In this document: piece by piece, positions 1 through 64,000 of the stretch | How the letters are laid out: every line of letters begins with the position of its first letter | Position numbering within the stretch: position 1 is the first letter of the stretch | Assembly: GCF_964194025.1 (NCBI RefSeq) | Contig: NC_134479.1 | Coordinates: 38,936,001 to 39,000,000 of the forward strand | DNA: 64,000 nt | From: Convolutriloba macropyga | Lineage: Eukaryota | Reading direction: 5' to 3' | The notes under the pieces: model-generated | What the model saw: the letters and a program-made list of their open reading frames with translations, nothing else | Told to the model about the DNA's origin: nothing | Databases searched by the model: none | Translations under genes and position numbers: made by a program

Positions 1-426
1 ATACCCTATTGGCTGAAGGGAATTTTTCTTTGGATTCATATGTTTTTGAAATATAAAAAAAAATTAGTAACTTTTTCCAGTTTTCAGTGAAAGTTGTTTT
101 TTTTTCATATTTTCTTATGAAATATGAGATAGGAAATATTTTTCATATTTTTTTTCATATTTTTAGCCTAAAGTTTTTTTCAAAATTCACATGAGTGGTT
201 TATGTAAGTTCTATTTGTTTTGATGAAGTTATTTTGGCAGAGATAGTTTTTTCGGGATCTCAATTTATAACAAAATTTGATCAGATTTTTTATCATATTT
301 TAACAGATTTGATTTTATTGTTTTTACTTTTTTGTTTCATGACTTTGTTTCAAAATAATCATAAATTAGTGAGGGCACGTTTTGTTTGATGAGTAGTTGG
401 ATGGCGTTTAAATGGATTTTCACTTC

Positions 427-1295
427 GAGTCGTTTGCGGAATTCTTCCGGCTATGTTTTTTTTAAGATCTGTTCACACATTTTCATGATTTTTGAAGTCA
501 AATTGGAGTAGTGATTTTTGGTCACGCCGAAACAGGAAGTGGAGCGAAAAGCGAGTGGTTTTGCGGCGTGAAATTTTTTCGCTCTAAATTTAAAGTAGAG
601 TGAGAAAACGGTGTTTGAACAAAAATTCGCTTTCTCGCTAGTGGTTTTTTGTTCACATGCGGCATTTTCGCTTTGATTTTTTCTGTTTTTTCGATTTTTT
701 GGATCGGATTATTTTTCTAAAGGGTTTTTCCAATCCATTCATAGTCCTTTCTAGGTCTAGTTTTTTGTTTAGTCAATGAAAATTCTTTGAATTGTACGTC
801 AGGACTTGTCCTGCTATGTTTTTTTACTTCGTCGAATAAAAAAATGTTTCGCTTTACCTCATTTTGCCGCTTTTTGAACATTTTGCGTGAAGTGTTTTTG
901 ACTTCTCGAGGCTAGTTTCTCTCTTCTCTCATTCTGCTAAAAGTGATTTTGAACATCAGTTGCTCAGCAAAGCAATTCAAAATGAACATAGTCAGTATAA
1001 AAAATTGAAGTCAGAAGTAGAAACGGGATAAACCCATAAAGCCCAATTTTTTTGATGCCCGCTATTTGAACATCGTTCCTATAAGTCTTAGTTACCATCT
1101 CTAATGCTTATTGGTATTGATAGTAGCCCCTGTAGCCTCTCTCTAAGAAACAGAAGTATACAGAAGTATAAGACTTAAAAATGTTTTTGTACAAAAAATC
1201 TTTTTTTCCAAAATCCTCGATTCTTTCAATCCCAATCATGCTTATTGGAATCAACGGTGGCTATTTTCCGGCAATCTGCCGGGTATGTTTTTGTA
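427..1295 (+). repeat. Modular dispersed repeat, copy in the CHD intron (modules B then D)
   Basis: 427-830 is near-identical to 20724-21120. 850-1260 resembles 24865-25230 and 10190-10400. Confidence 0.85.
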
Positions 1296-1429
1296 TGAAG
1301 TAAAATCAGCATAATGAGTGTTAATGTTGAAGATTTCTTTTATAGAAGAGAATCATTCAATTGAGTGACAATGATGAAATTTATACCTACCAAAAAAGAA
1401 ATCGGCTTATTTCATGCTTTTGTATTTAG

Positions 1430-4400
1430 ATTCGAGTACAGTCACGTCAACGATGACATGTATGGACTGTCCGACAGTGACTCAGATGCTAGTGGCTCTG
1501 CTGAGAGTGGTAATGGTAAAACCGAACGAGGCGCTCCTAGGAAGCACAAGAAAAAGGGCGCTGGTAACGCGGACGATAACAGCTCCGATGGTGGTCAAGA
1601 GTTTGTTAGATCCGATCTCTACCAATGCGAGAAGGGTCTGTTAACGTACGGCTGGGGCAATTGGTTGAGAATTATTGAAGGGTGCAAGTTCAGGCGTGAT
1701 ATGACAACAAAGTTAGTCGAAGACTTGTGTCGGTGTATCTTGGCCTATGCATTGCAGTGGTACCAAGGGGATGAGAAGATCCAGCGGTTTATAAGAGAAC
1801 TGATAACTCCTGATAATGACAATATTGAATTCCTAAAATCTCATGCTGCTCAGTCAAGCGTTGCTCCACGAGGTCGGAAATCAGCGCGTGGAAATAAATC
1901 GGATCGATCAAACTCCGAAGCTAAAACGGAAGAGCAAACTCATTGGTCAAACACTGAGAACCTTGAAGCTGTTTTGTGTGATCCAACGTTTCGAAAACAT
2001 GTACGCTATCAATGCAATAAAGTACTAATTCGCGTCAGGACTTTATTTTTCATTCGTCATGAAGTTATTGATGACTTGGCTGAAAAAGTTGATTCAGGTG
2101 TAAATTACAAGGATCTACCATTGCATGTACCGCCGATTGATATAGTGAAACCCTGCGATTGGTGGGACGAAACATGCGACAAATGTTTGTTTATCGGTAT
2201 TTATAAACATGGATACGACCAGTTTACAAAGATCAGAAATGATCCCACGCTTTGCTTTTTATCGATCGTCGGTGAATCGGAAACCGAGATTCAAGATAAC
2301 ACGTTGGATGAAGATGAACTTGAGAATGACCTTGAAAATGCGGAAATGAAACCCGAAGGTCAAATGGACGGCGATGAAAATGAAGCGAAAAAGGACACAG
2401 GACAAGATGGAGAAAGTGATAATGCAACCAGTGTAAAGCAAGAAGTTGAACCGTCGGTAGAAACAGAAAGCACCACAGAAAATGGTGAAATTTCTTCTCA
2501 AGAAGCAGTTTCGAGTGAAACATCTGTGAAGCAAAATGATAACGAAGATTCGAAACCTGAAAATTCTGAAGAGAAAAGTAATGACCAAAATGATGAACAG
2601 GAGGCTACTTATTGGCCACCGACTTCAGCCATAAATAACAGACTTAGAAAGTTAATTGCCGCTCTTCAAAAATTGTCCAAGAAACAGAAACTCATGCTTG
2701 AAAAGCGCAAGAATCGACTTGAAAAACTAGCCATTATCAACGCTACGAAGCCGCCACCTGAAGTGAAAGAAAAATGGGCGAAACGCGAGGAAAATGATTT
2801 CTACAAAACCATATCGACTTTCGGTTTACAATATACACAAGATGGTAACGTTGTTTGGGACAAATTTAGAGTGCTGGCTTCTTTGAACCGTAAGTCAGAT
2901 TCTGCTCTCACGCAATATTGTGACGCTTTCAAGGCTATGTGCGAGAAAGTTTGCAGGATTAAAATTGAACCTCTTGACGAAGTTGATAGCTCAGCTCCTC
3001 AAATCGAACCGATCACCGAAGATCGAGCCCGGAAAACTCTGCACAGAATCGAATTGATGCGGAGAATTAGACTGGATGCAATTTATCATCCGGAATTTGA
3101 GGAGAGGATTAAACTGTGCCAGGCTGCAATGGATATGCCCTCATGGTGGATTCCGGGAGAACATGACCGGGACTTGATGATCGGAGTTGCGAGTCATGGA
3201 ATCCTAAGAAGCGAAGTCAACTTATTGCAAGATCCGACGCTTTGTTTCTTGAATGTCAAAGATGAGATCATGAAAAGCGTGCAACAAAAGCATGATGAAA
3301 AAGTTGCCAAGTTTAAAAGGGATAGAGACACCGAAATTACTGACTCTCAAGCAACGTTGACAACAGTATCAAACTCTACTCATGAAAATCTTGCCACTGA
3401 ACAAAATGTTGAAACTTCGTCAGTTTCAGTAGATAACGAGAAATCGGAAGTTTCGATGTCTAATTCAGACGAACCAAAGATCGACTCAGAGAAGAAAGAG
3501 AATGATGTCGGATCTACAGAAATGAATGAACCTTTGTCTGAAAAGGTCAATCTAACTGAGGAGATCAAAACTGAAATTTCACCAGAAGTGAAAAGTGAAG
3601 TTAAAACTGAAATTGAGCGCGCTCCCTCGCCAGCACCTGTGAACATAACTGATATGCTTGGAGTAGCGTACTTAGTGCAGTGGCCCAAAGATCGGGTTCT
3701 GGTTGCAAGGTTGGAGAAGATTTGTACTTGTATCGAGAACGGAGGATGGCCGAACATGAAATGGAACCAACCTCCCGCTCCGGTTTCATTTGACAAGCAA
3801 GCTGCATTGCAGGAAACGGAAGAGTTCCAGGAACGTCTGGTGGATAAAACTAACCAGCCGAAACAACAGCCCGTTGTCCAGATCATGCCAACTGATGCTA
3901 TTATTGATGGGTTGTCGGCTAACCGAGTTGCCAGTGATGGCTCTACTGTGTGCTCTTTTAACAAACCAGGACGTCGTGGAAAAGCGTCCAATGCAGGTGT
4001 ACATTTGCCGGCAAATATCCGGAAGCAAAGCAATAATGTCAGCGCGACACCGAATCCAATTGCTGATGAGAAAAGTTTGTCAAAACTTAGAGAGCTTTTT
4101 GAGAAGCAAGGTACAGCTATGGAGAATGAATCGCCTTTGCCGCTAAGCGGAGGAGGCATCGGAGGCATTATGGATTTGTCCATGAAAGCAGGTAATTAAG
4201 TCAAATCAAATTTAAAAGTATTTAAGTCAAATAAAATCGTAGTCATTTCGTACAACTTTTTATTCCGAGTACTGGTTTTAAATCTTTACAGAAACTGCTT
4301 ATCTTTCGAACGCAAAATCTTGCCGTGACTAGGAATTATATTTAAAGTCAGAGGAATAAACTCTATTTCTCTCTCTCTCTCTCTAATTTGGGATGTGATG

Positions 4401-6383
4401 GTTTTTTAAGGTTTCCTATCATATATCTGATATTGTGTTAAATGGCTTTGATTTTATATACTTGTATTATTTCTAGGAGCAGGTTCTCTAGGCATAAACG
4501 TTCCGAGTGTGAGCTCCAAGTACGCCAACAGTGAAAGGTCGACACCGGACTCGAGAGCAGAAGATGCGGACATCTCGGATCAGGGATCTGTTATTGCTGG
4601 TGGATCGGAAACCCCAGACCTAAAACGCCGAAGTGTTGGTAGCTCTAAACGCAAAAGGAAGCATGCTTCGATCATTATTGATCCCTCAAAACTTGATGTT
4701 GATAATATTAACGGAACAGAACACGTTGCAGTTGTTGATAGAATATCAGGTGTTAAAATTGAAGGAAGTGATGCTCCGATATTGAACAACGTTGTTGATT
4801 TCTTGTACAAGAACAGCACGTTTGACATTGCTCCTGAGTGGGAGGTTATCGTGAAGGCTCAGAAGAGATTCCCAGCCGATTTAATGAAGCGAGTTGCTGG
4901 TTTGAACCCTGGGGGTAGTCCAGAATCAAAGAAATTGAAGCAAAGTGGAAAGCAGCTGTACTCGCCTGCGAGATCAGTCAGCCAATCAGCTTCGAGCTCG
5001 GTGGCAAATAATCAGAACTCAGGTTCTACCTCATCAACTGCACAATCGGCCAATCTGTCATCCGCCGACCTTCTGTCGCAAGCTGCTTTACTTAGTAGTC
5101 TTTCATCCATGGGTGGGAGCTCAATGAATCCTTTCGGATCCTTGCCGAATCTACCTCCAATCACTCCAGACCTGGCATCGCTTGGGCTCTTCAATCCCAT
5201 GTTATCGATGTTTCCTGCAGGATCTCAGAGTACAACAGACCACAAATCAGCATCGTCAATTGCTGCAGCAGCAGCCCAAAGTGCTGCTTTGAATTATCAA
5301 TTGGCAAGTCTAGCGGCGGTATCGTTAAACCCGCTGCTTGCTCAGTCACTGAACCCGTTTTCATCGATTCCCGGTTTAAACCCGTTCGGAGGAGCAGCTT
5401 CAGGTCAAGACGCTTCAGCAGCGCAGTTGGCTGGCCTGTCGGCATTGCTAAGTGGAAGCTTGCCTCCAGGCATGAGTCCCGATTCTCTTCTTGGATCCCT
5501 GTCTCAACCTGTCAGTACTGCCAGTGCTACACCAGCACCTGTCGAGAATACATCATCAAAGCTTTCCGCAAGCAGTAGTGGATCTGGAAATAAATCAAAC
5601 AGTCAAATGTCTCCAAAAGCTGTAAATACTGCTTCAGACCTCCATTCCCCAAAGTCGCCTGTTGCAAGCGGTTCTGCATCGCCAGGGAACTCTAAAGTTG
5701 CGACCCCGCCATCGACACCTGCTAAATCTGGTACCCTCATAGGAACTGGAACTAGCGGAAGTTCTAGTTCAAATTCAAAGTCACAGCGTTCCTCTCCACC
5801 AGCAGCAATTTCTAATTCTGCGACACCCGCAACAGCAGCATCGCCAGTCAATCCTGTAGCATCAAATTTGCTTCCTAACATTCCGCAATTATCTCCAAAT
5901 GACCTCTTGACCGCTGCATCACTTGGATCGCTTCCTTTTATGATGCCACCATCGGTTCCGTTTCTTCCTTCAAGTCAGTCTTCGACCAGCTCAAGTTCAT
6001 CTTTAAACAGCGCGGCTGCTATTCCAGGCTTCGACCTATCGGCTGCAGGGTTGGAAGCTGCTCAATTGGCAGCTTTAGCCAGTTTATGTGCCGGTGGAGG
6101 TATTCCAGGAGCAACTGCGACGGGTGTGGATTTGCAACCCACAAACGCCCTGTTTGGAGGATCGGCACCGTTGTATCCCAACTCGGACTTGTCGAGGTTA
6201 TCAGGCGTCCAGAGCGATTCCTTCATGAATGAACAAAACGCTTTGTTGGCAAGAATGCAAAAAGAACTGGCTGATCATTTGGCAGGCACTAGCAGTGAAA
6301 CGAGCAACGTTTCTAGTTCTCAAATGAAGGACACGTCAATGAGTAATGCTGATACAAAATCGAAAAATCCGAAATCAAATTGA
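1430..6383 (+). CDS. CHD7: CHD7/8/9 (kismet-like) chromodomain-helicase, 3' part only; exons 1430-4191 and 4477-6383 (upstream exons are outside the window)
   Basis: CHD6-9 C-terminal motifs EKGLLTYGWGNW, WWDETCDKCLFIGIYKHGY..IRNDPTLCF, SANT-like KWAKREENDFYKTISTFG and WPKDRVLVARLEKIC. BRK domain INGTEHVAVVDRISGVKIEGSDAP..FDIAPEW. Acceptor tttag|A at 1429/1430. GT-AG intron 4192-4476 joins the two long ORFs in frame (G|GA). The paralogue (CHD6/7/8/9) cannot be resolved. Confidence 0.9.
4368..4384 (+). repeat. (CT)n microsatellite in the CHD intron
   Basis: Seen directly in the sequence. Confidence 0.8.
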
Positions 6384-7659
6384 TTTCACGATTGATTTGC
6401 AATTATAAGTTGGCATTTTTTTCGTAAACATCTAACCGATATCGCCGAGTGCTTGGTGAATATTGATGTCTCTCATCATAATGTATTCGTTGTGTTGATC
6501 TATCCTGGCTCTGGTCTCAAATCTATCAAATATTGTTGTACAAATGTGGAACTGTTATCCTTGGAAACTTGAAAAAACTTTCTTTCCACTAACTAAAAAT
6601 TGGAATTACATAAAATAGTATTTTCTTTTTAAAAAATAATAAACTAGACAACTTTGATATTGGGATGGCATATATGATAGTTTCAGTTTATAAGCTCTAA
6701 CAGTTAAAGGTTCTTTCAGATACAATTGGTCGTTTTCAAAGGAAACAGTTCCGTCTATTTTATTATTGTCAGTTTTTCATTTCACCTCATTTAAACGTAG
6801 CTTTGGTAAGTTGCTCACTAAGCTGCCAAGTTTCTACCAGGCAACCCAAAGATTCAGAAAAACTTGATTTTATCATAACTGAAAGTGCAGTATTCCATCA
6901 ATTTAAAAAATACATAATGAGTTTGTTTTGAAAGTGATATTTGTTAAGGAGGAAATTTGGCAGCTTATTGAACGGTACCTTTAGAAGATTTACTATTTGT
7001 GCTTTTTTTATTTGTATCAATTATAATAGATTTAGTTGTTCTGTACTGATTCTTCCATATTGGTGTGCTATATTAACCTAGTGTATAGTATCATCATCCA
7101 TGTTTTTAACCACCCCTATTCAATAAACAAAAATCATTCAATCCTACCTTTCTGATAATAAATATTCAGCAAATTGCTCAAACTAATTGATATATAGCTA
7201 ATTTATCCTTTTTGACATAATTAGTATTGCAGCCAAATTCTTAACATTCAATGTCTTTAATAGATTTCAAATGACACCCCGATTGATGCTTATTTGTATC
7301 TTTTTTCTTAAATTCAGTGTGCATAATTTGATAATTTTCCTTTCTTTTATCCCCTTTGTCGTCTTAATAATTGTATTACTATTTATGATTTGTTGTTTCT
7401 TCACCTTAGTGCAATTTGTATCATTAGTGCAATGCAGCCACCTTTCAAATTATCAGTGTAATTAATAGATTTTCTGCTATTTACAAAGTTTTCAGTTCAA
7501 TCAGTAGGGAAAGCGTCGGCTCATATATATTGAAGTTGTGGGTCGTTCCCATTATAGCCTCCCCTCTCCCAAATCACTAACATAATGGGGGGGCGTATTT
7601 TCCGTGAAGGACAAATGGGAAAGACCCACATTTATTTACGCAAATATTTTTTATGAAAT

Positions 7660-10430
7660 TCTTATTAATAGCCGCCGTCAGCCTCTCAACGGCTTTTATT
7701 TAGGCGCTCTCCATTTTACAATCCAAAGGACTTCGATTGTATTGGCGTGAAGATCTGTTCACGCTTTTTTCGGCTTTGTTACGTCTGTGAGAAGTCAAAT
7801 TAGAATTGTGCTTTTAGCCACGCTGAAGTACTAAAGGGAGCGAAATTTAGAGTAGGTTTAAGGCGTGACTTTCTTCAAACTACCTTTAAAGTGGAGCCAA
7901 AAATTGGTGTGAATAAATTTTCGGTTTTCGCGAGGGAGTTTTTTTCACGTGCAACAATTTTTTCTTTTCTGTTTTCAGAGTTGATTTTCCGTTTTCAGTG
8001 CTTTTAGTATAATACACATGTGTTATAATTGCGCCTAGTTAAAATTGCTAGAATGCATCAAGGGGTAGCTGAAATCTTTTACGACCTCAACACTTTTTTG
8101 TCAAACAACATTAAAAGAATATTTGATTTTGCCCATTTTCAAAAATTTTTTTGCGTTCTTATCTATTAGTATCATCAATGACAGGTCTCATTGGTTGATG
8201 ATGAGGCGCAAAAGAAACTAATTAATGGTCCGAGCTGATAGCCTATTAGTTTTCATGACTTTGACAATACTTTTTCTCAACAATTTTGTTAATTTATGAG
8301 TTTTTGTTGTACTTTTTTAATTTTGTTGTCCTATCATTTATTCTCATTAATAAACTGTCTCAAGGCTGCTAATGGGGTTATTTTTCTCAGTTTAATGGTC
8401 TCTGTTCAAATCTGATGGCTTCTATGACTCTGATATCAGTTGTTTTCAAGGAATATTATAGAATTTTTGAGTTTTGCTGCTACCTTTATTATCTTATATC
8501 CTTGTCTCAATATTGACAGTTTTCCTTGTTTTCTAAAAAGCTTCTCTTTTTGTTAAAATACTTTTCAATTCATAGCTATTTTTTTTTATTTATACACTTC
8601 CCCTTTTTTTGAAAAAAAACTTTTTTTGGATTTTTAATTTTTGCAAGTTTTATTTTGACCGTGCCTTTAAAAATAGATAGGATGTTTTTAGTCTTGCTTG
8701 TTTTGTTCTTTTCGTAAAATTGCTTAATCTCAATGGTGTCAAACTATTTGTTCTCATTGGAAATCTAACAAGGCTTTTTTGGCAGGTCAAAGCTAAGTCA
8801 ATTCTTTGGATTGTAATTCAGGACTTTTCCAGCTATGTTTGCTTAATTCACTTTACTTTTCGATTACGCTTTTCGTTTTACATAAGTGACGATTTTCACG
8901 CTTGACTTCTGACTTACCTCCCTCTGTTTAAACTGAATGGATTTTAAGTTTTTTCGCGCATTGAATTACACAGTGTAGAAAATACGGTCAAAGTGAAAAG
9001 AGAAAAATCAATAGATCAAAAATAGGTTAAGCATATAAAGCACGGTCGTGAAGTCATAGTGCATTAGGTTATCAAAGTTGAATAAAGCGATTGCTAGCTG
9101 GCATTAGTATTTTTAATTGCTCTTGAGAGAAGTTCATAGCGATTATTGTAAACGTGTCTTTTCTATGCAAAATTTTCGCTTGACAATTTTGACTTTTCGC
9201 GTGACTTTTACGCCCTTAACTTTTTGCGTTTCGCGTGATCTAAAATTCTCTCTCAATCACAATTTGAAGCAGCTGAACTCAATTGGCGGCAATTTAATTC
9301 TAAATGTCAAATAAAAAGTGCGGCGAAACTGGTGCCATTTTTACTTCATATCTTAATAGTGCTGTATGTTAACCTCTGTGGTTATTTAAAGCGCACCATT
9401 GAACTTCTTAGTCTCATTTAGGCTCCCCTCCCTCCTCCTCCCCGCCCCCGACTGAAGCAGGCTGTAATTGATTAGAGCTCCCGCTAGTCGTTCGAGAGCA
9501 ATTCTTCCGACGTTTAGTCGGTTATGTTTCTTAATAGTCGTTCGGAAGCTGATTTAAGTGTAATTTTTGAATCTAACCGAATATGCAGAATTTGCTCACC
9601 AAATAAAAAAATTTTGACACTTCTGTGACTTCTGTTCTTGAACAAATTGGTTTTGGAATATTGATAAAAAAAAACTATTTTGATTCCTTTTACTTCAAAT
9701 TATTTTTCCAAAAATACATTGAGATTTATCTTCTATTGCTCGCTAGCAAAGGAAACTCAGGTTGATTTCCCCTTCTGTATTCAATTATGAGTAATTTGCT
9801 ATTGTAGGATTAATTTGGCTGGATCTACTCGTACTTCCGTGCAGTACAGATCGCTTGAAAATTTGAAGTTCTCAGTCACATTAACTTGTTCGGTCGATGT
9901 ATTGAACAATTAAGTTCTGATTTTCTGTCAGCGTTTATTTTGTTAGTTCGATTTGTGAACTTGTCTGAGCCAGAAGTTAAAGAAGTCTTGTCGATTTTTC
10001 AGTTGCTGTAAAATAGAAGCTTCAGTTTCGAAGCGGGCTATTATTGCGTTCTTTATAGTTTTTGAGAAGTCGTTGCATTGAATTAGTGGTCGGTTTCCCG
10101 GTCTGTGAAGACTATTGACTTCTCTGGGCTAGTTTGATTTTTCTCTCAATTCGCTGAGAGTACTTTCAGCGCAGTCTTTCTGCGGAAATGAAATCAAAGT
10201 GGAAAACGAAATCAGAACGACTGATGGGTAAACAACCCATAAAACCCAGATGTAGATACACGATTCGCTTTACCATTTTTTCTTTACCCAGTCTATGCTA
10301 ATTCGTATTTGTAAAAAGCCTTTTATCCTCCCATTGTAGGAAAACATTCAATCTCATTTTTTGTTTGATTCAATTGCTCTGAAGGTCATTGGAATCAATT
10401 GCAGCTATCGTCCAGCAATGTGTGATTTTT
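7660..10430 (+). repeat. Diverged modular repeat copies between CHD and Chk1
   Basis: 7666-7960 resembles 19716-20050 and 466-660. 9115-9190 resembles 23398-23472. 9480-9530 resembles 24060-24110. 10190-10430 resembles 1010-1290. Confidence 0.65.
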
Positions 10431-10856
10431 GATTTTTTCAACATTTGATGGACTTTATTGATTGATATTTCGAAAAACTTTGTTTCAAGCCTCTGAGTTT
10501 TCATTTGAGGAAGCGTGTAACGTCATTTTTGTCCATCGAAGATTTTGTTCTTGTGATTATTTCTGATCTTGTGACTTTTGGCACCGTCAAATTAGTTTTT
10601 TTTTATTGTCTGAATTGAAGCTATTACAAGGAAACTCTTAGAAGAACTACTTTAAGGATTTGGAAAGTCAAGGCTGTCAGCTTTTTGTTCAACCTGAGAT
10701 TTATAACAGAAATCTGCATTAAATTTAAGTATTTTCTGATTATTGGAATTTTATGAGAAATTAGTCATCAATCTTTTGCCGAACTGTCTTAAAGAATTTA
10801 TAAGCTCGGATATGTTTTGATGAAGTTTAACGGATTCTCTGTCTTTGCAGATATTT

Positions 10857-12877
10857 ATGAATGATTCAAACGTAGAGAACCGGAACCCTGGTCCCACGCT
10901 GTCCGAAAGTGGGGCCACTATACCGAATCAAATCGGTCACAATGTGTTCACAACAACAGAGACTAAACCTTTGGCACAGAATCACGCTGATAATGAGCTC
11001 AGAATGCAAGATTTGTCTTTGGAACAACAACCTGAAAAATCCAAGGAGTTTATCAAAGGATGGGAACTCGTAGACGTTCTGGGTAATTTTTTGATGATTG
11101 CGGGTTTTTGCATCGGAGGCATCTTTTTTATTAGAGGCAAGATTTTTGCAAGATGGGGTCTCGTTATCAGCTCTCAGCTATTAAGCTTCAAAATTTATCT
11201 GTCAAAACTGGCAAAAGCTTAGAAACCTTTGAGGCAAAAACTGGATGTTTCCTCTCAGAACAGAATGTTCTCTCCCAGAACAGATTCTCCTGAACGTTTT
11301 TGGTGTAATATTTGTTTGTGCAATGTACGGTTAGCTAGTTTTAGCTACTATTTGTTCGGATCGCACCTGGTGGGGTAGTAATTATGCCCAACTGTTCTTG
11401 TTAATAATGAGAAAAATCATGAATGTATATTATTGATAGTCAAATACGAGTTTGTTAGTTTTTTTGAAAAATTTTAGGGGAGGGTGCTTATGGAGAAGTG
11501 CATCTTGCCATAAACAAAGAAAACAACATCTACGTAGCAGTTAAAGTTGTTGCATTGTCAGACCAAAACAGAGAGTTAATTCGGAAAGAGACAGGAATTC
11601 ACAAACTTGTTCAACATAAAAACGTGATCAAATATTTCGGTGACCGACCCACGTCTGATGGCCATCAAATGTATATTTTCTTAGAATATGCAGAAAACGG
11701 AGAACTTTTCGATCGAATCGAGCCGGATATTGGAATGCCCAGAAAAGAGGCCTTCAAATATTTCACACAATTACTGGATGGTGTTGAATATTTACATAGC
11801 AAAGGTATTGTACATAGAGATTTGAAACCTGAAAATTTGCTTCTAGATAAAGATTGCAATTTGAGAATTTCTGATTTCGGGTTGGCGACTTTGTTTAAAA
11901 TGAAGGGTAAAGAACGAAAGTTGAATACTCGATGCGGAACTCCGGCTTATCTGGCGCCTGAAATTTTGTCAGGCGGCTATTTTTATGCTGAGCCGATTGA
12001 TGTATGGTCTTGTGGAATCGTTCTGTCGGCCATGATGACAGGCGAGCTTCCGTGGGACGAACCGACTCTAAATTGTCAAGAATTCAAGCTGTGGTCGGAA
12101 AAGAAGTATTATAACACACCTTGGCCTAAAATTGACACAATTGCTTTAGGGTTCTTTCTGAAAATTCTTCATTTGAAACAAGCTGAAAGGCTGACCATAC
12201 CAAATATAAGAAAAGAAACTTGGTATGTTCGACAAACTCAAGCTGCAAAGGCGTCTAGAAAACGACAATTTTCACCCGGGTCATCGCCCATTGCACACTC
12301 GCCTAGTAGACCTTTTAAAATGGCCTGCAATCGAATTGAAAATTCGCCTTGTAGGAGTCCATTGCCGGACTTTAGCCATGGTATGGCTCAAAGCCAGCCG
12401 AATATTTCCAGCCCTATCAGAACCCCAGGAAAGGTTTCCCTCGCTAGTGGAGGAGCATCGCCTGAGCTGACACGATCCACAAAAGACTTTATCATGAGCC
12501 AGCCGAATGATTTGGGTGCAATATCAGTTACACAAACAGGCCCTGGATCGCAGAAATTCAAAAAAGTAAACCGAATGACCAGATTTTTCACAAAGGGCAG
12601 CCAGTCTGAAACTCTGAACCTAATCAAACGGTACCTCGAACATAACGGCATATCTTACAAGTTCGAAGTTAATTTAATCACGGCTTCTGTTATGGATTCG
12701 AGATCTAATAGATTAGTGTGGAAAATTGCAGCTATTGGTACTGGCGAGAAAGATTTGAACTTGGTGGACGTTCGAATGTCAAAGGGGTGCGGAATTGAGT
12801 TCAAAAAGCAGTTTATCAAGATGAAGAATAAACTGGTTGATATGATAGTGGATTTACCCCTAACTTATATGCTGTAG
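10857..12877 (+). CDS. CHEK1: Checkpoint kinase 1; exons 10857-11082 and 11478-12877 (541 aa)
   Basis: Splicing GT-AG intron 11083-11477 restores WELVDVLG|EGAYGEV. Kinase motifs HRDLKPENLL, DFG and CGTPAYLAPE. SQ/TQ cluster (AQSQP, IMSQP, TQTGPGSQ). Chk1 C-terminal motifs RMTRFF and RMSKGCGIEFKKQF. Confidence 0.95.
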
Positions 12878-13070
12878 ACGATATTCTTTAATTTCAACGA
12901 ACAGAACCATAATCGATACAAGAATTATTGGCTGTTATATTAGTAACTTTTTGGGATCTAAAGTAGGGATCAGGAAATGCGAAACGAAGAACCTCATTTT
13001 AGAAAAAGTTTAATGTGTTTTGTCTATCAGATTTTGATAATTGTTGATTGTTTATTGTGTCAATGTTGCA

Positions 13071-13096
13071 ATTAAACTTTTTTTCATTGCATTAAA
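13071..13096 (+). terminator. Candidate Chk1 polyadenylation signals
   Basis: ATTAAA at 13071 and 13091, followed by T/GT-rich sequence, ~200 nt after the stop codon. Confidence 0.4.
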
Positions 13097-13401
13097 AATG
13101 CTTGGTGCCGAGTTTTAAATTTTTAAGTTTTTGTTCTGTGAACGCTCCAAAGTTGTGCTATTGTGTTCTATTTTTTTGGTTCATTTAAAATTTGAGATAT
13201 GATTTTTATATACTGCTTTGAGTGTTATCTGCAGTTTCATCAACTGTTAAGTTCCAGAATTTGTTAAATTGAGATTATTATAGCAAGGATTTACATCAAG
13301 TTCGAGTTGAATTTTAACGTTTCTTTCAGTAAATTGTGCAGAGGAAAAATGTTGGTCATCCGTTTGCTGTGGGCTAGCTGTTTCAAGTTTTAGATTTAGT
13401 A

Positions 13402-16400
13402 ATGCCTTCAAATAGAATCATTTCATCAATTACCAAATTCGGAAGTAGGTCGACCCCATTTCTGAAGCCTCATGCAGCGATAGCTAACACAAATTTGCTC
13501 CAAAGAATGTCCAAGTCAACTTTGGAAAGCAAGTTTGAAGAGATGTCCTCAAAAGTCAACAGTTTGAAGAAAGATCCCGGTAACGAAGTCAAACTAAAGA
13601 TGTACGCTCTTTTTAAACAGGCAACACAGGAAAGTTTGATGCTCATTTTGTTTCACTTTAGCCTGACTCCTGTTGTCTTCTAATATTCTGTAAGTATTAC
13701 TGCATTAGATATTTTTTTTTCTGAAATTTTTGTCCGCTTCACGCAACAATTACATAACATGAGTCGTATTGCTAATAGTTTATTGTAAGTTCGTTGTTTT
13801 GCTATCAATGTAAACACTTGAAAAAAGTTCAGAGGAGGGGAGGGGAAAATTCGACACCAGCAATCCTTCAATGCAGCCCTGCTTTTAATTTTTAAAAATG
13901 GCTTCTCTAGCTTTTGTTTTTGAAATGAGCATCAAATGTCTAGGGTGCAAACACAACCTCAAAACCCGGAGCTCTCAATTTTGTAGCGAAAGCAAAATGG
14001 GACGCATGGACAAACTTGAAAGACATGAGCAAAGATGACGCCATGCAGGAATACGTCAGCGTCGTCGAGGGATTAATAACCAATGAATCGTCGTCTTCCG
14101 AGGAATCGAAAGAAACCGGAAAGTCAACGGCAGAATCGAAATTTGAGTTTTTGCTGTATGAAGTGAAAGATGGTTACTGCAAAATAACGTTTAACAGGCC
14201 CGAAAAGTACAACGCGATAAACTGGAAATGTTACGAAGAAATCGGAAATGCTTTGAATGAGGCAGCTCAAGATGAAAACGTTGTAGTTGCAGCCATTACA
14301 GGTACGAATCAAGTTTACTCAGTCCGTTTGCCATTTTAAATTGCTTGAGTAGTTTAGCTTGTTTAAACGAGTACTCTTGCGTGATACAGTCGAGAAAAGT
14401 ATTTGAGCTGATATTTGTGTTTATAGTTCATTTGATCAAAGATTATAAGCCAATTTGTGTAGGCAGTTTTTTTGGAATTGTGCAGGCAACATTCCAGTAA
14501 TTGATCAATTTCATTTTATTCAACTCTTGGGCGCCAATCGCCAGTACGAGTTGTGGAGGATTCTTTACTGCTTGCGATGCAGTTTTGCACTACACTTGGA
14601 GGCAAGACATTTCAACACTTTTTCAACTGCTATGGGGCTGACACGGTTGTTTTTTTTGTTCCAAAGTGGTCACTATGGCCCAATATACACTTGAGAAAAC
14701 ATCAGCAATTTTCCCCGAGTTTGTAATGTTCAAAAGTGGCTCATGTTTTGCGCATTTTCTTGGTTTTGTTTGGTTTCTGGTAGGTAACTGCATTTTCAAG
14801 TTGCTGGGGGACGTAGCCGACGTTCTTTTTGAAAAGAAATTAAGTAAATTGTAATCGAATTCGTACGGTATTGATCCTTTTGAACGAAGAAATTTCAATT
14901 CGTTGATGGTTCTACTGTTCAGGAGTTTTGTCTGAATTTAGAAGTGTAGCAGTCTTTCCAAATTCATTTTTTGACAGTGACAAGGCACAGTGCAATATAT
15001 GTTTTTTACTCTGCATCAAAGCTGCGATGTTACTTCTTACATTGAAAAGTTTCTACCACAATCACCCCTTTAGCCATCGTTCAATGTCTTTGGTTCTTTC
15101 GCAATAGTGATTGTGTCCTCCACCAAGGTTGTGTGGAACGAAGGACAAATTTGGGAGCTGCAAAAGGATTAGACAAAGGAACTGGGTTGTCAGGGTGTAG
15201 AACACACCCTTACATCAGCTGAGTCAGCAATTAAGACTACTCGCCTTATATAAGTTGCACAAAATTTGGGGTAAATTGAGAGAACTTGCTTCGAGTCGGC
15301 AATTGAGACTACTCGGCCTATATAGGTAGCTCAAAAATGGGGGATAAGTTTTCTTGAGATTCTTTACATAAAAAGTCTAATTTTCTCTTACGAAATCTTT
15401 GGGGCATCAAACAGGAATGATATAGAGTTAAGGAGTAAGATATCCGTTTATGATGTTTCAGCGTCATATTATGATTTTAAATTGTAAATTTTGTTGCGCA
15501 TATTGTATTAATCTGGTTTCAGGCAACGGACCCTTCTACTCAGCGGGCAACGATTTAAGTGGATTCCGACAATTGGCGGAAGAACATGGTGGTGACATTT
15601 ACAAAGCAGCCGCAGCCGCTGGAGTTCGATTGGAGACATTTGTGGACAGTTTTATCCAGTTTCCGAAGCCATTAGTTGCTTTGGTCAATGGACCGGCCGT
15701 GGGAATTCCAGTCACAACATTAGGATAGTTGACGCGCATTTCTGCCTTAAGAAATTTAGAGAATGATTTTCCTCATGAAATATGGAAGTAGAAGAGGATT
15801 TCCCTCTTTTTGCAAGTAGAAGCGGTATTTGTTCAAGGAGGCTCTGATATGATTGGCTGAAATACCATCAGTAATTTGCTGAACTAACTTTTCTTTCATT
15901 TTCATTTCACCTGAATTTTCTCTTACAAACTAATGTACCTTTAATCAGTAAAGACGGTAAGTCGAAAGGCAAGAAACAAAAAAAAACAGTCTAGGAGATA
16001 AAAATGGAGATTGAAAAAAATTTTTTTAGATTGAAAATAATTTCAAAATTATTGATGGTGTTTCAGCAACGAAGTATTCTAACTGGTATTTTGTTTTAAG
16101 GACAAGCTGAAAAACGTTTTCTTTTGCTGGCCACTCCATCTGTGTGGATATATGGGGATTGAGGCTCTGTGCTCGATGTCCCTATTTTAACGCCGACGTT
16201 AATGCTTAATTTTTTTTTACAATTGAAGCTCTAAACTAGTGTTAACGTTGGGTTCTGGTTCGGGTTAACGCTGAGTTTTGTATTAATACCCAATATAAGA
16301 GATAAGTAGAATTTGAGGAAAGGGTTTTCGAGGGAACACTTTATTGAATTTTCTTGATAATGTTTTGAACATTTGTCCTTCAATGGTAAATTAGTAACTT

Positions 16401-16851
16401 TTAATTTAAAATGCGCGTATCTTCAGGACTTTTCGACATTGTGCTTGCGTCATCAAACGCAACATTCCACACTCCTTTTCCTTCTCTGGGCCAGTCACCT
16501 GAAGGTTGTTCATCATACACATTCCCCAAGCTTATGGGCCACGCAAAAGCTGTCGAGTTGCTCATTTACGAAAAGAAAATCACAGCAGTTGAAGCTATGG
16601 AGCGAAATATAGTCAACGAAGTTATAGAGCAAAGCGATTTTCAGCGTATTTCACAAGAGAGACTTGAATTTTACGCATCATTGCCTCGGAAAAGTTTGCT
16701 TTACTCGAAAGGTTTGATTAGAGATAAACAACGTGAGAAATTGATGGCTGTCAACAAAGAAGAATGCGAGCGTTTAGTTGAAAGATGGACGTCTGAAGAA
16801 TGTATAAATGCCATTATGAAATTTTTGACCAGGAAACAGTCGAAGATATAA
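13402..16851 (+). CDS. ECI2: Enoyl-CoA delta isomerase 2 (ACBP + crotonase domains); exons 13402-13629, 13944-14301, 15523-15723, 16427-16851 (403 aa)
   Basis: ACBP motif [27 protein letters not shown]. Crotonase motifs [38 protein letters not shown] and [15 protein letters not shown]-terminal SKI (PTS1-like). Exon lengths sum to 1212 nt, in frame. Confidence 0.93.
13630..13943 (+). other. Non-canonical GA-AG intron (ECI2 intron 1)
   Basis: CAG|GAAAGT...GTCTAG|GGT gives KQATQ|GANTTSKPG, colinear with ECI2 KQATEGPCNMPKPG. The nearby GT at 13634 gives a frameshift or stop. Confidence 0.75.
15221..15350 (+). repeat. Two diverged 72-bp tandem units in ECI2 intron 2
   Basis: GAGTCAGCAATTAAGACTACTCG at 15221 and GAGTCGGCAATTGAGACTACTCG at 15293. 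Confidence 0.7.
15724..16426 (+). other. Non-canonical GA-AG intron (ECI2 intron 3)
   Basis: TTAG|GATAGT...CTTCAG|GACTT gives VTTLG|LFDIV, matching ECI2 VTLLGLFD. An in-frame TAG at 15726 rules out a downstream GT donor. Confidence 0.8.
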
Positions 16852-17461
16852 GTTAACGATGTCATATCAACGTGTCTGAACTGTTTGTTAAATTGTTTTA
16901 ATATATGAGAATATTGTAAATTTCAATGTTCGTAGACTTCTACAATCTCGGCTGACAAAGCGGTCAGTTGTTTTTTGTTTAAAGATTATGAAAACTTCGA
17001 ATCATCGGTACGTGGCCAATGTCCGAAAAATCGATTTTGTCGGGCATTTTTGCGACCCATGTTTTAAGATAAGAGTTGGAAGCGTTTGGAAACGAGTTAA
17101 ACTAGGCTTATTTAGTTTCAAAATTGGATGAGTAGTCAAATTTCACAAAGCGCTACCGTGAAAACCTGGGACAATCATTCGTCACTAATTTCCGCGCCAT
17201 AAGTCACTAAACTCCACACAATGAGTAACTCTTTTCCAATAACTAAGACAGTGTCAATTAGAAATGCAATAAATCCGAATTGGCGATGAATAAGTTAAAT
17301 GGATAAGCGTTTTTCCTTTATCAGATCTGTGCATACAAATGGGAGTCGACATGGAATAGAGTTTTGCATGTTAAGTTGAAGAGACAACTCTGAATTCTCA
17401 CAGCTACTGTTTGTTATGGTTCGTATTTTCGTGTCTTTTCAGATGTGATTTATTTTGGGAT

Positions 17462-20400
17462 ATGTTGGTTTGCAAAGTTGACTTTGGTCGAGATCCAGTT
17501 TTCTTGGCCGGAGAACAGGTCAAGGTGAAGTTGACTATTGAGAATGCCAGAGAAAGCAGTGGTAATTGCGATGTCAGCCAGACAGATGGACAGTCTAACG
17601 ATGTCCAAGAGGACACACTGGCTATTGCCACTGGTCAACTGGCCTGCAGGTAAGAAAAATATCAGAATATATAGCCAAATTGGAACTATTTTGTTTCCTC
17701 CCAGTTTCTTTGCTCCCTCTTAAAAACTGTGTTGTTATATAGCACGTTACTGTATAAAAAATACAGTACATGCGCCTGAGGGCGCAAACTTTATATGCCC
17801 ACGAAGGTGGTGGGGACTGAAACAGAATAGATCCGCCAAATTATCGTCAAGGCTCATAACAATGTTGCTTTGACATTACAAACATTTCTCCAACGATATC
17901 CTACTCGAAAAGCTGTGATGTTGACATATAAGGTTTTTGCATTCGTTTTTACTTAAGAATTGTTGATAGCCGCGGTTCATAGACACGCGCGGAAGAGCTC
18001 TGTGCGCTATGTGTTGAATGATAATTAGCTGAGAGTTGCGTCTTGATCTTTTCAGTTGAATTTCATTACCTTTCTAACCATATTTTCACTGTTAACATAT
18101 TGAGGTGGACACAGTCTGGCGTCAAGAATTTATATATGTAGGCACCAGTCTGGCACCAACAGTACATCATTACAGATTGCATTAGAATCCCTGAAATTAG
18201 CTTGTAGATATTTTTCAATATTCAGTATTCTTAAGTTTTAATAGTTGTACTTATCTCTAAGCGTACTTGAATAACAATAAGGCGTTGGTTGTATACCACA
18301 ATACCATCTTGATAATGTGTTTAGAAATTTATCGGTGTAGCACGATACACAATGCGTTTTTGATGATAGGCGAGTTGCTGATTTTCACAGGTGTGCGGTT
18401 AATGGCAACAAAGTGAACAAAGAGGCAGTAGAAGCAAAAATGGCTCAATTCTTCACAAACTCAGACTCAACATCCCTCTCAAATAAAGCAAAGTTCCAAT
18501 TGGGTGCTGCCAAGTCCAAGACTTCATTCAGCATTGCACAGGTGTCAGTCTTTTCTGTCTTCTGATCTCGCGAAGAAAGCAATAATTGTGTCGAATAGTT
18601 AGAAGAATCTTTCTGAGTTGCATTAAGTTACAAAAACTCATGAAGCTCTATACCTTGATTTTATTTAGACGCAAATTTATTTAGCCATTTTCAATGAACT
18701 ACCAATGTGAGGTTTTGTAAGCTTAGTCACGCATCCTTTAAAGCGGCCTAACAATAGTGATAAAACCATGAATTCTGCAAAAAGTGAACTCCAATGTTAT
18801 TTTAGGACGAGAAGGGCTACAATGTGTTCTGCACAAAACCAGAAATCATCTGCTGCGATTTGAGCTTAGGTCTGCTCTTCTAAAAATTGTAATAAAAAGC
18901 AGCCATTGTTGACATTGTAAGATCTGATCAATTTTGAATTTTTATAGGTCCTCAAGAATCAGTGTCCTTCTCATTCGCTGTTCAACTTCCCCTGTCTTCT
19001 GAAATGATTCCGACGTCATTCAACGGACATACTGTCAGATTTACGTATAAACTGCTGTTCGGTTTTCAGAAGGTGGGACAGCCTATGCAGTTGATCAAGT
19101 GTCCGATTCGAGTGTTGACACTGTGTAATAGTTTGCACGGGGAGAACCTGTCAGCCATATTGGGTGAGCAGTAACAATTAAGATCTTTTGTGTTGTTATA
19201 GCTGCCGAGCCGTTTCGCCATTTGCTGCACTGTAGGAGAGCATCGAAGTTCCATTTTGTCTTTGGCATAGTCACATTTGTGTTCGCGTGAACATAGACAG
19301 CATCCGTTCAATTAAATATAAGGTGGTGGCTGATTTTTTTGCCCAACAAGGAAGTATTTATATGGCTAGCTGGCATACTTAAGCTTATTCTTGTTTTCCT
19401 TCGTTTTTTTTCAAATTTTCTCGATATCTTCGGCAAACGCGAGATCATCTGTTAACAAATTTCCTATGCGGCAGATAATGACTATTATTTTTAATGCATC
19501 GATTTTATGCCACCGTTTGACCAACTGGAAAACACGCCCATTTTAACAATCCTTGTAATAATGTGTTGAATTGCTGTTTTTCAGCTTCGCCAAAAAGTCC
19601 CTCAGAAAAGAAAGACGTTGACAATCCTTTTGTTGAAGAGTCGGAGGTGTATCAGAAGTCAACTGAGGAACTGAACCAAAACGTCATAATGCAGGTCAGT
19701 ACCCACATTTTTTTAAATAGCCGCACAGCGATTGCTGGGGGCTATCATTGGCCTTCTCTTGGTTTTTTACAATCCAAAGAATTTGAATCGTATTGGGGCG
19801 CTGTCTTTTTTACGACTCGAAGAGGAGTATTGGAGAAGTCCTTTTTTTAATCAATCTTATTGGAGTGATTTTTGAAGCGGGAAATGAAACGCGTGAAAAA
19901 TTTTGGAGTGATTTTGGTGCGGAACAAAAGTGAAAAGCGGAGCTAAAAGAGAGTGTTTTTTGTTCATACCGCTGTTTTTGAGAGAGCGAGAAATTGATGT
20001 GTGAAAAAATTTTCTCTAAGCGAGCGAAATTTTTTTGTTCACGTGACTGTTTTTTTGTTTTAATGCTTTAAGTGGCATTTGGATAGAAGCTTTTTACCTA
20101 ATGAGTTTTCAAAATACCAATTGACTAAAGTGTTCTTGGTATTTATCATTTTTTTCTGAGGAAAATGGACAGGAAATTTTAAAACCATTTTTTAATAGCC
20201 GCACAGCGATAGCTGGGCTATTATTGGCCTTCTCTTGGTTTTTTTTTATTTCGTCGTCATGATTTTTGTTACGACCATATGACGTCACAGCCACTTTTTG
20301 TTCATTCGTTCATTCAATTTCAACTGAATTGCATGCGTGACTTCATTTTTCGCTCTTAGTGGAGCGAGTTTTTTTGTTCATTCGCGTGATTAAATTTTTG

Positions 20401-22827
20401 GTCACATTTGACTTACCTCACTCTCATAAATGACTTCCTCACTTTGAAATTGACTTTTATTTACTCTAATTCAAAGAGAAGATCAAATGGGTGTGTGTCA
20501 CTCTAAATGAAGGTTATTTGAGTCAGCTGACCTTATTCGGCTTTATGTTTCCTTGTACTATTAAAAAAACAAGTTAAAAAACTCAAGTTTTTCTCTTTTT
20601 TGTTGAATTTGTTTTTGAATGCCGTTTCTTCTTCCTTACTTTTTAATGGTTTTTGTGGAGGTTCAGGGATCATAATAGTTGTTCCAATTGTTTAGTCATA
20701 AATTTGGGCTATTTTTTCCTTCAAGTCGTTTCCGGAGTTCTTCCGGCTATGTTTTTTTTAAGATCTGTTCACACATTTTCATGATTTTTGAAGTCAAATT
20801 GCAGTAGTGATTTTGGTCACACCGAAACAGGAAATGGAGCGAAAAAGCGAGTGGTTTTGCCGCGTGAATTTTTTTCGCTCTAATTTTAAGGTAGAGTGAG
20901 GAAACGGTTTTTGAACAAAAATTCGCTTTCTCGCAAGTGGTTCACATGCGCCAATTTCACTTTGGTTTTTACTGTTTTTTTCGATTTTTTTGATCGGATT
21001 TTTTCCTAAATGGTTTTTCCGATTCACTCATAGTCCGTTCTAGGTCTAGTTTTTTTAGTCAATGAAGGTTCTTTGAATTGTACGTCAAGACTTGTCCTGC
21101 TATGTTTTTTTTATTTCGTCAAGATTTTTGTTAGGACATATGACGTCACAGCCACTTCTTGTGCATTCGTTCATGCAATTTCAACTGAATTGCGTGCGTG
21201 ACGTCATTTTAAGCGCGAGTTTTTTTTGTTCTTTCGCGTGATTAAATTTTTGGTCACACTTGACTTACCTCACTCTCAAAAATGACTTCCTCACTTTGAA
21301 ATTGAATTTTATTTACTTTAATTCAAAGAGAAGTCAAATGGCTGTGCCACTCTAAATGAAGGTTATTTGAGAGCAGCTAATAGAGGCAGCGAAAACTTAT
21401 ACAGATTTTTAATCAAAATATAACTAATCAGCCTTCAATGAAAAGACGAATTTTTTGGTCTGTCTTTGTTACTGTTTTTTTTTGAGACAGCAGATCTACG
21501 AAGCTATTGCGGCTATTTTCTGGCAATCTGCAGGCTATGCTTGTTCTTTTTGTGATTAACAACGCGTCCTATCTTTGTGAATGTAAATAAACCAAGGCCT
21601 TAAATCCCTATTTTGTTTTTCTGGCTTCTACTCAATTATAGGATCTTCACTTTTATCGACTCCACAATTTTGGTGGGTGGAGCATCTGATTCATGCTTGA
21701 TTTGCGTCTTATATAATAGGATCCATGGTACAAAAGGATAGGACATGAGAGGTCGAATTATTTTCGCGGGTCAAATGATTTTCGTGATTCGAACGATTTT
21801 TGTGGGAAGTCACTGAGTTTTTTTTTGGGATAATCGAAGTGTTTTGTAGGCTGAAATTGCGATGCAGAGTTTGAGTCACAGGGGTGTCAATGGAAGTATT
21901 AGTGGTGGTGGGAATGGTCACGTCACATACAGTGTTCGGAATGGACAAACAGAGATTGCCAAGTTCTCTCTAGCCAAGTCATGCTTCCGCATTGGAGAAG
22001 AGATTAATGGTTAGATTTTTTGGCTTCCTAATTTTGATCGGATTTCTTCAGAAACTTGTGTAAATTTAGATGTTTATTACGGCAGAATGTACGTATGGAG
22101 GTGTTAATAGATGTCATGCTATTTTTGGGGGGGATTTGTCGGCTTTGCGAAAAAGATGCTTCTGCCTCTAGTTGCAACTTTCATTGCTATAATTGTTACC
22201 TAATTTATTTCGACAGATTTTTATATTTTTGTTACTTGCGTAAGTACTGTTACGGTTCATCTTTGAGAAACGAATTGAATTAATTACACTATTCTCTTTG
22301 CTGTCCATTACTGTTATTATTCATAAATAATATTGTTAATCAAATTAAATATTGTTGCAGGTTTCTTTGAATTCAACCCTTTCCCGCGGTACTGTCTACA
22401 ATACACTGTGAGCTTGCAATGTGAAGAAAAGCTGTCCGAACAGTTCCGACTCGATTCCTTGTCAACGGCGCAACCAGAGTCGTTCGGATCCAAATGCGAA
22501 TACGTTGCAGATCTCTCACAATGTGAAGTTTCTTTGCCGATTCCTCATTCCGTTACTCCATCTTTTTCCACAGAATTGGTGTCCTTTTCATGGAGCTTAC
22601 AATTCACGTTTATAATATCAACTGAAAGTCATCCTGACATCGCGACGAAGTTCACGAACACTTCGTTTGATGAAGAAAACGACGATCAAATTATAAATTA
22701 CGGTTCGCCTTCCAATTACGAGACGTTTTCGTGGACGTTGCCTATAACGCTGTTACCCAACAATCCGTTCAGGCTTCAAAGTTGCTCAACAGCTTTGAAG
22801 CGGCACCATATCTTAAATATGAGTTGA
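17462..22827 (+). CDS. RGP1: RGP1 (RAB6A-GEF complex partner, Ric1-Rgp1); exons 17462-17649, 18391-18541, 18806-18869, 18948-19163, 19585-19694, 21850-22009, 22361-22827 (451 aa)
   Basis: Motifs PVFLAGEQVKVKLTIEN, TKPEIICCDLSLGPQES, PTSFNGHTVRFTYKL..Q..PIRVL, KSCFRIGEEING, CLQYTVSLQCEE, TPSFSTELVSFSWSLQF and ETFSWTLPI. Six GT-AG introns with compatible phases; total 1356 nt. Confidence 0.88.
19710..21545 (+). repeat. Modular repeat cluster in RGP1 intron 5 (modules A-B, A-C, B-C-E)
   Basis: AATAGCCGCACAGCGAT at 19716 and 20193. Module C at 20248-20528 and 21114-21378. Confidence 0.85.
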
Positions 22828-23149
22828 ATTGTAATATTGTAAATAATGTCAATTTTATGGGGATTTTGATTGTGTATTGTTTATTTATTGTATTCAAAAG
22901 CAAATTGAGATAATTTAATTGGTTTTTGCGGAACATTAACAGATGAAGCAAGTCTTGTGCAATTAAGTTTTCCAGGAATTGATTATCAATTTTTGGAAGT
23001 ATCACTAGAAGTTTAGTGTCGTAATCCATCAGTTAAGCCCAGTTTTGGTTTTTCACTAGTTTGTGATTTTGTCTACGCGTTGAATAAGCTTCGAATTGTT
23101 TGCTAAAAATCACGTAATGGCCATTTTCAGACGTGATTTGGCTGTGTTG

Positions 23150-23274
23150 ATGGATACAACGATGGAATCTATAACTGTGCTTCCACCTGTAATGAAACCT
23201 ATAGGGGTTTCGGAGAGCGATTTGGAAGAAGGTGTCAAACAGGAGACGAGAACTCTACGGGTTCCCTCCAACAG
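23150..23274 (+). CDS. PNO1: Probable first coding exon of PNO1/Dim2 (KH-domain 40S biogenesis factor); the rest of the gene is not in the window
   Basis: MDTTMESITVLPPVMKPIGVSESDLEEGVKQETRTLRVPSNR resembles PNO1 ..GKEETRKIPVPANR(YTPLKENW). Ends at a phase-2 donor AG|GTTAAT; acceptor TTTTCAG at 23124-23130. The match is short and recalled from memory. Confidence 0.65.
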
Positions 23275-23608
23275 GTTAATATAACTGGACAGAAAAGAAG
23301 TGTCCTGAAAGGATAGGATTTGCCTTAAAATTTCTGATCATAAATAGGATCGTGAAATTGTACCTTTTAATGTTGAACACTTTGTAGTACTGTGATTAAT
23401 TGCTCTCGAACAAAGTTCGTAGCAATTATTGTAAACGTGTTGGTCTTTTTTATGCAAAATTTTTTGCTTGACCGTTTTTGCGTTTTTCTAGAACATTCTT
23501 AAGTGTCTTTTTCACGCTTTCGTTCATTTTTGAGTGATTTCTTTTGTTCTCACTCCGAAGTAAAGCTTGTTGCTAAAATAAAAACGATTGCAGCATTGCA
23601 ACAAGAAG

Positions 23609-23690
23609 GGACCGATAGCCTAGTGGGCAGTGCTTCTGGTGAGGGATCGGGAGGTGCATGGTTCGAATCCCGGTGTGGTGAACTCTTTTT
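23609..23690 (+). mobile_element. tRNA-derived SINE head or pseudo-tRNA (Pol III A and B boxes)
   Basis: A box TAGCCTAGTGG 23616-23626, B box GGTTCGAATCC 23660-23670, TTTTT at 23686-23690. Acceptor and T stems pair poorly. Confidence 0.6.
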
Positions 23691-24289
23691 GTGACCATAA
23701 AGAAAAATTCATCTAGACTAGAGCACCTGAATTAAATTTACTTTTCTTCCTCGCAAACGGGATGAAGAGCTGTTAGGGATTTAAGTTCTCTTAGGATCTG
23801 AAGTTCTCTTAAGAGTGATTTAATTAATTCTCTTAGAAATTTACGCTTTACCAGTCTCTATGAATGTGATTCACCAAAACTGTTTTGAAGAGACAATTTT
23901 ATGGTGTGAAGGGAGGTTCTTAATCTTAATCTTAAAAGTTTGACCCTCAGTCGAACCTCCACCTGGGGATTTGGACAGACCTCTCGTCCAGACCTCCCAA
24001 CCCCCGCCCCTACCCCCATTAATACTAGCATGGCTAAACCCCAGCTGGGTACTAGCAACCGATCGCCAGTCGTTTGAGAGCAATTCGCCTGTTGTTAGTC
24101 GGTTATGTTTAATGGTTGTGATTACAACGCTGGGTATTGGGGTTTTAACCTCTTCGTTGTCAAAACTTTTTGTATCTAAAATTTTTCTCAATGATACACC
24201 CCTTTGAATTAAAGTTTTTAACGTGACCGCGATAACTTTTTTCCATTTCAGATTTGTTTCTATCTCTATGCTACTGCAATCAAATCCTA

Positions 24290-25250
24290 TTTGCAGCTAT
24301 TCCGGCAGTCTGCGGGCTATTTTTTTCCAATAACCGCACAGCGATGGCTGGGGCTATTATTGGTCTTCTCTTGGTTTTTATTTCGTCATCAGGTTTTTTG
24401 TTACGACCATATTACGTCACATCCACTTGGAATCTGCTTTTTGTTCATTCATTAATGCAATTTCAACTGAAGTGCGTGCTTGACGTTTTTGTTCACTTAG
24501 TGGAGCGAATTTTTTTGTTTATTTGCGTGGTTAGGTTTTTGGTCACACGTGACTTTACCTCACTCTCAAAAATGACTTCCTCATCTTGAAATTGACTTTT
24601 ATTTAATTTAATTGAAGGGGATAAGGTCAAATGGGTGTGTGTCACTCTAAATGCAGGTTATTTGAGAGCAGCTAATAGACCCAGAAATAACTTATACAGA
24701 TTCTTAATCAAATTGTAACATCTCATCCTCTAATGAAAAGAGGAAGTTTTTTGATATTTGTTTTAATGTTTTTTAAGACGTTCTTTAGATCTACGAAGCT
24801 ATTTAGGCTATTTTTAGCAATCTGCCAGCTGTGTTTTTTCTACTTTGGCGGATAAAAATGTGTTGCGCTTTACCGTAAGTCACAACTTGTTCATTATTTT
24901 GCATGAAATCGTTTTGACTCTAGGCTGGTTTTGTTCTTTGCTTCTTCTGATCAAAGTGCTTCCGATTAAAGTGCAAAGCAATATAAATTGAACGGAGTCA
25001 TAAAAACCAAATCAGGAGTAGAAACGCGATGCAGCCCAGTTTTAGATGTCTTCTACTTGATTTTTTCTAATGCTTAATGGTATTAGTGCTCACCCCATTT
25101 AGCCCCTCATAGTGTGTCAAACTAGAATATCCAATCAAAATAGCGCGCGCATAATAATTTTTAATACGAAAACTAATTTCAATTTTGTCTGTTCTTCCAA
25201 TCCCAATTGGTGGTGTGGGAATCAATTACGGCTATTTTCCGCTTATGTTT
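24290..25250 (+). repeat. Modular repeat cluster after the PNO1 exon (modules A-C-E-D)
   Basis: 24328-24840 aligns with 20193-20528 and 21114-21545. 24865-25230 aligns with 850-1260. Confidence 0.8.
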
Positions 25251-26029
25251 TGCTATCGAAACCCTGAGCAAGTCTATTTCGCTTTTGGCTTTTTATGTGG
25301 CATAGTTTACTTGCTCCGTTGTTTTTTTTTATCTTGAGTAAGTGTTTAATCTTAGCTTGGTGCATCTTTCTGTTTATTCGCTCGAGGTCTTTTTGGTTAC
25401 ATTTCCTTATGGTGGTCTACTCTTTCGTATGATTACTGATTAGTTTTTTATCGATTGGATAATTAAAGTTGGCTGAATTTTTTGGAGTAGTTTTACATTT
25501 TAGTGACTAACTCCGGTTTTTTTCACCAGATATTTCTGTCCTTGAACATATTTTTGTATCCGTAATGTTGAGAAAAACGTTATGTTCTACTATTTCTGTA
25601 TAATCACTGAATTTTTATCTGTTGATTATGTTTCTTTTGCCAATTAAGTTTTCACCTGAAGAATGGATCAATCAAGGTGTCAATTTTATGGCGCAAACTT
25701 GCAGCTTTTTTTGTGGATAATGTGTTTCATATTTTGATTTTATTGTTTCAGTTTGAGTGAATTATATATAATAATAAAGTTGAATATTGTTAGCTGGCTT
25801 TTTAAATTGAATCATATCTCTGAACTGGTGTTGTACACTATCTTAATAAATATGTTCTAGATTGTTCTGGTTTTCGTTTCTAGTAACATTCCGATTCTGA
25901 ACATCTTTTGGGTGATAATTAATTTCTCAATGATTTATTTTATTACGGATTAAGGAATCATGGTATTAATTTTCGCTGAATTTATTTTTCTTGCTATTGA
26001 AACTTCGCGCTTGAAGTATTGACTCAATA

Positions 26030-29000
26030 CTCTTGAACCATTGTGCTGTAGTTTGATAAATGTTCTTTGTCACCTTAGTTTTTGCTTGTTTTCAACTGGC
26101 GTTGCAATTTATCAAACAACTTAAGTTGACAGTTGGAGAATTTCTCTGCTGTGTTTCAAATCTTTATCTTTGTATTTGGGCACAGTTTTAAAATAAGTTT
26201 TATGAACTCCACTGGTTAATGAATTTCCTCAGTTGTTATTTTGGGTTAAACGTTGATGTTATGCCACTGAGATGAGTTGCTGATTTTTATTACTATCTGA
26301 CTATAGATTGATCAAAACGACAGAATCTCCTCTACGTCAATAAATGGTATTTTGACCCATTTTCTATTATTTTGGACTGCTGACCCAAATGATGTTTTGC
26401 CGTCTTTCGTATCATCACTGATTGCTCATCTGATACATTGATAATTTTTGTCTTTGCTAGCTGGCTTTCTAGAAATTGAATCATTTTTGTGAAATAGTTT
26501 TGAATACTATCTCAATAGATTTTTTTTCTTGTTTGTTCTGGGTTTTTTTTCTAGTTTTATGATTAACATCTTTCGGGTATGAATGCATGATATTCAGTTT
26601 TTGCTGAATTCTTTTTTACTATTGAGTTTTCGCACTTGAGGTTTTGACTCAATAGTTTTGAATCATTGTGCTGTAGTGTGATAAATGTTCCTTGTCACCT
26701 TAGTTTTTGCTCGTTTTCAAATGGCGTTGCAATTTATCAAACTAATTAAGTTGACAGTTGGAGAATTTCTCTGCTGTGTTTCAAATCTTTATCTTTGTAT
26801 TTGGGCACAGTTTTAAAATAAGTTTTATGAACTCCACTGGTTTATGAATTTGCTCAGTTGTTTTTTTGGTTAAACGTTTTTTTGGTTAAACGTTGATGTT
26901 ATCCCACTGAGATGAGTTGCTGATTTTTATTACTATCTGACTATAGATTGATGAAAACGACTGAATCCCCTCTCCGTCAATAATTGGTATTTTGCCCCAT
27001 TTTCTATTTTTTTGGACTGCTGACCCAAATGATGTTTTGACGTCTTTTGTATCATCACTGGTTGCTCATCTGATTCATTGATAATTTTTGTCTTTGCTAG
27101 CCGGCTTTCTAGAAATGGAATCATTTTTGTGAAATTGTTTTGAAAACTATCGCAATAGATTTTTTTTCTAGTTTGTTCTGGGTTCTATTTCTAGTTTTGT
27201 GATTTAACATCTTTCGGGTATGAATGAATGATATTAAGTTTTTGCTGAATTTTTTTACTTTTGAATTTTTGCCATTGAGGTTTTGACTTAATAATCGTTG
27301 ACTTCAGGTTTTGACTCAATACTTTTGAATCATTGTGCTGTAGTGTGATAAATGTTCCTTGTCACCTTAGTTTTTGCTCGTTTTCAAATGGCGTTGCAAT
27401 TTATCAAACTAATTAAGTTGACAGTTGGAGAATTTCTCTGCTGTGTTTCAAATCTTTATCTTTGTATTTGGGCACAGTTTTAAAATAAGTTTTATGAACT
27501 CCACTGGTTAATGAATTTCCTCAGTTGTTATTTTGGGTTAAACGTTGGTTATCCCACTGAGGTGAGTTGCCGATTTTTATTACTATCTGAGTACGGATTG
27601 ATGAAAAACGACTGAATCCCCTCTCCGTCAATAATTGGTATTTTGCCCCATTTTCTATTTTTTTGGACTGCTGACCCAAATGATGTTTTGACGTCTTTTG
27701 TATCATCACTGGTTGCTCATCTGATACATTGATAATTTTTGTCTTTGCTAGCCGGCTTTCTAGAAATGGAATCATTTTTGTGAAATTGTTTTGAAAACTA
27801 TCGCAATAGATTTTTTTTTCTAGTTTGTTCTGGGTTCTATTTCTAGTTTTGTGATTTAACATCTTTCGGGTATGAATGAATGATATTAAGTTTTTGCTGA
27901 ATTTTTTTACTTTTGAATTTTTGCCATTGAGGTTTTGACTTAATAATCGTTGACTTCAGGTTTTGACTCAATACTTTTGAATCATTGTGCTGTAGTGTGA
28001 TAAATGTTCCTTGTCACCTTAGTTTTTGCTCGTTTTCAAATGGCGTTGCAATTTATCAAACTAATTAAGTTGACAGTTGGAGAATTTCTCTGCTGTTTCA
28101 AATCTTTATCTTTGTTTTTTTTGCACAGTTTTAAAATAAGTTTTATGAACTCCACTGGTTTATGAATTTCCTCAGTTGTTATTTTCGGTTAAACGTTGGT
28201 TATCCCACTGAGGTGAGTTGCCGATTTTTATTACTATGTGACTATAGATTGATGAAAACGACTGAATACCCTCTCCGTCAATAATTGGTATTTTGCCCCA
28301 TTTTCTATTTTTTTGGACTGCTGACCCAAATGATGTTTTGCCGTCTTTCGTATCTTCACTGATTGCTCATCTGATACATTGATAATTTTTGTCTTTGCTA
28401 GCTGGCTTTCTAGACATTGAATCATTTTTGTGAAATAGTTTTTGTGAAATTTTTACCTCAATATATTTTCTAGTTTGTTTGGGTTCTATTTGTAGTTTTA
28501 TGATGTAACATCTTTCGGGTATGATTGAATGATATTAAGTGTTTGCTGATTTTTTTTACTTTTGAATTTTTGCCATTGAGGTTTTGACTTAATAATCGTT
28601 GACTCAATAATCGTTGACTTCAGGTTTTGACTCAATACTTTTGAATCATTGTGCTGTAGTGTGATAAATGTTCCTTGTCACCTTAGTTTTTGCTCGTTTT
28701 CAAATGGCGTTGCAATTTATCAAACTAATTAAGTTGACAGTTGGAGAATTTCTCTGCTGTGTTTCAAATCTTTATCTTTGTATTTGGGCACAGTTTTAAA
28801 ATAAATTTTATGAACTCCACTGGTTAATGAATTTCCTCAGTTGTTATTTTGGGTTAAACGTTGGTTATCCCACTGAGGTGAGTTGCCGATTTTTATTACT
28901 ATCTGAGTACGGATTGATGAAAAACGACTGAATCTCCTCTCCGTCAGTAATTGGTATTTTGCCCCATTTTCTTTTATTTTGGACTGCTGACCCAAATGTT

Positions 29001-29350
29001 TTGCCGTCTTTCGTATCATCACTGATTGCTCATCTGATACATTGATAATTTTTGTCTTTGCTAGCTGGCTTTCTAGAAATTGAATCTTTTTTGTGAAATA
29101 GTTTTTGTGAATTACTACCTCAATAAATTTTCTAGTTTGTTTGGGTTCTATTTGTAGTTTTATGATGTAACATCTTTCGGGTATGATTGCATGATTTTAA
29201 GTTTTTGCGGAATTCTTCTTTTACTATTTAATTTGCGCACTTGATGTTTTGACTAATAATCGTTGACTCAATAATCGTTGACTTGAGGTTTTAACTCAAT
29301 ACTTTTGAATCATTGTGCTGTAGTGTGATAAATATTCCTTGTCACCTTAA
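26030..29350 (+). repeat. Satellite subfamily with ~660 bp period
   Basis: AATCATTGTGCTGTAGTGTGATAAAT at 26661, 27328, 27980, 28644 and 29308. Confidence 0.9.
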
Positions 29351-32300
29351 TTTTTTGCTCGAATACGTTTTTGTACTGAATTCAATTTTTGGCTTTTGAG
29401 TCTTCGAAGGTGAAGTATGCACTTCATAATCGTTTGTCTTCGTTGTAGCTGTACTGTTTTAATTATTCGCCTGAAGTCCTCTGCTGTGCTTTTGGGCTTC
29501 GGTTTTTGAGATTGCTCGGGAGTTGCTTTGAAATACATTGTAATGTTATCCCATTGATACAACCAACTGATTTCTTTTCTTAGCTGAAAGTAATCCCTCC
29601 TATTGTTTTCTTCTTCACATTGTACATGACAGATTTATTGTTCTGCTAGCGCCAGTGTCGCAACTGTTTTTCCTTATGACTTTGTTGGCGTTGCAAATTA
29701 TTCATCAATCAAATCATTTTTTGTTGCTTTATCTTTGTATCCTCGGATTATCCTCTGACATTAATTGGCAATTTGTCTCATTTTCTCTGATATCGGACTG
29801 CTGACTCAAGTGATGTTTTACCATCTTTCGTATGATCATTGATTAATTTCTTATCTGAAACATTGATAGTTTATGTCTTCGCTAGCTGGCTCTTTAAGCT
29901 AAGCTTTGAAAAGTATTGAATACTATCAATAATTGTTATCTGGATTCTGTTTCTAGTTTATGTTGTAACATCTTTCGGGTATGAATGCATGATATTAGTT
30001 TTTTGCTGAATTCTTTTTTTGGCTAATGGGTCTTCGCACATGAAGTATTGACTGAACAGTCGTTAATCTTCATGGTAGCTGCTATTCTTATGACTCACCT
30101 GACGTTCTAAGCTTTGCGTCTGGGGTTTTGCTTGGAAGATGCCCTGAATTACATTCTGATTTTATCCCACTCATGCGACCAACTGGTTCTTTTATTTAGC
30201 CCAAAGTTATCTTTTTATTTTTTCTGCTCCACATAGTAGAAAGAATTATTGTTCTGCTATCGCTAGTCTCGCAACTGTTTTTCCCCTGTGACCTTGCTTG
30301 CGTTCCAAATAATCATCAATCTAATCAGTATGCCTTTTGGAGAATTTCGCTGCTTCTCAGATCTATATCTTTGTAAAATTTATGGGTTCTACTGTTTTGT
30401 GGGTTTGCTCAGTTGTTTTTTTTTGTTGTGTTCAAGTTTGATTTTATCCCACTGATGTGACTTCCTGTTTTTGGGTTTCGGTTTTTGAGTTTGCTTAGAC
30501 GTTGCTCTGAATCACATTCTAGTTTTTTCCCACTGATGCGACCAACTACTATCTGACTTTATTTTGAATGTTATTTGATTTTCGAGTATAACGACTGAAT
30601 CTCTTCTCCGTCATTAGTTGGGACTTTTTCCCATTTTCTCTATAGGTCTACTGACTCAAATTATGTTTTACCACTTTTCGTATGATTACTAATTAATTTC
30701 GTTCGGATACACTGATTGCTTGTCTTCGTAAGCTGGCTTTTTAAGATGAATCTTTTTGATCTGGATTCCGTTTCTAGTTCATTAATAGTTCATCATTCAT
30801 CTTTCGGGTATGAATGCAGAACATTAATTTTCTACTGAATACCTTTTTTGGCTTTTGAGTTTTCGAAGGTGAATGACGCACTTAATAATCGTTTTTCTTC
30901 GTCGTAGCTGTACTATTCTAATGATTCGCCTGAAGTCCACTGCTGTGGTTTTAGGCTTCGGTTTTTGAGTTTGCTCGGGAGTTGCTTTGAAATACATTGT
31001 GATGTTATCCCATTCATATAACCAACTCATTTACTTAGCTAAAAAATAATCCCACCTATTTTTGGCTGCATCATAGAGTATCTGACAGAGTTGTTGTTCT
31101 GTCATCGCTAGTGTCTCAACTTATTTTCCTGGGGACCTTGTTGAGATCTTTCAACTGGTTTGCAAATAATCATCAATCTAATTGGTTTGCGTTTTGGAGA
31201 ATTCGCTGCTTTTCAAATCTTAATCTTTTTAGTTTTTATGAGTTTTACTGGTTTAAGTGTTTGCTCAGTTGTATTTTGTTGTTGGGTCAACGGTTATCCC
31301 ACTGATATGATTTCTTGATTTTTTACTATCTGACTATATTGTGATTGTTGTTTGATTTTCTCATATAGCAACTGAATCTTCTCCGTCATTAATTGGTGTT
31401 TCTTCTCATTTCCTCTATCTGACTGCGGCCTCAAATGATGTTTTACCATTTTTCGTTTAATTACTAAAAAATTTTTTTCTGATTCACTGATTGCTTGTCT
31501 TCGTAAGCTAGCTTTTTAAGCTGAATCTTTTTGAAATAGTATTGAATACTATCTCTAAGAATTTTTTTGATCTGGATTCCGTTTCTAGATCATTATCTAA
31601 TATCTTTCGGGTATGAATGCAGAATTTTAATTTTCTACTGAATACATTTTTTGGCTTTGGAGTCGTCGAAGGTGAAGTACGCACTTAATAATCGTTTGTC
31701 TTCGTGGTAGCTGTGCTGTTTTCGCCTGAAGTCATCTGCTGTCTCTGCTGTGCTTTTGGGCTTCTGTTTTTGAGTTTGCTCTGGAGTTGCTTTGAAATAC
31801 ATTGTGATGTTATCCGATCCATACAACCAACTCATTTTCTGAGCTACAAATAATCCCACCTATTTTTTTCTGCATCATATAATATCTGACAGAGTTATTG
31901 TTCTGTCATCGCTAGTGTCTCAACTTATTTTCCTGGTGATCTTGTTGAGATCTTTTTCAACTGGGTTGCGAATTAATCATCAATCTAATTGGTTTGCGTT
32001 TTGGAGAACTTCACTGCTTTTCAAATCTTTATCTTTTTAATTTATGAGTTTTTACTGGTTTATGTGTTTGCTCAGTTGTATTTTTTCATTGGTTCAAGGG
32101 TTATCCCACTATGAATTCTTTTTTTACTATCTGACTATATTCTGATTTTTGTTTGAGTTTCTCATATAGCAACTGAATATGTTCGTCATTAATTGGTGTT
32201 TCTTCCCATTTCCTCTATCGGACTGCTGCCTCAAATGATGTTTAACCGTATGATCTTTGATTAATTTCTTATCTGATACATTGATAGTTTCTGTCTTCGC

Positions 32301-35300
32301 TAGCTCGCTCTTTAAGCTAAACCTTTGTTAAAAAGTATTGAATACCATCTTTATTTTTTTCTGGATTCCGTTTCTAGTTTATGATGTCACATCTTTCGGT
32401 TATGAATGCATGATATTAGTTTTTTTGTTGAATTTCTTTTTTGGCTATTTTGTCTTTGCACATGAAGTATTGACTGAATAGTCGTTAATCTTCATGGTAG
32501 TTGCTATTCTTATGACCCTCCTGACGTTTTAAGCCTTCCGTTTGGAGTTTTTGCTCGGAATTTCTTTGAATTACATTCTGATTTTATCCCACTGATGTGA
32601 CAAACTGATTCTTTTATTTAGCTAAAAGTAATCTTTTTTCTGCTGCACATAGTATCTGAAAGAATTATTCTGCTATCGCTAGTCTCGCAACTGTTTTTCC
32701 CCTGTGACCTTGCTTGCGTTCCAAATAATCATCAATCTAATCAGTATGCCTTTTGGAGAATTTCGCTGCTTCTCAGATCTATATCTTTGTAAAATTTATG
32801 GGTTCTACTGTTTTGTGGGTTTGCTCAGTTGTATTTTTTGTTGTGTTCAAGTTTGATTTTATCCCACTGATGTGACTTCCTGTTTTTTGGTTTCTGTTTT
32901 TGAGTTTGCTTAGACGTTGCTCTGAATCACATTCTGGTTTTTTTCCCGCTGATGCGACCAACTACTAACTGACGTTATTTTGATTGTTATTTGATTTCCT
33001 CGTATAACCACCTCGTATGAATCTCCTGTCATTAGTTTGTATTCTTCCCGTTTTCTCTATCGGACTGCTGACTCAAATGATTTTTTAACATCTTTCGTAG
33101 GATTACTAATTGATCTCTTTTCTGATACACTGATTGCTTGTCTTCCTAAGCTGGCCCTTTAAGTTGAATCTTTTTGAAATAGTATTGAATACTATCTCAA
33201 GGATTTTTTTGATCTGGATTCCGTTTCTATTTCATTATGTAACGTCTTTCGGGTAGGAGTGCAGAATATTAATTTTCTACTGAATACGTTTTGGCTTTTG
33301 AGTCGTCGAAGGTGAAGTACGCACTTAATAATCGTTTGTCTTCTTTGGAGATGTACTGTTTTAATGATTCGCTTGAAGTCCTCTGCTCTGCTTTTGGGCT
33401 TCGGTTTTTGAGTTTTCTCGGGAGTTTCTTTGAAACACATTGTGATGTTATCCCATTGATGCAACCAACTGATTTTTTTTCTTAAATTAAAATAATCCTA
33501 CCTGTTTTTTGCCTCACAGTATCTGACAGAGTTATTGTTCTGTCATCGCTAGTGTCTCAACTTCTTTTCCTGGTGAGCTTGTTGAGATCATTTTCAACTG
33601 GGTTGCAAATTAATCATCAATCTAATTGGTTTGCCTTTTGGAGAAATTCGCTGGTTTGCAAATCTTTGTCTTTTTAATTTTACTGGTTTATGTGTTTGCT
33701 CAGTTGTATTTTTTCATTGGTTCAATGGTTATCCCACTATGAATTCTTTTTTTTACTATCTGACTATATTCTGATTTTTGTTTGAGTTTCTCATATAGCA
33801 ACTGAATATGTTCGTCATTAATTGGTGTTTTTCCCATTTACTATATTCCCTATGATCATTGATTAATTTCTTATCTGATACATTGATAGTTTCTGTCTTC
33901 GGAAGCTGGCTTCTTAAGCAGAATCTGTGAAATAGAATTGAATTCTTTTTCAATAATTTTTTATCGGTATTCCGTTTCTAGTTTCTGATGTGACATCTGT
34001 CGGTAATGAATGCCTATCGTTTTTTACTGAATTCATTTTTCTGGCTATTGTGTCGTCGCACGTGAAGTATTCACTTAATAATTGTATACCTTCGTGTCTG
34101 TGCTGTTTTTATTCGCCTGAAGTTCTCTGTTCTTCTTTTGGACCTCTGCTTTTGAGTTTGCTCGGGAGTTGCTTTTAAATATATTTTATGTTACGCAATT
34201 GATGCGACCAACTAATTTTTTTAGCTAAAAATAATCCTTACTTTTTTTCTTGCTTCACATATTATCTGGCAGAATTATTGTTCTGCTATTGCTAGCATCG
34301 CAACTGTGTTTTTCTAGTGATCTTGTTGGCGATATAAATTAATCATCGATCTAATCGATTTGACTTTTGGCTTTTCAAATCATTATCTGCTTAATTGTTA
34401 TGAGTTTTGCTGTTTGAATTTTACTTCGGTTTGTTTTTTTGTTCAACTTTGGTGTTATCCCACTGATATGACTTCCTGATTTTTATTACTATCGGACTAT
34501 ACTTTGATTGTTGTTTGATTTTCTCGTTTAACGACTGAATCCTTTCACCATCATTAGTTGGTATTTTTCCCATTTTTTCGGTCTGCTGACTCAAATCATG
34601 TTTTACCATCTTTCGTATGATCACTGATTAATTTCTTATCTGATACATTAATAGTTTCGTCTTCGGAAGTTGCTTTTTTAAGCTGAATCTTTGTGAAATA
34701 GTGTTGAATACTATCTGAATGATTTTTTGTTCTGGAAGCCATTTCTAGTTTATGATAAAACATCTTTCGGGTATGAATGCTTGATATTATTTTCTTACTG
34801 AATAAATTTTTTCTGGCTTGTGGGTAGTCGCACTTGAAGTATTCACTTAAAAATCGTTTATCTTCGTGGTAGCTGTGCTGGTTTTATGATTGGCCTAAGT
34901 TCTCTGCTGTGCTTTTGGGCTTCTGTTCTTCAGTTTGCTTGGGATTTGCTTTGAAATACATTGTAATGTTATCCAATTGACGCGAGCAATTGGTTTATGA
35001 TTTTGACCAGTTGTATGTTTTGTTTTTTCAACTTTGTTGTTATCCCACTGATATGACTTCTTGATTGTTTTTACTATCTGTGTATATTCTGATTGTTGTT
35101 TGATTTTCTCGTATAGCAACTGAATCTCCTCTCCGTCATTAATTGGTGCTGTTCCCATTTCCTCTATCGGACTGCTGCCTCAAATGATGTTTTAGCATCT
35201 TTCGTATGATTACTAATTAATTTCTTTCTGATACACTGATTGCTTGTCTTCGTAAGCTGGCTTTTTAAGATGAATCTTTTTGATCTGGATTCCGTTTCTA

Positions 35301-36123
35301 GTTCATTATGTAACATCTTTCGGGTATGAATGCAGAACATTAATTTTTTACTGAATACCTTTTTTTGGCTTTTGAGTTTTCGAAGGTGAAGTACGCACTT
35401 AATAATCGTTTTTCTTCGTCGTAGCTGTACTATTTTAATGATTCGCCTGAAATCCTCTGCTGTGCTTTTCGGCTTCGGTTTTTGATTTTGCTCGGGAGTT
35501 GCTTTGAAATACATTGTGATGAGATCCCATTGATGCAACCAACTCATTTTCTTAGCAAAAAATAATCCCACCTATTTTTTTCTGCATCATATAATATCTG
35601 GCAGAGTTATTGTTCTGTCATCGCTAGTGGGTCGTCCTACTTGAAGTGTTCACTTAAAAATCGTTTATCGTCGTTCGTTTCTAGTTTATGATGTAACATC
35701 TTTCGGGTATGAATGCATGATACTAATTTTTTACTGAGATAATTTTTTCTGGCTATGGAGTCGTCGCAAGTGAAGTATTCACTTGATAATCGATTGTCTT
35801 CGTGATAGCTGTGCTGGTTTTATGATTCGCCTACGTTCTCTGCTGTGCTTTTAGGCTTGTTCTTCAGTTTGCTCGGGGGTTGCTTTGAACTACATTGTGA
35901 TGTTATCCAATTGACGCGACTAACTTGTTTATGATTTTGCCCAGTTGTATTTTTTGTTGTTTAAACTTTGATGTTATCCCACTGATATGACTTCTTGATT
36001 TTTATTACTATCTGACTATGTTCTGATTGTTGTTTGATTTTCTCTTATAACGACTGAATCTCTTCACCGTCATTAGTTGATTTTCTTCCTATTTCCTGCG
36101 TCTGCTGAATCGAATGATGTTTT

Positions 36124-39100
36124 ACCATCTTTCGTATGATCACAGATTATTTTCTTATTTGATATATAAATAGTTTCGCCTTTGGAAGTTAGCTTCTTAA
36201 GCTGAATCTCTGTGAAACGGTATTGAATACTATTTCAGTGATTTTTTTGTTCGGTATTCCGTTTCTAGTTTCTTTCGGTAATGAATGACTGTCGTTTTTT
36301 ACTGAATTCATTTTTCTGGCTCTTGAGTCGTCGCACGTGAAGTATTCACTTAATAAATGTTTACCTTCGTGTCTGTGCTGTTTTTATTCGCCTGAAGTTC
36401 TCTGTTCTTCTTTTGGACCTCTGCTTTTGAGTTTGCTCGGGAGTTGCTTTTAAATATATTTTATGTTACGCAATTGATGCGACCAACTGTTTTTTTTAGC
36501 TAAAAATAATCCTTCCTTCTTTTTCTTGCTTCACATAGTATCTGGCAGAATTATTGTTCTGCTATTGCTAGCGTCGCAACTGTGTTTTCCTGGTGAACTT
36601 GTTGGCGATATAAATTAATCATCGATCTAATCGATTTGACTTTTGGCTTTTCAAATCTTTCTGCTTAATTTTTGTGAGTTTTGCTTGTTTGAATTTTACT
36701 TGTTTGAGTTTTTTTGTTCAACTTTGATGTTATCCCTTTGATATAACTTCTTGATTTTTTCACTATCTGTGTTTATTCTGATTGTTGTTTGATTTTCTCG
36801 TATAGCAACTAAATCTTTTCCGTCATTAATTGGTGTTTTTCCCATTTCCTCTATCGGACTGCTGCCTCAAATGATGGTTTACCATATTCCGTAACATCAA
36901 TGATTAATTTCTTATCTGATACATTGATATTTTCTGTCTTCGGAAGCTGGCTTCTTAAGCTGAATCTCTGTGAAATGGTATTGAATTCTATTTCAGTAAT
37001 TTTTTTGTTCGGTATTCCGTTTCTAGTTTCTGATGTGACATCTTTCGGTAATGAAGAATGCCTATCGTTTTTTACTGAATTCATTTTTCTGGCTATTGAG
37101 TCGTCGCACGTGAAGTATTCACTTAATAATTGTATACCTTCGTGTCTGTGCTGTTTTTATTCGCCTGAAGTTCTCTGTTCTTCTTTTGGACCTCTGCTTT
37201 TGAGTTTGCCCGGGAGTTGCTTTTAAATATATTTTATGTTACGCAATTGATGCGACCAACTAATTTTTTTAGCTAAAAATAATCCTTCCTTTTTTCTTGC
37301 TTCACATATTATCTGGCAGAATTATTGTTCTGCTATTGCTAGCATCGCAACTATGTTTTTCTAGTGATCTTGTTGGCGATATAAATTAATCATCGATCTA
37401 ATCGATTTGACTTTTGGCTTTTCAAATCATTATCTGCTTAATTGTTATGAGTTTTGCTGTTTGAATTTTACTTCGGTTTGTTTTTTTGTTCAACTTTGGT
37501 GTTATCCCACTGATATGACTTCCTGATTTTTATTACTATCGGACTATACTTTGATTGTTGTTTGATTTTCTCGTTTAACGACTGAATCCTTTCACCATCA
37601 TTAGTTGGTATTTTTCCCATTTTTTCGGTCTGCTGACTCAAATCATGTTTTACCATCTTTCGTATGATCACAGATTATTTTCTTATTTGATATATAAATA
37701 GTTTCGCCTTTGGAAGTTAGCTTCTTAAGCTGAATCTCTGTGAAACGGTATTGAATACTATTTCAGTGATTTTTTTGTTCGGTATTCCGTTTCTAGTTTC
37801 TTTCGGTAATGAATGACTGTCGTTTTTTACTGAATTCATTTTTCTGGCTCTTGAGTCGTCGCACGTGAAGTATTCACTTAATAAATGTTTACCTTCGTGT
37901 CTGTGCTGTTTTTATTCGCCTGAAGTTCTCTGTTCTTCTTTTGGACCTCTGCTTTTGAGTTTGCTCGGGAGTTGCTTTTAAATATATTTTATGTTACGCA
38001 ATTGATGCGACCAACTGTTTTTTTTTAGCTAAAAATAATCCTTCCTTCTTTTTCTTGCTTCACATAGTATCTGGCAGAATTGTTGTTCTGCTATTGCTAG
38101 CATCGCAACTGTGTTTTCCTGGTGAACTTGTTGGCGATATAAATTAATCATCGATCTAATCGATTTGACTTTTGGCTTTTCAAATCTTTCTGCTTAATTT
38201 TTGTGAGTTTTGCTTGTTTGAATTTTACTTGTTTGAGTTTTTTTGTTCAACTTTGATGTTATCCCTTTGATATAACTTCTTGATTTTTTCACTATCTGTG
38301 TTTATTCTGATTGTTGTTTGATTTTCTCGTATAGCAACTAAATCTTTTCCGTCATTAATTGGTGTTTTTCCCATTTCCTCTATCGGACTGCTGCCTCAAA
38401 TGATGTTTTACCATATTCCGTAACATCAATGATTAATTTCTTATCTGATACATTGATATTTTCTGTCTTCGGAAGCTGGCTTCTTAAGCTGAATCTCTGT
38501 GAAATGGTATTGAATTCTATTTCAGTAATTTTTTTGTTCGGTATTCCGTTTCTAGTTTCTGATGTGACATCTTTCGGTAATGAAGAATGCCTATCGTTTT
38601 TTACTGAATTCATTTTTCTGGCTATTGAGTCGTCGCACGTGAAGTATTCACTTAATAATTGTATACCTTCGTGTCTGTGCTGTTTTTATTCGCCTGAAGT
38701 TCTCTGTTCTTCTTTTGGACCTCTGCTTTTGAGTTTGCCCGGGAGTTGCTTTTAAATATATTTTATGTTACGCAATTGATGCGACCAACTAATTTTTTTA
38801 GCTAAAAATAATCCTTCCTTTTTTCTTGCTTCACATATTATCTGGCAGAATTATTGTTCTGCTATTGCTAGCATCGCAACTATGTTTTTCTAGTGATCTT
38901 GTTGGCGATATAAATTAATCATCGATCTAATCGATTTGACTTTTGGCTTTTCAAATCATTATCTGCTTAATTGTTATGAGTTTTGCTGTTTGAATTTTAC
39001 TTCGGTTTGTTTTTTTGTTCAACTTTGGTGTTATCCCACTGATATGACTTCCTGATTTTTATTACTATCGGACTATACTTTGATTGTTGTTTGATTTTCT

Positions 39101-40190
39101 CGTTTAACGACTGAATCCTTTCACCATCATTAGTTGGTATTTTTCCCATTTTTTCGGTCTGCTGACTCAAATCATGTTTTACCATCTTTCGTATGATCAC
39201 AGATTATTTTCTTATTTGATATATAAATAGTTTCGCCTTTGGAAGTTAGCTTCTTAAGCTGAATCTCTGTGAAACGGTATTGAATACTATTTCAGTGATT
39301 TTTTTGTTCGGTATTCCGTTTCTAGTTTCTTTCGGTAATGAATGACTGTCGTTTTTTACTGAATTCATTTTTCTGGCTCTTGAGTCGTCGCACGTGAAGT
39401 ATTCACTTAATAAATGTTTACCTTCGTGTCTGTGCTGTTTTTATTCGCCTGAAGTTCTCTGTTCTTCTTTTGGACCTCTGCTTTTGAGTTTGCTCGGGAG
39501 TTGCTTTTAAATATATTTTATGTTACGCAATTGATGCGACCAACTGTTTTTTTTTAGCTAAAAATAATCCTTCCTTCTTTTTCTTGCTTCACATAGTATC
39601 TGGCAGAATTGTTGTTCTGCTATTGCTAGCATCGCAACTGTGTTTTCCTGGTGAACTTGTTGGCGATATAAATTAATCATCGATCTAATCGATTTGACTT
39701 TTGGCTTTTCAAATCTTTCTGCTTAATTTTTGTGAGTTTTGCTTGTTTGAATTTTACTTGTTTGAGTTTTTTTGTTCAACTTTGATGTTATCCCTTTGAT
39801 ATAACTTCTTGATTTTTTCACTATCTGTGTTTATTCTGATTGTTGTTTGATTTTCTCGTATAGCAACTAAATCTTTTCCGTCATTAATTGGTGTTTTTCC
39901 CATTTCCTCTATCGGACTGCTGCCTCAAATGATGTTTTACCATATTCCGTAACATCAATGATTAATTTCTTATCTGATACATTGATATTTTCTGTCTTCG
40001 GAAGCTGGCTTCTTAAGCTGAATCTCTGTGAAATGGTATTGAATTCTATTTCAGTAATTTTTTTGTTCGGTATTCCGTTTCTAGTTTCTGATGTGACATC
40101 TTTCGGTAATGAAGAATGCCTATCGTTTTTTACTGAATTCATTTTTCTGGCTATTGAGTCGTCGCACGTGAAGTATTCACTTAATAATTG
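36124..40190 (+). repeat. 1529-bp higher-order repeat (two ~765-bp monomers), ~2.7 near-identical copies
   Basis: Near-identical spurious ORFs at 36851/38380/39909 and identical ones at 37468/38997. Confidence 0.93.
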
Positions 40191-42429
40191 GTTACCTTCG
40201 TCTCTGTGCTGTTTTTATTTGCCTGAAGTTCTCTGCTCTTCTTTTTGACCTCTGCTTTTGAGTTTGCTCGGGAGTTGCTTTTAAATATATTTTATGTTAC
40301 GCAATTGATGAGACCAACTGATTTTTTAAGCTAAAAAAATAATCCCTTTCTTGCTTCACAGGGTATCTGGCAGAATTATTGATCTGCTATCGCTAGCATT
40401 GCAACTGTTTTCCTGGTGATCTTGTTAGCGATGTGAATTAGTCATCAATCTAATCAGTTTGACTTTTGGCTTTATCTTCTTAATTTTTATGAGTTTTACT
40501 TGTTTGAGTTTGCTCAGTTGTGTTTTTTGTTGGTTCAACTTTGATGGTATCCCACTGATATGACTTCCTGATTTTTATTACTGTCGAACTATATTTTGAT
40601 TGTTGTTTGATTTTCTCGTATAACGATTGAATCCTTTCACCATCATTAGTTGGTATTTTTCCCATTTTTTCGGTCTGCTGACTCAAATGATGTTTTACCA
40701 TCTTTCGTATGATCACTGATTAATTTCTTATCTGATACATTGATAGTTTTGTCTTCGGAAGTTGATTTTTTTAAGCTGAACCTTTGTGAAATAATGTTGA
40801 ATACTATCTGAATGATTTGTTGTTCTGGAATCCGTTTCTAGTTTATGATGTAACATCTTTCGGGTATGAATGCATGATATTAATTTCTTACTGAATGAAT
40901 TTTTTCTGGCTAGTGGGTTGTCGCACTTGAAGTTTGCTTGGGAGTTGCTTTGAATTACATTGTAATGTTATCCAATTGACGCGAGCAATTGGTTTATGAT
41001 TTTGACCAGTTGTATGTTTTTTTTCAACTTTGATGGTATCCCACTGATATGACTTCCTGATTTTTATTACTGTCGAACTATATTTTGATTGTTGTTTGAT
41101 TTTCTCGTATAACGATTGAATCCTTTCACCATCATTAGTTGGTATTTTTCCCATTTTTTCGGTCTGCTGACTCAAATGATGTTTTACCATCTTTCGTATG
41201 ATCACTGATTAATTTCTTATCTGATACATTGATAGTTTCGTCTTCGGAAGTTGATTTTTTTAAGCTGAACCTTTGTGAAATAATGTTGAATACTATCTGA
41301 ATGATTTGTTGTTCTGGAATCCGTTTCTAGTTTATGATGTAACATCTTTCGGGTATGAATGCATGATATTAATTTCTTACTGAATGAATTTTTTCTGGCT
41401 AGTGGGTTGTCGCACTTGAAGTTTGCTTGGGAGTTGCTTTGAATTACATTGTAATGTTATCCAATTGACGCGAGCAATTGTTTTATGATTTTGACCAGTT
41501 GTATGTTCTGTTGTTTCAACTTTGATGTTATCCCACTGATATGATTTCTTGATTTTTATTACTATATGGGTTTGTTCTGATTGTTGTTTGATTTTCTCGT
41601 ATAGCAACTGAATCTCTTCTCCTTCATTATTTGGTGTTTCTTCCCATTTTTTCTATCGGACTGCTGACTCAAGTGATTTTTTACCATCTTTCGTATGATC
41701 ATTGATTAAATTCTTATCTGATATATTGATAGTTTCGTCTTCGGAAGTTATTAAGCTGAATCTTTGTGAAATAGTATTGAATACTATCTGAATGATTTTT
41801 TGTTCTGGAATCCGTTTCTAGTTTATGAAGTAACATCTTTCGAGTATGAACGCATGATATTAATTTCTTACTGAATACTTTTTTCTGGCTTCTGGGTCGT
41901 CGCACTTGAAGTATTCACTTAACAATCGTTTATCTTCGTGGTAGCTGTGCTGATTTTATGATTCGCCTAAAATCTCTGCTGTGCTTTTGGGCCTCTGTTT
42001 TTCAGTTTGCTCGGGAGATGCTTTGAAATGCATTGTAATGTTATCCATTTGACGCGACCAACTGGTTTATGATTTTGACCAGTTGTATGTTTTGTTGCTT
42101 CAACTTTGATGTTATCCCACTGATATGACTTCTTGATTTTTTTTTACTATCTGACTATATTCTGATTGTTGTTTGATTTTCTCGTATAGCGACGGAATCT
42201 CCTCTCCTTCATTATTTGGTGTTTCTTCCCATTTTCTCTATCGGACTGCTGACTCAAATGATGTTTTACCATCTTTCGTATGATCGTTGATTAATTTCTT
42301 ATCTGATACTTTGATAGTTTGTCTTCGGAAGCTGACTCCTTAAGCTGAATATTTGTGAGGTAGTATTGAATACTATCCCAATGAATTTTTTGTTCTGGAT
42401 TCCGTTTCTAGTTTATGATGTAACATCTT

Positions 42430-45400
42430 TCGGGTATGAATGCATGATATTAATTTCTTATTGAATAATTTTTTTTCTGGCTATTGGGTCGTGGCACTTG
42501 AAGTATTCACTTAAAAATCGTTTATCGTCGTAGTAGCTGTGCTGGTTTTATGATTCGCCTAAGTTCTCTGCTGTGCTTTTGGGCTTCTGTTCTTCAGTTT
42601 GCTTGGGAGTTGTTTTGAAATACATTGTGATGTTATGCAATTGACGCGACTAGCTGGTTTATGATTTTGACCAGTTGTATGTTTTGTTGTTTCAACTTTG
42701 ATGTTATCCCACTGATATGACTTCTTGATTTTTATTACTATCTGACTATATTCTGATTGTTGTTTGATTTTCTCGTATAGCGACGGAATCTCCTCTCCTT
42801 CATTATTTGGTGTTTCTTCCCATTTTCTCTCTCGGTCTGCTGAATCGAATGATGTTTTTACCATCTTTCGTATGATCGTTGATTAATTTCTTATCTGATA
42901 CTTTGATAGTTTTTCTTCGGAAGCTGACTCCTTGAGCTGAATATTTTTGCGGTAGTATTGAATACTATCTAAATGAATTTTTTGTTCTGGATTCCGTTTC
43001 TAGTTTATGATGTAACATCTTTCGGGTATGAATGCATGATATTAATTTCTTACTGAATAATTTTTTACTGGCTAGTGGGTCGTCGCACTTGAAGTGTTCA
43101 CTTAAAAATCGTTTATCGTCGTAGTAGCTGTGCTGGTTTTATGATTCGCCTAAGTTCTCTGCTGTGCTTTTGGGCTTCTGTTCTTCAGTTTGCTTGGGAG
43201 TTGTTTTGAAATACATTGTGATGTTATGCAATTGACGCGACTAGCTGGTTTATGATTTTGACCAGTTGTATGTTTTGTTGTTTCAACTTTGATGTTATCC
43301 CACTGATATGACTTCTTGATTTTTATTACTATCTGACTATATTCTGATTGTTGTTTGATTTTCTCGTATAGCGACGGAATCTCCTCTCCTTCATTATTTG
43401 GTGTTTCTTCCCATTTTCTCTCTCGGACTGCTGACTCAAATGATGTTTTACCATCTTTCGTATAATCATTGAATAATTTCTTATCTGATACTTTGATAGT
43501 TTGTCTTCGGAAGCTGACTCCTTAAGCTGAATATTTTTGAGGTAGTATTGAATACTATCTCAATAAATTTTTTGTTCTGGATTCCGTTTCTAGTTTATGA
43601 TGTAACATCTTTCGGGTATGAATGCATGATATTAATTTCTTACTGAATAATTTTTTACTGGCTAGTGGGTCGTCGCACTTGAAGTGTTCACTTAAAAATC
43701 GTTTATCGTCGTAGTAGCTGTGCTGGTTTTATGATTCGCCTAAGTTCTCTGCTGTGCTTTTGGGCTTCTGTTCTTCAGTTTGCTTGGGAGTTGTTTTGAA
43801 ATACATTGTGATGTTATGCAATTGACGCGACTAGCTGGTTTATGATTTTGACCAGTTGTATGTTTTGTTGTTTCAACTTTGATGTTATCCCACTGATATG
43901 ACTTCTTGATTTTTATTACTATCTGACTATATTCTGATTGTTGTTTGATTTTCTCGTATAGCGACGGAATCTCCTCTCCTTCATTATTTGGTGTTTCTTC
44001 CCATTTTCTCTCTCGGACTGCTGACTCAAATGATGTTTTACCATCTTTCGTATAATCATTGATTAATTTCTTATCTGATACCTTGATAGTTTGTCTTCGG
44101 AAGCTGACTCCTTAAGCTGAATATTTTTGAGGTAGTATTGAATACTATCTCAATGAATTTTTTGTTCTGGATTCCGTTTCTAGTTTATGATGTAACATCT
44201 TTCGGGTATGAATGCATGATATTAATTTCTTACAGAATAACTTTTTACTGGCTAGTGGGTCGTCGCACTTGAAGTGTTCACTTAAAAATCGTTTATCGTC
44301 GTAGTAGCTTTGCTGGTTTTATGATTCGCCTAAGTTCTCTGCTGTGCTTTTGGGCTTCTGTTCTTCAGTTTGCTTGGGAGTTGTTTTGAAATACATTGTG
44401 ATGTTATGCAATTGACGCGACTAGCTGGTTTATGATTTTGACCAGTTGTATGTTTTGTTGTTTCAACTTTGATGTTATCCCACTGATATGACTTCTTGAT
44501 TTTTTTTACTATCTGACTATATTCTGATTGTTGTTTGATTTTCTCGTATAGCGACGGAATCTCCTCTCCTTCATTATTTGGTGTTTCTTCCCATTTTCTC
44601 TCTCGGACTGCTGACTCAAATGATGTTTTACCATCTTTCGTATAATCATTGATTAATTTCTTATCTGATACTTTGATAGTTTGTCTTCGGAAGCTGACTC
44701 CTTAAGCTGAATATTTGTGAGGTAGTATTGAATACTATCTCAATGAATTTTTTGTTCTGGATTCCGTTTCTAGTTTATAATGTAAATTTTTTCGGGTATG
44801 AATGCATGATATTAATTTCTTACTGAATAATTTTTTCTGGCTAGTGGGTCGTCTTACTTGAAGTGTTCACTTAAAAATCGTTTATCGTCGTAGTAGCTGT
44901 GCTGGTTTTATGATTCGCCTAAGTTCTCTGCTGTGCTTTTGGGCTTCTGTTCTTCAGTTTGCTTGGGAGTTGTTTTGAAATACCTTGTGATGTTATGCAA
45001 TTGACGCGACTAGCTGGTTTATGATTTTGACTTGTTGTATGTTTTGTTGTTTCAACTTTGATGTTATCCCACTGATATGACTTCTTGATTTTTATTACTA
45101 TCTGACTATATTCTGATTGTTGTTTGATTTTCTCGTATAGCGACGGAATCTCCTCTCCTTCATTATTTGGTGTTTCTTCCCATTTTCTCTCTCGGACTGC
45201 TGACTCAAATGATGTTTTACCATCTTTCGTATAATCATTGATTAATTTCTTATCTGATACTTTGATAGTTTGTCTTCGGAAGCTGACTCCTTAAGCTGAA
45301 TATTTGTGAGGTAGTATTGAATACTATCTCAATGAATTTTTCGTTCTGGATTCCGTTTCTAGTTTATAATGTAAATTCTTTCGGGTATGAATGCATGATA

Positions 45401-48400
45401 TTAATTTCTTACTGAATAATTTTTTCTGGCTAGTGGGTCGTCTTACTTGAAGTGTTCACTTAAAAATCGTTTATCGTCGTAGTAGCTGTGCTGGTTTTAT
45501 GATTCGCCTAAGTTCCCTGCTGTGCTTTTGGGCTTCTGTTCTTCAGTTTGCTTGGGAGTTCTTTTGAAATACATTGTGATGTTATGCAATTGACGCGACT
45601 AGCTGGTTTATGATTTTGTCCAGTTGTGTGTTTTGTTGTTTCAGCTTTGATGTTATCCCACTGATATGACTTCTTGATTTTTATTACTATCTGACTATAT
45701 TCTGATTGTTGTTTGATTTTCTCGTATAGCGACGGAATCTCCTCTCCTTCATTATTTGGTGTTTCTTCCCATTTTCTCTCTCGGACTGCTGACTCAAATG
45801 ATGTTTTACCATCTTTCGTATAATCATTGATTAATTTCTTATCTGATACTTTGATAGTTTGTCTTCGGAAGCTGACTCCTTAAGCTGAATATTTGTGAGG
45901 TAGTATTGAATACTATCTCAATGAATTTTTCGTTCTGGATTCCGTTTCTAGTTTATAATGTAAATTCTTTCGGGTATGAATGCATGATATTAATTTCTTA
46001 CTGAATAATTTTTTCTGGCTAGTGGGTCGTCTTACTTGAAGTGTTCACTTAAAAATCGTTTATCGTCGTAGTAGCTGTGCTGGTTTTATGATTCGCCTAA
46101 GTTCTCTGCTGTGCTTTTGGGCTTCTGTTCTTCAGTTTGCTTGGGAGTTGTTTTGAAATACATTGTGATGTTATGCAATTGACGCGACTAGCTGGTTTAT
46201 GATTTTGACATGTTGTATGTTTTGTTGTTTCAACTTTGATGTTATCCCACTGATCTGACTTCTTGATTTTTATTACTATCTGACTATATTGTGATTGTTG
46301 TTTGATTTTCTCGTATAGCGACGGAATTTGCTCTCCTTCATTATTTGGTGTTTCATCCCATTTTCTCTCTCGGACTGATGACTCAAATGATTTTTTACCA
46401 TCTTTCGTATAATCATTGATTAATTTCTTATCTGATACTTTGATAGTTTGTCTTCGGAAGCTGACTTCTTAAGCTGAATATTTGTGAGGTAGTATTGAAT
46501 ACTATCTCAATGAATTTTTTGTTCTGGATTCCGTTTCTAGTTTATGATGTAACATCTTTCGGGTATGAATGCATGATATTAATTTCTTACAGAATAATTT
46601 TTTACTGGCTAGTGGGTCGTCGCACTTGAAGTGTTCACTTAAAAATCGTTTATCGTCGTAGTAGCTTTGCTGGTTTTATATTTCGCCTAAGTTCTCTGCT
46701 GTGCTTTTGGGCTTCTGTTCTTCAGTTTGCTTGGGAGTTCTTTTGAAATACATTGTGATGTTATGCAATTGACGCGACTAGCTGGTTTATGATTTTGTCC
46801 AGTTGTGTGTTTTGTTGTTTCAGCTTTGATGTTATCCCACTGATATGACTTCTTGATTTTTATTACTATCTGACTATATTCTGATTGTTGTTTGATTTTC
46901 TCGTATAGCGACGGAATCTCCTCTCCTTCATTATTTGGTGTTTCTTCCCATTTTCTCTCTCGGACTGCTGACTCAAATGATGTTTTACCATCTTTCGTAT
47001 AATCATTGATTAATTTCTTATCTGATACTTTGATAGTTTGTCTTCGGAAGCTGACTCCTTAAGCTGAATATTTGTGAGGTAGTATTGAATACTATCTCAA
47101 TGAATTTTTCGTTCTGGATTCCGTTTCTAGTTTATAATGTAAATTCTTTCGGGTATGAATGCATGATATTCATTTCTTACTGAATAATTTTTTCTGGCTA
47201 GTGGGTCGTCTTACTTGAAGTGTTCACTTAAAAATCGTTTATCGTCGTAGTAGCTGTGCTGGTTTTATGATTCGCCTAAGTTCTCTGCTGTGCTTTTGGG
47301 CTTCTTTTCTTCAGTTTGCTTGGGAGTTGTTTTGAAATACATTGTGATGTTATGCAATTGACGCGACTAGCTGGTTTATGATTTTGACATGTTGTATGTT
47401 TTGTTGTTTCAACTTTGATGTTATCCCACTGATCTGACTTCTTGATTTTTATTACTATCTGACTATATTGTGATTGTTGTTTGATTTTCTCGTATAGCGA
47501 CGGAATCTCCTCTCCTTCATTATTTGGTGTTTCATCCCATTTTCTCTCTCGGACTGATGACTCAAATGATTTTTTACCATCTTTCGTATAATCATTGATT
47601 AATTTCTTATCTGATACTTTGATAGTTTGTCTTCGGAAGCTGACTTCTTAAGCTGAATATTTGTGAGGTAGTATTGAATACTATCTCAATGAATTTTTTG
47701 TTCTGGATTCCGTTTCTAGTTTATGATGTAACATCTTTCGGGTATGAATGCATGATATTAATTTCTTATTGAATAATTTTTTTCTGGCTAGTGGGTCGTG
47801 GCACTTGAAGTATTCACTTAAAAATCGTTTATCTTCGTAGTAGCTGTGCTGGTTTTATGATTCGCCTAAGTTCTCTGCTGTGCTTTTGGGCTTCTGTTTT
47901 TCAGTTTGCTTGGGAGTTGCTTTGAAATACATTGTAATGTTATCCAATTGACGCGACCAAATAATTTTTAATAATTTTTTCTTAGCTAAAGATAATCCTT
48001 CCCTTTTTTCCTGCTGCACATAATATCTGGCAGAATTATTGTTCTGCTATCGCTAGTATCGCAACTGTGTTTTCCTGGTGATCCTGGCAAGGTAAATTAA
48101 TCATGAATCTAATCAATTTGTCTTTTGGAGAATTTCGCTGCTTTTCAAATCTTGATCTTCTTAATTTAACCAGTTTTACTGGTTTGAGTTTGCTCAGTTG
48201 TGTTTTTTTGGTTCAACTTTGATATTATCCCACTGATATGACTTCCTTATTTTTATTACTCTCTGATTATATTTTGATTGTTGTTTGATTTTCTCGTATA
48301 ACGACTGAGTCTCGTCACAGTCATTAGTTGGTATTTTACCCATTTTCTCGGTCTGCTGAATCGAATGATGTTTTACCATCTTTCGTATGATCGTTGATTA

Positions 48401-49900
48401 ATTTCTTATCTGATACTTTGATAGTTTGTCTTCGGAAGCTGACTCCTTAAGCTGAATATTTTTGAGGTAGTATTGAATACTATCTCAAACTCTAGTTTAT
48501 GATGTAACATCTTTCGGGTTTGAATGCATGATATTAATTTCTTACTGAATAATTTTGTTCTGGCTAGTGGGTCGTCTTACTTGAAGTGTTCACTTAAAAA
48601 TAGTTTATCGTCGTAGTAGCTGTGCTGGTTTTATGATTCGCCTAAGTTCTCTGCTGTGCTTTTGGGCTTCTGTTCTTCAGTTTGCTTGGGAGTTGTTTTG
48701 AAATACATTGTGATGTTATGCAATTGACGCGACTAGCTGGTTTATGATTTTGACATGTTGTATGTTTTGTTGTTTCAACTTTGATGTTATCCCACTGATA
48801 TGACTTCTTGATTTTTATTACTATCTGACTATATTCTGATTGTTGTTTGATTTTCTCGTATAGCGACGGAATCTCCTCTCCTTCATTATTTGGTGTTTCT
48901 TCCCATTTTCTCTCCCGGACTGCTGACTCAAATGATGTTTTACCATCTTTCGTATAATCATTGATTAATTTCTTATCTGATACTTTGATAGTTTGTCTTC
49001 GGAAGCTGGCTCCTTCAGCTGAATATTTGTGAGGTAGTACTGAATACTATCTCAATGAATTTTTTGTTCTGGATTCCGTTTCTAGTTTATGATGTAACAT
49101 CTTTCGGGTATGAATGCATGATATTAATTTCTTACTGAATAATTTTTGTCTGGCTAGTGGGTCGTCTCACTTGAAGTGTTCACTTAAAAATCGTTTATCG
49201 TCGTAGTAGCTATGCTGGTTTTATGATTCGCCTAAGTTCTCTGCTGTGCTTTTGGGCTTCTGTTCTTCAGTTTGCTTGGGAGTTGTTTTGAAATACATTG
49301 TGAGGTTATCCAATTGACGCGACTAACTGCATTATGATTTTGATCAGTTGTATGTTTTGTTGTTTCAACTTTGATGTTATCCCACTGATATGACTTCTTG
49401 ATTTTTATTACTATCTGACTATATTCTGATTGTTGTTTGATTTTCTCGTATAGCGACGGAATCTCCTCTCCTTCATTATTTGGTGTTTCTTCCCATTTTC
49501 TCTCGGACTTCTGACTCAAATGATGTTTTACCATCTTTCGTATAATCATTGATTATTTTTTTATCTGATACTTTGATAGTTTGTCTTCGGAAGCTGACTT
49601 CTTAAGCTGAATATTTGTGAGGTAGTATTCAGTACTATCTCAATGAATTTTTTGTTCTGGATTCCGTTTCCAGTTTATGATGTAACATTTTTCGGGTATG
49701 AATGCATGATAATAATTTCTTACTGAATAATTTTTTTCTGGCTATTGGGTCGTGGCACTTTGAAGTGTTCACTTAAAAATCGTTTATCTTCGTAGTAGCT
49801 GTGCTGGTTTTATGATTCGCCTAAGTTCTCTGCTGTGCTTTTGGGCTTCTGTTCTTCAGTTTGCTTGGGAGTTGCTTTGAAATACATTGTAATGTTATCC
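42430..49900 (+). repeat. Homogeneous 589-590 bp monomer block
   Basis: TTCGGGTATG at 43021, 43611, 44201, 44791, 45380 and 45969. Confidence 0.93.
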
Positions 49901-50039
49901 AATTGACGCGACCAAATAATTTTTTCTTAGCTAAAGATAATCTTTCCCTTTTTTCCTGCTGCACATAATATCTGGCAGAATTATTGTTCTGCTATCGCTA
50001 GTATCGCAACTGTGTTTACCTGGTGATCCTGGCAAGGTA

Positions 50040-52850
50040 AATTAATCATGAATCTAATCAATTTGTCTTTTGGAGAATTTCGCCGCTTTTCAAATCTTGA
50101 TCTTTTTAATTTTACCAATTTTACTGGTTTTAGTTTTGTCAGTTGTGTTTTTTTGTTGGTTCAACTTTGGTATTATCCCATTGATATGACTTCCTTATTT
50201 TCATTACTCTCTGATTATGTTTTGATTGTTGTTTGATTTTCTCGTATAACGACTGAATCTCGTCACAGTAATTAGTTGGTATTTTACCCATTTGCTCGGT
50301 CTGCTGAATCAAATGATGTTTTACCATCTTTCGTATGATGACTGATTAATTTTTGAACTGATGCATAGATAGTTTCGTCTTCAGAAGCTGGCTTTTTAGG
50401 GTGAATCTTTGTGAAATAGTATTGAATACTATCGCTTTGGTTTTTTGTTCTGGATATCGTTTCTAGTTTATGATGTAACATTTTTCGGGTATGAATGCAT
50501 GATACTAATTTTTTACTGAAATAATTTGGTCTGGCTATTGAGTCGTCGCATGTTAAGAATTCACTTGATAATCGTTTGTCTTCGTGGTAGCTGTGATGAT
50601 TTTATGATTCGACTAAAATCTCTGCTGTGCTTTTGGGCCTCTTTTTTTCAGTTTGCTCGGGAGATGCTTTGAAATACATTGTAATGCTATCCGTTTGACG
50701 CAACCAACTGGTTAATGAGTTTGCCCTGTTGTATTTTTTGATGTTTCAGCTATGATGTTATCACACTGATGACTTCCTGATATTTATTAGTATCTGACTA
50801 TATTTGGATTGTTGTTTGATTTTCTCTTATAACAACTGAATCTCTTCACCGTCATTAGTTGAAATTTTTCCCATTTCCTCCGTCTGCTGACTCAAATGAT
50901 GCTTTACAATCTTTCGTATGATCACTGATTAATTTCTTATCTGAGACATTGATAGTTTCTGTCTTCGGAAGTTTCTCTCTTTGTGAAATGGTTTTGAATA
51001 CTATCTCCATGATTTCTTGTTCTGGATTCCGTTTCTAGTTTATGATGTAACATCTTTCGGGTATGAGTGCATGATATTAATTTTTTACTGAATTAGTTTT
51101 TTCTGGCTATTGATTTGTCGCGCGTCAAGTATTCACTTAATAATCGTTTGTCTTCGTGGTAGCTGTGCTGGTTTTATGATTCGCATGAAGTTCTCTGTTT
51201 TGCTTTTGGGCTTCTGTTTTTCAGTTCGCTCGGGAGCTGTTTGAAATACATTGTGATGTTATCACATTGATGCTACCAACCGATTTTTTTCTTAGCTGAA
51301 AAGAATCCTGCTTTTTTCTGCTGAAAACTATCTGACAGAATTATTGTTCTGCTATCGCTACTCTTTCTCGTGGTGACCTTGTTACCGTTGCAAGTTAATC
51401 ATGAATCTAATCAGTTTGCCTTTTGGAGAATTTCGCTGCTTTTCAAATCTTGATCTTTTTATTTTTACCAATTTCACTGGTTTCATCTTTGTGAGTTGTT
51501 TTTTGTTGGTTCAACTTTGGTATTATCCCATTGATATGACTTCCTTATTTTTATTACTCTCTGATTATATTTTGATTGTTGTTTGATTTTCTCGTATAAC
51601 GACTGAATCCCGTCACAGTAATTAGTTGGTATTTTACCCATTTTCTCGGTCTGCTGAATCAAATGATGTTTTACCATCTTTCGTATGATGACTGATTAAT
51701 TTCTGAACTGATGCATAGATAGTTTCGTCTTCAGAAGCTGGCTTTTTAGGGTGAATCTTTGTGAAATAGTATTGAATACTATCGCTTTGGTATTTTCTTC
51801 TGGATATCGTTTCTAGTTTATGATGTAACATTTTTCGGGTATGAATGCATGATAGTAATTTTTTACTGAAATAATTTGTTCTGGCTATTGAGTCGTCGCA
51901 TGTTAAGAATTCACTTGATAATCGTTTGTCTTCGTGGTAGCTGTGATAATTTTATGATTCGACTAAAATCTCTGCTGTGCTTTTGGGCCTCTTTTTTTCA
52001 GTTTGCTCGGGAGATGCTTTGAAATACATTGTAATGCTATCCATTTGACGCAACCAACTGGTTTATGAGTTTGCCCTGTTGTATTTTTTGATGTTTCAGC
52101 TATGATGTTATCACACTGATGACTTCCTGATATTTATTAGTATCTGACTATATTTGGATTGTTGTTTGATTTTCTCATATAACAACTGAATCTCTTCACC
52201 GTCATTAGTTGAAATTTTTCCCATTTCCTCCGTCTGCTGACTCAAACGATGCTTTACAATCTTTCGTATGATCACTGATTATTTTCTTATCTGATATATA
52301 GAGAGTTTCGTCTTCGGAAGTTGGCTTTTTTAAGCTGAATCTTTGTGAAATAGTATTGAATACTATCGCCTTGATTTTTTTGTTCTGGATTCCGTTTCTA
52401 GTTTATGATGTAACATCTTTCGGGTATGAGTGCATGATATTAATTTTTTACTGAATTAATTTTTTCTGGCTATTGATTTGTCGCGCGTCAAGTATTCACT
52501 TAATAATCGTTTGTCTTCATGGTAGCTGTGCTGGTTTTATGATTCGCATGAAGTTCTCTGTTTTGCTTTTGGGCTTCTGTTTTTCAGTTCGCTCGGGAGC
52601 TGTTTGAAATACATTGTGATGTTATCACATTGATGCTATCAACTGATTTTTTTCTTAGCTGAAAATAATCCTGCTTTTTTCTGCTGAAAACTATCTGACA
52701 GAATTATTGTTCTGCTATCCCTACTCTTTCTCGTGGTGACCTTGTTACCGTTGCAAGTTAATCATGAATCTAATCAGTTTGCCTTTTGGAGAATTTCGCT
52801 GCTTTTCAAATCTTGATCTTTTTAACTTTACCAGTTTTACTGGTTTGAGT
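50040..52850 (+). repeat. ~1350-bp higher-order repeat (long + short monomer)
   Basis: Paired ORFs at 50284/51634 and 50048/51401. Confidence 0.85.
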
Positions 52851-55579
52851 TTGCTCAGTTGTGTTTTTTTGTTGGTTCAACTTTGATTTTATCCCACTGA
52901 TATGACTTCCTTTTTTTTATTACTCTCTGATTATATTTTGATTGTTGTTTGATTTTCTCGTATAATGACTGAATCTCGTCAGTCCTTAGTTGATATTTTA
53001 CCCATTTTCTCGGTCTGCTGAATCAAATGATGTTTTACCATCTTTCGCATGATCACTGATTAATTTCTTAACTGATACATAGATAGTTTCGTCTTCAGAA
53101 GCTGGCTTTTTAAGGTGAATCTTTGTGAAATAGTATTGAATACTATTGCTTTGGTTTTTTTGTTCTGGATATCGTTTCTAGTTTATGATGTAACATCTTT
53201 CGGGTATGAATGCATGATACTATTTTTTTACTGAAGTAATTTGTTCTGGCTATTGAGTCGTCGCACGTTAAGTATTCAGTTGATAATCGTTTGCCTTCGT
53301 TGTAGCTCTGCTGGTTTTATTATTCGCCTAAGTTCTCTGCTGTGCGTTTGGGCCTCTGTTTTTCAGTTTGCTCGGGAGTTGCTTTGAACTACATTGTGAT
53401 GTTATGCAATTGACGCGACTATCTGGTTTATGATTTTGACCAGTTGTATGTTTTGTTGTTTCAACTTTGATGTTATCCCACTGATATGACTTCTTGATTT
53501 TTATTACTATCTGACTATATTCTGATTGTTGTTTAATTTTCTCGTATAATGACTGAATCTCGTCAGTCTTTAATTGATATTTTACCCATTTTCTCGGTCT
53601 GCTGAATCAAATGATGTTTTACCATCTTTCGTATGATCACTGAATAATTTCTTAACTGATACATAGATAGTTTCGTCTTCAGAAGCTGGCTTTTTAAGGT
53701 GAATCTTTGTGAAATATTATTGAATACTATTGCTTTGGTTTTTTTGTTCTGGATATCGTTTCTATTTTATGATGTAACATCTTTCGGGTATGAATGCATG
53801 ATACTATTTTTTAACTGAAATAATTTGTTCTGGCTATTGAGTCGTCGCACGTTAAGTATTCACTTGATAATCGTTTGTCTTCGTTGTAGCTCTGCTGGTT
53901 TTTTTATTCGCCTAAGTTCTCTGCTGTGCGTTTGGGCCTCTGTTTTTCAGTTTGCTCGGGAGTTGCTTTGAACTACATTGTAATGTTATCCAATTGACGC
54001 GACCAACTGGTTTATGAGTTTGCCCAGTTGTATTTTTTGTTGTTTCAACTTTGATGTTATCCCACTGATATGACTTCTTGACTTTTATTACTATCTGACT
54101 ATATTCTGATTGTTGCTTGATTTTCTCGTATAGCGACGGAATCTCTTCTCCTCCATTATTTGGTGTTTCTTCCCATTTTCTCTATCAGATTGCTGACTCA
54201 AATGATGTTTTACCATCTTTTGTATGATCACTGATTAATTTATTATCTGATACATAGATAGTTTCGTCTTCGGAAGTTGGCTTTTTAAGCTGAATCTTCG
54301 TGAAATAATATTGAATACTATTGCCTTGATTTTTTATCTGGATTTCGTTTGTAGTTTATGATGTAACATCTTTCGGGTATGAACGCTTGATACTAATTTT
54401 TTACTGAAATAATGTTTTCTGGCTATTGAGTCGTCGCAAGTGAAGTATTCACTTGATAATCGTTTGTCTTCGTGGTAGCGGTGATGATTTTATGATTCGC
54501 CTAAAATCTCTGCTGTGCTTTTGGGGCTCTGTTTTTCAGTTTGCTTGAGAGATGCTTTGAAATACATTGTAATGTTATCCATTTGACGCGACCAACAGGT
54601 TTATGAGTTTGCCCAGTTGTATTTTTTGTTGTTTCCTCAGTCTTGACTTTTTTTCCTCCGTCTGCTGAATCAAATGATGTTTTACCATCTTTCGTATGAT
54701 CACTGATTAATTTCTTAACTGATACATAGAGTTTCGTCTTCGGAAGTTGGATTTTTAAGCTGAATCTCTGTGAAATAATATAAAATACTTTCGCATTGAT
54801 TTTTTATCTGGATTTCGTTTCTAGTTTATGATGTAACATCTTCTGGGTATGAACGCACGATGCTAATTTTTTACTGAAATAATGTTTTCTGGCTATGGAG
54901 TCGTTGCATGAAGTATGCACTTAGTAATCGCTTATCTTCGTGGTAGCTCTGCTAGTTTTATGATTCGCCTAAGTTCTCTGCTCTGCGTTTGGGCCTCTGT
55001 TTTCAGTTTGTTTGCTCCGGAGATGCTTTGAAATACATTGTAATGTTATCCATTTGACGCGACCAACTGGTTTATGAATTTGCCTAGTTGTATTTTTTGT
55101 TGTTTCAACTATGATGACTTCCTGATTTTCATTAGTGTCTGACTATATTTTGATTGTTGTTTGATTTTCTCTTATAACGACTGAATCTCTTCACCGTCAT
55201 TAGTTGAATTTTTTTCCCTTTTCCTCCGTCTGCTGAATCAAATGATGTTTTGCCATCTTTCATATGATCAATGATTAATTTCCTAACTGATACATAGATA
55301 GCTTCGTCTTCGGAAGTTGACTTTTTAAGCTGAATCTTTGTGAAATTTTATTGAATACTATCGCCTTGATTTTTTTGTTCTGGATTTCGTTTCTAGTTGA
55401 TGATGTAACATCTTTCGGGTATGAATGCATGATACTATTTTTTTACTGAAATAATTTGTTCTGGCTATTGAGTCGTCGCACGTTAAGTATTAACTTGATA
55501 ATCGTTTGTCTTCGTTGTAGCTCTGCTGGTTTTATTATTCGCCTAAGTTCTCTGAGTCGTCGCAGAGAACTTAGTTGAC

Positions 55580-58500
55580 TTTTTAAGCTGAATCTTTGTG
55601 AAATTTTATTGAATACTATCGCCTTGATTTTTTTGTTCTGGATTTCGTTTCTAGTTGATGATGTAACATCTTTCGGGTATGAATGCATGATACTATTTTT
55701 TACTGAAATAATTTGTTCTGGCTATTGAGTCGTCGCACGTTAAGTATTAACTTGATAATCGTTTGTCTTCGTTGTAGCTCTGCTGGTTTTATTATTCGCC
55801 TAAGTTCTCTGCTGTGCGTTTGGGCCTCTGTTTTTCAGTTTGCTCGGGAGATTCTTTGAAATACATTGTTATGTTATCCATTTGACGCGACCAACTGGGT
55901 TATGAGTTTGCCCAGTTGTATTTTTTGTTGTTTCAACTTTGATGTTATCCCACTGATATGACTGCCTGATTTTGATTAGTGTCTGACTATATTTTGATTG
56001 TTGTTTGATTTTCTCTTATAACGACTGAATCTCTTCACCGTCATTAGTTGAATTTTTTCCCCTTTTCCTCCGTCTGCTGAATCAAATGATGTTTTACCAT
56101 CTTTCATATGATCAATGATTAATTTCTTAACTGATACATAGATAGCTTCGCCTTCGGAAGTTGACTTTTTAAGCTGAATCTTTGTGAAATATTATTGAAT
56201 ACTATCGCCTTGATTTTTTTGTTCTGGATTTCGTTTCTAGTTGATGATGTAACATCTTTCGGGTATAAATGCATGATACTATTTTTTTACTGAAATAATT
56301 TTTTCTGGCTATGGAGTCGTCGAACGTTAAGTATTCACTTGACATTAGTTTGTCTTCGTGGTAGCGGTGATGATTTTATGATTCGCCTAAAATCTCTGCT
56401 GTGCTTTTGGGGCTCTGTTTTTCAGTTTGCTTGAGATATGCTTTGAAATACATTGTAATGTTATCCATTTGACGCGACCAACTGGTTTATGAGTTTGCCC
56501 AGTTGTATTTTTTGTTGTTTCAACTATGATGTTATCCCACTCATATGACTTCCTGATTTTTATTAGGGTCTGACTATATTTTGATTGTTGTTTGATGTTT
56601 TCTTATAACGACTGAATCTCTTCACCGTCATTTGTTGATTTTTTCCCATTTCCTCCGTCTGCTGAATCAAATGATGTTTTACCATATTTCGTATGATCAC
56701 TGATTAATTTCTTAACTGATACATAGAGTTTCGTCTTCGGAAGTTGGCTTTTTAAGCTGAATCTTCGTGAAATAATATTGAATACTATTGCCTTGATTTT
56801 TTATCTGGATTTCGTTTGTAGTTTATGATGTAACATCTTTCGGGTATGAACGCATGATACTAATTTTTTACTGAAATAATGTTTTCTGGCTATTGAGTCG
56901 TCGCAAGTGAAGTATTCACTTGATAATCGTTTGTCTTCGTGGTAGCGGTGATGATTTTATGATTCGCCTAAAATCTCTGCTGTGCTTTTGGGGCTCTGTT
57001 TTTCAGTTTGCTTGAGAGATGCTTTGAAATACATTGTAATGTTATCCATTTGACGCGACCAACAGGTTTATGAGTTTGCCCAGTTGTATTTTTTGTTGTT
57101 TCCTCAGTCTTGACTTTTTTTCCTCCGTCTGCTGAATCAAATGATGTTTTACCATCTTTCGTATGATCACTGATTAATTTCTTAACTGATACATAGAGTT
57201 TCGTCTTCGGAAGTTGGCTTTTTTAAGCTGAATCTTCGTGAAATAATATTGAATACTATCGCCTTGATTTTTTATCTGGATTTCGTTTGTAGTTTATGAT
57301 GTAACATCTTTCGGGTATGAACGCATGATACTAATTTTTTACTGAAATAATGTTTTCTGGCTATTGAGTCGTCGCACGTTAAGTATTCACTTGATAATTG
57401 TTTGTCTTCGTCGTAGCTGTGATGATTATATGATTCGCCTAAAATCTCTGCTGTGCTTTTGGGCCTCTGTTTTTCAGTTTGCTCGGGAGATGCTTCGAAA
57501 TACATTGTAATGTTATCCATTTGACGGGACCAATTGGTTTATGAGTTTGCCCTGTTGTGTTTTTTGTTTCAATTATGATATTTTCCCACTGATATGACTT
57601 CCTGATTTTTGTTAGTGTCTGACTATATTTTGATTGTTGTTTGATTTTCTCTTATAACGACTGAATCCCTTCACCGTCATTAGTTGACATTTTTCCCATT
57701 TCCTGCGTCTGCTGAATCGAATGATGTTTTACCATCTTTCGTATGATCACTGATTATTTTCTCATCTGAAATATAAATAGTTTCCTCTTTGGAAGTTGGC
57801 TTTTTAAGCTGAATCTTTGTGAAATAGTATTGAATACTATTGCCTTGATTTTTTTGTTCTGGATTTCATTTCTAGTTGATGATGTAACATCTTTTGGGGT
57901 ATGAATGCTTGATACTAGTTTTTTACTGAAATGATTTTTTCTGGCTATGGAGTCGTCGCACGTGAAGTATTCACTTGATAATTGTTTGTCTTCGTGGTAG
58001 CTGTGATGATTTTACGATTCGCCTAAAATCTCTGCTGTGCTTTTGGGGCTCTGTTTTTCAGTTTGCTTGAGATATGCTTTGAAATACATTGTAATGTTAT
58101 CCATTTGACGCGACCAACAGGTTTATGAGTTTGCCCAGTTGTATTTTTTGTTGTTTCCTCAGTCTTGACTTTTTTTCCTCCGTCTGCTGAATCAAATGAT
58201 GTTTTACCATCTTTCGTATGATCACTGATTAATTTCTTAACTGATACATAGAGTTTCGTCTTCGGAAGTTGGCTTTTTAAGCTGAATCTTCGTGAAATTT
58301 TATTGAATACTATCGCCTTGATTTTTTTGTTCTGGATTTCGTTTCTAGTTGATGATGTAACATCTTTCGGGTATGAATGCATGATACTATTTTTTACTGA
58401 AATAATTTGTTCTGGCTATTGAGTCGTCGCACGTTAAGTATTAACTTGATAATCGTTTGTCTTCGTTGTAGCTCTGCTGGTTTTATTATTCGCCTAAGTT

Positions 58501-60160
58501 CTCTGCTGTGCGTTTGGGCCTCTGTTTTTCAGTTTGCTCGGGAGATTCTTTGAAATACATTGTTATGTTATCCATTTGACGCGACCAACTGGGTTATGAG
58601 TTTGCCCAGTTGTATTTTTTGTTGTTTCAACTTTGATGTTATCCCACTGATATGACTGCCTGATTTTGATTAGTGTCTGACTATATTTTGATTGTTGTTT
58701 GATTTTCTCTTATAACGACTGAATCTCTTCACCGTCATTAGTTGAATTTTTTCCCCTTTTCCTCCGTCTGCTGAATCAAATGATGTTTTACCATCTTTCA
58801 TATGATCAATGATTAATTTCTTAACTGATACATAGATAGCTTCGCCTTCGGAAGTTGACTTTTTAAGCTGAATCTTTGTGAAATATTATTGAATACTATC
58901 GCCTTGATTTTTTTGTTCTGGATTTCGTTTCTAGTTGATGATGTAACATCTTTCGGGTATAAATGCATGATACTATTTTTTTACTGAAATAATTTTTTCT
59001 GGCTATGGAGTCGTCGAACGTTAAGTATTCACTTGACATTAGTTTGTCTTCGTGGTAGCGGTGATGATTTTATGATTCGCCTAAAATCTCTGCTGTGCTT
59101 TTGGGGCTCTGTTTTTCAGTTTGCTTGAGAGATGCTTTGAAATACATTGTAATGTTATCCATTTGACGCGACCAACAGGTTTATGAGTTTGCCCAGTTGT
59201 ATTTTTTGTTGTTTCCTCAGTCTTGACTTTTTTTCCTCCGTCTGCTGAATCAAATGATGTTTTACCATCTTTCGTATGATCACTGATTAATTTCTTAACT
59301 GATACATAGAGTTTCGTCTTCGGAAGTTGGCTTTTTTAAGCTGAATCTTCGTGAAATAATATTGAATACTATCGCCTTGATTTTTTATCTGGATTTCGTT
59401 TGTAGTTTATGATGTAACATCTTTCGGGTATGAACGCATGATACTAATTTTTTACTGAAATAATGTTTTCTGGCTATTGAGTCGTCGCACGTTAAGTATT
59501 CACTTGATAATTGTTTGTCTTCGTCGTAGCTGTGATGATTATATGATTCGCCTAAAATCTCTGCTGTGCTTTTGGGCCTCTGTTTTTCAGTTTGCTCGGG
59601 AGATGCTTCGAAATACATTGTAATGTTATCCATTTGACGGGACCAATTGGTTTATGAGTTTGCCCTGTTGTGTTTTTTGTTTCAATTATGATATTTTCCC
59701 ACTGATATGACTTCCTGATTTTTGTTAGTGTCTGACTATATTTTGATTGTTGTTTGATTTTCTCTTATAACGACTGAATCCCTTCACCGTCATTAGTTGA
59801 CATTTTTCCCATTTCCTGCGTCTGCTGAATCGAATGATGTTTTACCATCTTTCGTATGATCACTGATTATTTTCTCATCTGAAATATAAATAGTTTCCTC
59901 TTTGGAAGTTGGCTTTTTAAGCTGAATCTTTGTGAAATAGTATTGAATACTATTGCCTTGATTTTTTTGTTCTGGATTTCATTTCTAGTTGATGATGTAA
60001 CATCTTTTGGGGTATGAATGCTTGATACTAGTTTTTTACTGAAATGATTTTTTCTGGCTATGGAGTCGTCGCACGTGAAGTATTCACTTGATAATTGTTT
60101 GTCTTCGTGGTAGCTGTGATGATTTTACGATTCGCCTAAAATCTCTGCTGTGCTTTTGGG
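55580..60160 (+). repeat. Mosaic higher-order block that includes a 2113-bp duplication
   Basis: Identical ORFs at 57272/59385. Deletion junction TCCTCAGTCTTGAC at 54634, 57101, 58156 and 59214. Confidence 0.8.
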
Positions 60161-63100
60161 CCTCTGTTTTTCAGTTTGCTTGTGAGATGCTTCAATTTAC
60201 ATTGTAATGTTATCCATTTGACGGGAACAATTGGTTTATGAGTGTGCCCTGTTGTTTTTTGTTGTTTCAACTATGATGTTATCCCACTGATATGACTTCC
60301 TGATTTTTATTAGTGTCTGACTAAATTTTGATTGTTGTTTGATTTTCTCTTATGACGACTGAATCTCTTCACCGTCATTAGTTGAAATTTTTCCCATTTC
60401 CTCCGTCTGCTGAAGCAAATGATGTCTTACCATCTTTCGTGTGATCACTGATTAATTTCTTAACTGATACATAGATAGTTTCGTCTTCGGAAGTTGGCTT
60501 TTAAAGCAGAATCTTTGTGAAATAGTATTGAATACTATCGCCCTGATTTTTTTCTGGATTTCGTTTCTAGTTGATGATGTAACATCTTTTGGGTATGAAT
60601 GAATGATACTTTTTTTACTGAAATAATTTTAGCTGTGCTGATTTTACGATTTGCCTAAAATCTCTACTGTGCTTTTGGGCCTCTGTTTTTCAGTTTGCTC
60701 GGGAGATGCTTTGAAATACATTGTAATGTTATCCATTTGACGCGACGAACTGGTTTATGAGTTTGCCCAGTTGAATTTTTTGTTGTTTCAACTATGATGT
60801 TATCCCACTGATATGACTTCCCGATTTTTATTAGTGTCTGACTATATTTTGATTGTTGTTTGATTTTCTCTTATAACGACTGAATCTCTCCACCGTCAAT
60901 AGTAGAAATTTTTTCCCATTTCCTCCGTCTGCTGAATCAAATGATGTTTTATCATCTTTCGTATGATCACTGATTAATTTCTTAACTGATACATAGATAG
61001 TTTCGTCTTCGGAAGTTGGCTTTTTAAGCTGAATTTTTGTAAAGTATTATTGAATACTATCGCCTTGATTTTTTTGTTCTGGATTTCGTTTCCAATTGAT
61101 GATGTAACATCTTTTGGGTATGAATGCATGATACTATTTTTTTTACTGAAATAATTTTTTCTGGCTGTGGAGTTGTCGCAAGTGAAGTTTTCACTTGATA
61201 ATCGTTTGTCTTCGTGGTAGCTGTTCTGATTTTATGATTCGCCTAAAATCTCTGCTGTGTTTTCGGGCCTCTGTTTTTCAGTTTGCTCGGGAGATGCTTT
61301 GAATTACATTGTAATGTTATCCATTTGACGCGACCAACTGGTTTATGAGTTTGCCCAGTTGTATTTTTTGTTGTTTCAACTATGATGTTATCCCAGTGAT
61401 ATGACTTCCTGATTTTTATTAGTGTCTGACTATATTTTGATTGTTGTTTGATTTTCTCTTATAACGACTGAATCTCTTCACCGTCATTAGTTGATGTTTT
61501 TCCCATTTCCTCCGCCTGCTGAATCGAATGATGTTTTACCATCTTTCGTATGATCACTGATTATTTTCTTATCTGATATATAGAGAGTTTCGTCTTCGGA
61601 AGTTGGCTTTTTAAGCTGAATCTTTGTGAAATAGTATTGAATACTATCGCCTTGGTTTTTTTGTTCTGGGTTTCGTTTCTAGTTGATGATGTAACATCTT
61701 TCGGGTATGAATGCATGATACTAGTTTTTTACTGAAATAATTTTTTCTGGCTATGGAGTCGTCGCAAGTGAAGTATTCGCTTCGTGGTAGCTGTGCTTGT
61801 TTTATGATTCGCCTAAGTTCCCTGCTGTGCTTTTGGGCTTCTGTTCTTCAGTTTGCTTGGGAGTTGTTTTGAAATACATTGTGATGTTATCCAATTGACG
61901 CGACTAACTTGTTTATGATTTTGCCCAGTTGTATTTTTTGTTGTTTAAACTTTGAGGTCATCCCACTGATATGACTTCTTGATTTTTATTACTATCTGAC
62001 TATGTTCTGATTGTTGTTTGATTTTCTCTTATAACGACTGAATCTCTTCACCGTCATTAATTGGTTTTTTTTCCTATTTCCTGCGTCTGCTGAATCGAAT
62101 GATGTTTTACCATCTTTCGTATGATCACTGATTATTTTCTCATCTGATATATAGATAGTTTCGTCTTCGGAAGTTGGATTTTTAAGCTGAATCTTTGTGA
62201 AATAGTATTGAATACTATCGCCTTGATTTTTTTATCTGGATTTTGTTTCTAGTTGATGATGTAACATCTTTCGGGTATGAATGCATGATACTAGTTTTTT
62301 ACTGAAATAATTTTTTCTGGCTATGGAGTCGTCGCAAGTGAAGTATTCGCTTCGTGGTAGCTGTGCTGGTTTTATGATTCGCCTAAGTTCCCTGCTGTGC
62401 TTTTGGGCTTCTGTTCTTCAGTTTGCTTGGGAGTTGTTTTGAAATACATTGTGATGTTATCCAATTGACGCGACTAACTTGTTTATGATTTTGCCCAGTT
62501 GTATTTTTTTTTGTTTAAACTTTGATGTTATCCCACTGATATGACTTCTTGATTTTTATTACTATCTGACTATGTTCTGATTGTTGTTTGATTTTCTCTT
62601 ATAACGACTGAATCTCTTCACCGTCATTAGTTAATTTTTTTTCCTATTTCCTGCGTCTGCTGAATCGAATGATGTTTTACCATCTTTCGTATGATCACTG
62701 ATTATTTTCTCATCTGATATATAGATAGTTTCGTCTTCGGAAGTTGGCCTTTTAAGCTGAATCTTTGTGAAATAGTATTGAATACTATCGCCTTGATTTT
62801 TTTGTTCTGGATTTCGTTTCTAGTTGATGATGTAACTTCTTTCGGGTATGAATGCATGATACTAGTTTTTTACTGAAATAATTTTTTCTGGCTATGGAGT
62901 CGTCGCAAGTGAAGTATTCGCTTGATAATCATTTGTCTTCGTGGTAGCTGTGCTGGTTTTATGATTCGCCTAAGTTCCCTGCTGTGCTTTTGGGCTTCTG
63001 TTCTTCAGTTTGCTTGGGAGTTGTTTTGAAATACATTGTGATGTTATCCAATTGACGCGACTAACTTGTTTATGATTTTGCCCAGTTGTATTTTTTGTTG

Positions 63101-64000
63101 TTTAAACTTTGATGTTATCCCACTGATATGACTTCTTGATTTTTATTACTATCTGACTATGTTCTGATTGTTGTTTGATTTTCTCTTATAACGACTGAAT
63201 CTCTTCACCTTCATTAGTTGATTTTTTTCCTATTTCCTGCGTCTGCTGAATCGAATGATGTTTTACCATCTTTCGTATGATCACAGATTATTTTCTTATC
63301 TGATATATAAATAGTTTCGTCTTTGGAAGTTAGCTTTTTAAGCTGAATCTTTGTGAAATAGTATTGAATACTATCGCCTTGATTTTTTTGTTCTAGATTT
63401 CGTCTCTAGTTGATGATGTAACATCTTTCGGGTCTGAATGCATGATACTAGTTTTTTACTGAATTAATATTTTCTGGCTATTGAGTCGTTGCATGAAGTA
63501 TGCACTTAGTAATCGCTTATCTTCGTGGTAGCTCTGCTAGTTTTATGATTCGCCTAAGTTCTGTGCTCTGCGTTTGGGCCTCTGTTTTCAGTTTGCTCGG
63601 GAGTTGCTTTGAACTACATTGTAATGTTATCCAATTGACGCGACCAACTGGTTTATGGGGTTGCCCAGTTGTATTTTTTGTTGTTTCAACTATGACCTTA
63701 TCCCAATGATATGACTTCTTGATTTTTATTACTATCTGACTATGTTGTGTATGTTCTGATTGTTGTTTGATTTTCTCTTATAACGACTGAATCTCTTCAC
63801 CGTCATTAGTTGATTTTTTTTCCTATTTCCTGCGTCTGCTGAATTGAATGATGTTTTACCATCTTTCAAATGATCACTGATTATTTTCTCATCTGATATA
63901 TAGATAGTTTCGTCTTCGGAAGTTGGGTTTTTAAGCTGAATCTTTGTGAAATAGTATTGAATACTATCGCCTTGATTTTTTTGTTCTGGATTTTGTTTCT

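Follow-up and report, generated by a model that had tools for sequence, protein, structure and literature searches.

HINE/DINE-1 elements are non-coding repeats with short subterminal inverted repeats of 11-18 nt, the left one palindromic or with an inverted partner nearby; their targets are T-rich sites, where two or more T's, varying in number, border each side and nothing is duplicated, their interiors differ between copies that have the same ends, and they occur in thousands of copies, many of them intronic (PMC4067079). HLE2 elements, as delimited by HELIANO, carry inverted repeats at their termini, with a stem-loop behind the right one, and insert between T and T; DUF6570 is the marker of the class (PMC11417382). 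The published anatomy of HINEs and HLE2 (PMC4067079, PMC11417382) matches, except for the repeat length in two families, that of the elements described here in a 64,000-nt stretch of the Convolutriloba macropyga genome (NC_134479.1), hereafter the window. The differences from HINE/DINE-1 are that two of the families here, ACE and A1-D, have repeats of 9-10 bp, below the published range; that the stem-loop abuts a conserved terminal CTATG and so lies 5 nt from the end, while it lies further in among mite HINEs; that the head forms a separate hairpin module with a long T-run behind it; and that several families nest systematically in one another.

Nesting as such has a precedent in maize, where nested Helitrons with multiple termini have been described (PMC3288121): as far as the part of that report drawn on here goes, an element that had received a nested insertion then transposed from a single 5′-end, reading past several 3′-ends, which left composites with stacked termini. 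The maize elements differ, according to the same part, in being HLE1 with TC...CTAG ends and an A|T target, and neither bracket-grammar statistics nor strict co-orientation is among the features reported there.

A preliminary description of the window had noted a linker motif at the ends of modules whose order differs between loci, always in gene orientation, and had considered recombination at the linker, Helitron-like capture or an RNA-level intronic element. Our analysis identified this linker as the 3′-end of HLE2-type (Helentron/Helitron2, HINE/DINE-1-like) elements that are non-autonomous. The modules most probably belong to at least five non-autonomous, HINE/DINE-1-like families of HLE2-type rolling-circle elements, which, judging by their anatomy, would depend on a Helentron/Helitron2-type RepHel encoded elsewhere in the genome. 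In HELIANO, a non-autonomous member is recognised by sharing its ends with an autonomous copy (PMC11417382); the elements here are classed by their anatomy. They add a neat further case to a known class, and the mechanism is not new.

Element ends and families

The 35-nt linker motif matched the window at full length once with up to three mismatches allowed (1259-1293), and its 3′ half matched seven times on the plus strand and never on the minus strand, versus 0.85 matches expected. All of the motif positions listed earlier were real, each representing an element 3′-end, intact or decayed (423-455, 783-818, 1257-1287, 8802-8837, 9490-9526, about 10395-10422, 20719-20751, 21069-21104, 21509-21539, 24064-24107, about 24294-24320, about 24805-24833 and 25229-25247). 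The linker opens with the right subterminal inverted repeat, continues with a stem-loop of 6 bp and then CTATG (or GTATG/TTATG), and closes with TT; folding of 1257-1292, a check proposed in the preliminary description, gave a stem-loop of −6.9 kcal/mol (z −3.9). A perfect hairpin directly before [CG]T[AG]TGT was counted 129 times on the element strand and three times on the opposite one, and four stem sequences are related through paired changes, e.g. CTGGCA/TGCCAG versus CCGGCA/TGCCGG.

At least five families were named, i.e. ACE, A1-D, F-B, H-mini and J. Every family starts with TT and a hairpin ‘head’, after which come a T-run and a non-coding body, and the first 9-17 bases of the head are an inverted copy of the right repeat (9 bp in ACE, 10 in A1-D, 17 in F-B, 11 in H-mini and 14 in J). 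Since the 5′ terminal repeat of each family is thus its inverted 3′ subterminal repeat, the earlier statement that terminal inverted repeats are absent was wrong; they are subterminal and short, and every family has them. At repeat position 10, head A carries A and head A1 carries C, with the complementary T and G in their tails. ACE copies begin with TT-AATAGCCGC in 29/29 cases, the two T's adjoining the head being invariant, and end with GCGGCTATT, the stem-loop and CTATG, again in 29/29; the first base after CTATG is T in all 29 and the second in 28. T-runs lie in every element after the head, within the body and at the end. No conserved long open frame was found within the module arrays, in line with the lack of coding capacity noted before. 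A CUGAUGA-like string is present in the H body, and Rfam gave no ribozyme match in 1-26 kb.

Self-BLAST of the window bore out that modules recur in different order: 417-833 matched 20714-21120 (89%), 20188-20522 matched both 24321-24666 and 21105-21371, and 21108-21547 matched 24375-24841. The modules are not freely shuffled cassettes, being parts of at least five colinear elements; the outcome that the preliminary description had named as refuting its reading, namely that all modules derive from a single colinear known transposon, holds by half, in that A-C, C-E and A-C-E are all pieces of one 505-bp element. When two of the modules were searched in the 1.18-Gb genome, each yielded more than 3,300 first-look candidates, of which the best 40 copies of each were 94-97% identical to the window copy.

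Insertion into T-runs without target duplication

At paralogous empty sites (n = 10), insertion had added about 2-4 T on balance and duplicated nothing else of the target, in agreement with the earlier remark that no target duplications were seen, and the break fell clearly inside a host T-run in eight of the ten. Integration falls within a T-run on the element's own strand, adding only a few T's, and the target is polar, a T-run and never an A-run. Among copies, the junction T-run varied in length from 1 to 10. A few ACE copies are flanked by short non-T direct repeats (mean 2.97 versus 2.08 in shuffled flanks, sd 0.34), an excess that is weak and irregular. Such elements would be mobilised by rolling-circle nicking in the flanking T's, with termination at the 3′ stem-loop.

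Strand polarity and orientation relative to genes

All window copies share one orientation: comparison with 58 oriented loci gave 516 plus and 0 minus HSPs, and among 60 genomic loci the inter-locus HSPs were 11,234 plus and 2 minus. No head or tail motif was found on the minus strand of the oriented loci, and none of about 75 nested heads was antisense. These counts agree with the earlier judgement that this is not random-orientation insertion. Along the chromosomes the copies are evenly split (37 on the plus and 43 on the minus strand for the best 40 copies of each of two modules).

The gene-sense orientation was seen directly only for the window genes and one WD40 exon, the latter being the single Pfam match among ten long open frames in locus flanks and lying in sense orientation. 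In the unique non-coding DNA of window 1-25.7 kb, T-runs of at least 6 numbered 36 and A-runs of at least 6 numbered 10; in the unique flanks, which were long enough for this count at 58 loci, T exceeded A in 45 and G exceeded C in 39. The gene-sense orientation could thus arise from the supply of T-runs on the sense strand of transcription units, because T-runs would be 3-4 times commoner than A-runs in sense-strand non-coding DNA. A polar target is by itself enough to fix the orientation of transposons locally, perhaps relative to genes too.

Selection, rather than target supply, may set the orientation relative to genes, in that antisense intronic copies would be purged for exposing poly(A) and donor-like signals, a possibility that we hold to be real but rather doubtful. 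The repeats do carry more such signals when read antisense than sense (AATAAA, 200 versus 58; ATTAAA, 242 versus 78; GTAAGT, 50 versus 17), yet acceptor-like TTTTAG/TTTCAG is commoner in the sense reading (213 versus 55), and purging does not explain the complete co-orientation inside nests, intergenic ones included. It touches the gene-level bias only, and can coexist with polar T-run targeting.

More speculatively, the T-run behind a resident head or tail hairpin may be recognised as a landing pad through its likeness to the element's own 3′-end, with homing into kin as a safe haven and the T-strand polarity stemming from a single-stranded target, laid bare during transcription or replication; we consider this improbable. 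In a small sample, 5 of 14 nested ACE insertions directly followed a hairpin T-run, where a rough T-run count in one composite would predict roughly 1 in 5. The bacterial IS200/IS605 and IS91 are HUH single-strand transposons with subterminal hairpins, which insert strand-specifically beside a short polar target without duplication. They are prokaryotic and have other transposase architectures, so that the likeness is one of analogy only; were landing-pad homing into a single-stranded target true, it would be a eukaryotic counterpart of IS200/IS605 strand-specific targeting.

Nested insertion explains the module order

All of the window features given here lie on the plus strand. Array 1 opens outside the window, 524 bases ahead of its first position, where heads A1, F and H lie (L001:563-700). 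Its innermost doll is an H-mini body (1-416), closed at 423-455 by the H-mini 3′-end, i.e. the right repeat (inverted H head), the stem-loop CCGGAA/TTCCGG with one stem base mutated, and CTATG, with a T-run next (456-463). An F-B body and 3′-end follow (464-818; right repeat 783-796, an inverted head F; stem-loop CAGGAC/GTCCTG; CTATG 814-818; T-run 819-825), and the outermost doll is an A1-D body and 3′-end (826-1287), whose tail (1257-1287) ends in GTATG, followed by unique DNA and then a CHD-type exon. Decayed remains comprise an old A1-like head, F-like head and B body (7659-7982, ∼70% identity to 494-683), a decayed F-B 3′-end (8800-8837, 86% to the consensus tail) and a decayed D-type body and tail (10115-10422).

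Array 3 begins 14 bases past an exon-intron junction of an Rgp1-like gene with stacked heads at 19708-19841, i.e. A (19716-19762), F (19768-19805) and H (19812-19841), each followed by a T-run. The H-mini body (19849-20712) is interrupted by a 3′-truncated ACE copy (20188-20528, head A 20194-20238). The closing tails (20719-21539) come in the reverse order of the heads: the H-mini tail (20719-20751), the F-B body and tail (20760-21104), and the ACE body and tail (21112-21539; CTATG 21535-21539, stem mutated). In bracket notation, the stretch 19708-21539 is thus written A(F(H(A(..)H)F)A. Further downstream lie a decayed D-type 3′-end and T-run (24252-24326), a complete, older ACE copy (24327-24835, 78-83% to others; head 24329-24374, tail end CTGTG 24829-24833) and a D-type body whose tail has lost its stem-loop (24842-25247). 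The J family is represented by copy 1 (9113-9528: TT plus a palindromic head, 14-bp right repeat 9490-9503, stem-loop, TTATG 9522-9526 and T's) and copy 2 (23396-24109, TTATG 24103-24107), which share their ends and differ in their interiors. A tRNA-like remnant lies inside copy 2 at about 23605-23690.

The module order is a nested-insertion bracket grammar, with no free shuffling. Of 112 testable tails, 105 matched the innermost open head and 7 conflicted, while shuffled controls gave a mean of 65.7 matches and a maximum of 84. Outer head A1 paired with tail D in 8/8 loci, with a B duplicate in between in two more, and outer head A paired with tail C in 4/4 by script and in 6/6 after hand reading, the latter including two truncated or variant copies read by hand. 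Heads in unique DNA outside nests were rare (F, 4/39; H, 1/22), in a sample half of which was picked with a query containing such a nest. Given a polar T-run target and T-runs within every element, resident copies are hit again, always in the same direction, and the outcome is a Russian-doll nest, in which heads pile up on the left and the tails that match them on the right. Whole nests may further be re-mobilised, with an outer or inner head as the start and a downstream tail as the end, which would explain the same nest architecture at many loci, or the same T-run may have been hit repeatedly; trees of the B and D bodies were star-like and did not separate nested from simple copies.

Homologous recombination or gene conversion acting at the common linker, as had been suggested, is very unlikely to have done most of the shuffling of cassettes. 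The ..CTATG plus T's common to all tails, the GGCTATT common to A-type heads and their tails, the seven tails that break the bracket rule and the tail-body-tail arrangements at L006 and window 24252-25247 would suit it. Recombination would uncouple heads from tails, yet the 105 fitting tails and the exceptionless A1-D and A-C pairing keep them coupled, and the empty sites had received clean insertions of whole elements.

Class assignment and candidate partner

Minus-strand SINE-like retroposons are scarcely tenable; on that view each T-run would represent a poly(A) tail, and target-primed reverse transcription would place later copies in the tails of earlier ones. SINE insertion into A-tails does give head-to-tail arrays, and the variable junction T-run (1 to 10) and the copies in thousands would also fit. 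The poly(A) reading was nevertheless rejected on the ten empty sites without duplication and the invariant two T's beside the head (29/29); besides, the nests are bracketed rather than merely tandem, and the head-tail inverted repeats and terminal stem-loop of every family are not needed for retroposition. Neither is there a Pol III promoter head: Rfam (E ≤ 5) and ARAGORN found no tRNA, 5S, 7SL or ribozyme in 1-26 kb. The lack of an Rfam or tRNA match, together with copies situated between genes, likewise speaks against the RNA-level intronic element suggested before. Canonical Helitrons (HLE1) or cut-and-paste MITEs can be dismissed with similar assurance, since the 3′ hairpin without target duplication (for HLE1) and the short, non-coding make-up with inverted repeats (for MITEs) are outweighed by ends of TT-AATAGCC and CTATG-TT instead of TC and CTRR and T-run targets (T|T) instead of A|T in the first case, and in the second by strict polarity (0 antisense among about 75 nested heads) and no duplication where MITEs would give fixed-length ones and either orientation.

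As for Helitron-like capture, the Helitron neighbourhood was rightly guessed, but gene-style capture was not, no captured host sequence being seen. An HLE2-type Rep (DUF6570 plus Helitron_like_N) is encoded in the genome: at no fewer than 15 loci DUF6570 preceded Helitron_like_N by about 0.9 kb, and both were within one 728-aa frame at L070. The DUF6570-Rep loci include C417:108833-110287, C615:12272-13726, C16:33949406-33950707, C6:50315150-50316447, C4:44900912-44902198 and C1:22481140-22482434. DUF6570 being the HLE2 marker (PMC11417382), this Rep is a possible partner of the elements; no heads or tails were found in the 1.5-kb flanks of the Rep loci (L061-L072).

The head/tail grammar lets annotators resolve seemingly shuffled cassettes into dated, nested insertions, and avoids misreading such arrays as novel RNA elements or recombination hot spots; the material also offers many natural cases from which to study how HLE2 elements choose their targets. 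Co-oriented repeat made up half of the bases in sixty 3.4-kb neighbourhoods of the elements, and thus these families shape a visible part of the 1.18-Gb genome.

Repeat families and their anatomy

The repeated modules in the window are Helitron-like elements of the HLE2 kind that carry inverted repeats, and their arrays have resulted from nested insertion; the kind of element is known, and in these families the nesting grammar is unusually clean and the orientation lock complete. The recurrent linker motif at the module ends, reported in the preliminary description, is real, its 3′ half occurring seven times on the + strand versus none on the − strand (0.85 expected), and the repeated modules (A to E) were borne out by self-BLAST of the window. 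All motif positions then listed proved to be intact or decayed ends of one kind.

Comparison of 60 oriented genomic copies, each taken with flanks of 1.5 kb, showed the common young unit to be a 505-bp element, ACE, equal to the former modules A + C + E. In 29 of 29 copies its 5′ start (the head) was TT-AATAGCCGC, and its 3′ end (the tail) ran from the inverted copy, GCGGCTATT, through two T's and a 6-bp stem-loop to CTATG; the next base was T in 29/29 copies and was followed by a second T in 28/29. The window holds a complete, older ACE copy (24327-24835), a 3′-truncated one formerly read as “A-C” (20188-20528), and a body with tail formerly read as “C-E” (21112-21539). Four further families are built on the ACE plan, with head/tail inverted repeats of 10 bp in A1-D (tail at 1257-1287), 17 bp in F-B (tail at 783-818), 11 bp in H-mini (tail at 423-455) and 14 bp in J (9113-9528 and 23396-24109), so that inverted repeats, initially reported as lacking, exist in all five families. 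At repeat position 10 the heads A and A1 differ, and the matching tails show the complementary difference. A perfect hairpin directly 5′ of [CG]T[AG]TGT was counted 129 times on the element strand versus 3 on the other, and the tail hairpin stems comprise four variants interrelated by paired changes. Folding of the best-preserved window tail yielded −6.9 kcal/mol (z −3.9), while the stem is gone in the decayed window tails.

A motif T(≥4)-GTTCA-C/T also recurs across families, in the bodies of the B, H and C modules; the 60 loci contain 169 occurrences, all of them on the element strand (window examples at 645, 19956, 20030, 20295, 20369, 24438 and 24486). At ~23605-23690 the second J copy contains a remnant resembling a tRNA, with motifs similar to the A and B boxes and then a T-run; it was not called by ARAGORN or Rfam, and a similar 3′ piece is present in the flank of locus L040.

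Nesting grammar

Module B has variable neighbours both upstream and downstream. An outermost head A1 was followed by D after B in 8/8 loci, plus two with a duplicated B, and an outermost head A by C after B in 4/4 by script (6/6 including two hand-read copies); thus, the B partners are not free. In a bracket test, in which every locus was transcribed into a series of opening heads, “X(”, and closing tails, “)X”, the innermost open head was matched by 105 tails and contradicted by 7, versus a mean of 65.7 and a maximum of 84 matches when tail labels were shuffled within loci. Another 42 tails and 38 heads were unpaired, and those inspected were mostly cut at the edges of the 3.4-kb loci. The window arrays at −524 to 1287 and 19708-21539 read A1(F(H(..)H)F)A1 and A(F(H(A(..)H)F)A, respectively. 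By this structure the linker is a closing bracket, and module order is a record of successive insertions into the T-runs of resident copies; this favours nested insertion as the cause over the recombination at the linker or the capture proposed earlier.

The same nest architecture recurs at at least six loci with unrelated flanks, which suggests that whole nests were re-mobilised, a process also proposed for multi-terminus Helitrons of maize (PMC3288121). Phylogenies built from the B and D bodies gave no confirmation of such re-mobilisation. Tail-body-tail arrangements, with a 3′ end replacing the expected head, were seen at L006:452-560 and at 24252-25247 of the window, and may have arisen by recombination at the GGCTATT that heads and tails contain, or be concatemer relics.

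Target site

Ten ACE copies inside other repeats, each with an uninterrupted host paralogue, were compared with their empty sites. The break lay within a host T-run in 8/10 comparisons, for example at the junction of F and B (L043 and L052), at that of B and C (L056) and in internal T-runs (L050, L058, L037), and at those eight sites the filled one carries about 2-4 T's more than the empty one. No target duplication other than these extra T's was found at the ten sites. At L036 the insertion site has T's on the left side only, therefore the TT at each end is part of the element. Non-T flanking repeats exhibited a weak, irregular excess (mean 2.97 versus 2.08, sd 0.34).

Comparison with known elements

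The anatomy matches that of published HINEs/DINE-1 and the HLE2 group. In these, the inverted repeats are short and the left one is either palindromic or has its partner close by; a stem-loop lies downstream of the right repeat, and insertion is between T's of a T-rich target, where the number of T's varies and no duplication is made (PMC4067079; PMC11417382; summary PMC13085455). The Helitron-like origin considered earlier is partly right, the kind being HLE2 and not the canonical Helitron. The anatomy matches neither canonical Helitrons nor SINEs or MITEs. The literature library that was searched yielded no description of comparable elements from acoels.

Strand lock and gene orientation

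The initial claim that all copies share one orientation was upheld, as matches of the window to the oriented loci were 516 plus and 0 minus. Comparison of the oriented loci with one another gave 11,234 plus and 2 minus BLAST segments, co-oriented repeat made up half of the bases (100.6/201.7 kb), and no head or tail motif was found on the minus strand of the loci scanned. Local polarity as absolute as this is consistent with a polar target. Genome-wide searches with two modules yielded >3,300 first-look candidates each; the best 40 copies of each had 94-97% identity to the window copy, and on the chromosome strands these best copies were 37 + versus 43 −.

Within the window (G000:C12:38936001-39000000 of the 1.18-Gb assembly), the genes of 1-25 kb are on the + strand, namely the 3′ exons of a CHD6-9-like gene (1365-6380), a protein kinase gene (11498-12874), an ACBP/enoyl-CoA hydratase gene (13944-16848) and a Rgp1-like gene (exons 18962-19171 and 22333-22824). 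About seven to nine separate blocks are all sense to these genes or in intergenic spacers, and at one additional locus a WD40 exon is likewise in sense orientation; the support for gene-relative orientation is thinner than that for local polarity. The sense strand of the unique non-coding window DNA has 36 T-runs ≥6 versus 10 A-runs, and the unique locus flanks in element orientation have T>A in 45/58 and G>C in 39/58. Given the T-run excess and the T>A flanks, target supply may suffice for the gene-sense bias, and selection against antisense copies may add to it; antisense reading of the elements exposes three times more poly(A) signals.

At 25800-64000, ~38 kb of tandem units of 590-650 bp each were observed, with 44% T on the + strand and an AT skew of about −0.35, and a 123-aa open frame without Pfam match is repeated on the − strand of many units. 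Although the + strand of this block offers 235 T-runs ≥6, it contains no insertion of the elements described above.

Candidate transposase partners

HLE2-type transposases are encoded in the genome. DUF6570 lies ~0.9 kb upstream of Helitron_like_N at at least 15 loci, and both are in a single 728-aa frame at L070. Heads and tails were absent from the 1.5-kb flanks of the Rep-gene loci L061-L072. Nine open frames of ~1,320-2,515 aa, mostly ~2,470-2,515 aa, gave weak Helitron_like_N matches (G000 C10:43.25-43.64 Mb, C4:51.23-51.24 Mb, C2:35.75 Mb and C807); none has a DUF6570 match, so they may belong to a different RepHel lineage. Five of the nine lie within 400 kb on C10.

Follow-up and report, generated by a model that had tools for sequence, protein, structure and literature searches.

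Operons resolved into single mRNAs by spliced-leader (SL) trans-splicing occur in nematodes, flatworms, tunicates, chaetognaths, and a few other groups, and it is debated whether they had many origins or are ancient. In the SL2-type operons of Caenorhabditis elegans, unrelated housekeeping genes share a strand, UUUCAG acceptors lie near the downstream ATGs, and the poly(A) signal precedes the acceptor by roughly 150 nt, while the operons of tunicates (Ciona, Oikopleura) have almost no spacer. The acoels form a long bilaterian branch that is either early or allied to the deuterostomes. We found no report of acoel operons in the literature searched; a published account of SL trans-splicing exists for one acoel, Symsagittifera roscoffensis, in which 30.2% of genes are trans-spliced (Martinez et al., 2022; PMC9911081). 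The pipeline of that study split neighbouring trans-spliced genes by trans-splice and poly(A) peaks, and the paper does not mention operons (PMC9911081). The repeat-rich flatworm Macrostomum lignano has ~30% of its genes trans-spliced, with operons delimited by a repeat-adjusted distance below 1 kb (mode near 100 bp) and spacers inflated by repeats (Ustyantsev and Berezikov, 2021; PMC8629364), whereas in the chaetognath Paraspadella gotoi the operon criterion is less than 250 bp between genes (PMC12460157).

A cluster of genes in the acoel Convolutriloba macropyga bears comparison with each of these. It resembles S. roscoffensis in having acceptors just ahead of the starts of conserved housekeeping genes, and M. 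lignano in combining a repeat-rich genome, conserved housekeeping genes, and a repeat-inflated spacer (ECI2-RGP1, ~290 nt once adjusted); however, M. lignano belongs to the Platyhelminthes and its operons have the support of reads that carry the leader and of poly(A) reads, whereas the C. macropyga cluster is known from DNA. With C. elegans it shares unrelated housekeeping genes on one strand, acceptors near the ATG, and a distance of ~150 nt between poly(A) signal and acceptor in three spacers, but its coding-to-coding gaps are 2-5 times longer and no Ur-like conserved element was found. Like the chaetognath and tunicate operons, it is a co-directional cluster rich in broadly expressed genes of the kind resolved by a leader, although its spacers are longer than those of P. 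gotoi and the tunicates.

A conserved same-strand gene cluster

The window (the whole stretch of 64,000 nucleotides that was analysed) carries on its + strand, head to tail, the genes for Chk1, ECI2, and RGP1 and the first exon of PNO1, as read from the sequence with spliced models that yield intact proteins (Table 1). The RefSeq proteins match, the source of the genome being C. macropyga: the Chk1 model is identical to XP_075258307.1, contains a Pkinase domain, and has Chk1 proteins as its best named matches. The ECI2 model, with ACBP and ECH_1 domains and GA..AG boundaries at introns 1 and 3, aligns colinearly to orthologues that lack introns and to a catalogue protein (P0123), and the RGP1 exons have orthologues at loci of related acoels (L001, L002, L003, and L027). 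Exons 2-3 of PNO1 lie outside the window, 85.3 kb downstream (G000:C12:39044544-39045291); a genome search found them as a single locus with no retrocopy, and the resulting junction (..PSNR/YTPLK..) agrees with XP_075258310.1. RefSeq annotates the cluster genes separately. The earlier note had counted five + strand genes; all are indeed on that strand, but only four lie within 10851-23274, and the fifth is the upstream CHD6-9-type gene, on whose ORFs the Pfam HTH_CHD6-9 and BRK domains were detected. Two blocks 3' of these ORFs (6986-7254 and 7393-7465) are conserved in relatives by sensitive blastn and are probably further CHD exons, which leaves at least 3.3 kb between the end of this gene and the Chk1 acceptor.

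Table 1. Features of the cluster and its upstream neighbour, in window positions
Feature	Positions	Strand	Remarks
CHD6-9-type gene, 3' part	1365..7465	+	Upstream of cluster; ORFs 1365-4199, 4509-6383
Chk1 acceptor	10843..10850	+	CTTTGCAG/A; ATG 6 nt on
Chk1 coding region	10857..12877	+	Exons 10857-11082, 11478-12877; 541-aa model
Chk1-ECI2 spacer	12878..13393	+	516 nt stop-to-acceptor; single copy; ATTAAA at 13071, 13091
ECI2 acceptor	13388..13393	+	TTTTAG/A; ATG 8 nt on
ECI2 coding region	13402..16851	+	Exons 13402-13629, 13944-14301, 15523-15723, 16427-16851; 403-aa model
ECI2-RGP1 spacer	16852..17442	+	591 nt stop-to-acceptor
RGP1 acceptor	17435..17442	+	CTTTTCAG/A; ATG 19 nt on
RGP1 coding region	17462..22827	+	7 exons; 451-aa model; Pfam Rgp1 on two exons
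RGP1-PNO1 spacer	22828..23130	+	303 nt stop-to-acceptor; single copy
PNO1 acceptor	23124..23130	+	TTTTCAG/A; ATG 19 nt on
PNO1 exon 1	23150..23274	+	Only PNO1 exon inside the window

We compared this region with three related acoel assemblies, whose Chk1 identity is 58-69%. Species A (L001, haplotig L027) has the order CHD - Chk1 - ECI2 - RGP1 - PNO1, species B (L002) Chk1 - RGP1 - PNO1, and species C (L003) Chk1 - ECI2 - RGP1; order and single strand of Chk1-(ECI2)-RGP1-PNO1 are thus maintained in all three, and a CHD gene precedes Chk1 in L001-L003 as well. In C. macropyga, Chk1, ECI2, RGP1, and PNO1 constitute a conserved same-strand cluster of unrelated housekeeping genes.

Start-codon acceptors and the spliced leader

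All four start codons are preceded by an acceptor of the type TTT(N)CAG or TTTTAG, at the positions and distances claimed in the earlier note (ends at 10850, 13393, 17442, and 23130; 6, 8, 19, and 19 nt before the ATG); for ECI2 an alternative site, ATTTAG, may also serve, its end at 13399 lying 6 nt past that of the first. The claim that A follows each of these sites was likewise borne out on reading the sequence, whereas none of the 12 internal acceptors of our own gene models (including those of PNO1 exons 2-3 from outside the window) is followed by A: the reported preponderance of G holds for these, with the count of 10 of 12 corrected to 11 G and one C. The window has ~1.4 motifs of the TTTNCAG/TTTTAG type per kb, and the start-codon sites might on that account be functionless chance matches in AT-rich DNA. 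This is most improbable, as a TTTNCAG, TTTCAG, or TTTTAG motif, picked post hoc after the sites were seen, ends 1-20 nt upstream of 4/4 cluster starts versus 3.4-3.8% of window ATGs (0.7-1.9% if a following A is required), and such motifs recur at orthologous positions in three genomes with unalignable flanks. Chance alone would hardly yield these four acceptors. A position-weight matrix built from 10 internal acceptors proved overfitted and was left out of this estimate. In the relatives, a TTTCAG- or TTTTAG-type acceptor lies 3-34 nt upstream at 10 of the 12 start codons checked, the exceptions being Chk1 of L003 (nearest acceptor 62 nt upstream) and Chk1 of L002 (none clear).

The sites could also be ordinary cis-splice acceptors, joined without any leader to a non-coding 5' exon with its promoter further upstream. 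The spacers may contain weak GT donors, and ~70% of the genes of the sister acoel are not trans-spliced (PMC9911081). We nevertheless consider it unlikely: the three spacers hold no strong donor motif, only 168-591 nt would have to accommodate the 5' exon, its promoter, and the 3' UTR of the upstream gene, most orthologues repeat the acceptor close to the ATG, and the A that follows it is unlike cis acceptors. Further, the RefSeq PNO1 model starts at ATG 23117 and runs colinear across the 23130 acceptor with no upstream 5' exon joined to it. This colinearity, which we attribute to an annotation pipeline that does not model the leader, speaks weakly against a cis-spliced 5' exon, and the RefSeq start appears to lie 11 codons too early, the leader site having been ignored.

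The genome does encode a leader. The published S. roscoffensis leader has 2612 matches in it at up to 3 mismatches versus 0 for a control, and the 31-nt leader of the C. macropyga SL RNA genes, GCCTAATTGTTGTGATAAACTTATTAAATAG, is identical to it over all 31 nt. The S. roscoffensis leader is printed with a 32nd base, A, whereas the SL RNA genes of C. macropyga have GT after base 31; hence this A probably comes from the acceptor side, as the base that usually follows it. Leader copies with the GT donor form tandem arrays on C9 at a spacing of 1.06-1.8 kb, and the unit is predicted to fold (z = -4.7) into a stem of leader and intron, a U-rich Sm-like stretch that is single-stranded, and a hairpin at the 3' end, a modelled layout of the classic SL RNA type. 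About a thousand retroelement copies start exactly with the leader; in one of them (L028) it is joined at an internal CTTCAG/A acceptor that is still present in sister copies (L029-L033), and such leader-headed copies are DNA fossils of SL addition. C. macropyga accordingly has the requisites of SL trans-splicing, including SL RNA genes. One leader type was seen in this genome. A leader ending in AUG was ruled out, there being no AUG within the 31 nt, and a search of the genome for a retrocopy of leader plus ECI2 returned none at up to 3 mismatches. From the acceptors and the leader we consider it probable that SL addition takes place at these four sites: joined by trans-splicing at the acceptor that ends 6-19 nt ahead of the ATG, the leader would give each mRNA its 5' end and leave very short 5' UTRs.

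Shared pre-mRNA or separate promoters

The stop-to-start gaps, put at ~520, ~610, and ~320 bp in the earlier note, measure 524 (Chk1-ECI2), 610 (ECI2-RGP1), and 322 nt (RGP1-PNO1). The second spacer contains an old dispersed repeat of ~300 nt (~16993-17300), which holds its sole AATAAA (17268) and without which it measures ~290 nt; DNA contigs likewise have loose ends at the edges of this repeat. The third has no canonical AATAAA or ATTAAA. All three spacers thus fall under the repeat-adjusted 1 kb of M. lignano, and none of the three coding-sequence gaps falls within the chaetognath 250 bp. Scans of both strands between the four genes found no family-matching ORF, tRNA, or Rfam RNA. The locus is operon-like in that at least two same-strand genes are separated by short spacers with nothing between them, in an organism with SL RNA genes and SL trans-splicing (arrays, leader-headed copies, and the sister-species leader). 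Protein searches with Chk1, ECI2, and PNO1 returned genome-derived acoel proteins, P0123, and RefSeq models, and no acoel transcript contig. Searches for RNA runs with Chk1 exon 2 and with ECI2 exon 4 plus spacer returned only DNA runs (X1-X5, one study); contigs over 11650-17640 span introns and spacers without joints and are genomic DNA.

In an SL-resolved operon, which we regard as the likeliest mode of expression of this cluster, RNA polymerase II would initiate upstream of Chk1, within the gap that follows the CHD gene, and read across the short spacers; the upstream mRNAs would be cleaved and polyadenylated, and the downstream ones capped by the leader. The earlier note had proposed such a polycistronic unit; that proposal is now supported in part, by SL RNA genes, DNA traces of the leader, the acceptors, and the conserved gene order, while the shared pre-mRNA is something that we infer. 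This reading is plausible because related acoels share the layout, and on the sequence evidence we regard co-transcription of the cluster as evenly poised. Alternatively, the genes may be independent neighbours in a block of conserved synteny, each with its own compact promoter in the spacer and a short outron, and receiving the leader as monocistronic transcripts. We deem this possible, if rather doubtful. Most SL trans-spliced genes of other animals are non-operonic (PMC8629364), and the separate RefSeq annotation agrees with independence. In species B, ECI2 has left the cluster for another contig, where the nearest same-strand ORFs are roughly 2 kb or more upstream, and it retains a like acceptor, 7 nt from the ATG; such an acceptor therefore belongs to the gene rather than to the cluster, and alone does not imply an operon. 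Likewise, the conserved order may represent general synteny, since the CHD-Chk1 adjacency is equally conserved across a multi-kb gap.

The spacers bear on both readings. They are long enough for a compact promoter, with 303-591 nt in C. macropyga and 1.2-1.5 kb in species C, the ECI2-RGP1 spacer has tolerated a repeat insertion, and species B has a cluster that lacks ECI2, all of which count against an operon. So does, as far as alignment can tell, the lack of any conserved stretch that might represent a coupling element: none was found in the spacers against the three relatives with MAFFT and sensitive blastn, by which the only conserved elements upstream of Chk1 were the blocks just after the CHD ORFs. 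Against independent genes, three successive same-strand spacers of less than 0.6 kb are unusually tight for a repeat-rich genome of 1.18 Gb, where introns are swollen by repeats (2.1 kb in RGP1 and 85 kb in PNO1) and yet spacers 1 and 3 are still single copy. In species A, the closest relative, stop codon and next acceptor are 507, 237, and 168 nt apart, and in two of these spacers (ECI2-RGP1 and RGP1-PNO1) the poly(A) signal precedes the next acceptor by ~147-170 nt. Together with the ECI2-RGP1 spacer of C. macropyga, the range is 147-175 nt, which comes near the intercistronic distances of nematodes and flatworms.

Implications for acoels

That acoels (Xenacoelomorpha) have true SL-resolved operons is a conclusion for which we see an even chance. 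If it is true, the four-gene unit would date back at least to the divergence of Convolutriloba from its relatives at ~58% Chk1 identity, would have a nematode-like spacing of ~150 nt between poly(A) signal and acceptor, and would have survived a massive invasion of repeats, including the 85-kb intron of its last gene. A confirmed operon would affect the annotation of the new C. macropyga genome, for instance the RefSeq start of PNO1, and a new phylum, Xenacoelomorpha, would join the operon-bearing animals.

Gene models and start-codon acceptors

Spliced gene models built from the inspected 10-26.5 kb stretch of the window, which corresponds to chromosome 12, 38936001-39000000, yield four intact genes, Chk1, ECI2, RGP1 and PNO1, whose identities are backed by Pfam domains and best named protein matches, with stop-to-next-start gaps of 524, 610 and 322 nt. 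These models, the acceptor positions and the gaps bear out an earlier note on this DNA, which had proposed a polycistronic unit of five + strand genes at 10851-23274, resolved by spliced-leader (SL) trans-splicing; the span holds only four genes, the fifth + strand gene being of the CHD6-9 type and lying at least 3.3 kb upstream. PNO1 belongs to the span by its first exon, while its other two lie 85.3 kb further downstream. An intact ECI2 protein is obtained only with GA..AG boundaries for introns 1 and 3, and then lines up with the intronless orthologs of three relatives and with P0123, a catalogue protein, in colinear fashion and with junctions free of indels. Each of these two introns is single copy in the genome, and since all three ECI2 introns are missing in the relatives they look like lineage-specific gains.

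Features of the Chk1-ECI2-RGP1-PNO1 locus and related loci (window positions unless a chromosome or locus is named)
Feature	Coordinates	Strand	Remarks
Chk1	exons 10857-11082 and 11478-12877	+	541 aa; identical to RefSeq XP_075258307.1 (C. macropyga)
ECI2	four exons within 13402-16851	+	403 aa, spliced model
RGP1	seven exons within 17462-22827	+	451 aa, spliced model
PNO1 exon 1	23150-23274	+	sole PNO1 exon inside the window
PNO1 exons 2-3	chromosome 12, 39044544-39045291		in phase (..PSNR/YTPLK..); same joining in RefSeq XP_075258310.1
Chk1 acceptor	ends 10850	+	6 nt 5' of ATG
ECI2 acceptor	ends 13393	+	8 nt 5' of ATG
RGP1 acceptor	ends 17442	+	19 nt 5' of ATG
PNO1 acceptor	ends 23130	+	19 nt 5' of ATG
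ECI2 introns 1 and 3	13630-13943, 15724-16426		GA start, AG end
GTGATTT..TTTGG-like string	17443-17461 (RGP1), 23131-23149 (PNO1), L027 18481-18505 (species A PNO1)		directly after acceptor
Dispersed repeat, ECI2-RGP1 spacer	16993-17300		~300 nt
Short non-coding repeat	19700-21400, 24300-24700, L013 280-1100		shared motifs, e.g. AATAGCCGCACAGCGAT, GTCACACTTGACTTACCTCACTCTCA
PNO1 intron 1	23275-64000, on to chromosome 12, 39044543		~85.3 kb
tRNA-like stretch	23600-23680		GGTTCGAATCC-type T-arm
SL RNA gene arrays and leader-headed elements	chromosome 9, 23.14-23.78 Mb and ~62.06 Mb (L022-L025); L004-L011, L028-L038		
Species B ECI2	L026 3504-11125 (ENA ERZ25074608)		TTTTAG 7 nt before ATG

The base following the acceptor is A at all four start-codon sites, as against G at 11/12 and C at 1/12 internal acceptors, where the earlier note counted G at 10/12. 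A TTTNCAG, TTTCAG or TTTTAG motif ends within 20 nt upstream of 4/4 start codons, whereas the rate for ATGs across the window as a whole is 3.4-3.8%; the motif for this chance estimate was picked post hoc, after the sites were known. That the motifs before the ATGs arose by chance is very hard to credit. The RefSeq PNO1 model (XP_075258310.1) takes ATG 23117 as its start codon, so that polypyrimidine tract and acceptor (23117-23149) become coding sequence (MAIFRRDLAVL..), which we read as the product of an annotation pipeline without leader modelling. Were the leader joined at 23131, the real start would be ATG 23150, and such early-start artefacts would be expected wherever the leader is ignored. 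The string that RGP1, PNO1 and species A PNO1 have in common at the start of the 5' UTR may be a chance occurrence in T-rich sequence; the short RGP1 5' UTR also opens with a one-codon uORF (ATG TGA).

Spliced-leader RNA genes and leader copies in the genome

A search of the C. macropyga assembly (1,175,981,408 bases, 4,694 scaffolds; published as a chromosomal assembly of 1,175.98 Mb in 4,694 scaffolds, PMC13650328) with the leader of Symsagittifera roscoffensis (PMC9911081) gave 2612 matches at up to three mismatches and 0 for the reversed control, with no leader copy anywhere within the window. Where GT follows the leader, the copies are arranged in tandem arrays on chromosome 9, spaced 1.06-1.8 kb apart. 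Their repeat unit, in which the 31-nt leader runs directly into GTAAGTAT, is predicted to fold into a stem between the leader 3' half and the intron, a single-stranded U-rich stretch and a strong hairpin (-34.4 kcal/mol, z = -4.7), a modelled structure with the usual SL RNA layout. As GT directly follows base 31, the leader is 31 nt long; base 32 (A) of the published leader is probably the favored first base after the acceptor, i.e., part of the acceptor exon, consistent with the A after all four acceptors of the cluster.

Other leader copies are fused to unrelated multi-copy sequences (10 and 5 copies, 92-100% identity), with upstream flanks that all differ; these are retroelements for which leader-capped RNA served as the template. 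One such family has five members (L029-L033) that read leader-CTTCAG-AGTTGAATG.. and one (L028) that reads leader-AGTTGAATG.., the latter being a DNA fossil of leader re-addition at an internal CTTCAG/A acceptor in C. macropyga. The species thus possesses a working SL system, alongside the four intact genes and four conserved acceptors. The SL RNA genes, leader fossils and conserved acceptors make leader splicing, as claimed in the earlier note, very likely, and each mRNA most probably begins with the 31-nt leader at 10851, 13394 (or 13400), 17443 and 23131; that cis-spliced 5' exons feed these acceptors instead is improbable.

Gene order and spacers in related acoels

Protein searches recovered orthologs on long ENA contigs of three other acoel assemblies, in each case on a single strand: CHD, ~4 kb, Chk1-ECI2-RGP1-PNO1 in species A (L001, haplotig L027; Chk1 69% identical), CHD-Chk1-RGP1-PNO1 in species B (L002; 58%) and CHD-Chk1-ECI2-RGP1, followed by the end of the locus, in species C (L003; 59%). 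Ten of the 12 start codons checked are preceded, at a distance of 3-34 nt, by a TTTCAG or TTTTAG acceptor, the exceptions being Chk1 of species C (closest acceptor 62 nt upstream) and of species B (none clear). Species B ECI2 lies outside the cluster on a separate contig, preceded by same-strand Rpb4 and ubiquitin-conjugating enzyme genes, which may make up another co-directional cluster with it, the nearest same-strand ORFs being roughly at least 2 kb off. Since this gene keeps its acceptor away from the cluster, a pre-ATG acceptor is a sign that a gene accepts the leader and need not mean that it belongs to an operon. Moreover, the CHD-Chk1 adjacency is equally well conserved across a multi-kb gap, so that the kept gene order may be mere local synteny.

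Stop-to-acceptor spacers measure 516, 591 and 303 nt in the window, 507, 237 and 168 nt in species A, 632 and 399 nt in species B, and ~1200 and 1458 nt in species C; flanking spacer sequence is not alignable between the window and the relatives. A canonical poly(A) signal precedes the next acceptor by 147-175 nt in the ECI2-RGP1 spacers of the window and species A and in the RGP1-PNO1 spacer of species A. The first and third window spacers are single copy in the genome. The second harbors a member of an old, dispersed repeat family, for which there are at least 266 candidate copies at 68-84% identity; this member supplies the spacer's sole AATAAA, and without it the spacer is ~290 nt long, near the 237 nt of species A.

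Repeats also fill introns of the cluster genes, namely RGP1 intron 5 (2.1 kb) and PNO1 intron 1 (85 kb), the equivalent of the latter being ~0.7 kb or absent in relatives. A T-rich satellite in PNO1 intron 1 (at least 40 copies of ~590 bp, with variants of 471 and 776 bp, from position ~33 kb to the window end) explains why the AT skew is about -0.35 between 26 and 64 kb. The short non-coding repeat, probably a MITE-like family, fills intron 5 of RGP1 as well as parts of PNO1 intron 1, and the tRNA-like stretch in the latter, in which ARAGORN calls no tRNA, is probably a fragment of a tRNA-derived SINE.

Transcription of the cluster

We propose, with moderate confidence, that a single promoter 5' of Chk1 would drive all four genes as a polycistronic pre-mRNA, with the 3' end of each upstream gene being formed and the leader then added to the next gene ~150-300 nt later. 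The reading of the earlier note is borne out in part, its operon being plausible but unproven. The main competing explanation, to which we assign a clearly lower though still appreciable probability, is that a compact promoter inside each spacer serves its own gene, each being trans-spliced as a monocistronic unit; the detached species B ECI2 and the equally conserved CHD-Chk1 pair would suit it, and the short poly(A)-signal-to-acceptor distances would suit a shared transcript. Contigs from public sequencing runs, all of one study, cover introns and spacers alike without joints, indicating that the sequenced material is DNA.

Spacers of classical operons are shorter than those of this cluster, and the coding gaps exceed the 250-bp operon rule used for chaetognaths (PMC12460157), whereas they fall well within the repeat-adjusted 1-kb rule (mode ~100 bp) of the repeat-rich flatworm M. 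lignano (PMC8629364). In S. roscoffensis, SL trans-splicing affects 30.2% of genes, in a paper that never mentions operons (PMC9911081); the C. macropyga genome note (PMC13650328) has 0 occurrences of spliced leader or annotation terms, and our literature search found no operon report for acoels or Xenacoelomorpha. If co-transcription of the cluster is true, it would extend a known kind of system to a new phylum, the mechanism itself not being new.

Follow-up and report, generated by a model that had tools for sequence, protein, structure and literature searches.

To our knowledge, introns that start with GA are almost absent in animals, the exceptions being two lineages, those of Eurytemora and Oikopleura, and the way in which their GA donors are recognized is, as far as we know, unsolved. 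In Eurytemora the GA and GG donors are lineage-specific gains with an obligate exonic AG (PMC5714493), and an obligate AG ends the upstream exon of GA donors of the Eurytemora/Oikopleura type (PMC5714493, PMC7072748). In Fritillaria borealis, the GT-AG introns are described as having kept conserved positions, while the non-canonical ones occupy new positions (PMC11282704), and the latter are thought there to be derived from MITEs (Henriet et al., 2019, in PMC11282704; PMC13326754). As related in two papers that cite the original work, the major spliceosome makes efficient use of the "dead-end" GA donor of human FGFR1-3 provided that the remainder of the site is strong (Brackenridge et al., 2003, cited in PMC5714493, PMC7072748). 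With respect to structure, the (AC)m-(GT)n introns of zebrafish form an intron-bridging structure that enforces splice-site pairing (Lin et al., 2016, PMC4691745), and the same paper cites pairing between the 5' splice site and the branchpoint in yeast introns (PMC4691745).

In this study, we describe a gene at positions 13402-16851 of the plus strand of a 64-kb window (the whole stretch of DNA that was analysed) from the acoel Convolutriloba macropyga (Xenacoelomorpha). Its four exons, when joined (Table 1), give an open frame of 403 amino acids in which an N-terminal ACBP domain is fused to a crotonase-fold isomerase (Pfam PF00887 and PF00378), in an order colinear with ECI2. The protein matches the PDB entries 2cqu, 2f6q and 4u18, and its identity to animal ECI2 proteins ranged from 50 to 78% in the alignment. 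Judged by these similarities, the gene is enoyl-CoA delta isomerase 2 (ECI2), a gene of fat metabolism. The four-exon model is identical to RefSeq XP_075258309.1 (C. macropyga, 403 aa), which belongs to the protein cluster of the window reading frame and is a normal RefSeq protein without a low-quality label. The basis of that model may be protein alignment rather than transcripts; no transcript-derived members were found in the ECI2 protein cluster, nor any transcript protein with 90-100% identity in the full-length search. The first-pass annotation had expected gene predictors to mis-model such genes, which does not hold for ECI2, given that the RefSeq protein has exactly these junctions.

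Table 1. Exons, introns and helix arms of ECI2 (window positions; a slash marks a splice junction)
Feature	Positions	Strand	Description
ECI2 exon 1	13402..13629	+	ATG to Gln76; mitochondrial-type N-terminus and first half of ACBP domain; ends at 2cqu_A residue 51
Intron 1, GA-AG	13630..13943	+	314 nt, phase 0; donor CAG/GAAAGT, acceptor TGTCTAG/G
Intron 1 helix, 5' arm	13635..13648	+	TTTGATGCTCATTT, starts at +6; 14 nt, 100% complementary to 13923-13936
Intron 1 helix, 3' arm	13923..13936	+	AAATGAGCATCAAA, ends 7 nt before intron end
ECI2 exon 2	13944..14301	+	Remaining ACBP domain, linker, start of crotonase fold
Intron 2, canonical GT-AG	14302..15522	+	CAG/GTACGA, 1221 nt, phase 1 in Gly196; ancestral position
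ECI2 exon 3	15523..15723	+	Ends at 2f6q_A residue 140
Intron 3, GA-AG	15724..16426	+	703 nt, phase 1 in Gly263; donor TAG/GATAGT, acceptor ATCTTCAG/G
Intron 3 helix, 5' arm	15732..15741	+	ACGCGCATTT, starts at +9; 10 nt, 100% complementary to 16409-16418
Intron 3 helix, 3' arm	16409..16418	+	AAATGCGCGT, ends 8 nt before intron end
ECI2 exon 4	16427..16851	+	C-terminal crotonase fold; stop TAA 16849-16851

Eleven donors were reconstructed in the window (one in CHD, one in Chk1, three in ECI2 and six in RGP1), nine with GT and two with GA. The two GA donors had been recognized in the first-pass annotation, whose total of 12 was one too high; its suggestion that the spliceosome of this lineage may routinely accept GA draws here on 2 of 11 introns. 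The donor letters of introns 1 and 3 lie at 13627-13635 and 15721-15729, and the acceptors are TCTAG/G (intron end at 13943) and TTCAG/G (intron end at 16426). Direct reading of both donors agrees with the earlier description, in which the exonic AG and A, G and T at +4, +5 and +6 were kept and +2 was A. Except for +2, the context of both matches the U1 consensus, with the exonic AG (CAG/GA and TAG/GA), G at +1 and AGT at +4 to +6; at +3, intron 1 has A (GAA) and intron 3 has T (GAT), in these two introns only. The 3' regions of both introns are pyrimidine-rich and then end in AG.

That the reading frame and conserved residues of ECI2 need the GA donors at 13630 and 15724 was borne out by the PDB alignments, the eight-sequence alignment and XP_075258309.1. 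Alignments to the solved human structures 2cqu_A and 2f6q_A run unbroken through both junctions, with exon 1 leaving 2cqu_A at residue 51 and exon 2 taking it up at 52, and with exon 3, the split Gly and exon 4 falling on residues 140, 141 and 142 of 2f6q_A. There were zero gaps at either junction among eight ECI2 sequences (this protein and seven homologues), and the intronless orthologues L003 and L010 are colinear with the four-exon model, with no indel at both junctions. Junctions moved by 1-2 nt would give the intron ends GG..TA, AA..GG, GG..CA or AT..GG, and the GT at +5/+6 of each GA donor is not in frame and lacks an AG to go with it. Therefore, GA-AG is the sole reading with an AG acceptor, and donor readings in a shifted register were ruled out on sequence. 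Read-through would meet a stop after 22 codons in intron 1 and immediately in intron 3. From these alignments, 13629^13944 and 15723^16427 are the junctions expected to be used in RNA.

It could be argued that the transcripts use other sites and that homology-guided modelling produced the GA junctions as an artefact. In this regard, CAG/GCAACA at 13621, which had already been named as an alternative for intron 1, does exist; it is a plausible GC donor and sits exactly on the ancestral intron position. However, with the sole in-frame AG acceptor it removes ATQ, which is gapless across the eight aligned ECI2 proteins. The deletion of ATQ was thus correctly foreseen, while its conservation holds in part, AT being conserved and the third residue variable. 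For intron 3 there is no in-frame GT or GC alternative, and reading on instead of splicing leads to the stops given above. We regard the use of other sites as very improbable.

The GA donors are also firm at the level of DNA. Zero differences from the A at 13631 and at 15725 were found in the contigs from four runs (two samples), which behave as DNA over the locus, with even depth and without joints. A second copy of the locus (L001, 94% identical) keeps both GA donors, and its coding sequence is intact and differs from that of ECI2 at 21 of 1212 nt (13 synonymous and 8 non-synonymous codons). Since the two copies diverge by 1.7% in exons and by 7-11% in introns, an intact ECI2 under purifying selection is supported by this comparison. 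The alternatives, namely that A at +2 comes from faulty sequencing or assembly or that the locus is a decaying pseudogene, have nothing in their favour except the prior rarity of GA donors, and we consider them extremely improbable. Two independent errors at +2 had been judged unlikely from the outset, and the DNA contigs refute them, with A at both sites in the four runs and in the diverged copy. With respect to decay, the coding sequence is intact in both copies, exons are much more conserved than introns, and RefSeq annotates the locus as a normal protein.

The ECI2 genes of scallop and starfish have nine introns in common, and of the acoel introns only intron 2 coincides with one of them, in position and phase, as it also does in the snail Bulinus. 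The position comparison revealed no introns at either GA position in snail, scallop or starfish ECI2. The ancestral "FKQ^AT" intron lies 9 nt upstream of the position of intron 1, and the ancestral "AS..^ATFHTP" intron 32 nt downstream of that of intron 3. By this comparison, intron 2 is assigned to an ancestral bilaterian position and introns 1 and 3 to lineage-specific ones. The nearest sampled relatives (L003 and L010) have lost all introns, the ancestral one included, and L010 keeps the Chk1-ECI2 synteny. These relatives therefore do not polarise gain against loss of the GA introns, which were probably gained rather than lost elsewhere.

Both GA introns carry complementary arms near their ends (Table 1), which give perfect helices of 14 bp in intron 1 and 10 bp in intron 3, running from +6/+9 to -8/-9. 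The longest end-to-end pairing was scored in 20000 pseudo-introns as a chance null; 0 of 20000 reached 14 bp (P(>=14) < 5e-5), and the probability of at least 10 bp was 0.00175. Among the 11 introns of the window, this pairing reached 14 and 10 bp in the GA introns and 5-8 bp in the nine GT introns, with 5 bp and no terminal helix in ECI2 intron 2. The association (2/2 GA against 0/9 GT introns; Fisher p ~0.02) comprises two GA introns only. In the minimum free energy (MFE) fold of the full intron 1 all 14 helix pairs were present, with pair probabilities of 0.91-1.0, and in that of the full intron 3 there were 9 of the 10, the GC core having a probability of ~1.0. It must be noted that the intron 1 helix starts at +6, or at +5 if a G-U pair is counted, and so would be in competition with U1 and U6 for pairing at +5/+6.

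Other inverted repeats of the window were evaluated in the same context. The 10-bp repeat at 17654/18207, which suggested a helix in RGP1 intron 1, was discarded as a chance match, the true acceptor being at 18390. A GC-donor intron at the 13-bp repeat 7716/8804 was also rejected, given that it lies in the CHD-Chk1 spacer without flanking coding exons; it is a TIR element (7716-8816), which has text in common with repeats in RGP1 intron 5.

Comparison with the second copy gave a different picture for each helix. The arms of intron 1 are identical in both copies, although the whole intron is 89% identical; arms and ends are perfectly conserved and the interior differs at 30 of 214 positions, a distribution that fits constraint. 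In the 3' arm of intron 3, G>A gives a C-A mismatch in L001, and the neighbouring A>C adds a G-C pair. The mismatch is uncompensated and the helix is ~4 kcal/mol weaker (duplex energy of -12.7 in L001 vs. -16.6 kcal/mol); therefore, conservation of the intron 3 helix is not strict, and true covariation is absent. No relatives suitable for covariation were found between 94% DNA identity (L001) and ~66-78% protein identity. L003 and L010, the relatives with genomic DNA, are intronless and hence uninformative on helices, and the homologues P0036, P0037 and P0039 are transcript contigs, without introns.

A different reading accepts that the GA-AG introns are spliceosomal and takes the helices as mere relics of the origin of these introns: a MITE or an introner-like DNA transposon could have inserted in an exon and left its terminal inverted repeats as the arms. 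The helices would then have no splicing role, and the tolerance of GA would come purely from the spliceosome of the lineage. Inverted-repeat ends are a hallmark of transposon-derived introns (PMC11282704), and the perfect repeats of 14 and 10 bp do lie 5-8 nt inside the intron ends; the places taken by both GA introns are specific to the lineage, a feature known from Fritillaria and Eurytemora too (PMC11282704, PMC5714493), a mismatch is tolerated in one helix of L001, and the separate element at 7716-8816 has a perfect 13-bp terminal inverted repeat. On the other hand, there is no target-site duplication by the arms, but just the AG/G typical of any such intron, and no direct repeat beyond it was found between the flanks GAAAG and TGTCTAG (intron 1) or GATAGTTG and ATCTTCAG (intron 3). 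In addition, the two introns have arms of unrelated sequence, no further copy of either GA intron or arm was found in the 64-kb window, and the DNA word depth of both introns is close to that of the exons, which argues against an abundant family at >=95% identity. The contrast between the conserved arms and ends of intron 1 and its divergent interior is likewise better suited to constraint. We consider that the helices are unlikely to be relics.

Other intron classes fit less well. The donors GAAAGTTT and GATAGTTG differ from /RTATCCTT, and the 3' regions are without the TCCTTAAC motif, so that a U12-type reading was rejected. Removal of helix-ended introns by a non-spliceosomal route, as proposed for the nonconventional introns of euglenids, finds a likeness in geometry, given that in euglenids +4..+6 pairs with -8..-6 (PMC11282704) and here the pairing goes from +6/+9 to -8/-9. 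However, both ECI2 introns keep the full set of spliceosomal signals except +2, whereas euglenid introns have neither a polypyrimidine tract nor conserved GN-AG ends (PMC11282704), and such a route seems to us highly improbable.

In attention to the above, introns 1 and 3 are probably spliceosomal introns of recent gain, with a weak donor that is tolerated, probably with the help of the terminal helix. ECI2 is a single-copy, functional gene with one ancient GT-AG intron and two lineage-specific GA-AG introns, the latter inserted, as it appears, at (C/T)AG/G proto-splice sites. Their removal by the major spliceosome is suggested by the donors, which keep the exonic AG, G at +1 and AGT at +4 to +6 and so remain complementary to U1/U6, and by the ordinary, pyrimidine-rich AG acceptors. 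No snRNA or other RNA gene was found in the window (Rfam). The helix, beginning 5-8 nt inside the 5' end of the intron and stopping 7-8 nt before its 3' end, would, once formed, hold the 5' splice site beside the 3' splice site, and could in this way offset the poor +2 by enforcing splice-site pairing.

More tentatively, Convolutriloba, or acoels, may have a distinct and common class of young spliceosomal introns, in which a helix joining the ends partly defines the 5' splice site and leaves +2 free (GA, GG, GC); we see this as conceivable, yet somewhat less than an even chance. If true, new introns could settle without a proper GT, and such a class would be an animal counterpart of the non-canonical introns of euglenids and Fritillaria and a living model of hairpin-ended inserted DNA turning into an intron. 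If the pattern were genome-wide, it would also offer a way into the mechanism by which recognition of the 5' splice site is relaxed and would connect, in an animal, the gain of introns with hairpin-ended insertions, and annotators of acoel genomes should permit GN-AG introns and use end-pairing as a predictive feature. As regards ECI2 alone, little changes in practice, since the public annotation is already right. Nevertheless, the locus adds a third GA lineage, which is phylogenetically isolated (Xenacoelomorpha), and the terminal helix is a concrete and testable cis-element that separates GA from GT introns in one gene. We found no report of this pattern in acoels in the literature on acoel splice sites and non-canonical splicing.

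The GA/GG introns of Eurytemora affinis and the GA-AG introns of Oikopleura dioica (Robertson, 2017, PMC5714493; Frey and Pucker, 2020, PMC7072748) are among the nearest parallels. Like those of ECI2, they start with G and then A, end in AG and follow an upstream exon whose last two bases are obligatorily AG; they are constitutive introns required for the full-length protein (for ECI2, according to the gene model) and occupy lineage-unique positions beside ancestral GT introns. ECI2 differs in belonging to the phylum Xenacoelomorpha and at +3, which is almost always A in the copepod and is A in intron 1 and T in intron 3 here. The copepod and tunicate introns have RNA support, whereas the ECI2 GA introns are known from DNA and the protein model. 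Pairing of intron ends is unreported in PMC5714493 and PMC7072748, while both ECI2 GA introns have a strong terminal helix. The human FGFR donor, as described in the papers citing it, also combines GA with an otherwise strong site, but it is an alternative donor, which needs a canonical site or a consensus element close by; in ECI2 nothing but the GA donors can be used, and there is no element of this kind.

Fritillaria resembles ECI2 in having canonical introns at old positions and non-canonical ones at new positions (PMC11282704), and its non-canonical introns are handled by a U2-type spliceosome of altered tolerance, which seems likely for ECI2 as well. There, however, the ends are mostly AG-AC/AG-AT and ~95% of introns are non-canonical, whereas here only +2 deviates and most introns are GT; and in contrast with the MITE link reported for Fritillaria, ECI2 showed no repeat family (in the 64-kb window and by word depth) and no target-site duplication. 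In euglenids, inverted repeats near the ends also pair and the borders are non-GT (Milanowski et al., in PMC11282704; PMC12501133). Their helix is short (a 3 bp CAG/CTG core) compared with 10-14 bp in ECI2, and they are described as without a polypyrimidine tract or GN-AG ends, whereas the other spliceosomal signals of ECI2 are intact; moreover, they leave late, as circles, by an unknown mechanism (PMC11282704; PMC12501133). The bridged introns of zebrafish are similar in that complementary boundary sequences pair, bridge the ends and relax the need for core recognition, as we propose for ECI2. Their arms are dinucleotide repeats and their donors canonical, while the arms in ECI2 are unique sequences with GA donors, and the step relaxed is that of U2AF2 at the 3' end in zebrafish and would be the +2 base of the donor in ECI2.

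The forward-strand gene at 13402-16851 encodes enoyl-CoA delta isomerase 2 (ECI2), given the domain order of its product, in which an acyl-CoA-binding domain precedes a crotonase-fold domain. Its four exons, when joined, gave an open frame of 403 amino acids (aa). The first-pass annotation had placed two GA-AG introns in this gene (introns 1 and 3), and their coordinates and sequences were correct when the window was read again.

Exons and introns of the ECI2 gene (/, splice junction)
Feature	Position	Strand	Frame or junction sequence
ECI2 exon 1	13402-13629	+	open frame
ECI2 intron 1	13630-13943	+	CAG/GAAAGT...TGTCTAG/G
ECI2 exon 2	13944-14301	+	open frame
ECI2 intron 2	14302-15522	+	CAG/GTACGA...TTTCAG/G
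ECI2 exon 3	15523-15723	+	open frame
ECI2 intron 3	15724-16426	+	TAG/GATAGT...ATCTTCAG/G
ECI2 exon 4	16427-16851	+	open frame

Solved structures were searched with each exon individually. At intron 1, exon 1 ended at residue 51 and exon 2 started at residue 52 of the human ECI2 ACBP domain (2cqu_A), while at intron 3 the end of exon 3, the split Gly codon and the start of exon 4 corresponded to residues 140, 141 and 142 of human ECI2 (2f6q_A). Both GA junctions were gap-free in an alignment of eight proteins (the acoel model, four near relatives, scallop, starfish and chicken), and the intronless ECI2 frames in the assemblies of two relatives (L003 and L010) were continuous across them. Read-through met a stop in both GA introns, 22 codons into intron 1 and at once in intron 3. 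Junctions shifted by 1-2 bases were rejected because the acceptors become non-AG, and so was the GT at +5/+6 of either GA donor, which is out of frame and without a matching acceptor. The GC donor at 13621 was also rejected since, as already claimed, it would delete ATQ, which is gapless in 8/8 of the aligned proteins. Both GA-AG junctions are very probably used as modelled.

Four runs from two samples (S1 and S2) were compared with the window. All are DNA, with flat depth across exons and introns and joints absent, and their contigs over 13300-15067 and 15527-15892 had zero differences to the window. A second allele at 15068-15175, in intron 2, carried seven linked base differences and reached ~30-45% of the local word depth in S2 (runs X2-X4), being absent from S1. 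Another copy, 94% identical to the ECI2 locus (L001, ENA ERZ25071359), may come from a sister strain or be another haplotype. Both GA donors recur in it, and its coding sequence is intact, differing at 21/1212 bases (13 synonymous and 8 non-synonymous codons), versus 7-11% divergence in the introns. Therefore, a sequencing or assembly error at +2 is excluded by the DNA contigs and the shared donors, and a pseudogene by the intact coding sequence, whose exons differ far less than the introns. The homology-placed junctions and the DNA evidence thus confirm the reading of both introns as GA-AG, their bases in genomic data and the claimed intactness of the gene.

The exon 4 ORF (146 aa) fell in a 90% cluster with XP_075258309.1 ('enoyl-CoA delta isomerase 2-like [Convolutriloba macropyga]'), a RefSeq protein of 403 aa encoded at GCA_964194025.3, OZ077310.1, which aligns with the window at 100%; the window is thus acoel DNA. 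This protein is identical to the four-exon model, so both GA-AG junctions are already part of the model built by NCBI's pipeline; the warning that standard predictors will mis-model such genes does not hold for ECI2. This pipeline takes non-consensus splice sites solely where alignments require them.

Scallop and starfish ECI2 proteins, mapped onto their own genes by exact spliced mapping, have nine introns in common, and positions in the snail Bulinus agree where readable. The position of acoel intron 2 (GT-AG, phase 1 in Gly196) matches that of one of these nine. The ancestral 'FKQ^AT' intron sits 9 nt upstream of the position of GA intron 1, and the ancestral 'AS..^ATFHTP' intron 32 nt downstream of that of GA intron 3. 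Since only intron 2 is at a shared position, it is ancestral and the two GA introns are lineage-specific. The 'FKQ^AT' site is the GC alternative at 13621; at 13618-13629 this bilaterian site (after Lys-Gln of FKQ) persists as exonic CAG/GC. Two histories would fit: the intron shifted by three codons, or it disappeared and another arose beside it. Gain versus loss of the GA introns is not further polarised because the nearest sampled relatives lack ECI2 introns, with Chk1-ECI2 synteny kept (Chk1 match at 68.6% identity). Their intronless ECI2 (L010:1963-5212; L003:4806-5903 and 8049-8687) shows 60-67% protein identity; L003 has two copies in tandem, and in L010 Chk1, which is intronless as well, still neighbours ECI2. 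Both relatives have therefore lost all ECI2 introns, including the ancestral one still present in C. macropyga.

Four co-directional genes with short spacers occupy 1-22827 (CHD6-9-like, Chk1-like kinase, ECI2 and RGP1), with ~525 nt from the Chk1 stop to the ECI2 ATG and ~610 nt from the ECI2 stop to the RGP1 ATG. In the CHD-Chk1 spacer, an element at 7716-8816 is bounded by a 13-bp terminal inverted repeat without mismatches (TTACAATCCAAAG / CTTTGGATTGTAA) and resembles a small DNA transposon rather than an intron; its 13-mer was found again in RGP1 intron 5 near 19770. This intron (2155 nt) contains internally duplicated blocks and shares a repeat (~20760-21000, start AAGATCTGTTCACACATTTTCATGATTTTTGAAGTCAAATTG) with a CHD intron (~465-700), both introns being GT-AG. 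A long tandem array spans 27000-60000 (e.g. 43153-47647), with eight ~590-bp units, each holding a 123-aa minus-strand ORF without Pfam match, and related units of 471-489-bp period elsewhere within it; its + strand is strongly T-rich (AT skew ~ -0.35).

The two GA introns are closed by terminal helices. In intron 1, 13635-13648 (TTTGATGCTCATTT, from +6) is the perfect reverse complement of 13923-13936, 7 nt from the intron end, and in intron 3, 15732-15741 (ACGCGCATTT, from +9) pairs perfectly with 16409-16418, 8 nt from the end. All 11 introns of the window were reconstructed (CHD 4192-4476, Chk1 11083-11477, three in ECI2 and six in RGP1, which then gives 451 aa as in the RefSeq product) and scored by the longest perfect pairing between their first and last 40 nt. 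Scores were 14 and 10 in the GA introns versus 5-8 in the nine GT introns; 20000 pseudo-introns drawn at random from the window gave a probability of 0.00175 for a score of at least 10, and none reached 14. Folding of whole introns with ViennaRNA recovered 14/14 helix pairs in the minimum-energy structure of intron 1 (pair probability 0.91-1.0) and 9/10 in that of intron 3 (GC core ~1.0). In both, +1 G and +2 A can pair with the C and U directly before the terminal AG, a pairing too short to weigh.

In L001, the first 50 nt and the 3' arm of intron 1 are unchanged versus 30/214 differing positions in its interior, which agrees with constraint. In the intron 3 helix, one pair is lost through a G>A change and another gained through an A>C next to it, the resulting duplex being weaker (-12.7 vs -16.6 kcal/mol), and no clean covariation was found in the arms of the two copies compared. 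A transposon origin of the GA introns, suggested at the ECI2 locus solely by their inverted-repeat ends, is opposed by the absence of target-site duplications at both, by the unrelated arm pairs of introns 1 and 3, by arms and bodies without further copies in the 64-kb window and by equal DNA word depth over introns and exons.

Both GA donors follow the U1 consensus except at +2 (exonic AG, +1 G, +4 to +6 AGT), and each 3' end is an AG preceded by a pyrimidine-rich stretch; the major spliceosome is the likeliest agent of their removal. The helix is, in our view, about as likely to contribute to splicing as to be a relic. In zebrafish, bridging intron structures, of the same kind as the acoel helices, enforce splice-site pairing and relax one core requirement (PMC4691745). 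Paired ends, as in the acoel GA introns, are also characteristic of euglenid nonconventional introns (PMC11282704).

The interpretation first put on the GA introns is partly supported. No report on non-canonical splicing in acoels was found in the literature search. Eurytemora affinis and Oikopleura dioica are the only species for which percent-level GA-AG introns have been described. Their upstream exons also end in AG; end pairing, present in the acoel GA introns, goes unmentioned in both papers (PMC5714493, PMC7072748). The GA introns of Eurytemora are lineage-specific (PMC5714493), as in acoel ECI2, and in Fritillaria, too, the GT introns are the conserved ones and the non-canonical introns are new (PMC11282704). 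The two ECI2 introns are best described as young GA-AG introns with a helix joining their ends, a variant of known non-canonical classes in a third animal lineage.

What the first reader, a model, noticed from the sequence alone, without database searches (positions are those of the whole stretch)
23275..64000. Giant satellite-filled intron (>40 kb) in a ribosome-biogenesis gene
Seen: the PNO1-like exon ends at a donor at 23275. I found no continuation exon (YTPLKENW-like) before the window ends, and ~38.6 kb of the interval is tandem satellite. The other complete introns here are 78-2155 bp. Known: satellite giant introns are described for Drosophila Y-linked fertility genes (kl-3, kl-5) and need dedicated processing. 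Inference: an essential housekeeping gene is transcribed through a satellite array, possibly with recursive splicing.
Basis: partly seen in the sequence, partly recalled or inferred. Interest (0 to 1): 0.7.

Follow-up and report, generated by a model that had tools for sequence, protein, structure and literature searches.

The report
Satellite-filled 85-kb intron in PNO1
In the acoel worm Convolutriloba macropyga, the only copy of the essential ribosome-assembly gene PNO1 has its first exon 85 kb from the rest of the gene. Ninety-three percent of that gap is one 584-bp tandem repeat matched nowhere else in the genome. This is a clear case of a known oddity, but no RNA data could be reached to confirm splicing.

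Summary
The window is C. macropyga scaffold C12:38,936,001-39,000,000.

- **Gene model.** A start exon (window 23117-23274, donor GT at 23275) ends in phase 2. Exons 2 and 3 of PNO1 lie on the same strand at C12:39,044,546-39,045,294, about 45 kb past the window end. Exon 2 opens with G + YTPLKQQW, exactly in phase.
- **Copy number.** All three exons are single-copy in the 1.18-Gb assembly.
- **Intron 1.** It is 85,271 bp. Of this, 79.1 kb (93%) is about 135 head-to-tail ~584-bp units, all in gene orientation. The array is T-rich, non-coding and gap-free, and it matched only this locus.
- **Exon 1 assignment.** The exon-1 tail (ETRTLRVPSNR) is the best match to the PNO1 pre-YTPLK motif among 2,851 candidate phase-2 donors upstream of exon 2.
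- **Not supported.** Recursive splicing: no ratchet sites were found.
- **Not testable.** Transcription and splicing.

Earlier notes of this scan report similar satellite-filled introns in this genome (USP32, 92 kb, and others). This is therefore one more member of a recurrent feature of the genome.

The parts
23117..23274 (+). PNO1 coding exon 1: 52 codons plus 2 bases (phase 2). If the TTTTCAG acceptor at 23126-23132 receives the spliced leader, the mRNA starts at 23133 and the start codon is ATG 23150.
   Evidence: translation ends ...ETRTLRVPSN+AG. (single copy in the genome). (PNO1 motif score 10.9 bits, best of 2,851 + strand candidates).
23126..23132 (+). Probable spliced-leader acceptor (TTTTCAG|A) inside the annotated exon 1. 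The first AUG after it (23150) is in frame.
   Evidence: Sequence. The leader published for a sister acoel (PMC9911081) occurs exactly in this genome. Inference; no RNA evidence.
23275..23280 (+). Intron 1 donor GTTAAT (non-consensus, like the GTTCGC donor of intron 2).
23275..26207 (+). Non-array 5' part of intron 1 (2.9 kb). It holds dispersed repeats, including a tRNA-like SINE at about 23560-23720.
   Evidence: at least 1,802 first-look candidates genome-wide.
26208..41419 (+). 5' diverged part of the array. Units are 620-970 bp with inserted or deleted segments and are 69-86% identical to central units. It includes three near-identical 1,529-bp higher-order copies at about 35.7-40.3 kb.
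41420..60629 (+). Regular ~590-bp units (subfamily A, 41.4-49.9 kb), followed by mixed units with about 1,056/2,113-bp higher-order periods.
60630..64000 (+). Start of the homogeneous ~584-bp core (subfamily C). It runs on past the window to about C12:39,039,776, and the array ends at about C12:39,041,310.

Best explanation
This is the single PNO1 gene of Convolutriloba macropyga. It has three coding exons: exon 1 at window 23117-23274, exon 2 at C12:39,044,546-39,044,690 and exon 3 at C12:39,044,932-39,045,294. Intron 1 is 85,271 bp, and 79.1 kb of it is one head-to-tail array of about 135 units of ~584 bp. The array most likely grew in place by tandem duplication and unequal exchange: its edges are old and diverged and its core is homogenised. 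Inferred mechanism: RNA polymerase II reads from exon 1 through the whole array, and the exon-1 donor is cis-spliced to the exon-2 acceptor, so the array leaves as ordinary intron lariat. The array is tolerated because its sense strand is T-rich (44.5% T), carries very few AAUAAA/AUUAAA signals and has no consensus donors. It therefore defines neither pseudo-exons nor early 3' ends. The likely cost is only a transcription delay, about 20-45 min at textbook elongation rates. Shown: the anatomy, the reading phase, the single-copy status and the motif match. Inferred: transcription through the array and the splice itself.
For: Pfam KH_PNO1_2nd has one hit in the whole genome, on the same strand and downstream of the window (E 4e-40). 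Exon 3 scores 145.6 bits against a cut-off of 27 and is 69-77% identical to animal PNO1 proteins, and 91% to an unnamed best hit that is probably a relative. Exon 2 begins at TTTTACAG|G TAC ACT..., giving R-YTPLKQQW in phase with exon 1 (AG+G). Exon 2 has no in-frame ATG before YTPLKQQW, so an upstream coding exon is required. A position-specific score built from the 12 residues before YTPLK in 28 PNO1 homologues gives 10.9 bits for the exon ending at 23274. That is first of 2,851 + strand phase-2 GT sites (next -0.3) and above all 2,078 - strand controls (maximum 6.7). Each exon is single-copy. Array: 140 matches, all on the + strand, neighbour identity about 94.5%, falling with distance. Two searches found it only at this locus, while the same tool did find dispersed repeats. 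There are no N runs and no internal duplicate of 97% identity or more longer than 2.5 kb, so ~10-kb HiFi reads should place uniquely (assembly method in PMC13650328). Signals: AATAAA 8 on the sense strand against 115 antisense; GTAAGT 0.
Against: The exon-1 peptide has no homologue among 1.84 billion representative proteins and no Pfam hit. Its assignment therefore rests on about 12 residues, the phase and the position. The depletion of poly(A) signals is no stronger than base composition predicts. This animal uses spliced-leader trans-splicing, so the exon-2 acceptor could also take a leader.
Confidence: 0.75

Rival explanations
1. Exons 2 and 3 form an independent unit. A promoter or outron downstream of the array feeds the exon-2 acceptor, which receives the spliced leader. 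Exon 1 is then a stranded relic, or is used only rarely.
For: Acoels trans-splice about 30% of their genes (PMC9911081). The same 32-nt leader occurs exactly in this genome. The exon-2 acceptor has a good pyrimidine tract. An in-frame ATG (MKICTPIVEH...) follows YTPLKQQW.
Against: The leader has no AUG (sequence in PMC9911081, read). The first AUG in exon 2 is out of frame and overlaps the in-frame one (ATGGATG), so a leader-exon 2 mRNA would mostly start in the wrong frame. YTPLKQQW is conserved although it lies upstream of that ATG. In a full-length homologue (P0028) the first-KH match begins before the position equivalent to that ATG, so the ATG appears to lie inside the first KH-like domain. 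Exon 1 keeps a 66-codon open frame and the PNO1 motif.
Confidence: 0.1
2. Assembly artefact or haplotype-specific state. The array is misplaced, or its length is wrong, in this primary hifiasm assembly (heterozygosity 3.65%, ultra-low-input ~10-kb reads).
For: Contig N50 is only 0.19 Mb and the assembly has 6,645 gaps (PMC13650328). Long tandem arrays are error-prone to assemble.
Against: There are no N runs across the 124 kb read here. Matching in-phase PNO1 exons sit on both flanks in the same orientation, which a random misjoin would not give. The array has an ordered divergence gradient and no long near-identical blocks.
Confidence: 0.07
3. An unrecognised first exon lies closer to exon 2, in the array or in the 3.2 kb after it, and the exon at 23117-23274 belongs to another transcript.
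For: PNO1 N-termini are poorly conserved, so a short exon could escape a motif scan.
Against: No other phase-2 donor in the 108 kb upstream scores above -0.3 bits. No ORF in the proximal 3.3 kb resembles PNO1. A scan for an ATG-bearing open frame ending VP... at an AG|GT phase-2 donor found only the site at 23274.
Confidence: 0.05
4. The intron is removed stepwise by recursive splicing at sites inside the satellite units.
For: Recursive splicing is known for long Drosophila and vertebrate introns (general knowledge).
Against: Only three YAG|GTR sites occur in 85 kb, and none matches YAG|GTRAG. The consensus unit has no pyrimidine-tract acceptor and no GTRAG donor.
Confidence: 0.03

Closest known systems
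Satellite-containing gigantic introns of the Drosophila Y-linked fertility genes kl-3 and kl-5, and of the autosomal genes Pzl, Myo81F and Mitf (PMC6508621, PMC11207136)
   Same: A conserved protein-coding gene whose intron consists almost entirely of tandem repeat that must be transcribed to reach the next exon.
   Different: The fly introns are hundreds of kb to Mb of simple 5-10-bp satellites in heterochromatin, in testis-specific genes with dedicated factors. Here the intron is 85 kb, the repeat is a complex 584-bp locus-private unit, the gene is single-copy and housekeeping, and the neighbourhood is gene-dense. PMC11207136 treats 50-100-kb introns as large but not outliers.
Other intronic tandem arrays noted by this scan in the same genome (USP32 92-kb intron, s1-241008; a Helitron-ended 678-bp array, s1-237290; arrays in tolloid, PEDS1 and SQOR introns)
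   Same: Same genome, tens of kb of head-to-tail units several hundred bp long inside introns of conserved genes. The USP32 array is also reported as locus-private and about nine-tenths of its intron.
   Different: A different unit sequence and a different host gene. Those are AI notes that I did not re-test. For USP32 splicing was reported from RNA, which I could not obtain here. My array's junctions do not show Helitron ends.
Euchromatic satellite arrays and macrosatellites near or inside genes (Tribolium TCAST and other families, PMC5844308; human euchromatic alpha-satellite repeats, PMC7719264)
   Same: Tandem repeats lying in introns of active genes.
   Different: Those are short arrays or single units of genome-wide families. 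This is one 79-kb array of a private family.

Membership tests
PNO1/Dim2 (pre-40S ribosome assembly KH protein) | C-terminal type-I KH domain matching Pfam KH_PNO1_2nd above the curated cut-off | tested here: met
   145.6 bits against a cut-off of 27, covering the full model 1-90; the only hit in the genome.
PNO1/Dim2 (pre-40S ribosome assembly KH protein) | First KH-like region beginning with the conserved R-Y-T-P-L-K-x-x-W segment | tested here: met
   Exon 2 encodes YTPLKQQWMKICTPIVEHL.... Homologues read RYTPLKENWMKIFTPIVEHL. No Pfam model reached E<=1 on the 48-residue exon alone.
PNO1/Dim2 (pre-40S ribosome assembly KH protein) | Pre-motif E-x-R-K-[IV]-x-V-P-x-[HN]-R supplied by the upstream exon, in phase | tested here: met
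   Exon 1 ends QETRTLRVPSN+R. It scores 10.9 bits, first of 2,851 candidates. Some homologues carry the identical VPSNR (P0077, P0100).
Satellite DNA in the strict sense (abundant genome-wide tandem family) | Long head-to-tail non-coding array | tested here: met
   About 135 units, all on the + strand, over 79 kb. Longest open frames are 137-144 codons, and none was searched against protein databases. No Rfam or tRNA hit in the in-window part.
Satellite DNA in the strict sense (abundant genome-wide tandem family) | Present at many loci or making up a notable share of the genome | tested here: not met
   every scored match lies inside this one locus. 'Locus-private macrosatellite' is the better name. 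Caveat: the tool scores only the best candidates.
Drosophila-type gigantic satellite intron | Intron of hundreds of kb to Mb filled with satellite | tested here: not met
   The intron is 85,271 bp. The satellite fill is met at 93%; the size class is not.
Drosophila-type gigantic satellite intron | Sense-strand transcription through the array as one transcript, dependent on dedicated RNA-binding factors | not testable with these tools
Recursively spliced intron | Ratchet sites: a pyrimidine tract plus YAG directly followed by GTRAGT | tested here: not met
   no YAG|GTRAG in the intron, and only three weak YAG|GTR sites.
Helitron/Helentron-derived tandem array | Unit or array ends with 5'-TC and 3'-CTRR, with a nearby 3' hairpin, inserted between A and T | tested here: inconclusive
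   the array starts at about consensus position 53 and ends at about position 68. The flanks read ...TTATGA|ACTCC and ...TTTTAT|CTGAA, with no A|TC...CTRR|T pattern. Two 7-bp palindromes lie inside the unit, but not at the junction. This was read by eye only.

The most novel reading that the evidence does not exclude
In an animal that trans-splices a leader onto many mRNAs, an 85-kb array between donor and acceptor could set up a kinetic race at the exon-2 acceptor. One contender is the exon-1 donor, which has waited tens of minutes; the other is the spliced-leader particle. The leader product would open with an out-of-frame AUG and be unproductive. Array length, which changes quickly by unequal exchange, would then tune PNO1 dosage and so ribosome output. 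If many housekeeping genes here carry private arrays (USP32, PNO1 and others), this would be a genome-wide, fast-evolving dosage dial.
Probability: 0.07. Interest if true: 0.7.

Novelty: new member of a known kind. Interest (0 to 1): 0.42.

Why it matters
PNO1 is needed in every growing cell for the last steps of small-subunit ribosome maturation. Here its only copy can be expressed only by reading through 79 kb of tandem repeat. That shows large arrays need not be silenced, and need not be harmful, inside an essential and presumably constitutive gene. Together with the other intronic arrays noted in this genome, it makes C. macropyga a candidate system for studying how private satellites are born in introns, and how splicing copes with them in a species that also trans-splices. 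On its own it is one more example of a known phenomenon.

Tried and rejected
- **YTPLKENW pattern search.** A back-translated pattern gave nothing in the window and only a chance hit in the genome. The real exon reads YTPLKQQW; the Pfam search found it instead.
- **Exon-1 peptide.** A search of solved structures gave one chance-level hit (YopM, E 0.85). Pfam found nothing, and the 1.84-billion representative library found nothing. The N-terminus is too divergent, so I used a motif score.
- **Relatives' loci.** The contig of the best hit, P0001 (91% identical exon 3), could not be read.
- **Recursive splice sites.** None found.
- **RNA structure of a unit.** z = 0.08, no better than shuffled sequence.
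- **Rfam and tRNA scans of the in-window part of the array.** Nothing found.
- **Helitron origin.** The junctions do not fit.
- **Selection against poly(A) signals.** The counts match what base composition predicts.
Full report
**Where this is.** The window is G000:C12:38,936,001-39,000,000 on the + strand. The assembly has 1,175,981,408 bases in 4,694 scaffolds. That matches the published Convolutriloba macropyga assembly txConMacr16.3: 1,175.98 Mb, 4,694 scaffolds, ultra-low-input PacBio HiFi from ~10-kb fragments, hifiasm, contig N50 0.19 Mb, heterozygosity 3.65% (PMC13650328).

**The observation.**
- ATG 23117 opens a 53-codon frame, MAIFRR...ETRTLRVPSNR. It meets CAG|GTTAAT, so the exon ends at 23274 in phase 2 and the intron starts at 23275.
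- A TTTTCAG|A acceptor at 23126-23132 lies just after this ATG, and the next ATG (23150) is in frame. If the gene is leader-trans-spliced like its neighbours (earlier notes s1-240986 and s1-241010), the protein starts at 23150. This does not affect the finding.
- From 26,208 to the window end the sequence is tandem repeat. Repeated 20-mers cover 0.45-1.0 of each kb, all copies are direct, and there are no N runs.
- No YTPLKENW-like exon lies in the window.

**Finding the rest of the gene.**
- A whole-genome search with Pfam KH_PNO1_2nd gave one hit, at C12:39,045,010-39,045,279 on the + strand (E 3.8e-40).
- Exon 2 starts there at TTTTACAG|G TAC ACT CCT... It spans L003:1037-1181, which is C12:39,044,546-39,044,690, and ends at AAG|GTTCGC.
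- After a 241-bp intron, exon 3 runs to the stop codon. It spans L003:1423-1785, which is C12:39,044,932-39,045,294.
- The two bases left by exon 1 (AG) plus the first G of exon 2 give R. The junction therefore reads ...RVPSN-R-YTPLKQQWMKICTPIVEH...
- Lengths of 158 + 145 + 360 nt give 221 codons, or 210 from ATG 23150.
- The phase was checked by counting bases.

**Is exon 1 really PNO1?**
- Direct searches of the 53-residue peptide found no significant match: solved structures gave only a chance-level hit (E 0.85), Pfam nothing and 1.84 billion representative proteins nothing. This is expected for the poorly conserved N-terminus, but it means no outside protein confirms the join.
- Four sequence arguments support the assignment.
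  1. Exon 2 has no in-frame ATG before the conserved YTPLKQQW, so an upstream coding exon must exist.
  2. I took the 12 residues before YTPLK in 28 PNO1 homologues returned and read (typically xExRK[IV]xVPx[HN]R) and built a position score. I then scored every phase-2 GT site upstream of exon 2. The site at 23274 scores 10.9 bits. The next of 2,851 + strand sites scores -0.3, and the best of 2,078 - strand controls scores 6.7 (null mean -28.1, sd 7.3).
  3. A separate scan looked for an ATG-bearing open frame ending VP... at an AG|GT phase-2 donor. It found only this site in 108 kb.
  4. Exons 1, 2 and 3 are each single-copy in the genome. There is no second PNO1 and no orphan duplicate.
- Exon 3 is 69-77% identical to animal PNO1 proteins. 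It is 91% identical to the best hit, P0001, an unnamed ENA protein that is probably from a relative.

**The intron and its array.**
- Intron 1 is C12:38,959,275-39,044,545, or 85,271 bp.
- I fetched the next 60 kb. nhmmer with one unit found 140 matches, all on the + strand. The matches run from window-extended coordinate 26,208 to 105,248, and reading the sequence carries the last partial unit on to about 105,310. The array therefore spans C12:38,962,208-39,041,310, which is 79.1 kb or 93% of the intron.
- The 5' part (26.2-41.4 kb) has irregular, older units that are 69-86% identical to core units, with indels. It includes three near-identical 1,529-bp higher-order copies.
- From 41.4 kb the units are regular (about 590 bp, then about 584 bp). 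Neighbour identity is about 94.5%, lag-2 identity 95.4%, and identity decays with distance. Clustering at 10% distance puts 81 of 101 full units in one subfamily.
- The array begins at about consensus position 53 and ends at about position 68. This fits growth from a local tandem duplication.
- The array is 44.5% T on the gene's sense strand.
- It shows no sign of coding sequence or known RNA. The longest open frames are 137-144 codons and were not searched against protein databases. The in-window part has no Rfam or tRNA hit. A unit's RNA folds no better than shuffled sequence (z 0.08).
- Two genome searches, one with a core unit and one with edge units, returned matches only inside this locus. 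The same tool readily reports dispersed families: a SINE with 1,802 candidates and the spliced leader with 2,612 pattern matches. I therefore take 'locus-private' as real, with the caveat that only the best candidates are scored.

**Assembly.** The 124 kb I read holds no N. The array contains no internal duplicate of 97% identity or more longer than 2.5 kb, so ~10-kb HiFi reads should be placeable. In-phase PNO1 exons flank the array in the same orientation, which argues against a misjoin. The array length itself was not verified.

**Mechanism (inferred).**
- Transcription runs through the array, and the exon-1 donor is cis-spliced to the exon-2 acceptor.
- The sense strand has 8 AATAAA and 2 ATTAAA in 79 kb, against 115 and 31 on the antisense strand. 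It has no GTAAGT, and the consensus unit has neither a pyrimidine-tract acceptor nor a GTRAG donor. These counts are what the base composition predicts, so I claim orientation-dependent tolerance, not selection on the motifs.
- PNO1's own donors (GTTAAT and GTTCGC) are non-consensus, so counts of consensus donors are only a rough guide in this species.
- Recursive splicing is not supported: there is no YAG|GTRAG in the intron.
- For scale, the related acoel Symsagittifera roscoffensis has a mean intron length of 2.5 kb (PMC9911081).

**The main rival.**
- Acoels trans-splice about 30% of their genes (PMC9911081), and the published 32-nt leader occurs exactly in this genome.
- The exon-2 acceptor could therefore take a leader, which would make exon 1 dispensable.
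- Against this, the leader has no AUG, and the first AUG in exon 2 is out of frame and overlaps the in-frame one (ATGGATG). YTPLKQQW also stays conserved upstream of that ATG.
- I put this rival at about 0.1. It is also the basis of the 'novel case': array length tuning PNO1 output through a race between cis-splicing and trans-splicing.

**Context from the scan.** Earlier notes (AI notes that I did not re-test) report a 92-kb, nine-tenths-satellite, locus-private intron in USP32 of this same genome. They also report intronic arrays in a helicase gene, a tolloid-like gene, PEDS1 and SQOR. The PNO1 case is thus one member of a recurrent feature of this genome.

**Comparison with known systems.**
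- The closest published kind is the satellite-containing gigantic introns of Drosophila kl-3 and kl-5, and of three autosomal fly genes (PMC6508621, PMC11207136).
- It shares with them a conserved gene that must be read through satellite.
- It differs in scale (85 kb against Mb), repeat type (a complex private 584-bp unit against simple satellites), chromosomal setting and host-gene biology (a single-copy housekeeping gene against testis-specific genes).

**Verdict.** It is a new member of a known kind, of moderate interest.

Noticed in passing
window 23560-23720: A tRNA-like SINE sits in the non-array 5' part of intron 1. Copies 86-89% identical lie on many scaffolds, with 1,802 first-look candidates. 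ARAGORN does not call it a tRNA.
   Followed up: partly
whole genome (examples: loci L010-L012): The 32-nt spliced leader published for Symsagittifera roscoffensis occurs in this genome 2,612 times with up to 3 mismatches, many of them exact, against 0 for the reversed control. That seems far more than a spliced-leader RNA gene family would be expected to need. The leader may ride on a dispersed repeat or on retroposed mRNA 5' ends.
   Followed up: no
window 1-2000, 20000-21500, 24250-24600; also C12:39,043,000-39,044,300 and 39,046,000-39,052,000: One dispersed repeat recurs at least six times in 124 kb, always in + orientation. It often lies just upstream of or between genes, including right before PNO1 exon 2.
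   Followed up: no
L009, C12:39,053,705-39,060,000: A tandem duplication with a 3,840-bp period and 98.7% identity lies downstream of PNO1. It is unrelated to the 584-bp array.
   Followed up: no
window 23275-23280 and L003:1182-1187: Both PNO1 donors are non-consensus (GTTAAT and GTTCGC), in line with other notes of unusual splice sites in this genome (note s1-240955).
   Followed up: no
window 35674-40257: Three near-identical 1,529-bp higher-order copies (two variant units each) are embedded in the old, diverged 5' part of the array. This looks like a recent local amplification.
   Followed up: partly
window 22333-22827: The last exon of an unidentified + strand gene ends about 290 bp before the PNO1 start, so PNO1 exon 1 closes a tight same-strand gene cluster.
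   Followed up: no
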